Shown: in pieces, positions 1-64,000 of the stretch | Layout of the letters: every line of letters starts with the position of its first letter | Numbering within the stretch: the first letter of the stretch is position 1 | NCBI GenBank assembly: GCA_963712745.1 | Contig: CAVQJC010000020.1 | Location: 320,001 to 384,000, forward strand | Length of the DNA: 64,000 nt | Origin: an uncultured Chloroflexia bacterium | Lineage (GTDB): Bacteria; Chloroflexota; Limnocylindria; Limnocylindrales; CSP1-4 | Direction of reading: 5' to 3' | Translations under genes and position numbers: made by a program | Notes under the pieces: model-generated | The model's database searches: none | Told to the model about the DNA's origin: nothing | Seen by the model: the letters and a program-made list of their open reading frames with translations, nothing else

Positions 1-2
1 GG

Positions 3-1310
3 TTCGCGGCCATCGTGGCCGACCTGGAAGCGAAGGGCCAGGGCGAGGCCACGGTGACCTACCGCATCCGTGACTGGCTTGTCAGCCGTCAGCGTCCCTG
101 GGGCACACCTATCCCGGTGGTCTACTGCTCGGCCGACTGCGGCATCGTGCCCCTGCCCGAGGAAGCGCTGCCGGTGGTCCTGCCCGACGACTTCGTCTAC
201 CCCGAGGGCGGCGGAAACGCACTGGAGACGAACGAGGCCTTCCTCAGGACCACCTGTCCGACCTGCGGCGCCGAGGCACGCCGCGAGACCGACACCATGG
301 ACACCTTCGTGGACAGCAGCTGGTACTACTGGCGCTACCTGTCTCCGAAGGCAGACGACGTCCCCATCGACAAGGCACTCAACGAACGCTGGACCCCGGT
401 CGATCAGTACACGGGCGGCGCGGAGCACGCGGTCATGCACCTGCTCTACAGTCGGTTCTTCGCCAAGGCCCTCAACGACATCGGCGTCATCCACGAGCGC
501 GAGCCCTTCAAGCGCCTCTTCAACCAGGGCCAGATCCTTGGGGCCGACGGTGAGCGCATGAGCAAGAGCCGGGGCAACGTGCAGGATCCCGATGAGCTGG
601 TCCATCGCTACGGCGCCGACACGGTGCGCCTCTTCCTGATGTTCATGGGCCCGTGGGACCAGGGCGGCCCCTGGAACCCCCAGGGCATCGAGGGCGTCAA
701 CCGTTTCCTGCGACGCGTGTGGACGGTCGCGCTCGACCCCACCGGTCGGGAGCATGGCGACCCCGATGCGGGCAGGCTGCCGCGGGGCCAGGACCTGGCC
801 GCGGCCCAGAAGGCACTGCGCGTGGGTGCCCACCGAACGCTGCAGGGCGTGACCGACGACCACGAAGGCTTCCGCTGGAACACCATCGTGGCCAAGCTCA
901 TGGAGCTGACCAACCTGCTCATGAAGTACCGCGGGACGCCTGCGGCCGAGACCGATAGCTACGACGAGGCCGTGGACCTGCTGCTGCTGATGCTCGCGCC
1001 GGAGGCTCCGCACATCGCAGAGGAGTTGTGGTCCCGGCGCCTGGCCGCTGCCGGCAAGGACTGGCGCTCGATCCACACCGAGTCGTGGCCGGCCTTCGAC
1101 GAATCGCTCGTGGCCGCCGAGATGATCGAGCTACCGGTCCAGGTCAACGGCAAGCTGCGCGACAAGGTCCAGGTCGTACCGGGCCTGCCGCAGGAGGAGA
1201 TCGAGGCCATCGTCATGGCCCAGCCCAAGATCATCGCCAACCTGGCGGGCAAACAGGTCGTGAAGGTCATCCACGTCGGGGGACGCTTGGTCAACATCGT
1301 CGTCCGATGA
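3..1310 (+). CDS. leuS: Leucine--tRNA ligase, C-terminal part (5' truncated by the window)
   Basis: [53 protein letters not shown]-like RMSKSRGN, C-terminal VQVNGKLR...LVNIVV. The frame is open from position 3. Confidence 0.98.
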
Positions 1311-2284
1311 ACGAGCAGGTGGCGTGCCCTTCCTGCGGCGCGGCGAACTCGGGGGCAAGTGCCTACTGCGGCGCCTGCGGCGCACCACTCCGACCAGCCA
1401 CGGTGCCGCCAGTGCCGTGCTGGAACTGCCGTGCACCGAACCCGCCCGGCCGCGCCTACTGCGGGCAGTGCGGCCAGCACCTGGCCGGGCCCGCGGTGGC
1501 ACCGGCACCGCCGGCGCAGGGCAGCGGTCGCAACCCTGTCCTGCTGGCCCTCGCCGTCGTGCTGGTGTTCTTCCTCGGCATCGCCTCGGTCTTCCTCATC
1601 CTGACCCTCGTCGAGGACCGCGGCGGGACAGGCGTGGGCGCTCCCAGCGCGACCCCGACAGACGAGCTCATCGTCACGCCCGAACCCTCGCTCCTCCCCG
1701 AGGCGACCCCCACGCCGCCTGCGATCCGCACGCCCAAGCCCAAGCGGACTCCGCAGCCGACCCCCACGCTCGGGCCCCCCGGAAGCTTCGTCTGCTACGA
1801 GTCGATGGCGGTGGACGGCCCCGTTGGCTCGAACTGGGATCTGGTGCGTGTCGACTTCCGCACATACCGTGGATATGACCGAGTCATCTACCAGCTCCAG
1901 CGTCGGGGCGACGAACTCGACGGCATCGCCCCGCGCATCGCGGCCCGCCCGGCCATCCCAGGCGAAGGCGAGTTCGTGGGAGAGCCGCCAAGACACCCGG
2001 ATTCCGAGTCGAGGCTCAACGTCGTGCTCGCCAACGGCGTCCGCGACCGCGCGCGCATCGATGGCTACGAGCCGCGTGGCATGAAGATCGTGAAGGCGCT
2101 CTGGACACAGCGCTACCAGTCACACGTCAACTACATCCCGCCGGAGGACGACCCGGCGATGGCGGACGTCGGCGTGCTCTCGTCGGTCGATGTCATCGGC
2201 GATGCCTGCTTCTACCTCCGCGTGGTGGGCTGGGATGGCGAGGGCGACGACAGCGCCTCGGTCTTTGTCGACATCGAGCCATAG
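1307..2284 (+). CDS. Double zinc-ribbon membrane protein with Pro-rich linker and extracellular beta domain (AMIN-like)
   Basis: ATG overlaps the leuS stop (ATGA). CxxC pairs CPSC..CGAC and CWNC..CGQC, hydrophobic helix [23 protein letters not shown]-rich linker, C-terminal domain ending VFVDIEP. Confidence 0.8.
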
Positions 2285-2294
2285 CCACCGGGAC

Positions 2295-2308
2295 TGCCCG
2301 AAGGGTCC
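2295..2308. promoter_or_regulatory. Degenerate TGCCC-N4-GGGCA-like operator
   Basis: TGCCC GAAG GGTCC in the intergenic region, upstream of TAGACT (2334-2339) and ATG 2348. Confidence 0.4.
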
Positions 2309-2347
2309 TTGACGTGGGCGGTGACGGCACCGATAGACTGGTCTTCC

Positions 2348-4585
2348 ATGTCAGGCCTGGTCTGCGCCAACTGCGGCACCCCCAACGCGATCGACGACCT
2401 CTTCTGCGGCGAATGCGGTTCGGCCCTGGATGCGTCGATGGCCGCGCCCGAGCCGGGTGCCGAGACGAGCCCTGCGGCCGAGACTCCGGGCGTCCCCGCT
2501 GAGCCGGAAGGCCCTCCCGCCGCTCCGGCTTCGCTCCCTGCCGACGACTCCCCTCCCCCGCGCTCCCCGGGTGTGCCTGAGACTACGCCGACCGGACCGG
2601 CGGTCACATGCGCCAGCTGCGGGACGCTCAACGAAGCCGACCGCACGTTCTGTCAGCGATGTGGCGAGGAGCTGCCCGACGATGCGGCTCCCCGGGCGGT
2701 AGCTGCGGCCTCCACGACAGCGGGTGCCGCTGGGAACGGACGTGCGGCAAGTGGCGGCGGAGGGCCCGGCCCGGTCGCCATCGCGGGTGGGATCATCGCC
2801 ATCGCATTCATCGGCATCGTGGGTGTCTTCCTGTTCCTCACGCTCAGTGGCTCCGATGACGATGCCGCCGCCAGCCCATCGCTCGAGCCCACCGTCGAGG
2901 CCACGCTCCTGGCCAGCCCCGCTGCGACCGACGAGCCCTCGGCCGAGCCGACCGCAGACGTCACGCCCGAACCGACGGAGCCAGCCACTCCGGAGCCAAC
3001 GGTCGAGCCGACGCCGGAGCCGACGCCCGAACCGACCGCGGAGCCCACGCCTGAGCCCACCGTCGAGCCGACACCCGAGCCCACGGCCAGCCCGGTGCCG
3101 ACTTCGAGTGTCGCGCCATCACCGGCAGCGACCACGAAGCCTGCCGCCGCATCGCTTCAGCCCACGCCCGAGCCGACCTCGGAGCCGACGGCCACGCCCG
3201 AGCCCACGCCCGAGCCGACCTCGGAGCCGCACGCCGAGCCGACGCCCGAGGCGACGCCCGAGCCCACGCCAGAGCCGACCCCGGAGCCGACGGCCACGCC
3301 CGAGCCGACCCCGGAGCCGACGGCCACGCCCGAGCCGACGCCAGAGCCGACCCCGGAGCCGACGGCCACGCCCGAGCCGACCCCGGAGCCGACGGCCACG
3401 CCCGAGCCGACGCCGGAGCCCACGCCAGAGCCGACACCGGAGCCCACGCCCGAGCCGACCCCGGAGCCGACGGCCACGCCCGAGCCGACGCCGGAGCCCA
3501 CGCCCGAGCCGACACCGGAGCCCACGCCCGAGCCCACGCCCGAGCCGACCCCGGAGCCGACGGCCACGCCCGAGCCGACCCCGGAGCCGACGGCCACGCC
3601 CGAGCCCACGTCGCTCACCCGCAAGGCAGCAGAGGACGAACTGCTGGAGCGAGCCGACCCGATCAAGTGTGATCGTTGGCGTTCATCGTCGGACCAGCCC
3701 CTGGAGGCGGGGGCGAAGGGGGCGATCCGGTGTGTCAAGCCCGCGGCTCGCGTGGCGCAGCTGGCTATCTATACGTTCCCCGATGCAGCCGATCTGGCCG
3801 CCTACTGGCCGGTACGACTGAGCCGCATCAGCCCCGAGCCGCCCGAGACGGACACGGCCTGCGAGAACGGCGTAGCCGGTTCTCGTCCCTGGGAAGAGGG
3901 CCTGATCGTCTGCTATGTGCAGGACGGCGTGGCCAAGATCCGGTGGACTGACGATCGGCGGGGGATGTACGGCGTGATCGACGCCACCAGTGACGACCTC
4001 CGGCGACTGTACGGCTGGTGGCGCCGGAACGGACGCGACCTGGGCAAGCCGCTCGACTCCACGAGTACCGGCGCCGCGGGGCCGGCGACCGAGCCGACCG
4101 CACCGGCCGCCCAGTCGAGCCGGTTCACCTGCGAGGACAGCACCCTCGTGATCGACCCGCTCGACCGCAAGTGGAAGATCACTCGACTGAGCTTCCGCCG
4201 CTCGGGCGGTACCGAACGGGTCATCTACCACCTGGAGCAGGAGGGCAAGGCGGCGCCTGCCGACACCTCGGTGGAGGTAAGCCTCTCGCCGATGGGCCAG
4301 CCGAACCTGGTCGGGGGCGACAACGTCGAGCCACCGCTGGCAGGCGACACCGTCGTCTCAGTGCTCTTCGGCCCCGGCATCCGCGATGCCACAGGCCTGG
4401 ACCATTTCGGTCCGCAAGGCGTGGAGATCATCGAGGACCTGTCGATATACCCCATCCAGGGCGGCTACAGCGTCTCGGTCATCGGGGTTACTGGCGACGG
4501 CTGCTATCTGCTGCGCGTGCCGGAGTTCGAGGACCCGCGCGCCAAGGCCACTTCGGCCGAGGTCTACCTGGACGTCGAGCCCTGA
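2348..4585 (+). CDS. Zinc-ribbon membrane protein with long PEPT-repeat stalk and two extracellular domains
   Basis: CANC..CGEC and CASC..CQRC ribbons, TM helix [26 protein letters not shown] repeats, Cys-containing domain ending LYGWW. The C-terminal domain aligns by eye with that of 1307..2284 (RVIY, G[VI]RD, GD[AG]C, ends VYLDVEP). Confidence 0.85.
2935..3610 (+). repeat. Coding tandem repeat, 12/18-bp units (PEPT / PEPTAT)
   Basis: Many copies of cccgagccgacc/ccggagccgacggccacg variants, read as a Pro-Glu-Pro-Thr stalk. Confidence 0.95.
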
Positions 4586-4615
4586 TCGGGCCCGGTTCCT
4601 TCATCGGTCTCGCAG

Positions 4616-6655
4616 TCAGCGCCGGCTGACGATCCCATCCCTTGTCATGCCCGGCGGCACCCCCGGCCCGAGGGTCACCAGGTATGTGCCGGCGACGTCG
4701 TCGAAGGCGGCCGGATCGTCCACGAGCGCGGCCGCGAGCGTTCGCTCGCCCGGCCAGTCGTTGGGCAGGATGAAGACGTAGAGCTCGAAGGAACCGTCCT
4801 CGTCGACCTCGACCATCTTGGGTCGTCCGGCCTCGATACCCCGGTCCCAGGTCAACGTCACGACCGTGCCCGGCCGAAAGTCGTTCCCGGTCACGAGCGT
4901 GGTGTAGCCTGCCGGCCCGTGACCCGGCTCGATGGTGATGCTGGGATCGATGGGGCACGGGACGTTGAAGCGCCCGAGCGAACCGGCCACGACCACGCCA
5001 AGCGTATCGAGTTGCTGCGCTCGAACCGGCACCCGGCGCTCCTCCCGGCCGTTGGCACTCTGGCCGCTTGGCCGGATGACGGTCGAGAACGCACCGTCCC
5101 GGTCAGCCTGGACGCTGAACTGGTCGGTGTCACCGAAGCGAATGAAGACCCGGCCGTTGGGGTAGTAGCCGCTGCCGCCGACGGCGATCTCGTAGGCCTG
5201 CTTCTCACCCGGCGCCTCCGGACCACAGACAGGCGCGACCGTCAGCGGTTGTGCCTCACGGTCGCGGCATGGGACATCGAATGAGGTGGAGGCCTCCAGC
5301 ACGGCCGCCGGCACGGAGACGCCGTCCGTCGACAGGCCGGTCTGGCGCTGGCTGGCCACGATCCGATAGCTGCCGAGTGGCCGCGCCGCCGGCCGGATCC
5401 TGGTGCTGAACTCACCCTTCGCGTCGGCCTTGGCCCGGAAGGTCTCGGCTTCCACGGTCCCCTCGGCGTCGAAGGTGACCGACAGGTTCCCGGGCTCGAA
5501 GCCCGTACCAGAGACATCGAGCGCCAGTCGTCGTGCGCCATCGCCCTTGAGCGCCGGGCGTGCGCAGCGCTGCTTGACTGCGACGTTCGTGGGCTCGCAG
5601 GGGAACTTGAAGCTGACCGAGCGTTGTCGGATCATCGACTCCCCATCGTCGGAGCGGATGCGCAATGAGTAGTTGCCGGGGCCTCGCCGGTAGGGCGAGA
5701 TGGTCAGCACCAGGCGGCCATCATCGTCGGTCCTGGGGTTCCAGAACTCGTGGCTTTGCGGCCCATCCCAGATGACCCACACCCTCTGGTCCTCGTGGAA
5801 GCCGGTGGCAACGACGCGCACGTCCATACGCGCGGGTGGCGAGCCGGATCGGGCGCAATCGGGAAGTACTCGGACGTCCAACTCCGGACAGGGCGTGCGG
5901 AACCAGGTGGAGGCGGTGAACTCACCGTGGAGCCTGACGAAGTACTCGCCGGCAGGGTAGTTGCGGATGTTCACGGTGGTACGCACCTGCCCCTTGCCGT
6001 CGACGGCGACCGTGTCCTGGTGCATGGAGCCTGAGGGCCCCTCGATGCTCAGCTCCACCGACTTGGTGATGAAGCCCTTACCGCTGATCTGCAACTCCAT
6101 CGGCTTCTTGCCGTCCATGGCGGCGTTGCAGCCGGTGTCGGCCGTGGCCGTGGGCCGACAGTAGTTCGCGGCCTCGAAGTCTTCGTGGCCTTGCTTGCCA
6201 CCGCCCTCGGTCTCAGCGGAGAGGCGGTACCAACCTTCGTTCGAGACGACACTGGTGCTGTACGTGGATGGAGCGCCGAAGTCGATGGTCACATTCCGGT
6301 CGAATGTACCCAGCTCATCAACCCGGGCACGGCCGAGGAACAGGCCCACGACCTGGGTGGGCAGCGGAGCCGGCTGCACCCCGGGGCCGGCGCCGACGGG
6401 GCCGATAGCGGCGATAGCCGGTCCGGCCCCTGCCAGGGCTGGCGTGCGGAGCCAGATCTCGACCCGCGTCCCCGGTGTGAAGCCGCTTCCGCGCACACGC
6501 ATCTTGCTCGCGCCGACCGGGGCGATGCACTCCTTGTCGATCCGCACCCGCGGGATGGGCGGGTTCGACTGGGCCTCGACCGGCTCCGGCATGGCCACGT
6601 CGAACGTCGTCACCAGCGCGAGCAGGGCGATGACGACGGCGAGGAGACGCCGCAT
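4616..6655 (-). CDS. Secreted protein with tandem Ig-like beta-sandwich modules
   Basis: Signal peptide MRRLLAVVIALLAL..AEA-like, then about six modules with GxGFxPGxxV...DxxGxF (GSGFTPG, GKGF, ATGF, GTGFEPG, GSGYYPNG, GNDFRPG) separated by FxxPC motifs. Confidence 0.75.
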   Translation of the reverse strand: MRRLLAVVIALLALVTTFDVAMPEPVEAQSNPPIPRVRIDKECIAPVGASKMRVRGSGFTPGTRVEIWLRTPALAGAGPAIAAIGPVGAGPGVQPAPLPTQVVGLFLGRARVDELGTFDRNVTIDFGAPSTYSTSVVSNEGWYRLSAETEGGGKQGHEDFEAANYCRPTATADTGCNAAMDGKKPMELQISGKGFITKSVELSIEGPSGSMHQDTVAVDGKGQVRTTVNIRNYPAGEYFVRLHGEFTASTWFRTPCPELDVRVLPDCARSGSPPARMDVRVVATGFHEDQRVWVIWDGPQSHEFWNPRTDDDGRLVLTISPYRRGPGNYSLRIRSDDGESMIRQRSVSFKFPCEPTNVAVKQRCARPALKGDGARRLALDVSGTGFEPGNLSVTFDAEGTVEAETFRAKADAKGEFSTRIRPAARPLGSYRIVASQRQTGLSTDGVSVPAAVLEASTSFDVPCRDREAQPLTVAPVCGPEAPGEKQAYEIAVGGSGYYPNGRVFIRFGDTDQFSVQADRDGAFSTVIRPSGQSANGREERRVPVRAQQLDTLGVVVAGSLGRFNVPCPIDPSITIEPGHGPAGYTTLVTGNDFRPGTVVTLTWDRGIEAGRPKMVEVDEDGSFELYVFILPNDWPGERTLAAALVDDPAAFDDVAGTYLVTLGPGVPPGMTRDGIVSRR

Positions 6656-6660
6656 GGTCG

Positions 6661-7983
6661 CTACCTCTCGTACCCCGAGTAGAAGACCGCCGCGCCCGAG
6701 CAGCTCTGGCACCAGAGGTCAAGCCGGTCCCCGGGGCCGACCACGATGGGCGTGACGAAGTGGAAGTCCAGGTCCCGGAAGTTCTCGAGCATCAGTGAGA
6801 GCATGGCCTGTCCGTTGCGTCGCAGACGCAGGGCACCGGACTCGATAGCAGGGTTGCTGAACACCAGGTCGGTCACGAAGAGCGTCTTGCCCTCGTCGGC
6901 CACGAGCACCTCGGGGTTGCTGCCGGCACGGATGCGACCCGCCACGGGATCGCCCTCGGGCAACAGCGTGGCCGGCGTGGGCTCGGGCGTCGGTGCCGGC
7001 GTGGGCGTGGGCATCGGCGTGGGTTCGGGCGTCGGCTCCGGCGTGGGTTCGGGCGTCGGCTCCGGCGTGGGTTCGGGCGTCGGCTCCGGCGTGGGCTCCG
7101 GGGTCGGCGAAGGCTCCGGGGTCGGCGAAGCGCCGCCGCCGCTCGGTCCAGCGCTACCGTCGAGCGGGATGCCGGCCTTGGTGAGGACGTCCTCAGCGGC
7201 CGCCTGGGCGGCCTCGTCGGCGCGCTCCTCGGCTTCGCTCAGCACCGCGGGCTGGAGGACCAGGAACCACAGCACCAGCAGGGCGATGAGCAGCGCAGCC
7301 AGCCCGATGGCTCCCTTGATGAGCCAGCCGGGCAGCATCGGCTCCTGCAGGTACGTGCCGCTGACCGGCACGGGAGGCTCACCCGCAGCTTCGACCTGGA
7401 TGGTGAAGCCGCGTGACTTGGGCTGGCCGCGCCAGGAGCGGCGGCGCGGCTTCACGTTCACTTCGGCGAAAGCGGCGGCACCCGGGTCGGCCACGACGGC
7501 CGGAGGCTTGATGTCGAACGACACGTCCTCGTTGGCATCGAACCCGGTGATGTTGGCGTTGAGCGGGATGTTGCCGCGGTTGTCGATGGCCAGGTCGTGC
7601 CTGGCGCCCCGCGAGCCGCGAGAGGTCAGCGGCTGCAACTCGGCCCCCACATCCGTGAAGGGCTCGATAGCCAGCTTGCCCTCTTCCACCGTGGAGCCGG
7701 CAGGGTCCTCCTGTGAGGCCACGCGCACGCCGAAGGGCATCTCCCCCGCAGGCACCAAGGCACTGCGGGGCGGGCGGAAGGTGATGGTGGCCGTGCCCTC
7801 GGCGCCGGGGAAGAGCGACAACGAGGCGGGCTCCGCGGACGACCATGCGGCGGCGTCACCGACGACCGAGACGGCCAGCTCATCGACGACGCTGCCGTTG
7901 TTGCGGACCTTGATCTGGAGGCTGGCTTCCCCGCCCGGGGCGACAGCGACGATCTGCTGGTCGAGGCTAGCGATGGCGCCCAT
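6661..7983 (-). CDS. COG1470-like Ig-fold membrane protein of the kind found in actinobacterial CIS loci
   Basis: VAPGGEASLQIKVRNNGSVVD...SLSLFPG, second module DNRGN, TM helix ALLIALLVLWFLVL, PEPT stalk, C-terminal LENFRDLDFHFVTPI. Confidence 0.75.
   Translation of the reverse strand: MGAIASLDQQIVAVAPGGEASLQIKVRNNGSVVDELAVSVVGDAAAWSSAEPASLSLFPGAEGTATITFRPPRSALVPAGEMPFGVRVASQEDPAGSTVEEGKLAIEPFTDVGAELQPLTSRGSRGARHDLAIDNRGNIPLNANITGFDANEDVSFDIKPPAVVADPGAAAFAEVNVKPRRRSWRGQPKSRGFTIQVEAAGEPPVPVSGTYLQEPMLPGWLIKGAIGLAALLIALLVLWFLVLQPAVLSEAEERADEAAQAAAEDVLTKAGIPLDGSAGPSGGGASPTPEPSPTPEPTPEPTPEPTPEPTPEPTPEPTPEPTPMPTPTPAPTPEPTPATLLPEGDPVAGRIRAGSNPEVLVADEGKTLFVTDLVFSNPAIESGALRLRRNGQAMLSLMLENFRDLDFHFVTPIVVGPGDRLDLWCQSCSGAAVFYSGYER
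6975..7130 (-). repeat. Coding PEPT tandem repeat
   Basis: Repeated ggcgtgggttcgggcgtcggctcc units encode PTPEPTPEP on the minus strand. Confidence 0.85.
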
Positions 7984-8006
7984 GACCGAAAGTCTAACGT
8001 GCCAAG

Positions 8007-8034
8007 TACCCGAAAGGCCATGCTCTTTCGGGCA
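8007..8034. promoter_or_regulatory. Two adjacent TGCCC-N4-GGGCA-like operators in a divergent promoter
   Basis: TACCC GAAA GGCCA (8007-8020) and TGCTC TTTC GGGCA (8021-8034). TAGACT on the minus strand at 7991-7996 lies 7 nt before the ATG at 7983. Confidence 0.55.
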
Positions 8035-8154
8035 ACGCCTGCCTCCCGGGACGACTGCCGGGACAGCCCGACCAGGGCCGATTTCAGTGTTCTTTCAGTC
8101 GGCGTCAAGTAGCCGGTGGGAGGCTGGCCAGCGATACGTAGCGAAGAGGAAGCC

Positions 8155-8829
8155 ATGTCGCTCGCCACTCCCCCATCCTCCCGGGCCGCAGCCCTTGCCG
8201 CGATGCCGGAGATCCTGCCGGTGCTGATCGCCACCGACGATCCTCTCTCGCGCGCAGGCGTCGAGTCGCAGCTACGTGGAGAGCCCACCATCCGTCTTGT
8301 CGAGGCCGAAGCCGGCGAGCCCGGGGCCGTGGCCATCATCGTGGCTGAGGGGGTCGACAGCGATGTGGCCGCGCAGGTGAGGCGGCTGCGTCGCTCGGGC
8401 ATCGAACGCACGGTGCTCGTGGTAACGCGGCTCGATGACGCGGGCATGCTGCTCGCGGTCGAGAACGGCGTTGCCGGGCTGCTGCGCCGCTCGGAGGCCA
8501 CGACCAAGAGCCTGACCAGGACGCTGCACACGGTGGCATCGGGCGAGGGCGCGCTGCCGGCGGATCTGCTCGGTCGCTTCATGGACCAGGTCGGCCGATT
8601 GCAGCGCCGGGTGCTGGCACCCCGGGGCTTGACCTTCAGCGGACTGACCGAGCGCGAGATCGCCGTTCTCAGCCTGCTCGCCGAGGGTCACGACACGGCC
8701 GAGGTCGGCCGCCGCCTCTTCTACTCGGAGCGCACCGTCAAGAACATCGTCCACGACGTCACCAGCCGTTTCGACCTGCGCAACCGCACCCACGCTGTGG
8801 CATTCGCGGTGCGAGAGGGCTACATCTAG
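8155..8829 (+). CDS. LuxR/NarL-family regulator with degenerate receiver domain
   Basis: SD GAGGA before the ATG. C-terminal HTH LTEREIAVLSLLAEG...YSERTVKN...RNRTHAVAFA. The N-terminal receiver-like region lacks a clear phospho-Asp. Confidence 0.9.
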   Translation: MSLATPPSSRAAALAAMPEILPVLIATDDPLSRAGVESQLRGEPTIRLVEAEAGEPGAVAIIVAEGVDSDVAAQVRRLRRSGIERTVLVVTRLDDAGMLLAVENGVAGLLRRSEATTKSLTRTLHTVASGEGALPADLLGRFMDQVGRLQRRVLAPRGLTFSGLTEREIAVLSLLAEGHDTAEVGRRLFYSERTVKNIVHDVTSRFDLRNRTHAVAFAVREGYI

Positions 8830-8854
8830 CGCGTCACGGCCGGCCAAGGCGCCT

Positions 8855-8891
8855 TTGCCCGAAGAGGCAACCGAGGTTGCCTGCACGGGTC
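8855..8891. promoter_or_regulatory. Palindromic operator pair upstream of the giant effector gene
   Basis: TTGCCC GAAG AGGCAA (8855-8870) and TGCCT GCAC GGGTC (8878-8891), 22 bp apart. Confidence 0.6.
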
Positions 8892-9025
8892 CCGGGTTCG
8901 TCCTCGATGACTGACCGGGAGCGACTCTGCGGACGGACTCTCCGGTGTGAGGCTGTAGCGACCGGCGCGCGGCTGTGGCCGCGGCATGTCGTCGCGGCTT
9001 GCGCCCGGTGCCACGAGTCGAGGTG

Positions 9026-18305: not shown

Positions 18306-19082
18306 TCAGCCGAGCCAGGTTTCCCGGCCTTCGACGTACTGGCGCCGGCGCTCGCCTTGGAGGCCGATGAAAGGGCAGCCGTCCGGGTCGTGCCGCAAGC
18401 GCAGCTCGGGGTCGCCCGGCTCGATCCAGAGCAGCTTGCCGCGGCGGAACCAAGGCACCAGGTCGAAGTCCTTGTCGTCGTCCTGGATGCTGTGCGTCGA
18501 GGTCGGGGAACCGTCGGCTCGCAGGAACGAGTGGAGGCGGTGGCCCCAGTCGTCGACGCGCTCGAGGTCGTGCGGCGTGGCCTCAGCGTAGTAGACGATG
18601 GGCAGGCCCACGTGCTCTCCGATGGCCACCGCGGAGACGACGGCGCGCACATCGGGGTGCGACAGCATGCGCGGCAGGACGAAAGGCACCTCCGGTCCGA
18701 CCATGGCCATGAGCGACCACTCGGGCAGCGGTCCGGCGAGCTTCATGGCACCGGTCCAGGCGAAGAGCGTGCGCTCCGGCTCGACGAAGGGCCGGAAGTC
18801 ATCCTCGTACGACCACCACAGCCCGTCGATGCCGAACGTGTCGATCGACGTCTCGAACACCTCCCCGCTGAAGGGGCTGCGTGAAAGCGGGACTATGGGC
18901 ACGCCGTCCACGTACCGCTTCACGGCCTCGGCCATGCCCTGGGCGGCCGCCTTTCGGGCCTCCTCCTCACGGGCTCGAAGGGCCGCCTGGTCGCGCTCCC
19001 AGCCCCGCCGATAGGCAGCCAGGATGTCCGCTCGTTCGTCGGCGCTGAAGGGCTGACCGCGACGGGCAGGCATGGCTGGCAT
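18306..19082 (-). CDS. Hypothetical protein, convergent with the giant effector; candidate immunity protein
   Basis: Globular, aromatic-rich ORF (LSRSPFSG..SIDTFGIDGLWWSY, GPEVPFVLPRML, DFDLVPW..GKLLWIEPGD). Start uncertain (19073-19094). Confidence 0.7.
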   Translation of the reverse strand: MPAMPARRGQPFSADERADILAAYRRGWERDQAALRAREEEARKAAAQGMAEAVKRYVDGVPIVPLSRSPFSGEVFETSIDTFGIDGLWWSYEDDFRPFVEPERTLFAWTGAMKLAGPLPEWSLMAMVGPEVPFVLPRMLSHPDVRAVVSAVAIGEHVGLPIVYYAEATPHDLERVDDWGHRLHSFLRADGSPTSTHSIQDDDKDFDLVPWFRRGKLLWIEPGDPELRLRHDPDGCPFIGLQGERRRQYVEGRETWLG

Positions 19083-19110
19083 GGCTCCCATCATGCGGCA
19101 CCACGCGCTC

Positions 19111-21252
19111 TCATGCCTCGCCTCGCGACCTCGGGCGGGCCGAATGGGCGGGCCGGATGACATCGATGTAGCGACCGAACTCTTCCTCCACGGTGAGGCG
19201 GCCGAGCTTGCGATACTCGCGCTCGGTGCCGCGCACGAGGTCAGCCATGGTCACCGGACGCCGCTCTTCCGCGGCTAGGTAGGCGGCCGCCAGGCAGATG
19301 TTGCGGATGTTGCCGCCCGACACGCGGAAGCGACCGGCCATGAATGAGAGATCGATGTCGTCAGCCCGCGGCAGGGTCGCTGGCAGGTGGATCTCCCAGA
19401 GACGCTCGCGATCGGCCTCTTCCGGCATGGGGAAGTCGATGACCGCATCGAGCCGGCGGGCGAAGGCCTCGTCGAGGTTGGCACGCAGGTTCGTGGTCAG
19501 GATGGCGAGGCCGTCGAAACGCTCCATGCGCTGGAGGAGATAGGCGATCTCGACGTTGGCGTAGCGGTCGCGCGCGTCCCGCACCTCGGAGCGCTTGCCG
19601 AAGAGCGCATCCGCCTCATCGAAGAGGAGCACACCGTTGATGCCATCGGCCGCGTCGAAGATGCGGTCGAGGTTCTTCTCGGTCTCGCCGATGTACTTGT
19701 CCACGACCGTCGAGAGGTCGATGACATAGAGATCGAGCCCGAGCTCGGCGGCCACGACCTCGGCCGACATCGTCTTGCCCGTGCCCGGATCACCCGCGAA
19801 CAGGGCCGTCACGCCCCGCCCACGAGTGGCTCCGCCGCCCATGCCCCAGTCATCGATGACCATGTCCCGGAAACGGGCGCGATCGGTCACCTCGTGGAGT
19901 TGTTCGAGCGTGTCTTCGGTGAGTACCAGCTGCGCCCACGAGGTGCTCGGCTCGACACGACGCGCAAGCCGCTCCAGCCCCGCGGCGTTCTCGGCACGTG
20001 CTCCAGCCTGCAGGTCGGCCAGGGCCAGGGGTCGGCCGCTGGCCTGTGATCGCATCACCGCGGAGGAGGTCGCTCGCACGACCTGGTCGGGCGTCAGCCG
20101 GAAGGGCATGAGCTGCTCGGGCAATCCCGGTTCGCCTATCCACTCGGATGCGCCCAGGACCTCGCGCCAGATGCCCGTGCGCTCACCGGCGGTCGGGACC
20201 GGCGCCTCCCAGATGAGCGGGACCCGAGAAGACCATGCTGCCTCCCAGGCGATGTGGCCGATCAGCACGGTCGGCCGTGGGCTATCGGCAAGTACGCGGA
20301 TGGCCTCCGGCGCTGTACTGGCTATGGACTCGATGGGACCGATGGCCATGCCGGCACCGCGCAGGCACACTTCCCTGACGGCCAGCCGAGCCAGCTCGTC
20401 CGGTGCGACGCCATGGGCTCGTGACAGGTCCAGGGAGACCAGCGGCTGGCCGAGCGATCGAAACGCCTCGGCAACGACCGATCTGGCGGCCGCCCCGGTC
20501 CGGTCGACGAGATACACCAGCTCGGCGCCTCTGACGAAGGCGTCGGCAAGGCGCTGCGCCTCCGGCAGGTCAGCTCCCGCTGGTTCCACATACAGCGGCG
20601 CCAGCATCGGATCGGGGGCATCGTTTCCGAGCAGGAAGGCGATGATGCGGTCGGGTACTCGGAGTGAGCGCGATAGCAACGGCCGGTCTTGCCCCTCGAG
20701 CATGATCAGGCTGCTCGTCAACAGTGGAGCCTCTGTGGCCAGCCGAGAGCGGGCGGCACTGGACCAGGTCGGGTGGCCGACCAGCTCGATGGCCAGGCCC
20801 ACGCTCGCCCGACGGTGGGTGATGTCATCCTGGAGATAGCCGTACAGCCGCTCGAAGCGGGCATCCAGGTCCGGAGCCACCGCGATCAGCAACAGCTCCA
20901 CGTCGAGCTCGGAGAGACCGAACTCGCGGGCCAATCGAACCAGGCGCATGTCTTCGCCAGCAAGCAAGTGTCGTCGCACCCAGGTATCAAGCCTGGGATC
21001 GGAGACCGGGCCGAGGTCGTCGTCGGCCAGCAGGCCATCGCCGTGACCTTCGAGGAGACGGTCGACGTCGGCCTCGGAGATGTAGAGGCCCTTGAAGCGA
21101 TCACCGTCCTCGCCGTCGCGTGCGCGTCGGCGCTCGACGGCGCGGCTTACCCGGCCTTCGACGCGACCGAGGCAGATCAGCAGGTAGGCCAGCGAAGGGT
21201 CGTCGTCGAAGCCCTGCACAGCCTCGATATCCGGGGCCTGCCCGGCGGTCAC
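19111..21252 (-). CDS. eCIS AAA+ ATPase (Afp15/Pvc15-like)
   Basis: N-terminal FGLSELDVELLLIAVAPDLD..YGYLQDD, Walker A GDPGTGKT, VVDKYIGETEKNL, Walker B LLFDEADALFGKRSEV, DRYANVE. Confidence 0.95.
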   Translation of the reverse strand: MTAGQAPDIEAVQGFDDDPSLAYLLICLGRVEGRVSRAVERRRARDGEDGDRFKGLYISEADVDRLLEGHGDGLLADDDLGPVSDPRLDTWVRRHLLAGEDMRLVRLAREFGLSELDVELLLIAVAPDLDARFERLYGYLQDDITHRRASVGLAIELVGHPTWSSAARSRLATEAPLLTSSLIMLEGQDRPLLSRSLRVPDRIIAFLLGNDAPDPMLAPLYVEPAGADLPEAQRLADAFVRGAELVYLVDRTGAAARSVVAEAFRSLGQPLVSLDLSRAHGVAPDELARLAVREVCLRGAGMAIGPIESIASTAPEAIRVLADSPRPTVLIGHIAWEAAWSSRVPLIWEAPVPTAGERTGIWREVLGASEWIGEPGLPEQLMPFRLTPDQVVRATSSAVMRSQASGRPLALADLQAGARAENAAGLERLARRVEPSTSWAQLVLTEDTLEQLHEVTDRARFRDMVIDDWGMGGGATRGRGVTALFAGDPGTGKTMSAEVVAAELGLDLYVIDLSTVVDKYIGETEKNLDRIFDAADGINGVLLFDEADALFGKRSEVRDARDRYANVEIAYLLQRMERFDGLAILTTNLRANLDEAFARRLDAVIDFPMPEEADRERLWEIHLPATLPRADDIDLSFMAGRFRVSGGNIRNICLAAAYLAAEERRPVTMADLVRGTEREYRKLGRLTVEEEFGRYIDVIRPAHSARPRSRGEA

Positions 21253-21995
21253 GAGCCGGTGCGGCGCTCGTGGAGGCCGCGGATGCGCAGCGTCCGGCCG
21301 GGTTGGCGTTTGGTGCCGGCGCGACGCGTCTCCTCCAGCACGCCAGGCTCGCCGGGCTCGATGCCGTTGTCCCGCTCCGCCACCGCACCCTTGCGCTTGC
21401 GTGACTTCGACTTCGAGCCGATGTCCGTCCGGACGACGCTGAGGATTGGCTCCTCGAGCACCGGCGGACCGGCCTCCAGCGCCCGCTCAACGTCCATGGG
21501 CGCGGTGACGATGAGGTCGATGGACGGCTTCATCTCACCGCCCATGGCCGACCACACGTCAGCGATGGAGCGGTCCTCGGTGACGGGCAGCGCGGCCGTG
21601 AGCACGACCGGCATCACGGTCCCCTCGAGCACGCCCTTGAGCCTCTCGGGCGGCATCGACTCGTGGCGGATGAAGCAGCCGAGCATGGCCGAGAGCAGCC
21701 GGTGCTCGTCCTCGGGTCTCTGGGTCCAGGCCGTGCACAGGTAGGAGAGCCGGAACCAGCGCGGACGCAGGCGGCGCTCGGTGACGCGGCCTGCCTCGTC
21801 GCGGACCTCCTCCCACATCGTCTGGCGTCGGGTGAGGTCCTCGCGGATGTCGTAGAGGTAGAGGTTCACCGTGGGCGCGTTGCGCCGCGAGACCCACTCG
21901 GTGGTGGGCGCGTCGAAGGCGATCTCGACCCCGTTGTCACCCAGCGCTTCCTCCTTGACGAGGGCGCGCAGGGATTCGTCTACGTCCTGGATCAT
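21249..21995 (-). CDS. DUF4255 / Pvc16(Afp16)-like cap/terminator protein
   Basis: MIQDVDESLRAL...IAFDAPT..W...PTVNLYLYDIRED...LSYLCTAW..EDEHRLL. It overlaps the start of the ATPase gene. Confidence 0.9.
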   Translation of the reverse strand: MIQDVDESLRALVKEEALGDNGVEIAFDAPTTEWVSRRNAPTVNLYLYDIREDLTRRQTMWEEVRDEAGRVTERRLRPRWFRLSYLCTAWTQRPEDEHRLLSAMLGCFIRHESMPPERLKGVLEGTVMPVVLTAALPVTEDRSIADVWSAMGGEMKPSIDLIVTAPMDVERALEAGPPVLEEPILSVVRTDIGSKSKSRKRKGAVAERDNGIEPGEPGVLEETRRAGTKRQPGRTLRIRGLHERRTGS

Positions 21996-22064
21996 CGGAG
22001 CAAGCGTCTGCCAACCCTGAGCGCGCGACAACCAGCGGGCGGGCAGCCGGGCGGGCGCTGCAGC

Positions 22065-22080
22065 CTGCCCATTCGGGCAG
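22065..22080. promoter_or_regulatory. Perfect palindromic operator CTGCCC-ATTC-GGGCAG
   Basis: Lies between the divergent DUF4255 and collagen-like genes. Confidence 0.65.
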
Positions 22081-22166
22081 ATCTGGCTGACGGCCCAGCG
22101 AACGTTCGCGTGCGGGTGACAGGCAGTGGCAAGATGAAGTCCGTGCGCACACTGGAGGAGATGTCC

Positions 22167-22781
22167 ATGAACGCGGTTCAGCGATCCGATCGCACCCCCC
22201 GGAGCTGGCGCGCAGCGGCGCTGGCCGCGGTGGCGGCGCTCGTGGCCACGACGCTGCTGAGCTCAGCGGCCAGCGCAGCCGGCCCCACCTACACAGGCTG
22301 CATCGACCAGTACGGCTACCTCAGGGACGTCCGCATCGGGCTCAGCCCGATCGGCGGCGTGTGCCAGGGAGCTACCCAGATCCGCTGGAACCAGCAAGGC
22401 GCGAAGGGCGCCCCTGGCGCCAAGGGGCCCAGGGGCAAGCGCGGACCCAAGGGCAAGCCGGGCGAGCAGGGCCAGACCGGCCCGGCAGGACCAAAGGGCG
22501 CCGACGGTGCCGACGTCGAGCTGCGCACCTACAGCCTGACCGAGACCACCTCCGGGGCCGACGAGCGGCTGCTGCAGGTGGCGGCCATGTGCGACCGCGG
22601 CGACCTGGCCACCGGCGGCGGATTCGAGACGGACGGGGTCATCCTGGCCAGCCTCGGGGTGGGAGGCGACGCGCCGACGGGCTGGCAGGCGGTCGCCCAG
22701 GCCAACCCGGAGACCACGGAGCTCTCCGCCTTCGTCGTCTGCGCGGACCTCGGTGCGCGCCACCAGAGGACGGACCCGTGA
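22167..22781 (+). CDS. Secreted collagen-like protein
   Basis: SD GGAGGA, signal peptide ending ASA, YTGC..C head, 13 Gly-X-Y triplets, C-terminal CDRGDLATGGGF...W...FVVC domain. Confidence 0.85.
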   Translation: MNAVQRSDRTPRSWRAAALAAVAALVATTLLSSAASAAGPTYTGCIDQYGYLRDVRIGLSPIGGVCQGATQIRWNQQGAKGAPGAKGPRGKRGPKGKPGEQGQTGPAGPKGADGADVELRTYSLTETTSGADERLLQVAAMCDRGDLATGGGFETDGVILASLGVGGDAPTGWQAVAQANPETTELSAFVVCADLGARHQRTDP

Positions 22782-23363
22782 GGCGCCAACTGCTGAGCGC
22801 GCTCATCATCAGCGCCGTCGCTCTCACGCTCCTGCCTGCGGCAGCGAGTGCCAACACGCGCTACACCGGCTGCCTCTGGGGCAACTTCGAGGCTCCAGGA
22901 GAGATCGACAGCCTGCGCATCGGCAGCAGCCCACGGAACGCGTGCAACCGGTACCAGAGCCTGATCACCTGGCTCAAGGACCCGGCTCGGGGCCCGAGGG
23001 GTGACCGCGGACCTCGCGGTCCACGCGGTTCACGCGGACCCAAGGGTGATCCGCGGCACGCCGGGCGAGCAGGGCCAGCGCGGTGCGCCCGGGAAGCCTG
23101 CGACCTTCTCCGTCTACATGGTCATGTCGCCCTGCCAGGGCTGCGAGGAAGGCGAGAGCGAGAAGACCGCCGAGGTCAGCTGCGACCGCGGCGACGTGGC
23201 CCTGGGCGGTGGCTTCATCAGCGACGGGCTAATCCAGGGCAGCCGGGCCGACGACGACGGCCCGGTTCGGAGCTGGTCTGTGGCGGCCATCGTGGAACCG
23301 GAGGGGTCGAGCGGGGCCCAGGCACAGCTGGTGTGCCAGGACCTGCCGCCGTTGCGAAGCTAG
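22778..23363 (+). pseudogene. Second collagen-like paralog interrupted by a 1-bp insertion near 23054 (pseudogene or sequencing error)
   Basis: GTG overlaps the previous stop. Signal peptide, YTGC and GXY triplets run to GDP, then GTPGEQGQRGAPGKP and CDRGDVALGGGF continue in another frame after one extra C. Confidence 0.8.
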
Positions 23364-23392
23364 GCCAAGCCAGTCGCTGGACGAGCGTTCGG

Positions 23393-25489
23393 TCAGGGGG
23401 CGTCGAAGTCGGGAAGCTCGACGTCTCCCACGACCACCGTGCAGTCGGCGGTGAGACCGGTGTCGCCCAGCACGACCTGCAGAACCTGCAGGCCGGGTTC
23501 GGCATTGCGCGGCAGCGTGAACTCGGTCACCCAGGGCCAGGCACAGCCGAGCTCCTGGTAGTGGACGTTCCTGGCCACAGGCGCCTTGCGGTCCCCCAGC
23601 CAGACGTCCACGGGGCCGGTCTGTCCGAAGCTCGACAGCTCCAGGGTGGCCGTGTCCCCGGGCATGACAGTGGCCGGGGACGAGCTGTCGCGATTGACGG
23701 CACAGAGCGGGTATTCGGCCGCCTCGAGACTCAACGACACCAGCCCCGAGGCGGGAACGTCCGCCGGGAACGAGTCGCGATAGACCTTCCCCTCGGCCGT
23801 ACGCAGGCGCAGCATGGCAGCCATAGCGAACCGTTCGGAGAGCTCCACCACGCCGCCGGGGATGGTCATGACCAGGCTGTCCCTGCGCGCGGACGAGTCG
23901 TCCTCCTTGGCCTGGTGGTCACCTTCCGTGAGGCGCTGACTGGCCTCGATCCGGGGGGGCGGGTCCAGCTCCAGCCAGGTGGCCGTGGGCTCCTCCCAGT
24001 ACCAGGCCTGCGCGCTCAGCTCGCCGTCCTTGAGACTCGATCGCAACAGCAACTCGATGCCGAGCAGGTCCTTCCAGCCGGGTACCGGCTTGCCCGGCAC
24101 GTCGCCCGGTGAGCCGCCGGTGCCGCGATCATCGTCGAGGTCGATGACCACGAAGCCAAGCTGCTCGCCCGCCCCGAAGGGCAGGCCATCAGGCCAGAGC
24201 GTGACCTCGAACCCGCCATCCTCTTCTTCGCCGTCGGGTACTTCTTCGCCGTCGGGTACTTCTTCGCCGTCGGGTACTTCTTCGCCGACCGCCGCGTCGC
24301 CTGCCAGTTCATCTCCCAGGTCCAGGAACTCCTGGCTGAGCCCGGCGGCCCGCAGATCCGACCCCAGAGGCTGTGGCTTGCCGCGTGACAACTCGCGCAC
24401 GTCGTCCCACATGCTGGTCCCGCGGGTGCCCGCGCTGCGCAGCCTCTGCAGCGGCCGAAGGGCGGCCGGACCGACCGGCAGCAATCGCCTGACGGTGCGC
24501 GCACCATCGTGCGCGAGCCGCTCCAGGAACTGGTAGCGCTTGCGCTTGAGCGGCGGAGCGTAGAAGACCTGCTCCTGGACCGCCGCGGGGTGGTGCCGGA
24601 CCACGTTGCGGGGCAGGCGGCGCTGCCAGGAGCGGACGTCCTCGTAGCTCAGCGAGCGTGACATCAGCGAGCCAGGTGCGATGTCTGGGTTCTCGGTGTC
24701 ATCGCAGAACTTGTCCACGCGCCCGCGGACCGAGCCCGGGTTGTCGATGCCGTCACCGTGGCCAAGGCGCAGGATGTGCCCGACCTCGTGGGCGATGAGG
24801 CGCCGGTCGAGCAGGGCGCTGGGCGTCCCGTCGCTCGAGTCCACGACCATGAGCGTGCCACCCGAGGCATGCCGGATGAGCGCCGAATTGGCCGCGCAGT
24901 AGTCCGCGTTGGTGCTCGCGCTGAAAGCGTAACCCCAGACGTTGGATACCCGCCGCCCGCGACCGTCGACGAAGTCACCGATGATCACTGCCGGCGGCCC
25001 GTAGGCCACACCACCGAGGTCGGTGTCCGCTCCAGCGCGCTGCTGCAGGCGCTGCCAGGCCTGGGCGCAGCGCTGCATCACGAGCGTGTATTCGGCGGTG
25101 GACTCGGTGGGCACCCGGACGTCGCCGCGCCGGCCCAGGCGTGGACGCGGGTCCTTGATGACGGGGAAGGCGTTGGCCCGCGCGAGCGTACCGTTGAGGG
25201 CGCTGCGCAGGGTGATGCCGGCCTCCGGCGCCAGGATGCTCGAGCCGCGGCGGATCCGCTCGAGCACGGCCGCGTCGGGATCGCGCCGGGCGGCCTGGGT
25301 GCCTTCGAGCACACACCAGCGCATGGGCAACTGCAACATCTGGGAGCCTGCGCCGCCCTGTGCCCGGGCAGGCGCAGCAGCCGGCAGCAATGACACCAAC
25401 AGCATCGTCAACAGCCCGACCGCGAAGCAGGCGACGCGAGCCCGCCGCGAACGGTCACCCTCAAGCGCTACCGCCCCGATCACCGTCAT
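23393..25489 (-). CDS. Secreted metzincin-like zinc metalloprotease with C-terminal beta domains
   Basis: Strong SD GAGGAGG before ATG 25489, signal peptide ending ARA, HEVGHILRLGH zinc motif and SLMS Met-turn, GEEVPD repeats. Confidence 0.75.
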   Translation of the reverse strand: MTVIGAVALEGDRSRRARVACFAVGLLTMLLVSLLPAAAPARAQGGAGSQMLQLPMRWCVLEGTQAARRDPDAAVLERIRRGSSILAPEAGITLRSALNGTLARANAFPVIKDPRPRLGRRGDVRVPTESTAEYTLVMQRCAQAWQRLQQRAGADTDLGGVAYGPPAVIIGDFVDGRGRRVSNVWGYAFSASTNADYCAANSALIRHASGGTLMVVDSSDGTPSALLDRRLIAHEVGHILRLGHGDGIDNPGSVRGRVDKFCDDTENPDIAPGSLMSRSLSYEDVRSWQRRLPRNVVRHHPAAVQEQVFYAPPLKRKRYQFLERLAHDGARTVRRLLPVGPAALRPLQRLRSAGTRGTSMWDDVRELSRGKPQPLGSDLRAAGLSQEFLDLGDELAGDAAVGEEVPDGEEVPDGEEVPDGEEEDGGFEVTLWPDGLPFGAGEQLGFVVIDLDDDRGTGGSPGDVPGKPVPGWKDLLGIELLLRSSLKDGELSAQAWYWEEPTATWLELDPPPRIEASQRLTEGDHQAKEDDSSARRDSLVMTIPGGVVELSERFAMAAMLRLRTAEGKVYRDSFPADVPASGLVSLSLEAAEYPLCAVNRDSSSPATVMPGDTATLELSSFGQTGPVDVWLGDRKAPVARNVHYQELGCAWPWVTEFTLPRNAEPGLQVLQVVLGDTGLTADCTVVVGDVELPDFDAP
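24224..24287 (-). repeat. 18-bp coding tandem repeat (GEEVPD, ~3.5 copies)
   Basis: ttcttcgccgtcgggtac repeated. Confidence 0.9.
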
Positions 25490-25577
25490 CGACCTCCTCA
25501 CCGGTCCTCCGACCGACACGCATGGTACGAGACCGCGGCGCGCATCTCCAGCCCCCGGCCTGCTCCTGTCCATGATT

Positions 25578-25636
25578 CCCCCGTTTGGGCGCCGCATCGA
25601 TTCCTCTTCGGGCAGACCCCCATGCCCGTGCGATGG
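25578..25636. promoter_or_regulatory. Phased operator-like sites upstream of the sheath operon
   Basis: CCCCC GTTT GGGCG (25578), TTCCT CTTC GGGCA (25601) and a TGCCC half-site (25623), spaced 22-23 bp. Confidence 0.5.
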
Positions 25637-25733
25637 CCCGCTCGTCCCTTCCGCGAGCCCCATCCGGCTGAGAGCCTGATGCACGACGAGTGCCCGGCCC
25701 AACCGGGCATGCCTGAGTTGGAGGATCACGGGA

Positions 25734-27257
25734 ATGCCGACGTACCTGTCACCTGGGGTCTACGTCGAGGAGGTCGAAGCCGGCGCGCGGCCCATCGAGG
25801 GTGTGGGCACGTCAGTCGCGGCATTCGTCGGACTCGCCGAGGACGGGCCCATCAACGAACCTGTGCTGGTCACAAACTGGAGCCAGTACACCCAGACCTT
25901 CGGCGAGTTCACGGAGGGCTCCTACCTCGCCCACGCGGTCTACGGCTACTTCCTCAACGGCGGCGGCACCTGCTACGTCGTGCGCATCGGTGGCGAGCAG
26001 CCGCCCTCCGCCGCCAAGGCCGAGTTGCCCACGGCCAAGGACAAGGCGGTGGCCGGCTTCCGCGTGACGGCGCTGGAACCCGGTTCGGCCGGCAACCAGA
26101 TCCGGGTCGAGGTCGCTGACGCCAGCCAGCCGTCCGAGGACAGCTTCAAGCTGACCGTCCGTGCCCCGGGCAAGCCCGACGAGGTCTACGACAACGTCTC
26201 CTTCAGGAAGGGCAAGGACTCGGTCGTGACCCAGGTCAAGACCGAGTCGAAGCTCATCGAGATCGAGGAGATCGGGCCGGCCAGCCTCGAGCGCGCCCCG
26301 GCCAGGGGCACCCAGACGCTCAGCGGCTCGGAGGTGGCCAAGCCGGTCACGCTCACGCCCGACGACTACGTCGGAGATTCGGCCGACCGCACCGGTTTCA
26401 GCGGCCTCGAGGCCGTCGATGCCGTGACCATGCTCTCGGTGCCCGACCTGATGGCCATGTACCAGGCCGGCCAGATCGACCTGGAGGGGGTGCAGGCGGT
26501 ACAGACCGCGATGCTGGCCCACTGCGAGCTGATGGGCGACCGCGTGGCCATCCTCGACGCGCCTCCCGGGCTCAACGCCCAGCAGGTCAGCGAGTGGCGC
26601 ACCGACAAGGTCGGCTACGACTCCAAGTACGGCACCCTCTACTGGCCCTGGGTCAAGGTCTTCGACCCGGTCGCAGGTCAGGCGCGCTTCGTGCCCCCCA
26701 GCGGCCACGTGGCCGGAGTCTGGGCGCGCAGCGACGAGGAGCGGGGCGTGCACAAGGCGCCGGCCAACGAGATCCTGCGTGGCGCGCTCAGCCTCGAGCT
26801 CAACATCACCAAGGGCGAGCACGACCAGCTCAACCCGGACGGCATCAACTGCATCCGCGCATTCCCCGGCCGCGGCATCCGCATCTGGGGCGCACGTACG
26901 CTCTCGAGCGACCCGGCCTGGCGCTATCTCAACGTTCGCCGCCTCTTCAACTACATCGAGGAATCGATCCTCGAGGGCACCCAGTGGGTCGTCTTCGAGC
27001 CCAACGACCTCGACCTCTGGATGCGGGTGAAGCGCACCATCAACGCCTTCCTGCTCCGGACCTGGCGGGACGGTGCCCTCTTCGGGGCCTCACCCGAAGA
27101 AGCGTTCTTCGTCAAGTGCGACGCGGAGACCAACCCGCCCGATGTCGTCGACGCCGGGCAGCTGATCGTCGAGATCGGCGTGGCGCCCGTGAAGCCGGCG
27201 GAGTTCGTGGTCTTCCGTATCGCCCAGTACTCGGGCGGCGCGGAGCTCTCCGAGTAG
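25734..27257 (+). CDS. Contractile tail sheath protein (Afp2/3-like)
   Basis: MPTYLSPGVYVEE, YWPW, PPSGHVAGVWARSD..RGVHKAPANE, IWGARTL, WRYLNVRRL, VFEPND, APVKPAEFVVFRI. Confidence 0.98.
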   Translation: MPTYLSPGVYVEEVEAGARPIEGVGTSVAAFVGLAEDGPINEPVLVTNWSQYTQTFGEFTEGSYLAHAVYGYFLNGGGTCYVVRIGGEQPPSAAKAELPTAKDKAVAGFRVTALEPGSAGNQIRVEVADASQPSEDSFKLTVRAPGKPDEVYDNVSFRKGKDSVVTQVKTESKLIEIEEIGPASLERAPARGTQTLSGSEVAKPVTLTPDDYVGDSADRTGFSGLEAVDAVTMLSVPDLMAMYQAGQIDLEGVQAVQTAMLAHCELMGDRVAILDAPPGLNAQQVSEWRTDKVGYDSKYGTLYWPWVKVFDPVAGQARFVPPSGHVAGVWARSDEERGVHKAPANEILRGALSLELNITKGEHDQLNPDGINCIRAFPGRGIRIWGARTLSSDPAWRYLNVRRLFNYIEESILEGTQWVVFEPNDLDLWMRVKRTINAFLLRTWRDGALFGASPEEAFFVKCDAETNPPDVVDAGQLIVEIGVAPVKPAEFVVFRIAQYSGGAELSE

Positions 27258-27310
27258 CGCCACCACCTCGCTAGCCACACGGCCGAGACGAACGAAAGGA
27301 GCCACATCCG

Positions 27311-27769
27311 ATGGGCAAGGGATTGCCGAACCTGCCGACCGACGCGCTGGTCGCCCAGCACTTCGCGATCGAGATCGGTTCGATCGAGATCGCCCAGTTC
27401 TCCGAGGTCAGCGGTCTCACCTCCGAGCTCGACGTCGTCGAGCTCAAAGAGAACACCGCCGACGGCAAGCCGATCATCCACAAGCTGCCGGGGGCGCCCA
27501 AGCCGCCGACGATCACCCTCAAGCGTGCCAAGAACTCCTCGCGCGACCTGTGGGACTGGCACAAGGCCATGCTCGACGGTCGTGTGAACGATGCCCGCAA
27601 GGAAGGCTCGGTCGTGCTCAAGGACTTCGAGGGCGCAGAGGTCTCGCGCTACAACTTCTACGGGGCCTGGATCAGCAAGCTCACCACGAGCACGCTGAAG
27701 TCGGGCTCCAACGAAGTGCTCATGGAAGAGGTCACCATCGTCTGTGAGCAGATGGAGCGCGTCTCGTGA
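27311..27769 (+). CDS. Tail tube protein (T4 gp19 / Afp1-like)
   Basis: FSEVSGL..E..VVE, KLPG, ITLKR, LWDW, RKEGSVVL, EEVTIVCE. Confidence 0.95.
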   Translation: MGKGLPNLPTDALVAQHFAIEIGSIEIAQFSEVSGLTSELDVVELKENTADGKPIIHKLPGAPKPPTITLKRAKNSSRDLWDWHKAMLDGRVNDARKEGSVVLKDFEGAEVSRYNFYGAWISKLTTSTLKSGSNEVLMEEVTIVCEQMERVS

Positions 27770-28191
27770 CCAGCGCCCTTCCGGCCGCGGAGCCCGGGAC
27801 TGCGGCGGAGGTCCAGCTGGCCCTCCGCACGGAGTTCTCCTTCGTGCTGCCGAGGGGCTACATCGACGAGAGCGGCACCGTCCACCGCGCCGGTGTCATG
27901 CGCCTGGCCACGGCCAAGGACGAGATCATCCCCCAGCGGGACCCACGAGTGCGCGAGAACGAGTCCTACCTCACGGTACTGCTGCTCTCACGCGTCATCA
28001 CCCGGCTGGGCAGCGTGGCCACCATCACGCCGGGCGTGGTCGAGTCGATGTTCGCCTCCGACCTGGCCTTCCTGCAGGACCTCTACCGGCGCATCAATCA
28101 GGACGGCACGACCGAGCTGGCGATGACCTGCCCCTCGTGCCGCGCGGAGGTCACGTTCGACCTCGGTGGTGAACGCCTGGGGGAATCATGA
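27766..28191 (+). CDS. eCIS tail-assembly-chaperone-like protein
   Basis: TEFSFVLPRGYID..G.VHR.GVMRLATAKDEI...DLAFLQDLYRRIN, C-terminal CPSC, ends LGES. Confidence 0.85.
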   Translation: MTSALPAAEPGTAAEVQLALRTEFSFVLPRGYIDESGTVHRAGVMRLATAKDEIIPQRDPRVRENESYLTVLLLSRVITRLGSVATITPGVVESMFASDLAFLQDLYRRINQDGTTELAMTCPSCRAEVTFDLGGERLGES

Positions 28192-28346
28192 CGTACGCGA
28201 CCGACCGGCTCTTCGAGGAGATCGCGTACGTCTCGTACCACCTGCACTGGTCCCTCGAAGAGATCCTGGAGCTCGAGCACCCGGACCGCCAGCGCTTCGT
28301 CGAGGAGATCGCGGCCATCAATCGCCGCATCTCGGAGGAGGCCTAG
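28188..28346 (+). CDS. Small DUF6760-like eCIS protein (52 aa; below the ORF track cut-off)
   Basis: Translated by hand: MTYATDRLFEEIAYVSYHLHWSLEEILELEHPDRQRFVEEIAAINRRISEEA. ATGA overlap with the upstream gene. Confidence 0.9.
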   Translation: MTYATDRLFEEIAYVSYHLHWSLEEILELEHPDRQRFVEEIAAINRRISEEA

Positions 28347-28349
28347 CTC

Positions 28350-30257
28350 GTGCGGCTGCGGTGGCCGTGGAGCAGGGCGGCCTCTGCCAGCCCGGCTTCG
28401 GCGAAACCGGCCGACGCCGGGCGTTCGGCGCCGGCGCGGGCTCAGCCTGCGCCGCTGGACGAATGGCGCGATGTGCCGCCTCCGCGCGGCCTCAACGGGC
28501 CGCCCGAGCTGACCGCGGACCACAGCTTCGGACGCGAGCTCAGCGGGCACCGCGCACTGCCTCCGGTGGTCGAGCAGGTGGCCCGTGGCGGTGAGCTGGC
28601 TCCGATGGTGCGCCCGCGCCCGAGCACTCCCGCACCAGCCGGCGAGGGCCCCAGGCCGGGCTACGGTCGGTCGAGCCAGATGCCCGTTCGCCGCCAGCGC
28701 GCCCCACGCTCGAGCGCGACGCTCGATGGCCTGGCCATGGGGATAGACGGGCCCACGCCCGAGCCCCAGGCGGCGGCCTCTGCTGCTCTGCCCGACGAGT
28801 CGCCGCTGCCCGAGCCAAGCGTGCCTAACCGGGTGGCGGCGGTGACCGCGACAGGTGCGCGATCCGGCACGCCGCCCAGGGGGGCACAGCGCGCCGCGAT
28901 GACGGTCGTGCCCGCGGCCCAGCGGTCACCCATCAGCGAGGGTGCGCCGCCTCCCGGCCAGCTGCGCCTGGACCATGTGCCGGAGCCTCCGGCCGTGATC
29001 ATGCCTGGCGAGTCCGGCCGGGCCATCACCGAGGCTGGGCCCGGGCCCAGCCTGCCCACGGCCGCAGAGGCTCCCACCTCCCCTGCCACGCCGGCCCCAG
29101 CCGTCTCCACCGGCCCGGCCCAGCGCGCACCGTTGACCAGCTCGAGGCGTACGGTCCGGTCGAACCCGAGTTCCACCCGCCGCCTGGGCCTGGGCGCACC
29201 CCTTGCCAGCCGGTCGAGCGCTGGCAGCGAGCTCACCAACACCCCCGAACGGGCGAGCCCGCCGAACTCGCTGACCGCGCCGATGGCCGCGCCCCATCCT
29301 CTCGCCGGGGCCACCCCGGCCGAGTCGGCCACGGCCGCTCCAGCCGTTTGGCGATCGACCGGCGAGAGCGCCCCGGTCATGGTTGGCGGGCGCGGCCCGG
29401 GCCGACCTAGCCTTCCGGCCGCGGCCCCGCTGGCGGCCGGAAGGGCGCCGTCGTCAGCAGCCGGAGCGATCGCTTCGCGACCCGTACCCAGGATGACCAC
29501 GGCGCCCATCCACCAGCGAGCCTCCGCCGGGCGCAGCGGCGGCAGGATGCAGGGAAAGCCCACCGCCGGCCCGGTGCCGGCGGTGCCGTCGACGGCGGGC
29601 GGCAAGCTCCGTATCGACCGCTCGGGAGATGGTGCGGCGGCCGCGGCGGACCTCGACGCCAATGCCTTCACCAGCGGCGACACCATCGTCATGCCCTCGA
29701 GCCACGGGCCGCTCGATCGGGGCCGGGGTCAGGCCCTGCTCGCGCACGAGCTGGTCCACGTGGGTCAGCAGCGGCGGCTGGGAGCCAGCCTGCCGAGCGA
29801 GGACAGCAGCGCCGGGCAGCAGCTCGAACGCGAGGCCCAGTCGGCCGAAGCGGTGGTCGAACGAGCCTCGCGCAGCAGCGCGGCCAGGCTGGACATGCCG
29901 GTGGCCGCGCGCTCGTCACAGCGCGCCCCGGCCGAGTCGTCGTCCTTGCACAGCAGCGAGGTCCGCCAGGCTACCCAGCTGGCGCTGGCCGCCGGACCTC
30001 GCGCGGGCAGCAGCAGCGGGACCATCGAGCTGTCCGCCGAGGCACCCTCCACCGGAGCGCCCACACCGCAGCGGGCGGCGGTCGGTGCGGCCTCGCCGGC
30101 GCCAGCCGCCTCCTCCACCGCGTCCGGGGCCACGCCCCAGGACGAGCAGGAATTCGAGGAACTGGCCAGGCGGCTCTACGACCGGCTCCGACTGCGCTTC
30201 AAGCGGGAGCTGCTGCTCGACCGCGAGCGCAGTGGCTTCCTCGCGGATGTGAAGTAG
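28350..30257 (+). CDS. Low-complexity DUF4157 (eCIS core domain) protein
   Basis: ANAFTSGDTI...ALLAHELVHVGQQ...LEREA, long Pro/Ala/Ser disordered regions, C-terminal ELARRLYDRL..ELLLDRERSG helix. Confidence 0.85.
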   Translation: MRLRWPWSRAASASPASAKPADAGRSAPARAQPAPLDEWRDVPPPRGLNGPPELTADHSFGRELSGHRALPPVVEQVARGGELAPMVRPRPSTPAPAGEGPRPGYGRSSQMPVRRQRAPRSSATLDGLAMGIDGPTPEPQAAASAALPDESPLPEPSVPNRVAAVTATGARSGTPPRGAQRAAMTVVPAAQRSPISEGAPPPGQLRLDHVPEPPAVIMPGESGRAITEAGPGPSLPTAAEAPTSPATPAPAVSTGPAQRAPLTSSRRTVRSNPSSTRRLGLGAPLASRSSAGSELTNTPERASPPNSLTAPMAAPHPLAGATPAESATAAPAVWRSTGESAPVMVGGRGPGRPSLPAAAPLAAGRAPSSAAGAIASRPVPRMTTAPIHQRASAGRSGGRMQGKPTAGPVPAVPSTAGGKLRIDRSGDGAAAAADLDANAFTSGDTIVMPSSHGPLDRGRGQALLAHELVHVGQQRRLGASLPSEDSSAGQQLEREAQSAEAVVERASRSSAARLDMPVAARSSQRAPAESSSLHSSEVRQATQLALAAGPRAGSSSGTIELSAEAPSTGAPTPQRAAVGAASPAPAASSTASGATPQDEQEFEELARRLYDRLRLRFKRELLLDRERSGFLADVK

Positions 30258-30269
30258 GGAGGGACGGAC

Positions 30270-30695
30270 ATGCCCGAACCGGCACTCGGCCTGCGCTTCA
30301 CGGTCACCATCGACGGCCACTCGACCCTGGGCAACTGGACCAAGTGCGAGGGCCTCACCGTCGAGTACGAAGTGCACGAGTACAGCGAGGGCGGGCTCAA
30401 CGGCTTCGTCCATCGCCTGCCGGGCAGGGCCAAGTACCAGAACATCAAGCTCACCCGCCCCGTCGATCCCACCAGCGCTGCCGTGGCCGGCTGGGTCGCC
30501 AGCGTCCAGGCCATCGGCAGCAGGGTGACCGCACAGATCGCGGTCCTCGACGCTGAGGGCACGCCCGTGACCTTCTGGAGCCTTCTGGACGTGTTCCCCG
30601 TGCGCTGGACCGGGCCCAACCTCGATATCGACACCGCACAGGTGGCCACCGAGACGCTGGAGCTGGCTCACAACGGCTTCCTGGGGCCACGCTGA
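30270..30695 (+). CDS. Second tube protein (Afp5-like)
   Basis: RFTVTIDG, CEGL..EYEV..Y.EGG.NGFVHRLPGR.KY.NIKLTR, FPVRWTGP, ETLELAH.G. Confidence 0.95.
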   Translation: MPEPALGLRFTVTIDGHSTLGNWTKCEGLTVEYEVHEYSEGGLNGFVHRLPGRAKYQNIKLTRPVDPTSAAVAGWVASVQAIGSRVTAQIAVLDAEGTPVTFWSLLDVFPVRWTGPNLDIDTAQVATETLELAHNGFLGPR

Positions 30696-31405
30696 TGCGC
30701 CCGAGCCTGAGCGGGACCACGCTGCCCAAGGCCAGCCTCACCGTGGTCGAGGGCCTGGCCGACCGGCCGTTCCTGAACTTCAGCTACAACCCGACCGAGT
30801 ACAGCGTGAGCAAGTCCGCCCGCTGGAACCGGCCACCCACGCGCGCCGCGGAATCAGCCACCGCACCGGAGTTCACGGGCACCGATCCCATGACCATCAG
30901 CATGGAGATCTTCTTCGACGCCTTCGAGGAACCCGCGGGCGATGTCTCTCGCGACATCGAGACGCTGCTCTCGTGGACACGGCCCACCGAAGCATCGCGC
31001 ACGCAGGACCTGGCACAGCCGCCGCTCTTGCGCTTCGTCTGGGGCGCGAGCCCCGTGCTGCAGTCGTTCCAGGGCTTCCTCAAGTCGGTGACTGCACGGC
31101 ACACGATGTTCCGCTTCGACGGCACGCCCATCCGGGCCACGGCCAACATCACGCTCGAGGAAGCCCCGCCGGAGACACCCGCGCAGAACCCCTCCTCCGG
31201 CGCGCGCGAGGGACGCCGCGGTCACATGGTGGTCGAGGGCGAGACCCTGCAGTCGATCGCCTACGCCGAGTTCGGCCGACCCGGGTTGTGGCGCGGCCTG
31301 GCGGTCTTCAACGACATCGATGACCCCATGCGTGTGCACCCCGGCACGGAGCTGCTCATCCCCACCACCGCTGAGGCCGTGCGCCTGACCGGGAGTCGGG
31401 CATGA
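30695..31405 (+). CDS. Tube initiator with C-terminal LysM domain (Afp7-like)
   Basis: FSYNPTEYSVSKSARW, PPLLRFVWG, F..DGTPIRA, LysM-like GETLQSIAY.EFG...WR.LA.FN.IDDP. Confidence 0.93.
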   Translation: MRPSLSGTTLPKASLTVVEGLADRPFLNFSYNPTEYSVSKSARWNRPPTRAAESATAPEFTGTDPMTISMEIFFDAFEEPAGDVSRDIETLLSWTRPTEASRTQDLAQPPLLRFVWGASPVLQSFQGFLKSVTARHTMFRFDGTPIRATANITLEEAPPETPAQNPSSGAREGRRGHMVVEGETLQSIAYAEFGRPGLWRGLAVFNDIDDPMRVHPGTELLIPTTAEAVRLTGSRA

Positions 31406-33150
31406 GCATGGCCCCGGGCATGGGCATGGCCTACGCCACCAAGCCAGGCATCACCGTCGACGGCATGCCGCTGGCGCGCGATGTCTCGCCGGCCATCGAG
31501 CGGGTCCTCGTGGATGATCACCTGCACCTGCCCGATATGTTCGCCATCACCTTCCGTGACGCCGACCACGAGGTCCTGGGTAGGACACGCATCTCCATCG
31601 GCAGCGAGATCGAGATCACCGGGACGGCCATGGGCCAGACCGGAGAGAGCGTGCTCATCAAGGGCGAGGTTACGGCCCTTGAGGCCGAGTACGACAGCCA
31701 GGGAGCCAACCTGATCGTACGCGGCTATGACCAGTCCCACCGGCTGGTGGCGGGCAGGCGCACCGAGACCTACCGCGATGTCACCGATGCCGACCTCAGC
31801 CGCACCATCGCCCGCAACGCCGGCGTCGAGGTCGGCCAGATCGACGAGACCGGTGCCACCCACGAGCACATCTCGCAGGCCAACCAGAGCGACTGGGACT
31901 TCCTCGCGGCTCGGGCCAAGGCCATCGGCTTCGACATGGGCGTGCTCGACGGCAAGTTCTTCTTCAAGCGTCCGACCGAGGCGACAGCGGGTCCGGGTGA
32001 GGGCAGCTACCGCGCTACAGACCCACTCCAGCTGGTGATGGGCACGAGCCTGCTCAGCTTCTATCCGCGGGTCACGGCCGCCGGCCAGGTCAGCGAGGTC
32101 GAGGTCCGCGGCTGGGACATGACCCGCAAGGAGGCAGTCGTGAGCACGGCGGCCGCCGAGACCACCAGCGCGGAGGTCCGGGACAAGCCGGCCGACCTGG
32201 CGCAGGTGGCGGGCAACGGACGCTCGGTGGTGGCCGCCAGCCTGGTCACGGCGCAGGCGGCAGCGGACGATGCCGCCAAGGCCGAGGCTGAACGCCTGGC
32301 CTCCACCTTCGCCGAGGCCGAAGGGGTGGCCCGCGGGCATCCGGAGCTGAAGGCGGGTGCTGCGGTCAGCGTGAGCGGCGTGGCCGAGCCCTTCGCCGGA
32401 CGTTACACCCTGACACACACACGCCACGTCTTCGACGACGAGGGCTATCGCACCGAGTTCCTCGTCTCCGGACGCCAGGACCGATCCCTGCTGGGCCTGG
32501 TCACCATCGGCTCGAGCGTGGGCTCGCGCGGCGGCGGCGACCCGGCGCGAGACGGGGTCATGGTGGGTCTCGTCACCGACAACGCCGACCCCGAGGACCT
32601 GGGCCGCGTGAAACTGAAGTTCCCTGCCCTCGACGACGACTACGAGAGCGACTGGGCGCGGGTCGTCCAGGCCGGTGCCGGTCCCGAGCGCGGCGCGGTC
32701 GTGATGCCGGAGGTCAACGACGAGGTGCTGGTCATCTTCGAGGTCGGCGACATCCGTCGCCCGTACGTCATCGGGGGGCTCTACAACGGCGTCGACAAGC
32801 CCCGCCTGGGTGGTGCCGACCTCTTCGACAACGGGGCGGTCACGCGCCGCGGCTTCGTCTCCAGGCAGGGCCATCGAATCGTGTTCCTCGACGCGGACGG
32901 GAAGTCCGGTGTGAGCCTGCTGAGCGGTGACGACAGCCTCCGTTTCGCGCTCAAGCAGTCGGACAGCACGATCACCATGCACAGCGACGGCACCATCAAG
33001 ATCACCTCGCGCGACAAGATCGAGATCGAGTCGGACGCGGATATCAGCGTCAAGTCGAGGGCGAACCTCTCTCTCGAGGGCAGTGCCGGCGTAAAGATCG
33101 AATCGAGCGGCGTCGTCGATATCGACGGCTCCCTTATCCAGCTGAACTAG
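31402..33150 (+). CDS. vgrG: VgrG-like spike protein (Afp8-like)
   Basis: Hub region (GYDQSHRL, Q.NQSDWDFL), OB-fold DPEDLGRVKLKFP..WARV..MPEVNDEVLV, C-terminal beta-helix repeats. Confidence 0.95.
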   Translation: MSMAPGMGMAYATKPGITVDGMPLARDVSPAIERVLVDDHLHLPDMFAITFRDADHEVLGRTRISIGSEIEITGTAMGQTGESVLIKGEVTALEAEYDSQGANLIVRGYDQSHRLVAGRRTETYRDVTDADLSRTIARNAGVEVGQIDETGATHEHISQANQSDWDFLAARAKAIGFDMGVLDGKFFFKRPTEATAGPGEGSYRATDPLQLVMGTSLLSFYPRVTAAGQVSEVEVRGWDMTRKEAVVSTAAAETTSAEVRDKPADLAQVAGNGRSVVAASLVTAQAAADDAAKAEAERLASTFAEAEGVARGHPELKAGAAVSVSGVAEPFAGRYTLTHTRHVFDDEGYRTEFLVSGRQDRSLLGLVTIGSSVGSRGGGDPARDGVMVGLVTDNADPEDLGRVKLKFPALDDDYESDWARVVQAGAGPERGAVVMPEVNDEVLVIFEVGDIRRPYVIGGLYNGVDKPRLGGADLFDNGAVTRRGFVSRQGHRIVFLDADGKSGVSLLSGDDSLRFALKQSDSTITMHSDGTIKITSRDKIEIESDADISVKSRANLSLEGSAGVKIESSGVVDIDGSLIQLN

Positions 33151-33160
33151 GGAGCCGGAC

Positions 33161-33547
33161 ATGGGTTCGCCCGCCATCGTCATGAACGACCGCATCACCG
33201 GGCTCTGCGCCATCCACCAGATCCCCAACCCAGCCAGCGGGGTGCCCCAGCCCAGCCCGCCGATGCCCTTCTCCGCCCCGCTGCTCAAGGGGCTGGAGAC
33301 GACTGTGCTCATCGGCGGCAAGCCGGCCGCGGTGGTCGGCTCCTCGGGCATGAACACGCCGCCGCACGTGGGCCTGCACGCGAGCGATCCCTTCATGGCC
33401 CCGCCCATGCAGGAGGGCCGCATCGTCAGCGGTTCCCCGACCGTGCTCATGGGCGGCAAGCCGGCCGCCAGCGCCAGCGCGTCGGCGACCTGTTGTGCCA
33501 CGCCCGGCATGCTGGTGCCGACCGTGGCCACGGTTCTGGTGGGCTAG
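33161..33547 (+). CDS. PAAR-like spike tip protein
   Basis: TVLIGGKPAA, GSPTVLMGGKPAA, His/Cys residues, ends TVLVG. Confidence 0.9.
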   Translation: MGSPAIVMNDRITGLCAIHQIPNPASGVPQPSPPMPFSAPLLKGLETTVLIGGKPAAVVGSSGMNTPPHVGLHASDPFMAPPMQEGRIVSGSPTVLMGGKPAASASASATCCATPGMLVPTVATVLVG

Positions 33548-33550
33548 GCC

Positions 33551-33955
33551 ATGGCCAACGCACGTGAGTTCGTCGGTCGTGGCTGGGCGTTCCCGCTGCG
33601 CACCGACGCTAGTGGCGGCGTCGCCCTCGTGAGCCAGGAGCAGGAGGTCGAGGAGTCGATCCGGCTCATCCTGGGCACCGCCTATGGCGAGCGGCCGATG
33701 CGCCCTGAGTTCGGCTGCGCCATCCACGATTTCGTCTACGCCGGTGCGGACGCCAGCACCGCCGCCCAGATCGGCTTCGAGGTGCGGGCCTCGCTCAAGC
33801 GCTGGGAACCTCGCATCGACGTACAGGACGTGACGGTCACTATCGACGCCAACGACCGCAGTCTGCTCTACATCGACATCCGCTACCTCATCAAGACCGC
33901 CAACGACCCACGCAACCTGGTCTTCCCGTTCTACGTGATCCCCGAGGAGGATTGA
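33551..33955 (+). CDS. gp25/GpW-like baseplate protein (Afp9-like)
   Basis: GRGWAFP, ILGT..GERPMRPEFGC, WEPRIDV, NLVFPFY. Confidence 0.95.
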   Translation: MANAREFVGRGWAFPLRTDASGGVALVSQEQEVEESIRLILGTAYGERPMRPEFGCAIHDFVYAGADASTAAQIGFEVRASLKRWEPRIDVQDVTVTIDANDRSLLYIDIRYLIKTANDPRNLVFPFYVIPEED

Positions 33956-33956
33956 G

Positions 33957-35906
33957 ATGTCCCTGCAGGCGCCGAACCTCGACGATCGCCGCTTCCAGGA
34001 CCTGGTCGACGATGCCAAGCGCCTGGTCCAGCAGCGCTGCCCCGAGTGGACCGACCACAACGTCTCCGATCCGGGCGTCACGCTCATCGAGACCTTCGCC
34101 TGGATGACCGACCAGCTGCTCTACCGCCTCAACCGTGTCCCGGAGCGCCACTACGTCAAGTTCCTCGAGCTCATCGGCGTCCGGCTCTTCCCGCCGGCGG
34201 CCGCGCGCGTCGAGGTGACCTTCTGGCTGTCGGGTCCGCAGCCCGAGGCCGTGCTCATCGCGGCCGGCACCCAGGTCGCCACGCCACGCTCACAGCACGA
34301 CCAGGCCATCGTCTTCGAGACGCAGCGTGACCTCCCCATCGTGCCTACCGCGTTCGCACATGCGCTCTCGAGCGTCGGCCAGGGAGCCTACCGCGTCCAC
34401 GATGATGCCCTGGCTCTGGACAACAGCTTCTACTGCTTTGACGCGGTGCCCAAGCCAGACGATGCCCTCTACGTCGGCCTCGATCAGCCTGCGCCCTCGT
34501 GCGCGGTGCGCATCCGCCTGTCCTGTCGCATCGAAGGCGTCGGCGTGGACCCGGACTTCCCGCCCCTGGTGTGGGAGGCCTGGAACGGCGAAGGCTGGGC
34601 TCGCTGCGAGGTCGATGGCGACGGCACCGGCGGGCTCAACCGGGACGGCGACATCACGCTCCATCTGCCCGAGGAGCACGAGGCATCGGTCATCGAGGGC
34701 CAGCATGCCGGCTGGGTCCGGGCGCGCGTCGTGCCGCCGGTGGCGAACCAGCCGGTCTATAGCGCCTCTCCTGAGATCCTCTCGGTCGGCGCGTTCACGG
34801 TCGGCGGCACGGTCCGCGCCAGCAACTCCGAGCGCGTAGTCGACGAGGTCTTGGGTACGACCGACGGCGCACCCGGCGACGCCTTCGCGCTCAAGCGCAG
34901 CCCGGTGCTGCCGTCGGACGAGCCGCTGACGGTGGAGGTCTCCTCCACTGACGGCTGGCAGGTGTGGACGCAGCCGGAGGCCCGCAGCTTTGCCGGCAGC
35001 GGTCCCGAGGACCGCCACGTGATGCTCGATGCGGTGGCCGGTGAGATCCAGTTCGGCCCGGCCGTCCGCCTGGCCGATGGCAGCATCGCGCAGCACGGCG
35101 CGGTGCCAGCCGCCGGCTCGACCGTCCGTGTTCCGGTCTACCGTACCGGTGGCGGCGCACGCGGCAACGTGACCGCCCGCGCCATCAGCGTGCTCAAGTC
35201 GTCCATCCCCTACGTAGCCCGGGTGGAGAACCGCCGGCCAGCATCGGGCGGCGTGGACGGTGAGGACATCGAGGACGCGAAAGTCCGCGGCCCCGTGCTG
35301 CTCCGCACCCGTGACCGGGCCGTCACCGCGGAGGATTTCGAGCATCTCGCGCGCGAGGCCGCCCCCGAGCTGGCACGCGTCCACTGCGTCGTCGCCGGCG
35401 ACGGGGTCGATGCCGGCGGCGTGCGCGTGCTGGTGGTGCCATCGGTGCCGACGGGCGGGGAGATGCCGTTCCAGGCCCTGCTGCCGAGCGAGGCCACGCT
35501 CGAACGCGTGGCCCGTCGTCTCGACGAGAGCCGCCTTCTGGGCACACGTGTGGTCGTCGAGCCGCCGGTCTATCGCGGTGTCACCGTGGTCGCCCGTCTG
35601 CGGGCGGCCAGCCGCTTCGACCCCGAACGCCTGCAGCAGTCCGCGACCGAGGCGCTCTTCGGCTACTTCCATCCAACCGAGGGCGGGCCCGATGGCGACG
35701 GCTGGCCCTTCGGCCGCCCGGTGCTGGCGGGCGAGGTGTTCGCTGTGCTCGGGCGCCTGCGCGGTGCCGAGCTGGTGGAGGAGGTCAAGGTCTTCGGAGC
35801 CGACCCCATCACTGGTGAGCGGGGCAAGGCCACCGACCGGCTCGAAGTCGAGCCGCACGCGCTCGTGTTCAGCTACGAGCACCAGGTCATGGCGGTGGCA
35901 TCGTGA
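33957..35906 (+). CDS. Baseplate J-like wedge protein (Afp11-like)
   Basis: PNLDDRRFQDLV...PEWTDHNVSDPGVTLIE, YRTGGG.RGNV, RAVTAEDFE, GWPFGR. Confidence 0.96.
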   Translation: MSLQAPNLDDRRFQDLVDDAKRLVQQRCPEWTDHNVSDPGVTLIETFAWMTDQLLYRLNRVPERHYVKFLELIGVRLFPPAAARVEVTFWLSGPQPEAVLIAAGTQVATPRSQHDQAIVFETQRDLPIVPTAFAHALSSVGQGAYRVHDDALALDNSFYCFDAVPKPDDALYVGLDQPAPSCAVRIRLSCRIEGVGVDPDFPPLVWEAWNGEGWARCEVDGDGTGGLNRDGDITLHLPEEHEASVIEGQHAGWVRARVVPPVANQPVYSASPEILSVGAFTVGGTVRASNSERVVDEVLGTTDGAPGDAFALKRSPVLPSDEPLTVEVSSTDGWQVWTQPEARSFAGSGPEDRHVMLDAVAGEIQFGPAVRLADGSIAQHGAVPAAGSTVRVPVYRTGGGARGNVTARAISVLKSSIPYVARVENRRPASGGVDGEDIEDAKVRGPVLLRTRDRAVTAEDFEHLAREAAPELARVHCVVAGDGVDAGGVRVLVVPSVPTGGEMPFQALLPSEATLERVARRLDESRLLGTRVVVEPPVYRGVTVVARLRAASRFDPERLQQSATEALFGYFHPTEGGPDGDGWPFGRPVLAGEVFAVLGRLRGAELVEEVKVFGADPITGERGKATDRLEVEPHALVFSYEHQVMAVAS

Positions 35907-36454
35907 GGACCGGCACGGTCAAGGGTCTGGCCAGCCCACATCCGCTGGTCGAGGGCCTGCCCGGCCTGTACCAGGAGGACGACTTCACGCGTCGCTGGCT
36001 CTCGGCCATGGACGATGCGCTGGCGCCGGTGTTCCTGGCGCTCGACAGCCTGCCCGCCTACCTCGACCCCGCCGTCACGCCCGAGGACTTCCTCGATTGG
36101 CTGGCCGGCTGGGTCGGTGTGCTGCTCGACGAGAACTGGCCTCTCGAACGCCGCCGCGCCTTCGTGGCCCAGGCCGCCGAGCTCTACCGCCTGCGAGGCA
36201 CCGCCACCGGCCTCGCCGCCCACGTCCGCGTCTTCACCGGTGGCCAGGTCGAGATCGTCGAGAGCGGCGGTGCAGCCTGGTCGAGCAAGAGTGGAGGCAA
36301 GCTGCCGGGTGGACCGGACTACCGCATCGAGGTGCGCGTGAGCGGCACCGACTCGCCGGTAGACCAGTCACGCCTGGACGCGCTGGTGGCCAGCGCCAAA
36401 CCGGCCCACCTGGTGCACAGCGTGCGCGTGGCCGGGGCCGCGCCTTCGTCGTAG
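35903..36454 (+). CDS. Phage tail protein I-like baseplate protein
   Basis: LPGLYQEDDF, YLDP..TPEDFLDWLAGWVG, LYRLRGT..GL, KPAH. Confidence 0.92.
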   Translation: MRTGTVKGLASPHPLVEGLPGLYQEDDFTRRWLSAMDDALAPVFLALDSLPAYLDPAVTPEDFLDWLAGWVGVLLDENWPLERRRAFVAQAAELYRLRGTATGLAAHVRVFTGGQVEIVESGGAAWSSKSGGKLPGGPDYRIEVRVSGTDSPVDQSRLDALVASAKPAHLVHSVRVAGAAPSS

Positions 36455-36533
36455 CGGCCGTGGCGGCTACCCGCACCGACATCCGGTCTGCGGGCGGGGT
36501 TGCTACCATCCTCGCCTGCCTTGGAGATCGCGA

Positions 36534-37679
36534 GTGCCGATGATCCGGTGTAAGAAGTGCGGGACGCTCAACCAGTCCGACGCTGCCTTCTGCGGCCAGT
36601 GCGATGCCTACCTCGAGTGGAGCGGCGAGAAGGTCGACGACGAGGGCGAGCCGCTCGCGTCCTCGCCGCCGGCCGCTGCATCCCCGCCACCGGGCACACC
36701 ACCTCCGCCGGCCGCGACGCCACTGGGGCCGCCGGGGGTGCCTGGGGCCGTGCCCCCGGCCCGACCGGCCGCGCGGCCCGCTTCGGAGGCGACTCCACCG
36801 GCCTCGCGAGCTGGCGAGCCCAAGTCGCGCCAGCCGGAGAAGGGCGCCACCGAACCACAGCGCAAGGCCAAGCCACCGCAGCGCACCAAGCCCCAGAAAC
36901 CCAAGCCTGGGCAGCGCGTCTGCGCCAACTGCGGCAGCGGCAACGACCCGGGACGCAAGTTCTGCCGACAGTGCGGCAGCGGCCTCGACCTGGCTCCGCT
37001 CGAGCCACCGACGCCCGAGTCCAGGCGCGGCCCCTCGCTGCTCTCGCGCCTGTTCCGCCGGGGCAAGCAGGAGGCCTACATGGCCGGGCAGCGCCCGGAG
37101 TCGATGCTCTCGGCACCGTCGCGCTGGCGCCCCGGATCAAGCGCCATGGTCTTCGGCCTGCTGGCCGCAGTCGGGCTCGGCAGCCTGGCCTCGTACTGGT
37201 ACATGCCGGAGGTCAGGAACGGCGTGGATGATGTCGTGCGCATGGTCCAGAACCAGATCGGGGGCCGGGCCAGGGTCAACGTGACGAACGCGACGGGGCG
37301 CTCCCGCCCGGGCTTTCCCGCGCTCAACGTCATCGACGGTGGCAGCAACACCTACTGGGTCGGCCCACGCGGCGCCGGAGGCCGCTGGCAGATCGACTTC
37401 GAGCTGCAGCGCCCGTCCGACCTGCTACAGCTCAACCTGGACAGTGGCGCCGACGGGGAGCAGTTCGAGAAGCTGGGCCGTCCGTTCGAGATCCAGCTGC
37501 GGGCCGACGGCGAGCTCAGCCCCGTGTACGAGCTCAAGGACACCAAGGACCAGCAGGTCGTCCACATCGACATCCAGGACGTCAGGGAACTGCGCCTCAT
37601 CGTGCGTTCGCAATACCGCGGCCTCGACGGCGGTACCGACATCGCCATCCGGGAGGTCGCGTTCTTCGGTCCCCAGTGA
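36534..37679 (+). CDS. Zinc-ribbon/Pro-rich/TM protein with C-terminal discoidin-like domain (CisA-like membrane adaptor candidate)
   Basis: CKKC..CGQC and CANC..CRQC, TM helix MVFGLLAAVGLGSLA, C-terminal NVIDG..NTYW...IAIREVAFF. It is the last gene of the baseplate operon. Confidence 0.8.
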   Translation: MPMIRCKKCGTLNQSDAAFCGQCDAYLEWSGEKVDDEGEPLASSPPAAASPPPGTPPPPAATPLGPPGVPGAVPPARPAARPASEATPPASRAGEPKSRQPEKGATEPQRKAKPPQRTKPQKPKPGQRVCANCGSGNDPGRKFCRQCGSGLDLAPLEPPTPESRRGPSLLSRLFRRGKQEAYMAGQRPESMLSAPSRWRPGSSAMVFGLLAAVGLGSLASYWYMPEVRNGVDDVVRMVQNQIGGRARVNVTNATGRSRPGFPALNVIDGGSNTYWVGPRGAGGRWQIDFELQRPSDLLQLNLDSGADGEQFEKLGRPFEIQLRADGELSPVYELKDTKDQQVVHIDIQDVRELRLIVRSQYRGLDGGTDIAIREVAFFGPQ

Positions 37680-37688
37680 GCGACTTAC

Positions 37689-40600
37689 TCAGCCCGAGAG
37701 GGACAGGCCCAATTCGGCCAGCGTGCTCTCGTAGTTGGAGCGTGCCGAGGTCGCGGCCGCCTTGTCGCCGGCGGCGTCGCGGGCCTCGATGAGCGTTCGC
37801 CACAACGGATCGTGGAAGCGGTCGCGGGCCAGGCCATCCACGCACACCGTCGCGGCCGCCGCAGGGTCTCCCCGCTCGAGCAGCGCGCGCGCAAGCATGG
37901 CGGCGGCCTCGACCGCCTCCGCCCGAGCAGACTCCCGCCGACCCACGATCCAGTCTTCGGGTCCGGCCTCGGGGATGAGCTCCCCGCGACACCGCTCCAG
38001 CGCCGTCTGGCTCCAGCGCTCCACGTCATCCCGGTCACCGCGGATGAGAGCGGCCCGGGCCGCGGCCAGCGCCTCCTCGAAACCCACCAGGTCGATGAGC
38101 GCGCCCGGCGGCAGGGCCAGGCGATAGCCGTCCGCGTCCCGCGGCACCAGTCGGAAGCCCCCGCGCGAAGCTCCTGGCTCGAGCACGCGGCGCAGCGTGG
38201 CGATGGCTACGTGCAGGTTGCGTGCCGCCGCATCCGGGTCGGAGCCGGGCCAGAGCGTCTCCATGATGGTCTCGCGATGGACCACCCGCCCGGCCTCGAG
38301 CGCCAGCAGGTAGAGCAACGTGCGCACGCGCGGCCGGATGGCGTTGAGATCCACCGGCTCGCCCCCGATCTCGAGGCGGAATGACCCGAACAACGCCAAT
38401 CGCGCCGGAGGCTCCGGGGCCGGCTGTGGCGATGACTCGTTGGCGGTCACGTCGTCCGAGCGGGGCGTCGTCTTGCGCGCGGCCGCATCGGCAGCCGCGA
38501 TGGCCGGGACCCGCAGTCCATAGCCGGGCAGGACCTGTCCGGCCAGCCGCTCGGCCTCTGCCTTGTCGCCCCGTGCGAGCGCGCTGGCCAGTCGCGCTAC
38601 CAACCCCGGAAGCGGCGCTGCCGACGATCGCGCGAGCTGCTCGGCCTCACGGGCCGTGGCCGCTGCGCTGGGGACAACTGTCCAAGCCTCGGCCAGCGCC
38701 ACCACGGCCGCCATCCAGGCCTCCAGTTCGGTGGCTTCGAGGCTGTGCAGTGTCGTGCGCGCTTCGGCCGCGAGGGTGGCCGCGTCGAACCGGTCGTCGA
38801 GGTCGGCGGACCGGGCCCTCGCCACCAGCACACCCCAGGCACGTGCCGCGCGCGCCAGGACCGCGCCCCAGCGGTCGCCAAGTGCCCGGGCCGTGTCTTC
38901 CAGGCGTGCGGCCTCGTGCAGGTGGTCGATACGACCGCTCAGCGCCAGGAGTGAGCGCCCCAGCCGGGCCAGCCACTCGAGGCCCTGTCCCTCGGCGGAC
39001 CCGATGGCGCCGTTGAGGTCGACCACGCCCTCTTCGTCACCACCGAGCAGGGCCAGCACGCCGCGCGTGGCCTGGGCAGCGCAGGCGACAGGACCCTCCG
39101 TGCCGCTGTCCTCCTCCAGTCGCGCCAACTGCCGGCGAGCGGCGAGCAGGTCGCCGCCGAGGATGAGGATCAGCGCCTCCACCAGTCCGGCCATCGCGCC
39201 GCTGCCGTCGAGGTACCGCTGCGCCGTACCGGGACCGCCGGTCACGGCCAGCCTCAGCACAGCCCATGGCGCCGTCCCCGGCGCGGGTCGCCAGCCGGGA
39301 TCCGGATGCAGCCAGGTGAGCAGCTCGGCACGCTCTCGACGGGCAGCTCCCGCGGCGGCCTCGCTTCGGACGTCTGCCGCCAGGGCACCGTAGGCTTTGG
39401 CAGCCTCGCCGAAGCGGCCTTCGGAGCGAAGCCTGCGCGCGCCGGCCAGCGCCAGCCAGGGATCGTGGCCGAGCGGTTCCTGGGCGTGGATCCCCAGCCA
39501 GCGCAAGGGCTCTTCAGCGATGGCTGGGCCCTCGTCACTGAGGATCTGCGCCACCATGTCCCAGGCCTCGGCGCGGATGTACGCCTCCAGCGCCTCCGCG
39601 GGCGTACCCTCCCCGGCCAGCAGATCGCCGGCAGCCACGAACCGAGCCCTGGCGCCTTCCTCACCGACCTCGCTTACCAGCACGCCCTGGAGATGGGAGC
39701 GGAAGACCTCGTGGTAGCGATAGCTGCCGGATTCATCGACACGAGTCGTGAACAGACAGCGCCGCTCCAGGTCCTCGAGGATGGCACCGCTGCCGGTGCG
39801 GCCGAGCAGCCGGTCACAGATGTGGGCGCTGAGCCGCCCCGAGACGGAGGTATGGACCATGAACCCCCGCAGCTCGTCAGGCACACGATCGAGCGCGTTC
39901 TGAGCCAGGTATTCGCGCGCCAGCCGGCTGCGAGGACCCAGCGAGCTGAGCACTCGCCGTCGCTCGTCGGCCGGCCGCCCGTGCGTGGCCAGGTGGAACA
40001 GCTGCAGGCCGGCGGCCCAGCCCTCGGTCCAGCGCGCCAGGCGCGCCAGCTCTTCGGGCGCCATGGGCTCGTGGTAGTGGTCGCGGAAGAGACGCTCTAC
40101 CTCCCACGTGCGTAGGCGTAGGTCGTCGGCGTCGATCTCGAGGAGCTCACCGGACAGGCGCAGCCGCGAAAGGTTGAAGGCCGGCTGCGTGCGCGACGCC
40201 GCCAGCACGTGCAAGCCCGCCGGCAGGTGATCGAGCAGCCGCTCGAGTGTCGCTTCGGCGGGGCTGCCCTCGAGCGCGTGCAAGTCGTCGATGACGAGGA
40301 GGGCTCGGGCCGGATCCCAGGCCTCCAACCCGGTGAGCAGGTCGTCGATGTCGGTCCAGGCTGCCGAGCGGCCTTCGGTCCAGGGCTCCAGGGCGCCGGC
40401 CAGCTGGGCCACGCATGCGGTGGGCGTCGTGTCCCAGCGATCACAGCGGACCCAGGCCACCGGCGCGTCGACGCCCTCGGCGAAGCGTGCCATGAGCGTT
40501 GTCTTGCCACTGCCGGGCGGTGCCACCACCAGCGCCAGGCGGTGGTCCCAGATCGTCTCCAGACGGGCGTTGAGGCGCTCCACCGGCATCGAGCCGTTTC

Positions 40601-40721
40601 GAGGCAGGGCAGCCTGGAGCCGTGCCCGGCCTGGCGGCGGTCCCCCGTTCTGCGAATGCTTCGCCCGTGACAACGGACTGGTCTCTCGATCGACTGCACG
40701 CGTGGGTGGGTGAGCCGTCAT
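37689..40721 (-). CDS. Large ATP-binding regulator: MalT-like STAND NTPase with C-terminal winged HTH + BTAD (SARP) module
   Basis: Walker A APPGSGKTT, Walker B LVIDDLH, TEGWAAGLQL, YRYHEVFR, C-terminal LFGSFRL..LLYLL..LWP..NLHVAI..LRRVL. Confidence 0.9.
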   Translation of the reverse strand: MTAHPPTRAVDRETSPLSRAKHSQNGGPPPGRARLQAALPRNGSMPVERLNARLETIWDHRLALVVAPPGSGKTTLMARFAEGVDAPVAWVRCDRWDTTPTACVAQLAGALEPWTEGRSAAWTDIDDLLTGLEAWDPARALLVIDDLHALEGSPAEATLERLLDHLPAGLHVLAASRTQPAFNLSRLRLSGELLEIDADDLRLRTWEVERLFRDHYHEPMAPEELARLARWTEGWAAGLQLFHLATHGRPADERRRVLSSLGPRSRLAREYLAQNALDRVPDELRGFMVHTSVSGRLSAHICDRLLGRTGSGAILEDLERRCLFTTRVDESGSYRYHEVFRSHLQGVLVSEVGEEGARARFVAAGDLLAGEGTPAEALEAYIRAEAWDMVAQILSDEGPAIAEEPLRWLGIHAQEPLGHDPWLALAGARRLRSEGRFGEAAKAYGALAADVRSEAAAGAARRERAELLTWLHPDPGWRPAPGTAPWAVLRLAVTGGPGTAQRYLDGSGAMAGLVEALILILGGDLLAARRQLARLEEDSGTEGPVACAAQATRGVLALLGGDEEGVVDLNGAIGSAEGQGLEWLARLGRSLLALSGRIDHLHEAARLEDTARALGDRWGAVLARAARAWGVLVARARSADLDDRFDAATLAAEARTTLHSLEATELEAWMAAVVALAEAWTVVPSAAATAREAEQLARSSAAPLPGLVARLASALARGDKAEAERLAGQVLPGYGLRVPAIAAADAAARKTTPRSDDVTANESSPQPAPEPPARLALFGSFRLEIGGEPVDLNAIRPRVRTLLYLLALEAGRVVHRETIMETLWPGSDPDAAARNLHVAIATLRRVLEPGASRGGFRLVPRDADGYRLALPPGALIDLVGFEEALAAARAALIRGDRDDVERWSQTALERCRGELIPEAGPEDWIVGRRESARAEAVEAAAMLARALLERGDPAAAATVCVDGLARDRFHDPLWRTLIEARDAAGDKAAATSARSNYESTLAELGLSLSG

Positions 40722-40779
40722 TGTGAGACCGCGCCGCCGAGCAGTCCAGCCTCTTTGTGCGCGGGCCCGCGTGCCGACA

Positions 40780-40806
40780 TGCCCTTTAGGGCAGTCGCCG
40801 CTGCCT
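40780..40806. promoter_or_regulatory. Perfect palindromic operator TGCCC-TTTA-GGGCA plus a half-site 22 bp downstream
   Basis: Sites at 40780-40793 and TGCCT at 40802, between the divergent regulator and DUF4157 genes. Confidence 0.65.
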
Positions 40807-40862
40807 CCGACGTCGCCTGCAGGGACCTACCGCCGGACCCAGCGCACGCGCATCCTCGTCCC

Positions 40863-42053
40863 ATGTCGCGACACGACCTGGAGCGGATGGCGGCCGAGTC
40901 CAAGCGCGCCACGAAGCCCCACCACAAACCAACCCCCGAGGACGCCGACCGGGAACCCGGTGCGGACCTACGCAGCGCCGTCGGCAACGCCGGCATGGGC
41001 CGCCTGCTGGACCCGTCGGTCGGCAGCATCATCGAGGCCGAGCTCGGCGGCGGCAAGCCGCTGGCAACGACCCCCGGAGCACAGCGCTCCGCGCGCCGTG
41101 CGGACGACGATGTGCGCATCCACGATGACGGAACTGCCGCGCAGCTCAGCCGCGAGTTGGGTGCTGTGGCTTTCACCTACGGGCGGGACGTGTTCCTGGC
41201 CGGCAACGCCCCGGACCTGGGCAGTGAGGCAGGCCGGGCCATGCTCCGACACGAGCTCACGCACGTCGATCAGCAGGCGGAATCCGGCACCACGCGCCCG
41301 AAACGGGTGAGTTCCCCCGGCAGTCCGGCCGAGAAACAGGCCACCCGAGCCCAGGCCGGTACGCCCGTGACTGGTGCGGTCGGATCGGCCGGCGCGAGCG
41401 CCGTGCATCGGCAGGAGGAAGAGGAAGAGATGCAGCTGATGCGCGCGGACACCGTGCATCGGCAGGAGGAGCTGCCCGAAGAGGAGCTGGCCACGATGCC
41501 GGCCGACACCGTGCATCGGCAGGAGGAAGAGGAAGAGGAGATGGCCATGGCGATGCCGGCCGACACCGTGCATCGGCAGGAGGAAGAGGAAGAGATGCAG
41601 CTGATGCGCGCGGACACCGTGCATCGGCAGGAGGAGCTGCCCGAAGAGGAGCTGGCCATGATGCCGGCCGAAACCGTGCATCGGCAGGAAGTCGCAGAGC
41701 AGACCACTGCAGCCGCGCCAGCACCCGCGAATGCGGCCCTGGCGGCCCTCTTCAACGGAACGGTGACCGAGAAGCTGCGGACGGCACAGAGCTCCGTGGG
41801 GCAAGAGACGCCCGACTATCAGGCCGCACTCGCCGCCCTGACGGACGCGAGGAACGGTATCCGGGCCGTCGCGGACACGTACAGCGAGAGTGACCCGTCG
41901 CTCTTCACCGAGCTGGCGCTGCTCTACAACTCGACCTCCCTCGCCATCGCCAGGACGGAGCAACGCCTGGGCATCACTTCGGACCAGCCGCTGTCTGGCA
42001 CCATCGGCACTGTCATCAACATGGCTGTGCACGTCGGCCCCACCCTCCACTAG
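40863..42053 (+). CDS. DUF4157 (eCIS core domain) protein with VHRQE-acidic repeats
   Basis: LRSAVGNAGMGRLL, DVRIHDD..AAQL..LGAVAFTYGRDVF, HELTHVDQQ, six VHRQE repeats. Start is 40863 or 40887. Confidence 0.9.
   Translation: MSRHDLERMAAESKRATKPHHKPTPEDADREPGADLRSAVGNAGMGRLLDPSVGSIIEAELGGGKPLATTPGAQRSARRADDDVRIHDDGTAAQLSRELGAVAFTYGRDVFLAGNAPDLGSEAGRAMLRHELTHVDQQAESGTTRPKRVSSPGSPAEKQATRAQAGTPVTGAVGSAGASAVHRQEEEEEMQLMRADTVHRQEELPEEELATMPADTVHRQEEEEEEMAMAMPADTVHRQEEEEEMQLMRADTVHRQEELPEEELAMMPAETVHRQEVAEQTTAAAPAPANAALAALFNGTVTEKLRTAQSSVGQETPDYQAALAALTDARNGIRAVADTYSESDPSLFTELALLYNSTSLAIARTEQRLGITSDQPLSGTIGTVINMAVHVGPTLH
41401..41690 (+). repeat. Coding tandem repeat, ~51-57 bp units (VHRQEEEEE-M-x-M-x-ADT)
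   Basis: Six copies of ccgtgcatcggcagga with variable Glu runs. Confidence 0.92.
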
Positions 42054-42183
42054 GGTCGACCCAACGCATCTGCGCACCTCTGCACCTTGGTGCGGCCACA
42101 GACACGTGGTCCATGGCCTGCATCCTACGGCCCGCCGGTGCGCTAGCCTGAGGGTGCCCTGACACGCACCCAGGAAGCTCCGA

Positions 42184-43140
42184 ATGCCCGACATGACCGC
42201 GCCCCTCAAGCTCGGCGCTGACATCTGGAACCAGTACACCGACTGGCCCTCCTTCAAGGCGGCCCACCTGCGGGCGGAAGAGCTGGGCTATGACTCACTC
42301 TGGACGATGGATCACATCTACCCGCCCTTCGAGCCGTCGGACGGGCCGATCTTCGAGGCCTTCACGGCCATGTCAGCCATCGCCGAGATCACCTCCAGGC
42401 CGTCGATCAGCGTGATGGTGGCCTCCAACACCTATCGCAACCCGGCGATGCTGACCAAGATCGTCACCACCATCGACCACATCAGCGACGGCCGCGCCAT
42501 CCTCGCCATCGGTGCCGGCTGGTCGGAGCATGAGCATCGCGGCTTCGGCCTCGAGTACGGCGAGAGTGTCGGCGAACGGCTGCGCTGGCTGAAGGAGGCC
42601 CTGCCAGTCGTGCGCGGCATGCTCGATGGGACCCAGCCGTCGGCCTCGGGCCCGCATTACCGGATGCGCAACGCCCACAACCAGCCGCCGCCCGTGCAGG
42701 ACCGCATGCAAATCCTCATCGGTGGCAGCGGGCGCAAGGTAACGCTGCGCCTGGTGGCCGAGTATGCCGACATCTGCAACATCGGCGGTTCTCCCTCGAA
42801 GGTGGCCGGGCTGGATGGCGTGCTCATCGAGCACTGCGAGGCGGTCGGCCGCAACGAGAAGGCGATCGAGCGCAGCATCGACGTGGGCGTGCCCACCATC
42901 CGCGACTCGCGCAGCCAGGCGTTCCGCGACCGCAACGCGCTCTTTGCCGCCCAGCAGAGCGAGCCCTGGAAGAACCAGCCCACGGGCACACCCGAGGACG
43001 TCTTCGAGTGGCTCGCTCGCTACGTGGACATCGGGTACCACCACCTCGTCTTCTACTGGCCCGCGCCGTGCGACGAGGAGTCGATGGTGCGCATGGCCAC
43101 CGAGATCCGCCCGCGACTGGAGGCGCTCATAGCGCGCTGA
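42184..43140 (+). CDS. LLM-class (luciferase-like, possibly F420-dependent) oxidoreductase 1
   Basis: GYDSLWTMDH, YRNPAML.K..TIDHISDGR..L.IGAGW, ILIGGSG..TLRLVAEYAD. Confidence 0.92.
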   Translation: MPDMTAPLKLGADIWNQYTDWPSFKAAHLRAEELGYDSLWTMDHIYPPFEPSDGPIFEAFTAMSAIAEITSRPSISVMVASNTYRNPAMLTKIVTTIDHISDGRAILAIGAGWSEHEHRGFGLEYGESVGERLRWLKEALPVVRGMLDGTQPSASGPHYRMRNAHNQPPPVQDRMQILIGGSGRKVTLRLVAEYADICNIGGSPSKVAGLDGVLIEHCEAVGRNEKAIERSIDVGVPTIRDSRSQAFRDRNALFAAQQSEPWKNQPTGTPEDVFEWLARYVDIGYHHLVFYWPAPCDEESMVRMATEIRPRLEALIAR

Positions 43141-43178
43141 GGCACATCCTCACCATCGCGCCGCACCCAAGGACCGAC

Positions 43179-44138
43179 ATGCCCGACATGACCGCCCCAC
43201 TGAAGATGGGTATCAACAGCTGGAACCAGTACAGCGACTGGCCTTCCTTCCTCGCTGCGCAACAGCGCGCCGACCGGCTGGGCTTCGACTCTATCTGGAC
43301 CTGGGATCACCTCTACCCCATCGTCGGCTCACACCAGGGCCCGATATTCGAGGCCTATACCGCCATGGCGGCAGTGGCCAGCATGACCGAGCACGCCAGC
43401 GTCGGCCTGCTGGTGGGAGCCAACACCTTCCGCAACCCGGCACTGGTGGCCAAGATGGTGACGATGCTCGACCACATCAGTGGCGGCCGCGCGGTGCTGG
43501 GCATCGGAGCCGCCTGGTTCGAGACCGAACATCGGGCCTTCGGCATGGAGTTCGGGGAGAGCCCCGGGGAACGTCTTCGCTGGCTGCGCCAGGCGCTGCC
43601 CATCATGCGCGGCATGCTCGACGGCGAGCGCCCCACCGCGGCCGGCCCGCGCTACGACGTCAAGGACGTGCTCAACCTGCCGGCGCCGGTCCAGGACCGC
43701 CTGCCCATCCTCATCGGCGGCTCAGGTCGCAAGGTCACGCTTCGCCTGGTGGCCGAATACGCCGACATGTGCAACCTCGGCGGTGCGCCCGACGACCTGG
43801 CCGAGAAGGACGCGGCGCTGGTGTCCCATTGCGCGGCGGTCGGCCGCGACGAGAAGACCGTCGAGCGCACGGTCGGCATGGGCACGCCCTTCATCCGCGA
43901 CTCGCGCGAGGAGGCCTACACGGTGACCGCCGACGTCTTCGCCGACAACGGCGACGCCAAGACCTGGACAGGCATGCCCATCGGCACGGTCGAGGACGTG
44001 GTCGAGCGCTGCAAACCCTTCCTCGACCAGGGCTACCGCCACCTCATCTTCGGTCACCCCGCGCCGTACGATAGAGAGACCCTCGAGCGGCTGGCCGGCG
44101 AGGTCCGGCCCCAGCTCGAAGCCTACCTGTCCACCTGA
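43179..44138 (+). CDS. LLM-class oxidoreductase 2
   Basis: GFDSIWTWDH, FRNPALVAKM..LDHISGGRAVLGIGAAW, PILIGGSG. Confidence 0.92.
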   Translation: MPDMTAPLKMGINSWNQYSDWPSFLAAQQRADRLGFDSIWTWDHLYPIVGSHQGPIFEAYTAMAAVASMTEHASVGLLVGANTFRNPALVAKMVTMLDHISGGRAVLGIGAAWFETEHRAFGMEFGESPGERLRWLRQALPIMRGMLDGERPTAAGPRYDVKDVLNLPAPVQDRLPILIGGSGRKVTLRLVAEYADMCNLGGAPDDLAEKDAALVSHCAAVGRDEKTVERTVGMGTPFIRDSREEAYTVTADVFADNGDAKTWTGMPIGTVEDVVERCKPFLDQGYRHLIFGHPAPYDRETLERLAGEVRPQLEAYLST

Positions 44139-44161
44139 TCCCCACGCCCGAGGAGCGACCG

Positions 44162-45157
44162 ATGCCGAACATGAACGCGCCCATCAAGCTCGGTGCCAAC
44201 GTCTGGAACCAGTACACCGACTGGCCCGGTTTCCTCGAGGCCATGCTGCTGGCCGAGGACCTGGGCTACGACTCCCTGTTCACCTGGGACCACGTCTATC
44301 CCATCGTGGGCTCATGGGAGGGCCCGGCGCTGGAGACCTACACGGCCATGGCCGCGGTCGCAGCGCAGACCAAGCGGGCCACCATCGGCCACCTGGTCAC
44401 GGCCAATACGTTCCGCAACCCTGCCCTGCTGGCCAAGATGATCACCACCATCGACCACATCAGCGGCGGACGAGCGGTGCTGGGCATCGGCGCAGCCTGG
44501 ATGGAGCCTGAGCACACCGCCTTCGGTCTCGAGTTCGGGGACCGTCCGGGCACGCGCCTGCGCTGGCTGGAGCAGTCGCTCCAGATCATCCGCGGCATGC
44601 TCGCCGGCGAGCGGCCCTCGTCAGCGGAGGACTCGCGCTACGAGGTCAAGGAGGTGCTGAACCTGCCGGCGCCGGTGCAGAAGCGCATCCCCATCCTCAT
44701 CGGCGGTTCGGGACCGAAGGTCACGCTGCGCCTGGTGGCCCAGTACGCCGACATGAACAACCTGGGCAACCTGGTGGGACCCCTCGTCGACTCTGAGCGC
44801 ATCCTGCAGGAGCACTGTGAGCGACTGGGACGGGACGATCGCGAGATCGAGCGCACGGTCGAGCTGCAGCGCGTGGTCATCCGCGACACGCGTGCGGCGG
44901 CCCTGGCACGCGAGGCCGAGCTGCTCGAGTACAACGGCGGTGCCAGGGACGACGAGGTCCGGCCTGGTTCAGCCGGTGTCGACTCCGATCGCATCGTGGC
45001 CGGCAACCCCGAGGAGGTGGCCGAGGAGTTGCGGCCGTACGTCGAGGCTGGCTACCGGCATCTCATCTGCGGCTTCCCACCGCCCTACGACGAGGAGAGC
45101 ATCCGGCGCATGGCGACCGAGGTGCGCCCACGCCTCGAGGCCATGGTGAAGAGCTGA
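44162..45157 (+). CDS. LLM-class oxidoreductase 3
   Basis: GYDSLFTWDH, FRNPALLAKM..IDHISGGRAVLGIGAAW, PILIGGSG. Confidence 0.92.
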   Translation: MPNMNAPIKLGANVWNQYTDWPGFLEAMLLAEDLGYDSLFTWDHVYPIVGSWEGPALETYTAMAAVAAQTKRATIGHLVTANTFRNPALLAKMITTIDHISGGRAVLGIGAAWMEPEHTAFGLEFGDRPGTRLRWLEQSLQIIRGMLAGERPSSAEDSRYEVKEVLNLPAPVQKRIPILIGGSGPKVTLRLVAQYADMNNLGNLVGPLVDSERILQEHCERLGRDDREIERTVELQRVVIRDTRAAALAREAELLEYNGGARDDEVRPGSAGVDSDRIVAGNPEEVAEELRPYVEAGYRHLICGFPPPYDEESIRRMATEVRPRLEAMVKS

Positions 45158-45347
45158 CGAAGACGCAGGTAAGGGCAGGCTAAGGATCGCTCGATAGCCT
45201 GCCAGGGGCGCCCTCGGGACCGGCCGCCAGAGCCGGCCATGGATCCCGGGCGCGCCCCCGTTCGACGACGGTCCACCGTGATCGTGACGGCCGGACAGCC
45301 CGCCGACCATCCCCGCCGCTTCCGCCCGCCGGCAGGAGCGACACGGT

Positions 45348-46064
45348 TTGAACGATGCGATGCCGCAGTGGCGGTCGTTCTCGTCAGATGCACCCGTCCC
45401 GCCTGGCGAGGCCGCGCCGCCGCCCAACCCGGTACCCGGACGACCGGGCAACCGCTGGCTCATCACCGCGCTGGCTGCTCTTCTAGGCCTGGCCGCGAGC
45501 GCCGCGTGCATCGGCGTTCTGGTCCTCCTGCTGACGGTGCCCTCGACGGCTGACCCCATGGGTCAGATCGGGGACCCGCTCGAGGCCGGCGGGGCTGCAT
45601 CCGTGATGACGGAGGCCAGCTCACCGGTCCCGCTGACTCGGATCGTGGTGGATGTCGCCGGCGCCGTGGCCCGGCCCGGCCTGCACCGCTTGTCACCCGG
45701 CGACCGTGTCGGCGACGCCATAGCTGCGGCCGGCGGGTTCGCGCCCCGGGCTGACCTCACCGCGGCCACTCGCGAGCTGAATCTCGCCCAGCCGCTGGCG
45801 GACGGCATGAAAGTACTGGTACCCGAGCTCGGCATCGATCGGGAGACGGGACCGGGCGGACGCGCTGACGACGGGCGCATCGACCTCAACCACGCCGACC
45901 AGGCTGAGCTTGAGTCGCTGCCCGGCATCGGCCCCGTCACCGCCGCCAAGATCCTTGCCGCACGAGGCGAGCGCCGCTTCGAGAGCGTGCAGGACCTGCG
46001 CACGCGGGGGCTCGTGGGCGAGAAGGTCTTCGGCGACATCAGGAGCCTGGTCCACGCGGGATAG
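45348..46064 (+). CDS. comEA: ComEA DNA-binding competence protein (TM, SLBB, HhH)
   Basis: VVDVAGAVARPG..L..GDRV.DAI.AAGG, LNLAQPL.DG, IDLN.A...LESLPGIGP..A.KI. Confidence 0.93.
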   Translation: MNDAMPQWRSFSSDAPVPPGEAAPPPNPVPGRPGNRWLITALAALLGLAASAACIGVLVLLLTVPSTADPMGQIGDPLEAGGAASVMTEASSPVPLTRIVVDVAGAVARPGLHRLSPGDRVGDAIAAAGGFAPRADLTAATRELNLAQPLADGMKVLVPELGIDRETGPGGRADDGRIDLNHADQAELESLPGIGPVTAAKILAARGERRFESVQDLRTRGLVGEKVFGDIRSLVHAG

Positions 46065-46082
46065 CGGGATCGAGCCCCTCGG

Positions 46083-49000
46083 ATGCCGAACCTCCCTCGC
46101 GCTGGCTGGCTGGCCGTCGGTGCCATCACCGCGGCTCTGCTGACCGCCAGCGACTACGTCCATCTGCCGCTGCCTGCCTCCGCCGTGCTGGCCCTCGGTG
46201 CGGCGACGATCGTCGGCGCCGCCCTGTTGCTTTGCGTGGGACGAGTGACGCCTGCTGCCTTCTGTCTGGCGGCCGGTACCGTGGTCCTGCGGGCGGCACT
46301 CGCGGCCGTCGCCACCGGAACCGCGGCCACCGCGCTGCCGCTACCGGTCGGCAGCGGCGAGTGGAACGGCGAGATCGTGGACGTCTCTTCACCCTCAGGC
46401 ACGGAGCAGCGGGCGTTCGTGCGCATCGACGCGCCGGCGGGCGACGGTGGATGGCTGGTCTACGCCTGGCTGCCGCGTCACCCGGCGCTCGTCCCGGGAG
46501 ACGGGGTCAAACTGCGCGGCGCGCTCGAGCCACCGCCGGATGACGGCCCCGGCTTCGCCGGCTTCCTCGAGTCGCGAGGTGCGGCCGGCACCCTCAAGGC
46601 CCATGGCCTGGAGCTGGCGGCGCACGGCAGCGGAGCGGGGGCGGCCGTGGAGCAGCTGCGCTGGGGCATAGACGAGGCACTCTCGCGGGCGATACCCGAG
46701 CCCGAGGCCGGGCTCGCCTCGGGCATCCTGGTGGGCCTGCGCGAGCGCGTGAGTCGCCAGGTGGCCGAGGACTTCACCACCACTGGCCTCACGCACGTGG
46801 TCGCCATCAGCGGCTGGAATATCGCCCTTGTGGCCGGCATCGCCACGGCGCTGCTGCGTGCGACAGGCCTGGGCCGGCGGCCGCGCAGCCTCCTCGTCAT
46901 CGTCGCCATCGTGACCTACACCATCCTCGCGGGAGCAGAGGCCAGCGTCATCCGGGCCGCGGTCATGGGCGCCGTCGTGCTCGTCGCCCGGGAGTCCGGC
47001 CGGCCTTCGGGCGCAGCGGCGGCGCTGGGCCTTGCCTGCTGGGGGCTGCTGCTGGCCGAGCCCGCGATGATCGACGATATCGGCCTGCAGCTCTCGCTGG
47101 CCGCGACCGCGGGTCTGCTGGTGCTGGGCGGTCCCGCAGAGGCGGCCGTCGGACGTTTGACGCGAGGACGTGCGCCACGCTGGCTGGGCGAGACGCTGGG
47201 GGTGTCCCTGGCCGCCCAGCTCTCGACGCTGCCGCTGATCCTGTTGCACTTCGGGCGGCTCTCGCTCATCTCTCCGCTGGCCAACCTGCTGGTGGCGCCG
47301 ATCGTGCCGCTGGCCATGCTCGGCGCAGCCATCGGGGTCGTGATGGGGCCGCTGCTGGTGGGACCGGTGGTAGGCCTTGCGCTGGCACCACTGTCACTGG
47401 GCTCGTGGCTGCCGCTGGCACTCATGACGCGTGGCGCGACGTTGCTGGCGGGCGTGCCCCTGGCCAGCGTCGAGCTGCCCTCGCCACTCGACCAGGTCGG
47501 AGCCGCCCTGGCCTTGGCCGCCCTCGTCGCGGCCCTGCGGGCAACACGTTCGGAGCCACGCTCGAACCTCCGCCCGTGGCAGCCTCCGCCGCGTACGGGG
47601 CGGGGGCGCTCGAGGAAGCTCGTGGCGATCGGCGCGGTCGGGGCCCTCATTACCGCGGGCTCTGCCACGCTCGTGGTCGGACCCGCCCCCGGACTGCGCC
47701 TCAGCGTGCTCGATATCGGCCAGGGAGACGCCATCCTGCTCGAGACGGCCGATGGTCAGCGCATGCTCGTCGACGGCGGACCGGACCCCGACCTGCTCGT
47801 GCGCCGGCTGGACGAGCGCATCCCCGTGTGGGATCGCCACATCGATCTGGCCGTGCTGACACATCCGCACGAGGACCACGCCGGCGGCCTGGCGGGGCTG
47901 GCCCCACGCTACTCGATCAGCCGCATCGCCGAGACCGGGATGAACAGCGAAGGTGCGGGCGTGCGCGAGCTGCGAAGTGCGGCCGCCCGGTATGACATCG
48001 GACGCGTGCGCCTCGACCAGGGCGATACCTTCCGCCTGGGCCAGGCCCGGGTGGAGGTCCTGTGGCCACCGCGCCATGCCCTCCCCCATCGCCTCCTCAG
48101 CGACGGGCGAGCCATCAACGGAACATCCATCGTGCTGGCGGTGAGCCTGGGGCAACAGCGCGTCCTCCTGACCGGCGACCTCGAGGACGACCACGATCTC
48201 GACCTCCTCGAGATGATCGAGCCGGGGGCACGCTGGGACGTGCTCAAGGTGGCTCACCACGGCAGCGCCACCGCTTCGGGCGGGAGCCTCCTGGACTTGC
48301 TCCGGCCACGCCTGGCTGCGATCAGCGTCGGACTTGGCAATCGCTACGGCCACCCTGCGCCTGACACGCTCGCGCGCCTGGAGGCGGCCGGGTCCACGAT
48401 CTGGCGGACGGACCGCCAGGGCACGCTGGCGATAGCGCTCGATGGACGGCCACGGTCGGCCTCCGCCATGGTCGCCGGCCCACCGCGGACGGGCTGCCCC
48501 ACGACCACCCTGCCCCCACCGGTCACCACGACCGGTCCGCGTGACCCCTGCTACATTCGACCCGATGGCGGTACCCACCAGAACCGAAGCGCTCTCACTG
48601 CTCATGTCCACCGCGCCCACGCCTCGTCTGCTGCAGCACGTGACGGTAGTGGCCGAGGTGGCCGCGTTCCTGGCCTATCGCGCCACGCGCGCCGGCGTCG
48701 CCGTCGACCGGCGCCTGGTGGAGACAGCCGCGCTCCTCCACGACGTGGACAAGGCCTTGCCGGCCAGCCATCCGCTCAAGGCGCAAGGCCACGGCAGGGC
48801 CGGCGCTGCCTGGTTGAGCGAGGCCGGTCACCCGGAGTTGGCGCGCGCGCTCATGGCCCACCCGGTCACCAGGCTGGCCGACCCCGATGCCGAGCGGTGG
48901 GTCGTCGAGGCGCCCATCGAAGAGCGCATCGTGACCTACGCCGACAAGCGGGCGACGCAGCGGGTGGTCTCGCTCGAGCAGCGCTTCGACCGATGGCGCC

Positions 49001-50333
49001 GACGGCATCCCGAGTACGCCAGCCAACTCGACTGCGCCTACGCCAACGCGTGCCGCCTGGAACGGGTCCTGTGCCAGAGCATCGGATTGGAGCCGGGTGC
49101 TGTCGAGCGACTGCGCTGGGTCGAGGACGCACGAGCTCGAGCCCAAGCCAACGGCAGCCTGCCCGCCAACGCGGACGAGCCCATCGCTGGCGCGGCTGGG
49201 GCCACTCCCGTGGACCGGGCGGCGCGATGAGCCCGACGCCGGCACTGGCCTACTTCTGGGGCGAGGACGCATTCATGATCGAGCGCGCAGCGCGGGAGTA
49301 TGCCGAGCAGGTCTCGCCGCCGGGCGAGCGCATGGAGGTCTGGCGCGCGAACCTCGATGACGACGCCGGCGAGGAGAGCGGTTCCGCCTCGGCCGCGAAA
49401 CGTCGTGCCCGCGCCCTCGACAGCATCGAGCAGCACCTGGGCATGGCCCCGCTCTTCGGCGCGGGCACGCTCGTGGTCGTACGTCAGCCGGCTGGCCTGC
49501 TCGCCGAGAAGGAGGCCCGGGGGCGCCTCATCGACCTCGTCGGCGTGGTCCCTCCCGGCAACGCCCTGTGCGTCACCGACCTCATCGCCTCGAGCGCCAA
49601 GGCCCCGGCCGCGCGGGGCGCGCTCCGCGACGCCATCCGCGACGCCGGCGGGGTGGTGCAGGAGTTCAAGGCCCCAGGTGTGGGCCGGCTCGAACCGTGG
49701 CTCGTCGGACGCGCAGGGGAGCTGGGCATCGAGCTGCAGCCGGCTGCGGCGCGCCTGCTGGCAGAGCGCGTCGGGGGACACATCCGCGAATCCGACGTCG
49801 ATCGCCGGCGGCGCACGGAGCTGGCCAACGGTGAGCTCGAGAAGCTGGCGCTCTACCGGCCCGGGGGCTCAGTCAGCGCGGACGACGTCGATGCACTCGT
49901 GAGCGAGACCATCCCGGGCTCGATGTGGGCCTTCCTCGACGCGGTCGGCCTGCGCGCGGGGCCCAACGCTGCGGCGCTCGCCGAGCGGCTCCTCGACGAT
50001 GCCACACCCTTGCCGGTGCTGGTCTCGCAGCTGCATCGCCGGCTGCGGGAGCTCATCCTCGTGCGCGAGCACCTCGATGCCGGCTCCAGGCCGGCGCAGA
50101 TCGTCAAGGACCTGAAGCTGCAGCCCTTCCGCGCCCAGAAACTGGCCGAACAGGCTGGCAACTGGCCACTGCGGGCACTCGAGACTGCGTTGGTGGAGCT
50201 GCTGGCGGTCGACCTGCGCTCCAAGGGCATCGCGCTCGACGGCTCCACGCTGCAGATGTCCGAGCACATCGACGCACTCTCGGTGCAGACCTGGGTCGCG
50301 CGACACGCGGCATCGGCGAACCGCCAGGGGTGA
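46083..50333 (+). CDS. comEC: ComEC/Rec2 competence channel (recognisable domains 46083-~48450; no stop until the end of holA)
   Basis: GLTHVVAISGWNI, RAAVM, LQLS..AT, beta-lactamase-fold LDIGQGDA, THPHEDHAGG, LLTGD, KVAHHGS, YGHP. Confidence 0.9.
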   Translation: MPNLPRAGWLAVGAITAALLTASDYVHLPLPASAVLALGAATIVGAALLLCVGRVTPAAFCLAAGTVVLRAALAAVATGTAATALPLPVGSGEWNGEIVDVSSPSGTEQRAFVRIDAPAGDGGWLVYAWLPRHPALVPGDGVKLRGALEPPPDDGPGFAGFLESRGAAGTLKAHGLELAAHGSGAGAAVEQLRWGIDEALSRAIPEPEAGLASGILVGLRERVSRQVAEDFTTTGLTHVVAISGWNIALVAGIATALLRATGLGRRPRSLLVIVAIVTYTILAGAEASVIRAAVMGAVVLVARESGRPSGAAAALGLACWGLLLAEPAMIDDIGLQLSLAATAGLLVLGGPAEAAVGRLTRGRAPRWLGETLGVSLAAQLSTLPLILLHFGRLSLISPLANLLVAPIVPLAMLGAAIGVVMGPLLVGPVVGLALAPLSLGSWLPLALMTRGATLLAGVPLASVELPSPLDQVGAALALAALVAALRATRSEPRSNLRPWQPPPRTGRGRSRKLVAIGAVGALITAGSATLVVGPAPGLRLSVLDIGQGDAILLETADGQRMLVDGGPDPDLLVRRLDERIPVWDRHIDLAVLTHPHEDHAGGLAGLAPRYSISRIAETGMNSEGAGVRELRSAAARYDIGRVRLDQGDTFRLGQARVEVLWPPRHALPHRLLSDGRAINGTSIVLAVSLGQQRVLLTGDLEDDHDLDLLEMIEPGARWDVLKVAHHGSATASGGSLLDLLRPRLAAISVGLGNRYGHPAPDTLARLEAAGSTIWRTDRQGTLAIALDGRPRSASAMVAGPPRTGCPTTTLPPPVTTTGPRDPCYIRPDGGTHQNRSALTAHVHRAHASSAAARDGSGRGGRVPGLSRHARRRRRRPAPGGDSRAPPRRGQGLAGQPSAQGARPRQGRRCLVERGRSPGVGARAHGPPGHQAGRPRCRAVGRRGAHRRAHRDLRRQAGDAAGGLARAALRPMAPTASRVRQPTRLRLRQRVPPGTGPVPEHRIGAGCCRATALGRGRTSSSPSQRQPARQRGRAHRWRGWGHSRGPGGAMSPTPALAYFWGEDAFMIERAAREYAEQVSPPGERMEVWRANLDDDAGEESGSASAAKRRARALDSIEQHLGMAPLFGAGTLVVVRQPAGLLAEKEARGRLIDLVGVVPPGNALCVTDLIASSAKAPAARGALRDAIRDAGGVVQEFKAPGVGRLEPWLVGRAGELGIELQPAAARLLAERVGGHIRESDVDRRRRTELANGELEKLALYRPGGSVSADDVDALVSETIPGSMWAFLDAVGLRAGPNAAALAERLLDDATPLPVLVSQLHRRLRELILVREHLDAGSRPAQIVKDLKLQPFRAQKLAEQAGNWPLRALETALVELLAVDLRSKGIALDGSTLQMSEHIDALSVQTWVARHAASANRQG
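48565..49230 (+). CDS. HD-domain phosphohydrolase (nested in a different frame of the comEC ORF)
   Basis: LLQHV..VAEVA, AALLHDVDK, HG..GA..L, AHP, IVTYADKR..VSLEQRF. TGcTACATT lies 7 nt upstream of the ATG. Confidence 0.88.
   Translation: MAVPTRTEALSLLMSTAPTPRLLQHVTVVAEVAAFLAYRATRAGVAVDRRLVETAALLHDVDKALPASHPLKAQGHGRAGAAWLSEAGHPELARALMAHPVTRLADPDAERWVVEAPIEERIVTYADKRATQRVVSLEQRFDRWRRRHPEYASQLDCAYANACRLERVLCQSIGLEPGAVERLRWVEDARARAQANGSLPANADEPIAGAAGATPVDRAAR
49227..50333 (+). CDS. holA: DNA polymerase III delta subunit
   Basis: ATGA overlap with the HD gene. AYFWGEDAFMIE, PLFGAGTLVVV, ELEKLALY, WAFLDAV, PFRAQKLAEQA. Conserved position after comEC. Confidence 0.85.
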   Translation: MSPTPALAYFWGEDAFMIERAAREYAEQVSPPGERMEVWRANLDDDAGEESGSASAAKRRARALDSIEQHLGMAPLFGAGTLVVVRQPAGLLAEKEARGRLIDLVGVVPPGNALCVTDLIASSAKAPAARGALRDAIRDAGGVVQEFKAPGVGRLEPWLVGRAGELGIELQPAAARLLAERVGGHIRESDVDRRRRTELANGELEKLALYRPGGSVSADDVDALVSETIPGSMWAFLDAVGLRAGPNAAALAERLLDDATPLPVLVSQLHRRLRELILVREHLDAGSRPAQIVKDLKLQPFRAQKLAEQAGNWPLRALETALVELLAVDLRSKGIALDGSTLQMSEHIDALSVQTWVARHAASANRQG

Positions 50334-51331
50334 GGCCCGCCCGCATCGAGCTCCGCTCCCATGGCCTGGCGGTGTGGCTGGCGCTCCTGGTGACCGTACT
50401 CTGGAGCTCTTCGTGGGTGCTCATCCGCTGGGGCCTTGACGACGAGTCCCTGCCGCCGGTGATGTTCGCCGCGTTGCGCTATGGCCTGGCGGCCATCGTG
50501 CTGGCCGGCTTCGTCATCGTCCGCGAGCGCCACCGCCGCCACCACTACCGCGTCAGCCGGGGCTACGTGACGCGCCTGGTGCTGCTCGGCGTGGTCATGT
50601 ACTCGCTCACCCAGGGAGCGGTGTTCGTGGCTCTTGATGCACAACCGGCGGCCACCACCAGCCTGGTCCTGTCGCTGACGCCACTGCTCGTCGCCGGCGG
50701 CGCCGCCATCACGCTCTCGGAGGTGCCGTCGCGCTGGCAGCTCGTCGGTGTGGCGCTGGTGGCGCTGGGCGCGGGGCTCTTCTTCGCCGGCGATCTCGGA
50801 GCCACGACTGCCGGCATGGTCGCCGCCGGCATCGCGCTGCTGGCCAACGTCGCGGCGTCGATCCTCGGGCGCAGCGTGAACCGCGAGGGTCAGCTGCCGG
50901 CCATCACCATCACCACCATCAGCATGGGCATCGGCGCGGGCGCGTTGGTCTTCATCGCGGTCGGCCTCGAGGGCATCCCCAGCGTGTCTGCGCGTGGCTG
51001 GCTCATCATCGCCTGGCTGGCGGTCGTCAACACCGCCTTTGCCTTCACCCTTTGGAACCTTTCCCTGCAGCGACTGTCGGCGGTGGAGTCGGCCAGCATC
51101 AACAACACCATGCTGGTGCAGATCGCGCTGCTGGCCTGGCTGTTCCTGGGCGAGGCGCCGGGGCCCCTTGGCCTTCTCGGCATCGCCCTCGTCTCGGCCG
51201 GGGTCTACCTCGTGCAGGCGACCCGGCGGACGCGCGTGGCCGGGCTCGGACCTGAAGTGGCATTCGCAGGCGAGGGAGTGGTAGACGAGGCGCCGGAAAG
51301 CACGTCGCGACCGGGTGGCGGGGCCGGTTAG
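50330..51331 (+). CDS. EamA/DMT family transporter
   Basis: About 10 TM helices: LWSSSWVLIR, P..FAALRY, LTPLLV, TAFAFTLWN..L, AWLFLGE. Confidence 0.92.
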   Translation: MRPARIELRSHGLAVWLALLVTVLWSSSWVLIRWGLDDESLPPVMFAALRYGLAAIVLAGFVIVRERHRRHHYRVSRGYVTRLVLLGVVMYSLTQGAVFVALDAQPAATTSLVLSLTPLLVAGGAAITLSEVPSRWQLVGVALVALGAGLFFAGDLGATTAGMVAAGIALLANVAASILGRSVNREGQLPAITITTISMGIGAGALVFIAVGLEGIPSVSARGWLIIAWLAVVNTAFAFTLWNLSLQRLSAVESASINNTMLVQIALLAWLFLGEAPGPLGLLGIALVSAGVYLVQATRRTRVAGLGPEVAFAGEGVVDEAPESTSRPGGGAG

Positions 51332-51400
51332 CGCGGGGCAGGGTAGGAAGCGCCGGGGGGAGGAAGCCTGCGGGGCAGCGACACTCAGCTGCCGGTCGGA

Positions 51401-51664
51401 TCAGACCGGGAACTGCGTGGCACGCTCCTGGGTGACTCCGTCGGATTCGATGGCGAAGACGCAGCGGCCATCGGGGATGTCGAGGACCTCGAGGAGGTCG
51501 GGGTCAAGGTACAGCTGGTGACAGTCGGCACACAACGCGGCGGGGATCGCGAAGCAGAGGCGTTCCTCGCCATCGGGCATGCGGAACGTGGTGTCGAAGC
51601 GCGAGTTGACCAGGAGGCGCTCACACTGCGGGCAGTTGTCCCGAAGCCACGTCATCGTTCGCAT
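51401..51664 (-). CDS. Small Cys-rich (zinc-finger-like) protein
   Basis: CPQC...LCADC pairs in 84-87 aa. Start may be 51655. Confidence 0.6.
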   Translation of the reverse strand: MRTMTWLRDNCPQCERLLVNSRFDTTFRMPDGEERLCFAIPAALCADCHQLYLDPDLLEVLDIPDGRCVFAIESDGVTQERATQFPV

Positions 51665-51822
51665 CTTCCTCGGCAGGGCGACCGGCAGGTCCGGTCGACT
51701 CGAGAACCGATGCTACGGACGACCCTGCCCTGCCCCCATGCCCCGGTGGTACCACGACCACTCACCCGGTTGGGGCAGATAGGTGCAGACGGGGGCGGCT
51801 ACGCCCCGGTCGCGCGGAGGCG

Positions 51823-52341
51823 CTAGACGATGTGCAGCAGCAGCGAGGCCTCCGACCATAGCTTCTCGAGCTGGTAGAACTCGCGCTCGGGCTTGCTCAT
51901 GACGTGGACGATGACGCCCCCGAAGTCGACCAGCAGCCAGTGCGAGCCGGCGTCGCCCTCGCGAGAGAGCGGCGCATCACCGTCCTCCTTCAGCCCTTCC
52001 ACGATGCCGTCCGCGATGGCATTGAGCTGGCGGTCCGACGCGCCCGAACAGATGACGAAGTAGTCGGTCATCGTGGTCTGGCCGCGGACGTCGAGCAGGA
52101 CGATGTCGCTGGCCTTCTTGTCGGCCGCCAGGTCGACCGCGCGATGTGCCATGGCCAGCACCGTTTCGTCGACCCCATCGATGACGGCCAGGCGCGGCCG
52201 CACCTCGCCCCCGTCCGGGCGGCTCGAAGGGAGCCCTGGTCGGGTAGCTGCCCGTGGATCGGCCGTCGTGGCCTGCTCGTCACTCACCGTTGTCTGTTCC
52301 TCCTGCCTGTCGTGATGCGAATCGCTGCCGGTCTCCATCAT
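51823..52341 (-). CDS. rsfS: Ribosome silencing factor
   Basis: DKKASDIVLLDV..TDYFVICSG.SDRQL.AIAD, WLLVDFGGVIVHV...REFYQLEKLW. Start may be 52287. Confidence 0.95.
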   Translation of the reverse strand: MMETGSDSHHDRQEEQTTVSDEQATTADPRAATRPGLPSSRPDGGEVRPRLAVIDGVDETVLAMAHRAVDLAADKKASDIVLLDVRGQTTMTDYFVICSGASDRQLNAIADGIVEGLKEDGDAPLSREGDAGSHWLLVDFGGVIVHVMSKPEREFYQLEKLWSEASLLLHIV

Positions 52342-53054
52342 GCCCCCGCGGGTCCAGCCAGCGCCCAGCGCGCGGCCATGCGGGCGTGCAGAGCGGTCGT
52401 GGGGAAGAAGGGCACGTCGACATCGTTCGGCCCGACCAGCAGCTCGATCTCGGTACAACCGGAGATCACGCCACGCGCGCCCCGATCGACGAGCCGGCCG
52501 ATGATCTCGAGGTAGCGCGCCTTCGAGTCCTGCGAGACGACACCCTGGACGAGCTCGTCATAGATGACATCGTGGACGAGGCCGCGGTCGGGCTCGTCGG
52601 GGACCATGACGGCCAGGCCATGGCGTTCGAGGCGCACACGGTAGAAGTCCTCCTCCATCGTGTAGCGCGTGCCCAGCAGCGCGACCTCACGGACGCCTGC
52701 ATCGTGTACGGCCGCCGCGGTGGCGTCGGCCAGATGGAGGAAGGGCACCTCGATAGCGGCTTCGATGGCCTCGGCACAGCGGTGCATCGTGTTGGTACAG
52801 AGCACGATGATGCCCGCGCCCGCCTCTTGCAGCCGGCGTGCGTCCGCGGCCAGCACCTCCCCTGCCGCATCCCATTCGCCCTCGGCCTGGAGTCGTTCGA
52901 TCTCGGCGAAGTCATAGGAGCGCACGAGCAGGCTCGCAGAGTGGATCCCACCGAGCGCCCGTCGCACCTCGGTGTTGATGATGCGCTCGTACTCGATCGA
53001 GGACTCCCAGCTCATGCCGCCGAGCAGACCGATGGTCCGCAGTCGTGCCCTCAC
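52338..53054 (-). CDS. Aspartate/glutamate racemase family protein
   Basis: IGLLGGMSWESS, CTNTMH, LLGTRYTM, GCTEI. Confidence 0.95.
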   Translation of the reverse strand: MRARLRTIGLLGGMSWESSIEYERIINTEVRRALGGIHSASLLVRSYDFAEIERLQAEGEWDAAGEVLAADARRLQEAGAGIIVLCTNTMHRCAEAIEAAIEVPFLHLADATAAAVHDAGVREVALLGTRYTMEEDFYRVRLERHGLAVMVPDEPDRGLVHDVIYDELVQGVVSQDSKARYLEIIGRLVDRGARGVISGCTEIELLVGPNDVDVPFFPTTALHARMAARWALAGPAGA

Positions 53055-53680
53055 TGCCCGGCCCTGCCCCGGTAGAGGCCCTCGGTGCTGATGTAGCGCG
53101 CCACTGCTGCGGGCACGAATCCCTCGATCGACAGGCCCTGGCCGACACGTTCACGGATGGCGGTGGAGGAGATGTCCAGCTCGGGACCCGGCAGGAACCC
53201 GAAGCGGTCCACGTGTCCCGGAAAACGCTGAGCCACCCAGCGCTGATCCAGCGGCCCTGCCCCCGGCCGCGGGGCCACGGCGACCCGGCAGAGCGTCAGC
53301 ACGCGCTCGGGTTCACGCCAGGTGTGGAACGACTCGAGGACTTCGGCCGAGAGGATGAACCAGGGCTCGGGCCGCCCTTCGTCGAGCGAACGCGAGGCCA
53401 GCTCGGCCACGGTGTCCACCGCATAGCTCGGGCCCGGCCGCTCCAACTCGATGCGCGAAAGCACGAAGCCGGGATCGGTTTCGATAGCCAGGGCCACCAT
53501 GGCCTCGCGGTGGAGAGCGGGGGTCACGGGCTGGTCCTGCTTGTGTGGCGGGTCCGCGTTGGGCACGAAGAGCACCTGCCCGAGGCCAAGCTCCCGGCGT
53601 GCCTCGCCGGCCAGGGCGAGGTGCCCCCGGTGCACGGGGTCGAACGTGCCCCCCAGGATGCCGAATGGCTGGGCCGTCAC
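53051..53680 (-). CDS. nadD: Nicotinate-nucleotide adenylyltransferase
   Basis: GILGGTFDPVHRGHL, PPHK, SYAVDT, ISSTAIRER. Confidence 0.96.
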   Translation of the reverse strand: MTAQPFGILGGTFDPVHRGHLALAGEARRELGLGQVLFVPNADPPHKQDQPVTPALHREAMVALAIETDPGFVLSRIELERPGPSYAVDTVAELASRSLDEGRPEPWFILSAEVLESFHTWREPERVLTLCRVAVAPRPGAGPLDQRWVAQRFPGHVDRFGFLPGPELDISSTAIRERVGQGLSIEGFVPAAVARYISTEGLYRGRAGQ

Positions 53681-54981
53681 ACCCACGCTCCGGACTCGGC
53701 CTCCCATTCGAGCTCGGTATCGCCGATGCGCACGGTGTCGCCGGCCTCCACGCCCGCTTCACGTAGCTTCTCGACCAGGCCCATTCGGGCCAGCTCGCGC
53801 TGGAGGCGCGCGGCCGACTCATCGTTCTCGAAGTCGGTCTGAGCTACCAGCCGTTCCACGCGGCGACCCTCTACGGCCCACGTGCCACCGGCCTCGCGTT
53901 CGATGACGAAGCCTTCGTCGGTGGGGTCGTAGCGATGCACCACCACGCCTGCAGGCTCGCCTGGCCCTCCCATCTCCTCGTCGTCGGGCAGCAGCCGGGC
54001 CAGCGCCGAACGCAACTCAGGCAGCCCGATACCTTCCGCGGCGCTGACATGGACGACCTCAAGGTCCTCGCGGGCGCGGGCCTCGTCGAAGGCGCGCAGC
54101 AGCTCGCGGTCCGGTTCGAGGTCCATCTTGTTGGCCACCACCAGCGTGGTCTTGTCGAGCAGCCTGGGGTCGCGCGCCTCGAGCTCCTCGCGGATGACGG
54201 CGTAGTCGCGCTCGGGGTCGCCCTCGGCCATGTCCACGACGTGCACGAGCACGCGCGTGCGCTCCACGTGGCGCAGGAAGGCGTGGCCCAGCCCGGCCCC
54301 GGCGCTGGCGCCCTCGATGAGCCCGGGCAGATCGGCCAGCGTGGGCCGGCGCTCGTCGAGCGGATCATCGACGGCGAAGTCGAGCACGCCCAGGTTGGGC
54401 TCGAGCGTGGTGAAGGGGTAGTCGGCGATCTTGGGCGTGGCCGCCGTCAGCGCCGTGAGCAGCGTCGACTTACCCGCGTTGGGCAGTCCCACCAGACCGA
54501 CATCGGCGATGAGCCGTAGCTCCAGGCGCAAGCGCCGCTCCTCGCCCGGCTCACCCTTCTGCGCGTGCCTGGGAGCCTGGTGGGTGGAGGTGGCGAAGTG
54601 GGTGTTGCCCAGGCCGCCGCGGCCGCCGCGCGAGACCATGACTCTCTGGCCAGGGAAGACGAGGTCGGCCATGAGGTCGCCGGTCTTGCCGTCGAAGACG
54701 ACCGTGCCCGGCGGCACCGCCAGCTCGAGGTCCGAGCCGGCCTTGCCGTGGCGGCGCGAGCGCTGGCCGGGACCACCATGCTCGGCCCGGAAGTGGTGCT
54801 TGTAGCGGTAATCGATGAGCATGGTCTGGCCCACGTCGACCACGAGATAGACCGAGCCACCACGGCCGCCGTCGCCACCGTCGGGACCGCCGCGGGGCAC
54901 GTGGGCCTCGCGGCGGAAGGTGGCAGCGCCGTTACCGCCGTTACCGGCGATGACGGTCAGGTCGACGTGGTCGAGGAACAT
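53677..54981 (-). CDS. obgE: GTPase ObgE/CgtA
   Basis: GGPDGGDGGRGG, GLPNAGKSTLL, DYPFTTL, DLPG, NKMD. Confidence 0.98.
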   Translation of the reverse strand: MFLDHVDLTVIAGNGGNGAATFRREAHVPRGGPDGGDGGRGGSVYLVVDVGQTMLIDYRYKHHFRAEHGGPGQRSRRHGKAGSDLELAVPPGTVVFDGKTGDLMADLVFPGQRVMVSRGGRGGLGNTHFATSTHQAPRHAQKGEPGEERRLRLELRLIADVGLVGLPNAGKSTLLTALTAATPKIADYPFTTLEPNLGVLDFAVDDPLDERRPTLADLPGLIEGASAGAGLGHAFLRHVERTRVLVHVVDMAEGDPERDYAVIREELEARDPRLLDKTTLVVANKMDLEPDRELLRAFDEARAREDLEVVHVSAAEGIGLPELRSALARLLPDDEEMGGPGEPAGVVVHRYDPTDEGFVIEREAGGTWAVEGRRVERLVAQTDFENDESAARLQRELARMGLVEKLREAGVEAGDTVRIGDTELEWEAESGAWV

Positions 54982-55023
54982 CGGTCGGGCCAGTATGACG
55001 ACCGGCCCTGCCGGTCGCGCCGG

Positions 55024-64000: not shown

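Follow-up and report, generated by a model that had tools for sequence, protein, structure and literature searches.

The window, a 64,000-nucleotide stretch of the chromosome of an uncultured soil Chloroflexota bacterium, encodes a complete contractile injection system (CIS) at 19111–37679. Judged by its genes and their relatives, the locus is an intact CIS of subtype IId, the "Streptomyces-type". The machine itself belongs to a known lineage and is ordinary for it; only one feature stands out, a giant multi-domain, toxin-like protein of 3095 aa, which is a candidate for a strain-specific cargo and bears the lineage's leader tag. The explanation as a whole, a IId system with a Streptomyces-like mode of action and an acquired giant cargo, was given a probability of about 0.6. 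The genome is a metagenome-assembled genome (MAG) of 4.2 Mb in 20 contigs that is 84.55% complete; hence, all absences are provisional.

Structural core and lineage of the system

Genes were called by GC3 frame bias and named by Pfam. A total of 578 sheath relatives were retrieved from the genome collection, and the locus counts refer to the best 80 of these 578, which came from Chloroflexota, Dormibacterota and Actinomycetota and had their gene order in common. The core consists of a structural arm (+) and a cap/ATPase arm (−).

19111–21252, −, Cis15/Afp15-type AAA+ ATPase (WHD 4.3e-28, AAA 2.9e-24; 56/80 loci)
21249–22031, −, Cis16/Afp16 cap, tail terminator, Pvc16/DUF4255 (Pvc16_N 7e-41; 68/80 loci)
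25734–27257, +, sheath, Cis2 (Phage_sheath_1 2.5e-25)
27311–27769, +, tube, Cis1a (Phage_T4_gp19 5e-31; 77/80 loci)
27766–28191, +, h141, core gene of 141 aa at the phage tail-chaperone position (no Pfam or NCBIfam family)
28350–30257, +, gene of 635 aa at the tape-measure position (eCIS_core 2.9e-12)
30270–30695, +, second tube paralogue, Cis1b, tube initiator layer (Phage_T4_gp19 3.7e-30)
30695–31405, +, Cis7/Afp7 tube initiator with LysM-like tail (CIS_tube 3.8e-24, weak LysM)
31402–33150, +, VgrG-like spike, Cis8 (Phage_base_V 1.9e-26)
33161–33547, +, PAAR tip, Cis10 (PAAR_motif 9.6e-13; 19/80 loci)
33551–33955, +, gp25-like, Cis9 (GPW_gp25 3e-24)
33957–35906, +, Baseplate_J, Cis11 (Pfam 6.7e-18)
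35903–36454, +, Cis12, P2 gpI-like wedge (Tail_P2_I 5e-19, TIGR02242 4.9e-31; partial CIS12_fam match under the model cut-off in the NCBIfam search)

The core genes were aligned end to end with their counterparts in the closest relative, L002; thus, no core gene looks broken. Every part named in the first-pass annotation (sheath, two tubes, initiator, VgrG, PAAR, gp25, baseplate J, tail-I, AAA ATPase and DUF4255 cap) was present, intact and in place. That annotation was also right in finding no canonical tape measure, but it overlooked the conserved 635-aa gene exactly at the phage tape-measure position, behind h141. Counterparts of h141 occurred in 76 of the 80 loci, actinomycetes included, at 55–86% identity. 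An ORF of 490–1183 aa (median 716) lay between h141 and the second tube in all 54 loci that held both; the C-terminal ELLLDRERSG motif was found in 52 of these 54, and HExxH in only 20. The 635-aa protein itself is Ala/Pro/Ser-rich and mainly of low complexity, with DUF4157/eCIS_core bearing HELVH at aa ~454 and the ELLLDRERSG motif at its C-terminus.

The sheath was matched over its full length (residues 1–507) to 8bky_A (1.1e-205) and 8bl4_V (1.6e-202), followed by haloarchaeal 9ezm (4.9e-125), Pvc2/Afp (1e-46 to 1e-53) and pyocin/T4 (~1e-16). Baseplate J had three PDB matches altogether, and the best, 9gtp_1K (2e-222), covered its full length (residues 1–647). The entries 8BKY, 8BL4, 9GTP and 9GTS are CIS structures of S. 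coelicolor and S. venezuelae. The sheath of a sampled actinomycete (G290) was matched to 8bky at 2.3e-227, and the two sequences were not identical, which shows that this genome does not belong to S. coelicolor. Among solved structures, the sheath and baseplate J were therefore closest to the Streptomyces CIS, whereas the sheath matches to Afp/PVC and pyocin/T4 were far weaker. In the sheath tree, the window and L002 were paired (support 100) within a four-row Chloroflexota clade (support 99). The proposed Streptomyces-like type was borne out by these comparisons, which placed the system with the Streptomyces type and not with pyocin/T4.

The LeuS identity was 85% to G002 (a MAG labelled Chloroflexia) and 69% to G003 (labelled Limnocylindria), and fell to 52% for G005 (Acidimicrobiales), 48% for G004 (Dormibacterota) and 42–46% for G001 (Kutzneria). 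By these protein comparisons the host is a Limnocylindria-like member of Chloroflexota; the LeuS identities and the position in the sheath tree agreed with the earlier proposal of a Chloroflexota-like, non-Streptomyces host. Subtype IId systems of Chloroflexota have already been published (ISME J 2026), and a Streptomyces-like cytoplasmic CIS from this phylum has been described (PMC12998442).

Only one sheath copy was found in the whole genome, and tblastn of the whole genome recovered no CIS structural genes beyond those of the locus. Genome-wide searches for HK97 capsid, TerL ATPase, Peptidase_S74, IcmF/TssM and Phage_lysozyme gave no matches. Genes for a fibre, a canonical tape measure, a head, a terminase, lysis or a T6SS membrane complex were not detectable in this 84.55% complete genome, and the lack of these parts that had been noted for the locus, lysis genes included, held beyond it.

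Membrane partner and accessory genes

1307–2284, +, ZnR1, zinc-ribbon single-TM protein (Pfam DZR 7.6e-9)
2309–4585, +, ZnR2, two zinc ribbons, TM, long PT-rich linker and outer domain (Pfam DZR and Zn_Ribbon)
4616–6655, −, exported protein with repeated Ig-like domains (weak MG2, CoaZ and PGS Ig-like matches; start at 6655 inferred from the MRRLL motif)
6661–7983, −, TM440 (Cep192_D3 6.6e-8, 33 bits, cut-off 27; 27/80 loci)
8116–8829, +, LuxR/GerE-family regulator (GerE 1e-11; 34/80 loci)
22134–22781, +, collagen-like small protein 1 (Collagen 4.1e-7; hydrophobic signal-like N-terminal helix)
23001–23363, +, collagen-like small protein 2, start uncertain (GxY run; shared C-domain)
23393–25729, −, MP778, membrane-anchored or exported (HEVGHILRLGH zinc-protease-like motif; no Pfam or NCBIfam family)
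36540–37679, +, CisA-type bitopic protein (Pfam zinc-ribbon families; NCBIfam NADase_discoid 2.9e-13, 50 bits, cut-off 38)
37689–40721, −, STAND-type ATPase–SARP fusion of 1010 aa (Pfam Trans_reg_C and BTAD)
40710–42053, +, DUF4157/eCIS_core protein of 447 aa (eCIS_core 1.1e-18; acidic ADTVHRQEEEEE repeats)

The CisA-type protein was composed of a zinc ribbon, a Pro-rich linker, a second zinc ribbon, a basic patch, a TM helix (aa ~201–219) and a discoidin-like outer domain. Full-length homologues lay directly 3′ of Cis12 in G002 (E 1.1e-103), G003, G005, G004 and Kutzneria (2.9e-21, aa 46–378), that is, across Chloroflexota, Dormibacterota, Acidimicrobiia and Actinomycetes. Of 301 genomes sampled from the class of Kutzneria, 12 had a match, which was 3′ of Cis12 in 11 of 13 loci. 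Eight cysteines were invariant in a 15-row alignment of the family (C4, C7, C18, C21, C128, C131, C142 and C145), as were W27, D266 and W273. Streptomyces Sco4242/CisA is described as having a Cys-rich Zn domain ahead of a TM helix and a sugar-binding C-domain of ~150 aa (PMC10020575; PMC12237407); according to this published description, its architecture is the same as that of the protein encoded after Cis12. The bitopic membrane partner that had been proposed thus exists: its family is the one encoded after Cis12 in actinomycete clusters, and it agrees with what has been published on Sco4242/CisA. The complex prediction for Cis11 and the cytosolic 200 aa of this protein had a score of 0.36 (best of three controls, 0.00). 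In the benchmark, 58 of 80 solved complexes and 2 of 110 mismatched pairs reached the mark; a score past the mark but no higher than 0.60 came from just 7 of the 80 solved complexes and from both of these mismatched pairs. At least 33% of contacts were shared between the runs, and the partner pLDDT was at least 46. The prediction weakly suggests that Cis11 may contact the cytosolic part of the CisA-type protein.

The several membrane adaptors of the first-pass annotation were reduced to this one CIS-specific candidate. The TM of ZnR1 is at aa 73–91 of the translation from 1328, and its ATG at 1307, which had been taken as the left edge of the system, overlaps the leuS stop (ATGA). ZnR1 had no match in any of the 80 related loci; it is translationally coupled to leuS, not to the CIS, and is probably not CIS-specific. 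ZnR2 (TM at aa 161–179) had a 51% identical counterpart at the same place in G002, and paralogues of its C-terminal outer domain were found on four contigs (C1, C6, C15 and C17); it belongs to a paralogous family with a weak tie to the CIS.

The accessory set had been called unusually rich, which was an overstatement: LuxR, PapD-like TM, CisA-like, DUF4157 and SARP genes recurred in loci of four phyla, and most accessory genes belong to the standard subtype IId kit, with published Streptomyces counterparts. Two DUF4157 proteins and the gene at the tape-measure position are likewise part of this kit. The LuxR/GerE regulator, the counterpart of Streptomyces sco4263/SlpR, had an 80% identical counterpart in L002, directly beside Cis15. 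TM440, usually beside LuxR, has a PapD-like N-domain, one TM (aa 225–243), a PT linker and a small C-domain. This architecture matches that of Sco4256 as described (PMC10020575; PMC10066040), and TM440 is likely a counterpart of this type of CIS effector. The STAND–SARP fusion was found in 7 of the 80 loci, all labelled Actinomycetota (five Acidimicrobiaceae), and at 64% identity in G002; in 4 of 13 actinomycete loci, a SARP-like C-terminal match neighboured the CisA-like gene. The 447-aa protein, one of only two DUF4157/eCIS_core genes in the genome, was 65% identical at the same place in G002 and is a candidate adaptor or cargo.

The two collagen-like genes between the arms had been missed when the absence of a tail fibre was noted, and that absence stood. 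Among the 80 loci they were found only in L002, with the first gene in three copies. Collagen-like protein 1 has a signal-peptide-like N-terminus, so export is more likely than a role as a baseplate fibre. MP778 had a 43% identical counterpart only in L002 among the 80 loci. The Ig-like protein has a signal-like helix (aa 23–41) and was matched in 4 of the 80 loci and in G002.

The giant protein as a candidate cargo

8975–18262, +, giant candidate cargo of 3095 aa
18306–19163, −, h285, orphan gene 3′ of Cis15, convergent with the giant gene

The N-terminal part of the giant protein contains an LQRLAGNAAV leader (aa ~110), an Ala/Pro/Gly/Ser-rich disordered region (aa ~300–600) and a charged region (aa ~600–1150). 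Annexin repeats (aa ~1200–1650; Annexin 9.5e-30, four stretches) and a hydrophobic hairpin (aa ~1759–1805) follow, and the C-terminal part holds an ExoY/CyaA/EF-like cyclase fold (aa ~2120–2395) and JAMM-like domains (aa ~2440–2600 and ~2900–3070). The AlphaFold2 model of the cyclase module had a pLDDT of 87.7, and Foldseek ranks 1–23 were all CyaA, EF or ExoY (E 6.5e-7 to 6.7e-3), with low global TM-scores (~0.33). In the profile search, 14 of 15 PDB sequence matches were CyaA/EF/ExoY toxins, and the module scored below the Pfam gathering score (21.7 against 25 bits). E38, H91, H93 and D115 were invariant in the JAMM-like module, and S110 was nearly so. Its top weak Foldseek matches were nearly all BRCC36, CSN5 and Rpn11, with none at E ≤ 0.001, and profile A2 found nothing among PDB sequences. 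Modules of the annexin, ExoY-like and MPN+ kinds are known chiefly from proteins whose site of action is the eukaryotic cell, which fits poorly with a self-killing device.

The LQRxAGNxAV motif had a single occurrence in the 4.2 Mb of the genome, that in the giant protein, and 35 occurrences in 28 of the 80 CIS loci (1.19 Mb). Its carriers there were DUF4157 proteins and large proteins without HExxH, and the latter included one with annexin (L007) and one with the cyclase (L038). The giant protein lacks DUF4157, and its gene is not at the Tme position. AlgoCIS cargo, as outlined in a preprint (10.64898/2026.05.27.728243), depends on the AAA+ ATPase and on a disordered N-terminal loading sequence specific to the system, and does not need DUF4157. 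Neither L002/G002 nor four CIS-bearing congeners had the giant gene; hence, its link to the CIS rests on position and one short motif. These features, read from sequence, make the protein a candidate strain-specific cargo. h285 had no Pfam or NCBIfam family, no counterpart in the 80 related loci and only sub-threshold leads in the Atlas search; as a guess, it could be an immunity or helper protein.

Proposed mode of action

A cytoplasmic, self-directed mode may be carried over by analogy from Streptomyces and Roseiflexus. By homology with Streptomyces, particles would be assembled free in the cytoplasm, and the AAA+ ATPase would pass unfolded cargo into the tube via a disordered N-terminal leader. 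The cargo would include the Sco4256-like single-TM protein and the acquired 3095-aa protein with its LQRxAGNxAV leader. In the latter, the leader is followed by a body like that of a tape-measure effector (disordered, charged, with a hydrophobic hairpin), and the protein has four modules, namely the annexin repeats, one nucleotidyl cyclase fold (ExoY/CyaA/EF-like) and a pair of metallopeptidase folds (JAMM-like). When a signal of stress or development arrives, Cis11 of the baseplate would engage the CisA-like protein at the membrane, through the cytoplasmic zinc ribbons and linker of the latter, and sheath contraction would then drive membrane-active cargo into or across the producer's own membrane. 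If the cargo reading is true, the system has acquired, besides a Sco4256-like effector, a giant cargo that is particular to one genome.

Gene content and class of the injection system

Genes in the window (G+C content of approximately 70%) were called from third-position GC bias, and their names were taken from Pfam. The contractile injection system (CIS) was arranged as two divergent arms, one on the minus strand and the other on the plus strand, and its parts are listed below.

Parts of the CIS in the window (coordinates, strand, description)
19111-21252, minus arm, WHD and AAA ATPase (Pfam)
21249-22031, minus arm, Pvc16_N/DUF4255 cap (Pfam)
25734-27257, plus arm, sheath (Pfam)
27311-27769, plus arm, tube (Pfam)
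Between the first and the second tube, plus arm, a conserved 141-aa gene (27766-28191) and then a 635-aa DUF4157 gene
After the 635-aa DUF4157 gene, plus arm, the second tube and then a CIS_tube/LysM initiator (Pfam)
After the initiator, plus arm, VgrG, PAAR and gp25 in that order (Pfam)
Ending at 36454, plus arm, baseplate J and then P2-I/Cis12 (Pfam)

The genes cis1a, cis1b, cis2, cis7, cis8, cis9, cis11, cis12, cis15 and cis16 were all present, and the gene order was common to the related loci L002-L081. The CIS genes aligned end to end with those of the nearest relative, L002 in genome G002 (labelled Chloroflexia), at 41-95% identity; hence, the system looks intact. Every part listed in the first-pass annotation was recovered by Pfam and by alignment to L002. 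The host genome (4.22 Mb, 20 contigs, 84.55% complete) contained one sheath copy, and no second copy of the CIS structural genes was found in it by tblastn. A weak extra Baseplate_J match (E 1.2e-8) was observed in a 348-aa frame at G000:C4:246870-247100, and this frame had no tblastn similarity to the baseplate J of the window.

The class of the system was evaluated via searches against PDB sequences. Residues 1-507 of the sheath matched 8bky at E 1.1e-205 and 8bl4 at 1.6e-202, and the next match after these Streptomyces models was the haloarchaeal CIS 9ezm (4.9e-125). For comparison, the sheath of a sampled actinomycete, G290, scored 2.3e-227 against 8bky, near to S. coelicolor but clearly distinct from it. 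The values ranged from 1e-32 to 1e-53 for the Pvc, Afp, tCIS and AlgoCIS sheaths and were close to 1e-16 for pyocin and T4; the Afp/PVC sheaths were approximately 150 orders of magnitude weaker than those of the Streptomyces system (CIS-Sc). Baseplate J had three PDB matches in total and matched chain 1K of 9gtp at 2e-222. The 8BKY/8BL4 and 9GTP/9GTS entries are models of the S. coelicolor and S. venezuelae CIS, which belong to subtype IId. The Streptomyces-like type proposed on first reading was upheld in that the sheath and baseplate J grouped with CIS-Sc and not with Afp/PVC, pyocins or T4, a class assignment taken from PDB E-values.

The earlier reading had also described a reduced gene set. 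No match to HK97 capsid, TerL ATPase, Peptidase_S74, IcmF/TssM or phage lysozyme was obtained in the 84.55%-complete genome, and Pfam showed no ClpV-type gene in the locus. Families of the Afp13-type fibre and the Afp14-type tape measure were absent from all locus genes, in a search that used no dedicated Afp13/Afp14 model. Streptomyces-type CIS are likewise described as being without a conventional tail fibre (Afp13), a typical tape measure (Afp14) and ClpV (PMC10066040). The claim stood for these families, with two caveats: the tape-measure position is filled by a conserved gene, and collagen-like genes are present in the locus. An extracellular CIS of the Afp/PVC/AlgoCIS type was rejected on the missing fibre, Afp14-type and lysis genes and on the distant sheath. 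The structural genes all go back to contractile phage tails and are arranged as in P2 (sheath, tube, small gene, long gene, hub, spike, wedge), as would be expected if the locus were an R-type tailocin or the remnant of a defective prophage tail. Such an origin is most improbable, however, given a sheath that matches Streptomyces CIS at 1e-205 and pyocin or T4 at only about 1e-16, the presence in the locus of three CIS hallmarks (Pvc16 cap, AAA+ ATPase and DUF4157 genes), and the occupation of the same leuS-comEA/comEC chromosomal place in a relative with 85% LeuS identity. From the sheath and baseplate matches together with the lack of capsid, terminase, fibre, lysozyme and TssM matches in the 84.55%-complete genome, the prophage/tailocin and type VI secretion (T6SS) readings were both rejected; for the latter, TssM (the IcmF-related family) was not found in the genome and a ClpV-type gene was not found in the locus.

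The gene at the tape-measure position was explored in the best 80 of 578 related loci. The 141-aa gene, which has no family in Pfam or NCBIfam, was found in 76 of these 80 loci, and an ORF of 490-1183 aa (median 716) lay between it and the second tube in all 54 loci that had both flanks. A C-terminal ELLxDRERxG motif was present in this ORF in 52/54 loci, and HExxH/DUF4157 was present in 20/54. By position, the 141-aa gene and the ORF correspond to the chaperone and the tape measure of P2-like tails. The Streptomyces CIS papers describe a typical tape measure as absent, and the particles are nevertheless uniform in length. Published particle lengths are 268 nm for S. coelicolor, 238 nm for Calidithermus and 365 nm for D. 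aquatilis (PMC12237407, PMC12998442). A conserved gene with a C-terminal motif at this position matters for a family that is said to have no tape measure.

The closest known system was CIS-Sc of S. coelicolor and S. venezuelae (sco4242-sco4263, including CisA (Sco4242) and Sco4256-4258). Its sheath and baseplate J are closely related to those in the window over their full length, and the two tube paralogues, Cis7, Cis8, Cis9, Cis11, Cis12, Cis15 and Cis16 are common to both. The two systems also agree in having a LuxR regulator, in having no Afp13, canonical Afp14 or ClpV, and in the PAAR gene, which is present in S. venezuelae. A bitopic protein with a Zn ribbon, a TM segment and a sugar domain after Cis12, and a PapD-like single-TM protein, were likened to those of CIS-Sc by description. 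In contrast, the window belongs to a Chloroflexota bacterium, its arms are separated by collagen-like and metalloprotease-like exported proteins, and it has a STAND-SARP regulator and an extra candidate cargo of 3095 aa. According to an ISME J 2026 paper (PMC12998442), the CIS of Chloroflexota and Deinococcota (Roseiflexus, Thermogemmatispora, Calidithermus, Deinococcus) also belong to subtype IId with Streptomyces synteny and are proposed to work in the cytoplasm. The occurrence of subtype IId in Chloroflexota and its proposed cytoplasmic mode are thus already published there, and the machine in the window adds one more host to a lineage characterised structurally and genetically in Streptomyces. 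The authors report no close cisA homologue for Roseiflexus, whereas the window contains a clear gene of the CisA type; the best 80 of 578 loci did not include Roseiflexus. A full-text literature search found no paper that deals with both contractile injection and Limnocylindria. Three features of this locus deserve to be retained, namely the leader motif, the giant candidate cargo and the gene conserved at the position of a tape measure.

Host, chromosomal place and accessory genes

A Chloroflexota-like host had been suggested from the sequence alone, and the LeuS identities and the sheath tree bore this out. LeuS, encoded at the left edge of the window, was 85% identical to that of G002 and 69% identical to that of the Limnocylindria genome G003; the identity was 52% for an Acidimicrobiales MAG, 48% for a Dormibacterota MAG and 42-46% for Kutzneria. 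In a species-level genome collection, 578 sheath relatives were confirmed, and the best 80 of them came from MAGs labelled Chloroflexia, Limnocylindria, Chloroflexota, Dormibacterota and Acidimicrobiia and from a few Actinomycetes, including Kutzneria and Cellulosimicrobium. In a quick maximum-likelihood tree of 82 sheath rows, the window paired with L002 (support 100) within a four-row Chloroflexota clade (support 99), and a wider group of 37 Chloroflexota and Dormibacterota rows had a support of 93, with Actinomycetota outside it. The sheath of L018, a record labelled Verrucomicrobiia, nested with a Chloroflexota row (support 99) within the Chloroflexota sheath clade, which points to gene transfer or a mis-binned contig. 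Within the genus of the window, a sheath of approximately 80% identity was found in 4 of the 24 other sampled genomes and a 40% relative in one more; the distribution of the CIS is patchy among these mostly incomplete genomes.

The block in G002 had the same neighbours as in the window, namely leuS and, at the opposite end, comEA/comEC with three luciferase-like monooxygenases. In the window, these three tandem monooxygenase paralogues occupied 42184-45157 directly past the CIS block; they were conserved in G002, and many more copies of the family occurred in the genome. In G002 (L098:13547-13723), 59 codons of the leuS 3' end, with 85% protein identity to the LeuS of the window, were repeated directly past the DUF4157 gene, where the CIS block ends, while the intact leuS lay at the near end. 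It looks like an old attachment-site duplication that brackets the whole block of approximately 40 kb. A search of the window for such a duplicate, which would be a sign of site-specific insertion, found none beyond the distal end of the locus (compared region, 42053-42184). Beyond the monooxygenases, 46083-50333 formed one open frame of 1416 aa that combined ComEC (Competence and metallo-beta-lactamase) with a C-terminal domain of the DNA polymerase III delta subunit (HolA) at aa 1282-1382. Because the match in G002 was continuous (aa 1-1405, 69% identity), ComEC-HolA may be a real fusion rather than two genes in frame.

The gene at 36540-37679 (plus strand) began 86 nt past the end of Cis12. 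The encoded protein had, in order, two zinc ribbons with a Pro-rich linker between them, a basic patch, a TM helix and a 155-aa outer domain, the last of which scored above the NCBIfam cut-off for the NADase-type discoidin glycan-binding domain. Full-length homologues stood directly after Cis12 in G002 (E 1.1e-103), G003, the Acidimicrobiales MAG, the Dormibacterota MAG and Kutzneria (E 2.9e-21). Matches were obtained in 12 of 301 sampled genomes of the Kutzneria class and were directly after Cis12 in 11 of 13 loci. Eight cysteines and W27, D266 and W273 were invariant in an alignment of 15 rows. According to PMC10020575 and PMC12237407, Sco4242/CisA has an unstructured cytoplasmic N-terminal part, a putative Zn domain rich in Cys immediately ahead of the TM helix, and a sugar-related C-domain of approximately 150 residues; PMC12237407 also gives CisA as required for contraction and predicts its contact with Cis11. 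The gene in the window fits this architecture, likened by description and with its topology predicted, and also fits the published position. Complex prediction with Cis11 of the window and the cytosolic 200 residues of the CisA-like protein scored 0.36 against 0.00 for three controls, which weakly suggests a contact. A bitopic membrane partner, anticipated in the first-pass annotation, was thus found directly after Cis12 in the form of a CisA-type gene with the predicted architecture. Of the several membrane adaptors proposed there, only this one remained a good candidate. The zinc-ribbon protein at 1307-2284 (plus strand) was rejected since its ATG overlaps the leuS stop and it is coupled to leuS, and that at 2309-4585 (plus strand) was rejected since its outer domain belongs to a dispersed family and has four paralogues in other parts of the genome. 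The presence of a clear anchor of the CisA type in Chloroflexota, Dormibacterota and Acidimicrobiia extends a known firing factor beyond actinomycetes.

Several other genes accompanied the arms. The protein encoded at 6661-7983 (minus strand) had a single TM helix between a PapD-like N-domain (Cep192_D3, 33 bits against a cut-off of 27) and a small C-domain, and it recurred, usually beside LuxR, in 27 of the best 80 of 578 related loci. With these predicted features it fits, by description, the published Sco4256-type effector family (PapD-like N-domain, one TM, variable C-domain), a family also present in Chloroflexi IId regions. LuxR was present in 34 of the same best 80 of 578 loci; the 1010-aa STAND-SARP regulator was present in 7 of the 80 and in G002, and in 4 of 13 actinomycete loci the CisA-like gene had a SARP-like match next to it. 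Both regulators are recurrent companions of these CIS. In G002, an IS21-like pair (an IstA-like transposase and an IstB-like ATPase, named by eye) with other genes at L097:659-3102 separated LuxR from the homologue of the PapD-like protein, the two genes being 130 bp apart in the window. The insert between the CIS arms (22134-25729) consisted of two collagen-like small proteins and a 778-aa protein (23393-25729, minus strand) with an HEVGHILRLGH motif and no family in Pfam or NCBIfam. Among the 80 loci, these proteins were found only in the window and in L002, which has three collagen-like copies; signal-like or anchor helices were present in the first collagen-like protein and in the 778-aa protein. 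The collagen-like proteins were rejected as fibres on the signal-like N-terminus of the first and the restriction of both to these two loci. A 447-aa DUF4157 protein (40710-42053) had a HELTH metallopeptidase-like core followed by approximately six acidic repeats (ADTVHRQEEEEE, with variants).

The 3095-residue protein as a candidate cargo

The giant gene occupied the following place between LuxR and the ATPase arm.

Genes of the extra segment (coordinates, strand, description)
8975-18262, plus, 3095-aa candidate cargo
18306-19163, minus, h285, overlapping the end of the ATPase gene and facing the end of the giant gene

In L002, LuxR abuts Cis15 with nothing of either gene between them, and the segment is therefore an insertion or a lineage-specific retention. 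Residues 600-3095 of the giant were absent from G002 and from four CIS-carrying congeners, G022-G025 (0/5 genomes, E <= 1e-5). The h285 protein had no family in Pfam or NCBIfam and no relative in the 80 loci, and an Atlas search gave sub-threshold viral 'hypothetical' clusters (score <= 0.90, recognition 1860). From where it lies, h285 could be an immunity or helper protein of the giant candidate cargo.

The N-terminus of the giant was disordered and contained LRTLQRLAGNAAVADL; it was followed by an Ala/Pro/Gly/Ser-rich stretch and then a highly charged stretch. No signal peptide was found, the first hydrophobic stretch being at aa ~280, and Pfam did not find an eCIS_core (DUF4157) domain. Annexin repeats were detected in four stretches (9.5e-30). 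A hydrophobic hairpin lay at aa ~1759-1805, with three folded modules C-terminal of it. A search of 1.84 billion representatives with the C-terminal 996 aa (2100-3095) found 474 relatives (E <= 1e-3), and most of those listed, in proteins of 112 to 3131 aa, matched the first, cyclase-like module.

The cyclase-like module (aa ~2120-2395) had invariant R66, K84, K91, D97, D192, D194 and H227 in an alignment of 37 rows; we take the invariant K, D and H residues to be the known catalytic residues of the family. Pfam Anthrax_toxA was touched by 8/37 rows, all below the cut-off, and the giant scored 21.7 against 25. The profile of the module gave 15 PDB matches, 14 of which were ExoY-like, EF or CyaA chains (best 6.3e-6), while phmmer with the segment alone against PDB sequences returned only a chance match to an ATP synthase gamma subunit (E 0.25). 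The AF2 model had a pLDDT of 87.7, and Foldseek ranks 1-23 were all CyaA, EF or ExoY, with low global TM-scores (~0.33). The predicted fold and the putative N-terminal catalytic-site motif resemble those of ExoY (and the MARTX ExoY module), CyaA and anthrax EF. The module differs from these toxins in being very distant (12-18% identity, a sub-threshold Pfam score and low global TM-scores) and in being embedded in a CIS-linked giant protein that a soil bacterium encodes. The second and third modules (aa ~2440-2600 and ~2900-3070) were two copies of one JAMM-like domain. An E, an HxH and a D were invariant in 24 rows, and an S was nearly so; JAMM/MPN+ metallopeptidases are defined by an E...HxH...S..D zinc site on an MPN fold. 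The AF2 model (pLDDT 84.8) matched almost exclusively BRCC36, CSN5 and Rpn11 among its best Foldseek results at E 7.5e-3 to 0.1, with none at E <= 0.001, and profile A2 of the domain gave nothing meaningful against PDB sequences (best E 0.39).

A leader motif was searched with the expression L[QRH][RKQ]x[AIVLSTM]GNx[AS][VTALIM] in all six frames of the 4.2-Mb genome and in the 80 CIS loci (1.19 Mb). It occurred once in the genome, in the giant, and 35 times in 28 of the 80 loci. HExxH followed in 20 of the 35 cases, mostly approximately 100 residues downstream (DUF4157 proteins); the others were larger ORFs without HExxH, including one in L007 that overlapped an annexin match and one in L038 that held a cyclase-like match. 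This pattern agrees with AlgoCIS, for which a preprint (10.64898/2026.05.27.728243) describes a disordered, system-specific N-terminal sequence of the cargo as necessary for loading, which needs the Afp15-type ATPase, and DUF4157 as dispensable. The AlgoCIS proteins Cgo1 and Cgo2 have a disordered N-terminal region, an optional DUF4157 and a variable C-terminal effector, and an Afp15-type ATPase is also encoded in the window. They belong, however, to another CIS lineage with another leader sequence.

The giant was further compared with the published descriptions of Tme of S. davawensis (PMC11126660) and Sle1/Sle2 of S. lividans (PMC13277306). It is likewise the largest ORF of its cluster, with a disordered and charged N-part, hydrophobic helices and swappable C-terminal enzyme modules, and its locus likewise has DUF4157 proteins. 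In contrast, Tme has an N-terminal DUF4157 and Sle1 an adjacent small DUF4157 partner; the giant has neither, the nearest DUF4157 genes being 10 and 22 kb away. Tme and Sle1 stand next to structural genes, whereas the giant is not just upstream of the baseplate genes, where the slot is taken by the 635-aa DUF4157 gene, and the modules described for them differ from its annexin, cyclase-like and JAMM-like set. A Tme/Sle1-type effector by the defining features was rejected on the lack of DUF4157 linkage and the position; only the general build and the shared leader agree.

The giant is probably a CIS cargo, with a rough probability of 0.6-0.7. It is rather unlikely that the giant is instead an independent polymorphic toxin or surface protein whose gene landed by chance between LuxR and the ATPase arm. 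Such an insertion would explain the absence of the giant from L002/G002, where LuxR abuts Cis15, and from G022-G025, and it would agree with the lack of a DUF4157 domain and with the occurrence of the modules in hundreds of proteins whose genomic context was outside the analysis. It does not explain why the LQRxAGNxAV leader, common in CIS loci, is unique to the giant in its genome, or why annexin- and cyclase-bearing ORFs with the same leader occupy the same slot of the IId loci L007, L009 and L038. The missing signal peptide, with the first hydrophobic stretch at aa ~280, and the resemblance in build to the effectors Tme and Sle1 also argue against it. Among the matches listed in a literature search, none linked a CIS with an annexin or with a cyclase-toxin cargo of this kind.

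Proposed mode of action and meaning for IId systems

Most likely, by analogy with the work on Streptomyces, Roseiflexus and AlgoCIS, the particles would assemble in the cytoplasm, and the ATPase would drive the loading of leader-tagged cargo. The baseplate would then dock on the cytosolic part of the CisA-type protein, and contraction would be followed by release of the membrane-active cargo; producer death, a known outcome in Streptomyces, could be the result.

Annexin, ExoY-like and MPN+-like modules are best known from toxins and proteins that act inside eukaryotic cells. The same machine may instead fire outward in a T6SS-like manner when docked on the membrane by the CisA-like protein, or be released at cell death, delivering the giant toxin into neighbours and possibly into eukaryotic grazers. 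Against this, the closest relatives studied by experiment reside in the cytoplasm, contract upon lysis and kill their producer (PMC10066040, PMC12237407 and PMC12998442), and the 84.55%-complete genome yielded neither a fibre nor a lysis cassette nor a TssM-type complex. Moreover, the varied size and build of the 474 relatives of the cyclase-like module fit a polymorphic-toxin module that is also able to act on bacteria. On the other side, the second-best solved sheath was that of 9ezm, a membrane-anchored haloarchaeal CIS that mediates contact-dependent antagonism according to PMC11566945; the outer domain of the CisA-like protein is predicted to be of the glycan-binding discoidin type; and the targeting of other organisms by the Roseiflexus CIS is left open by the authors of PMC12998442. 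Outward action is kept as a minority reading, tentative in comparison with cytoplasmic action, since the sheath that comes next among the solved ones is that of a membrane-anchored archaeal T6SS and since the giant combines annexin repeats, an ExoY/CyaA/EF-like fold and MPN+-like domains.

A wider and still more doubtful proposal is that LQRxAGNxAV is a portable IId loading tag across three phyla (Chloroflexota, Dormibacterota and Actinomycetota), which would recruit the giant as a tape-measure-effector-like toxin with annexin repeats, an ExoY-like cyclase and two MPN+ isopeptidase-like domains, and that some CisA-docked 'cytoplasmic' IId systems fire outward at other organisms. LQRxAGNxAV marks candidate IId cargo, and, if it is a true loading signal, the cargo could be listed from sequence and the motif would be a handle for loading foreign proteins. 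The module set of the giant sharpens the question of what IId systems hit. If the portable-tag proposal is true, some of these systems would intoxicate other organisms and not only kill their producer.
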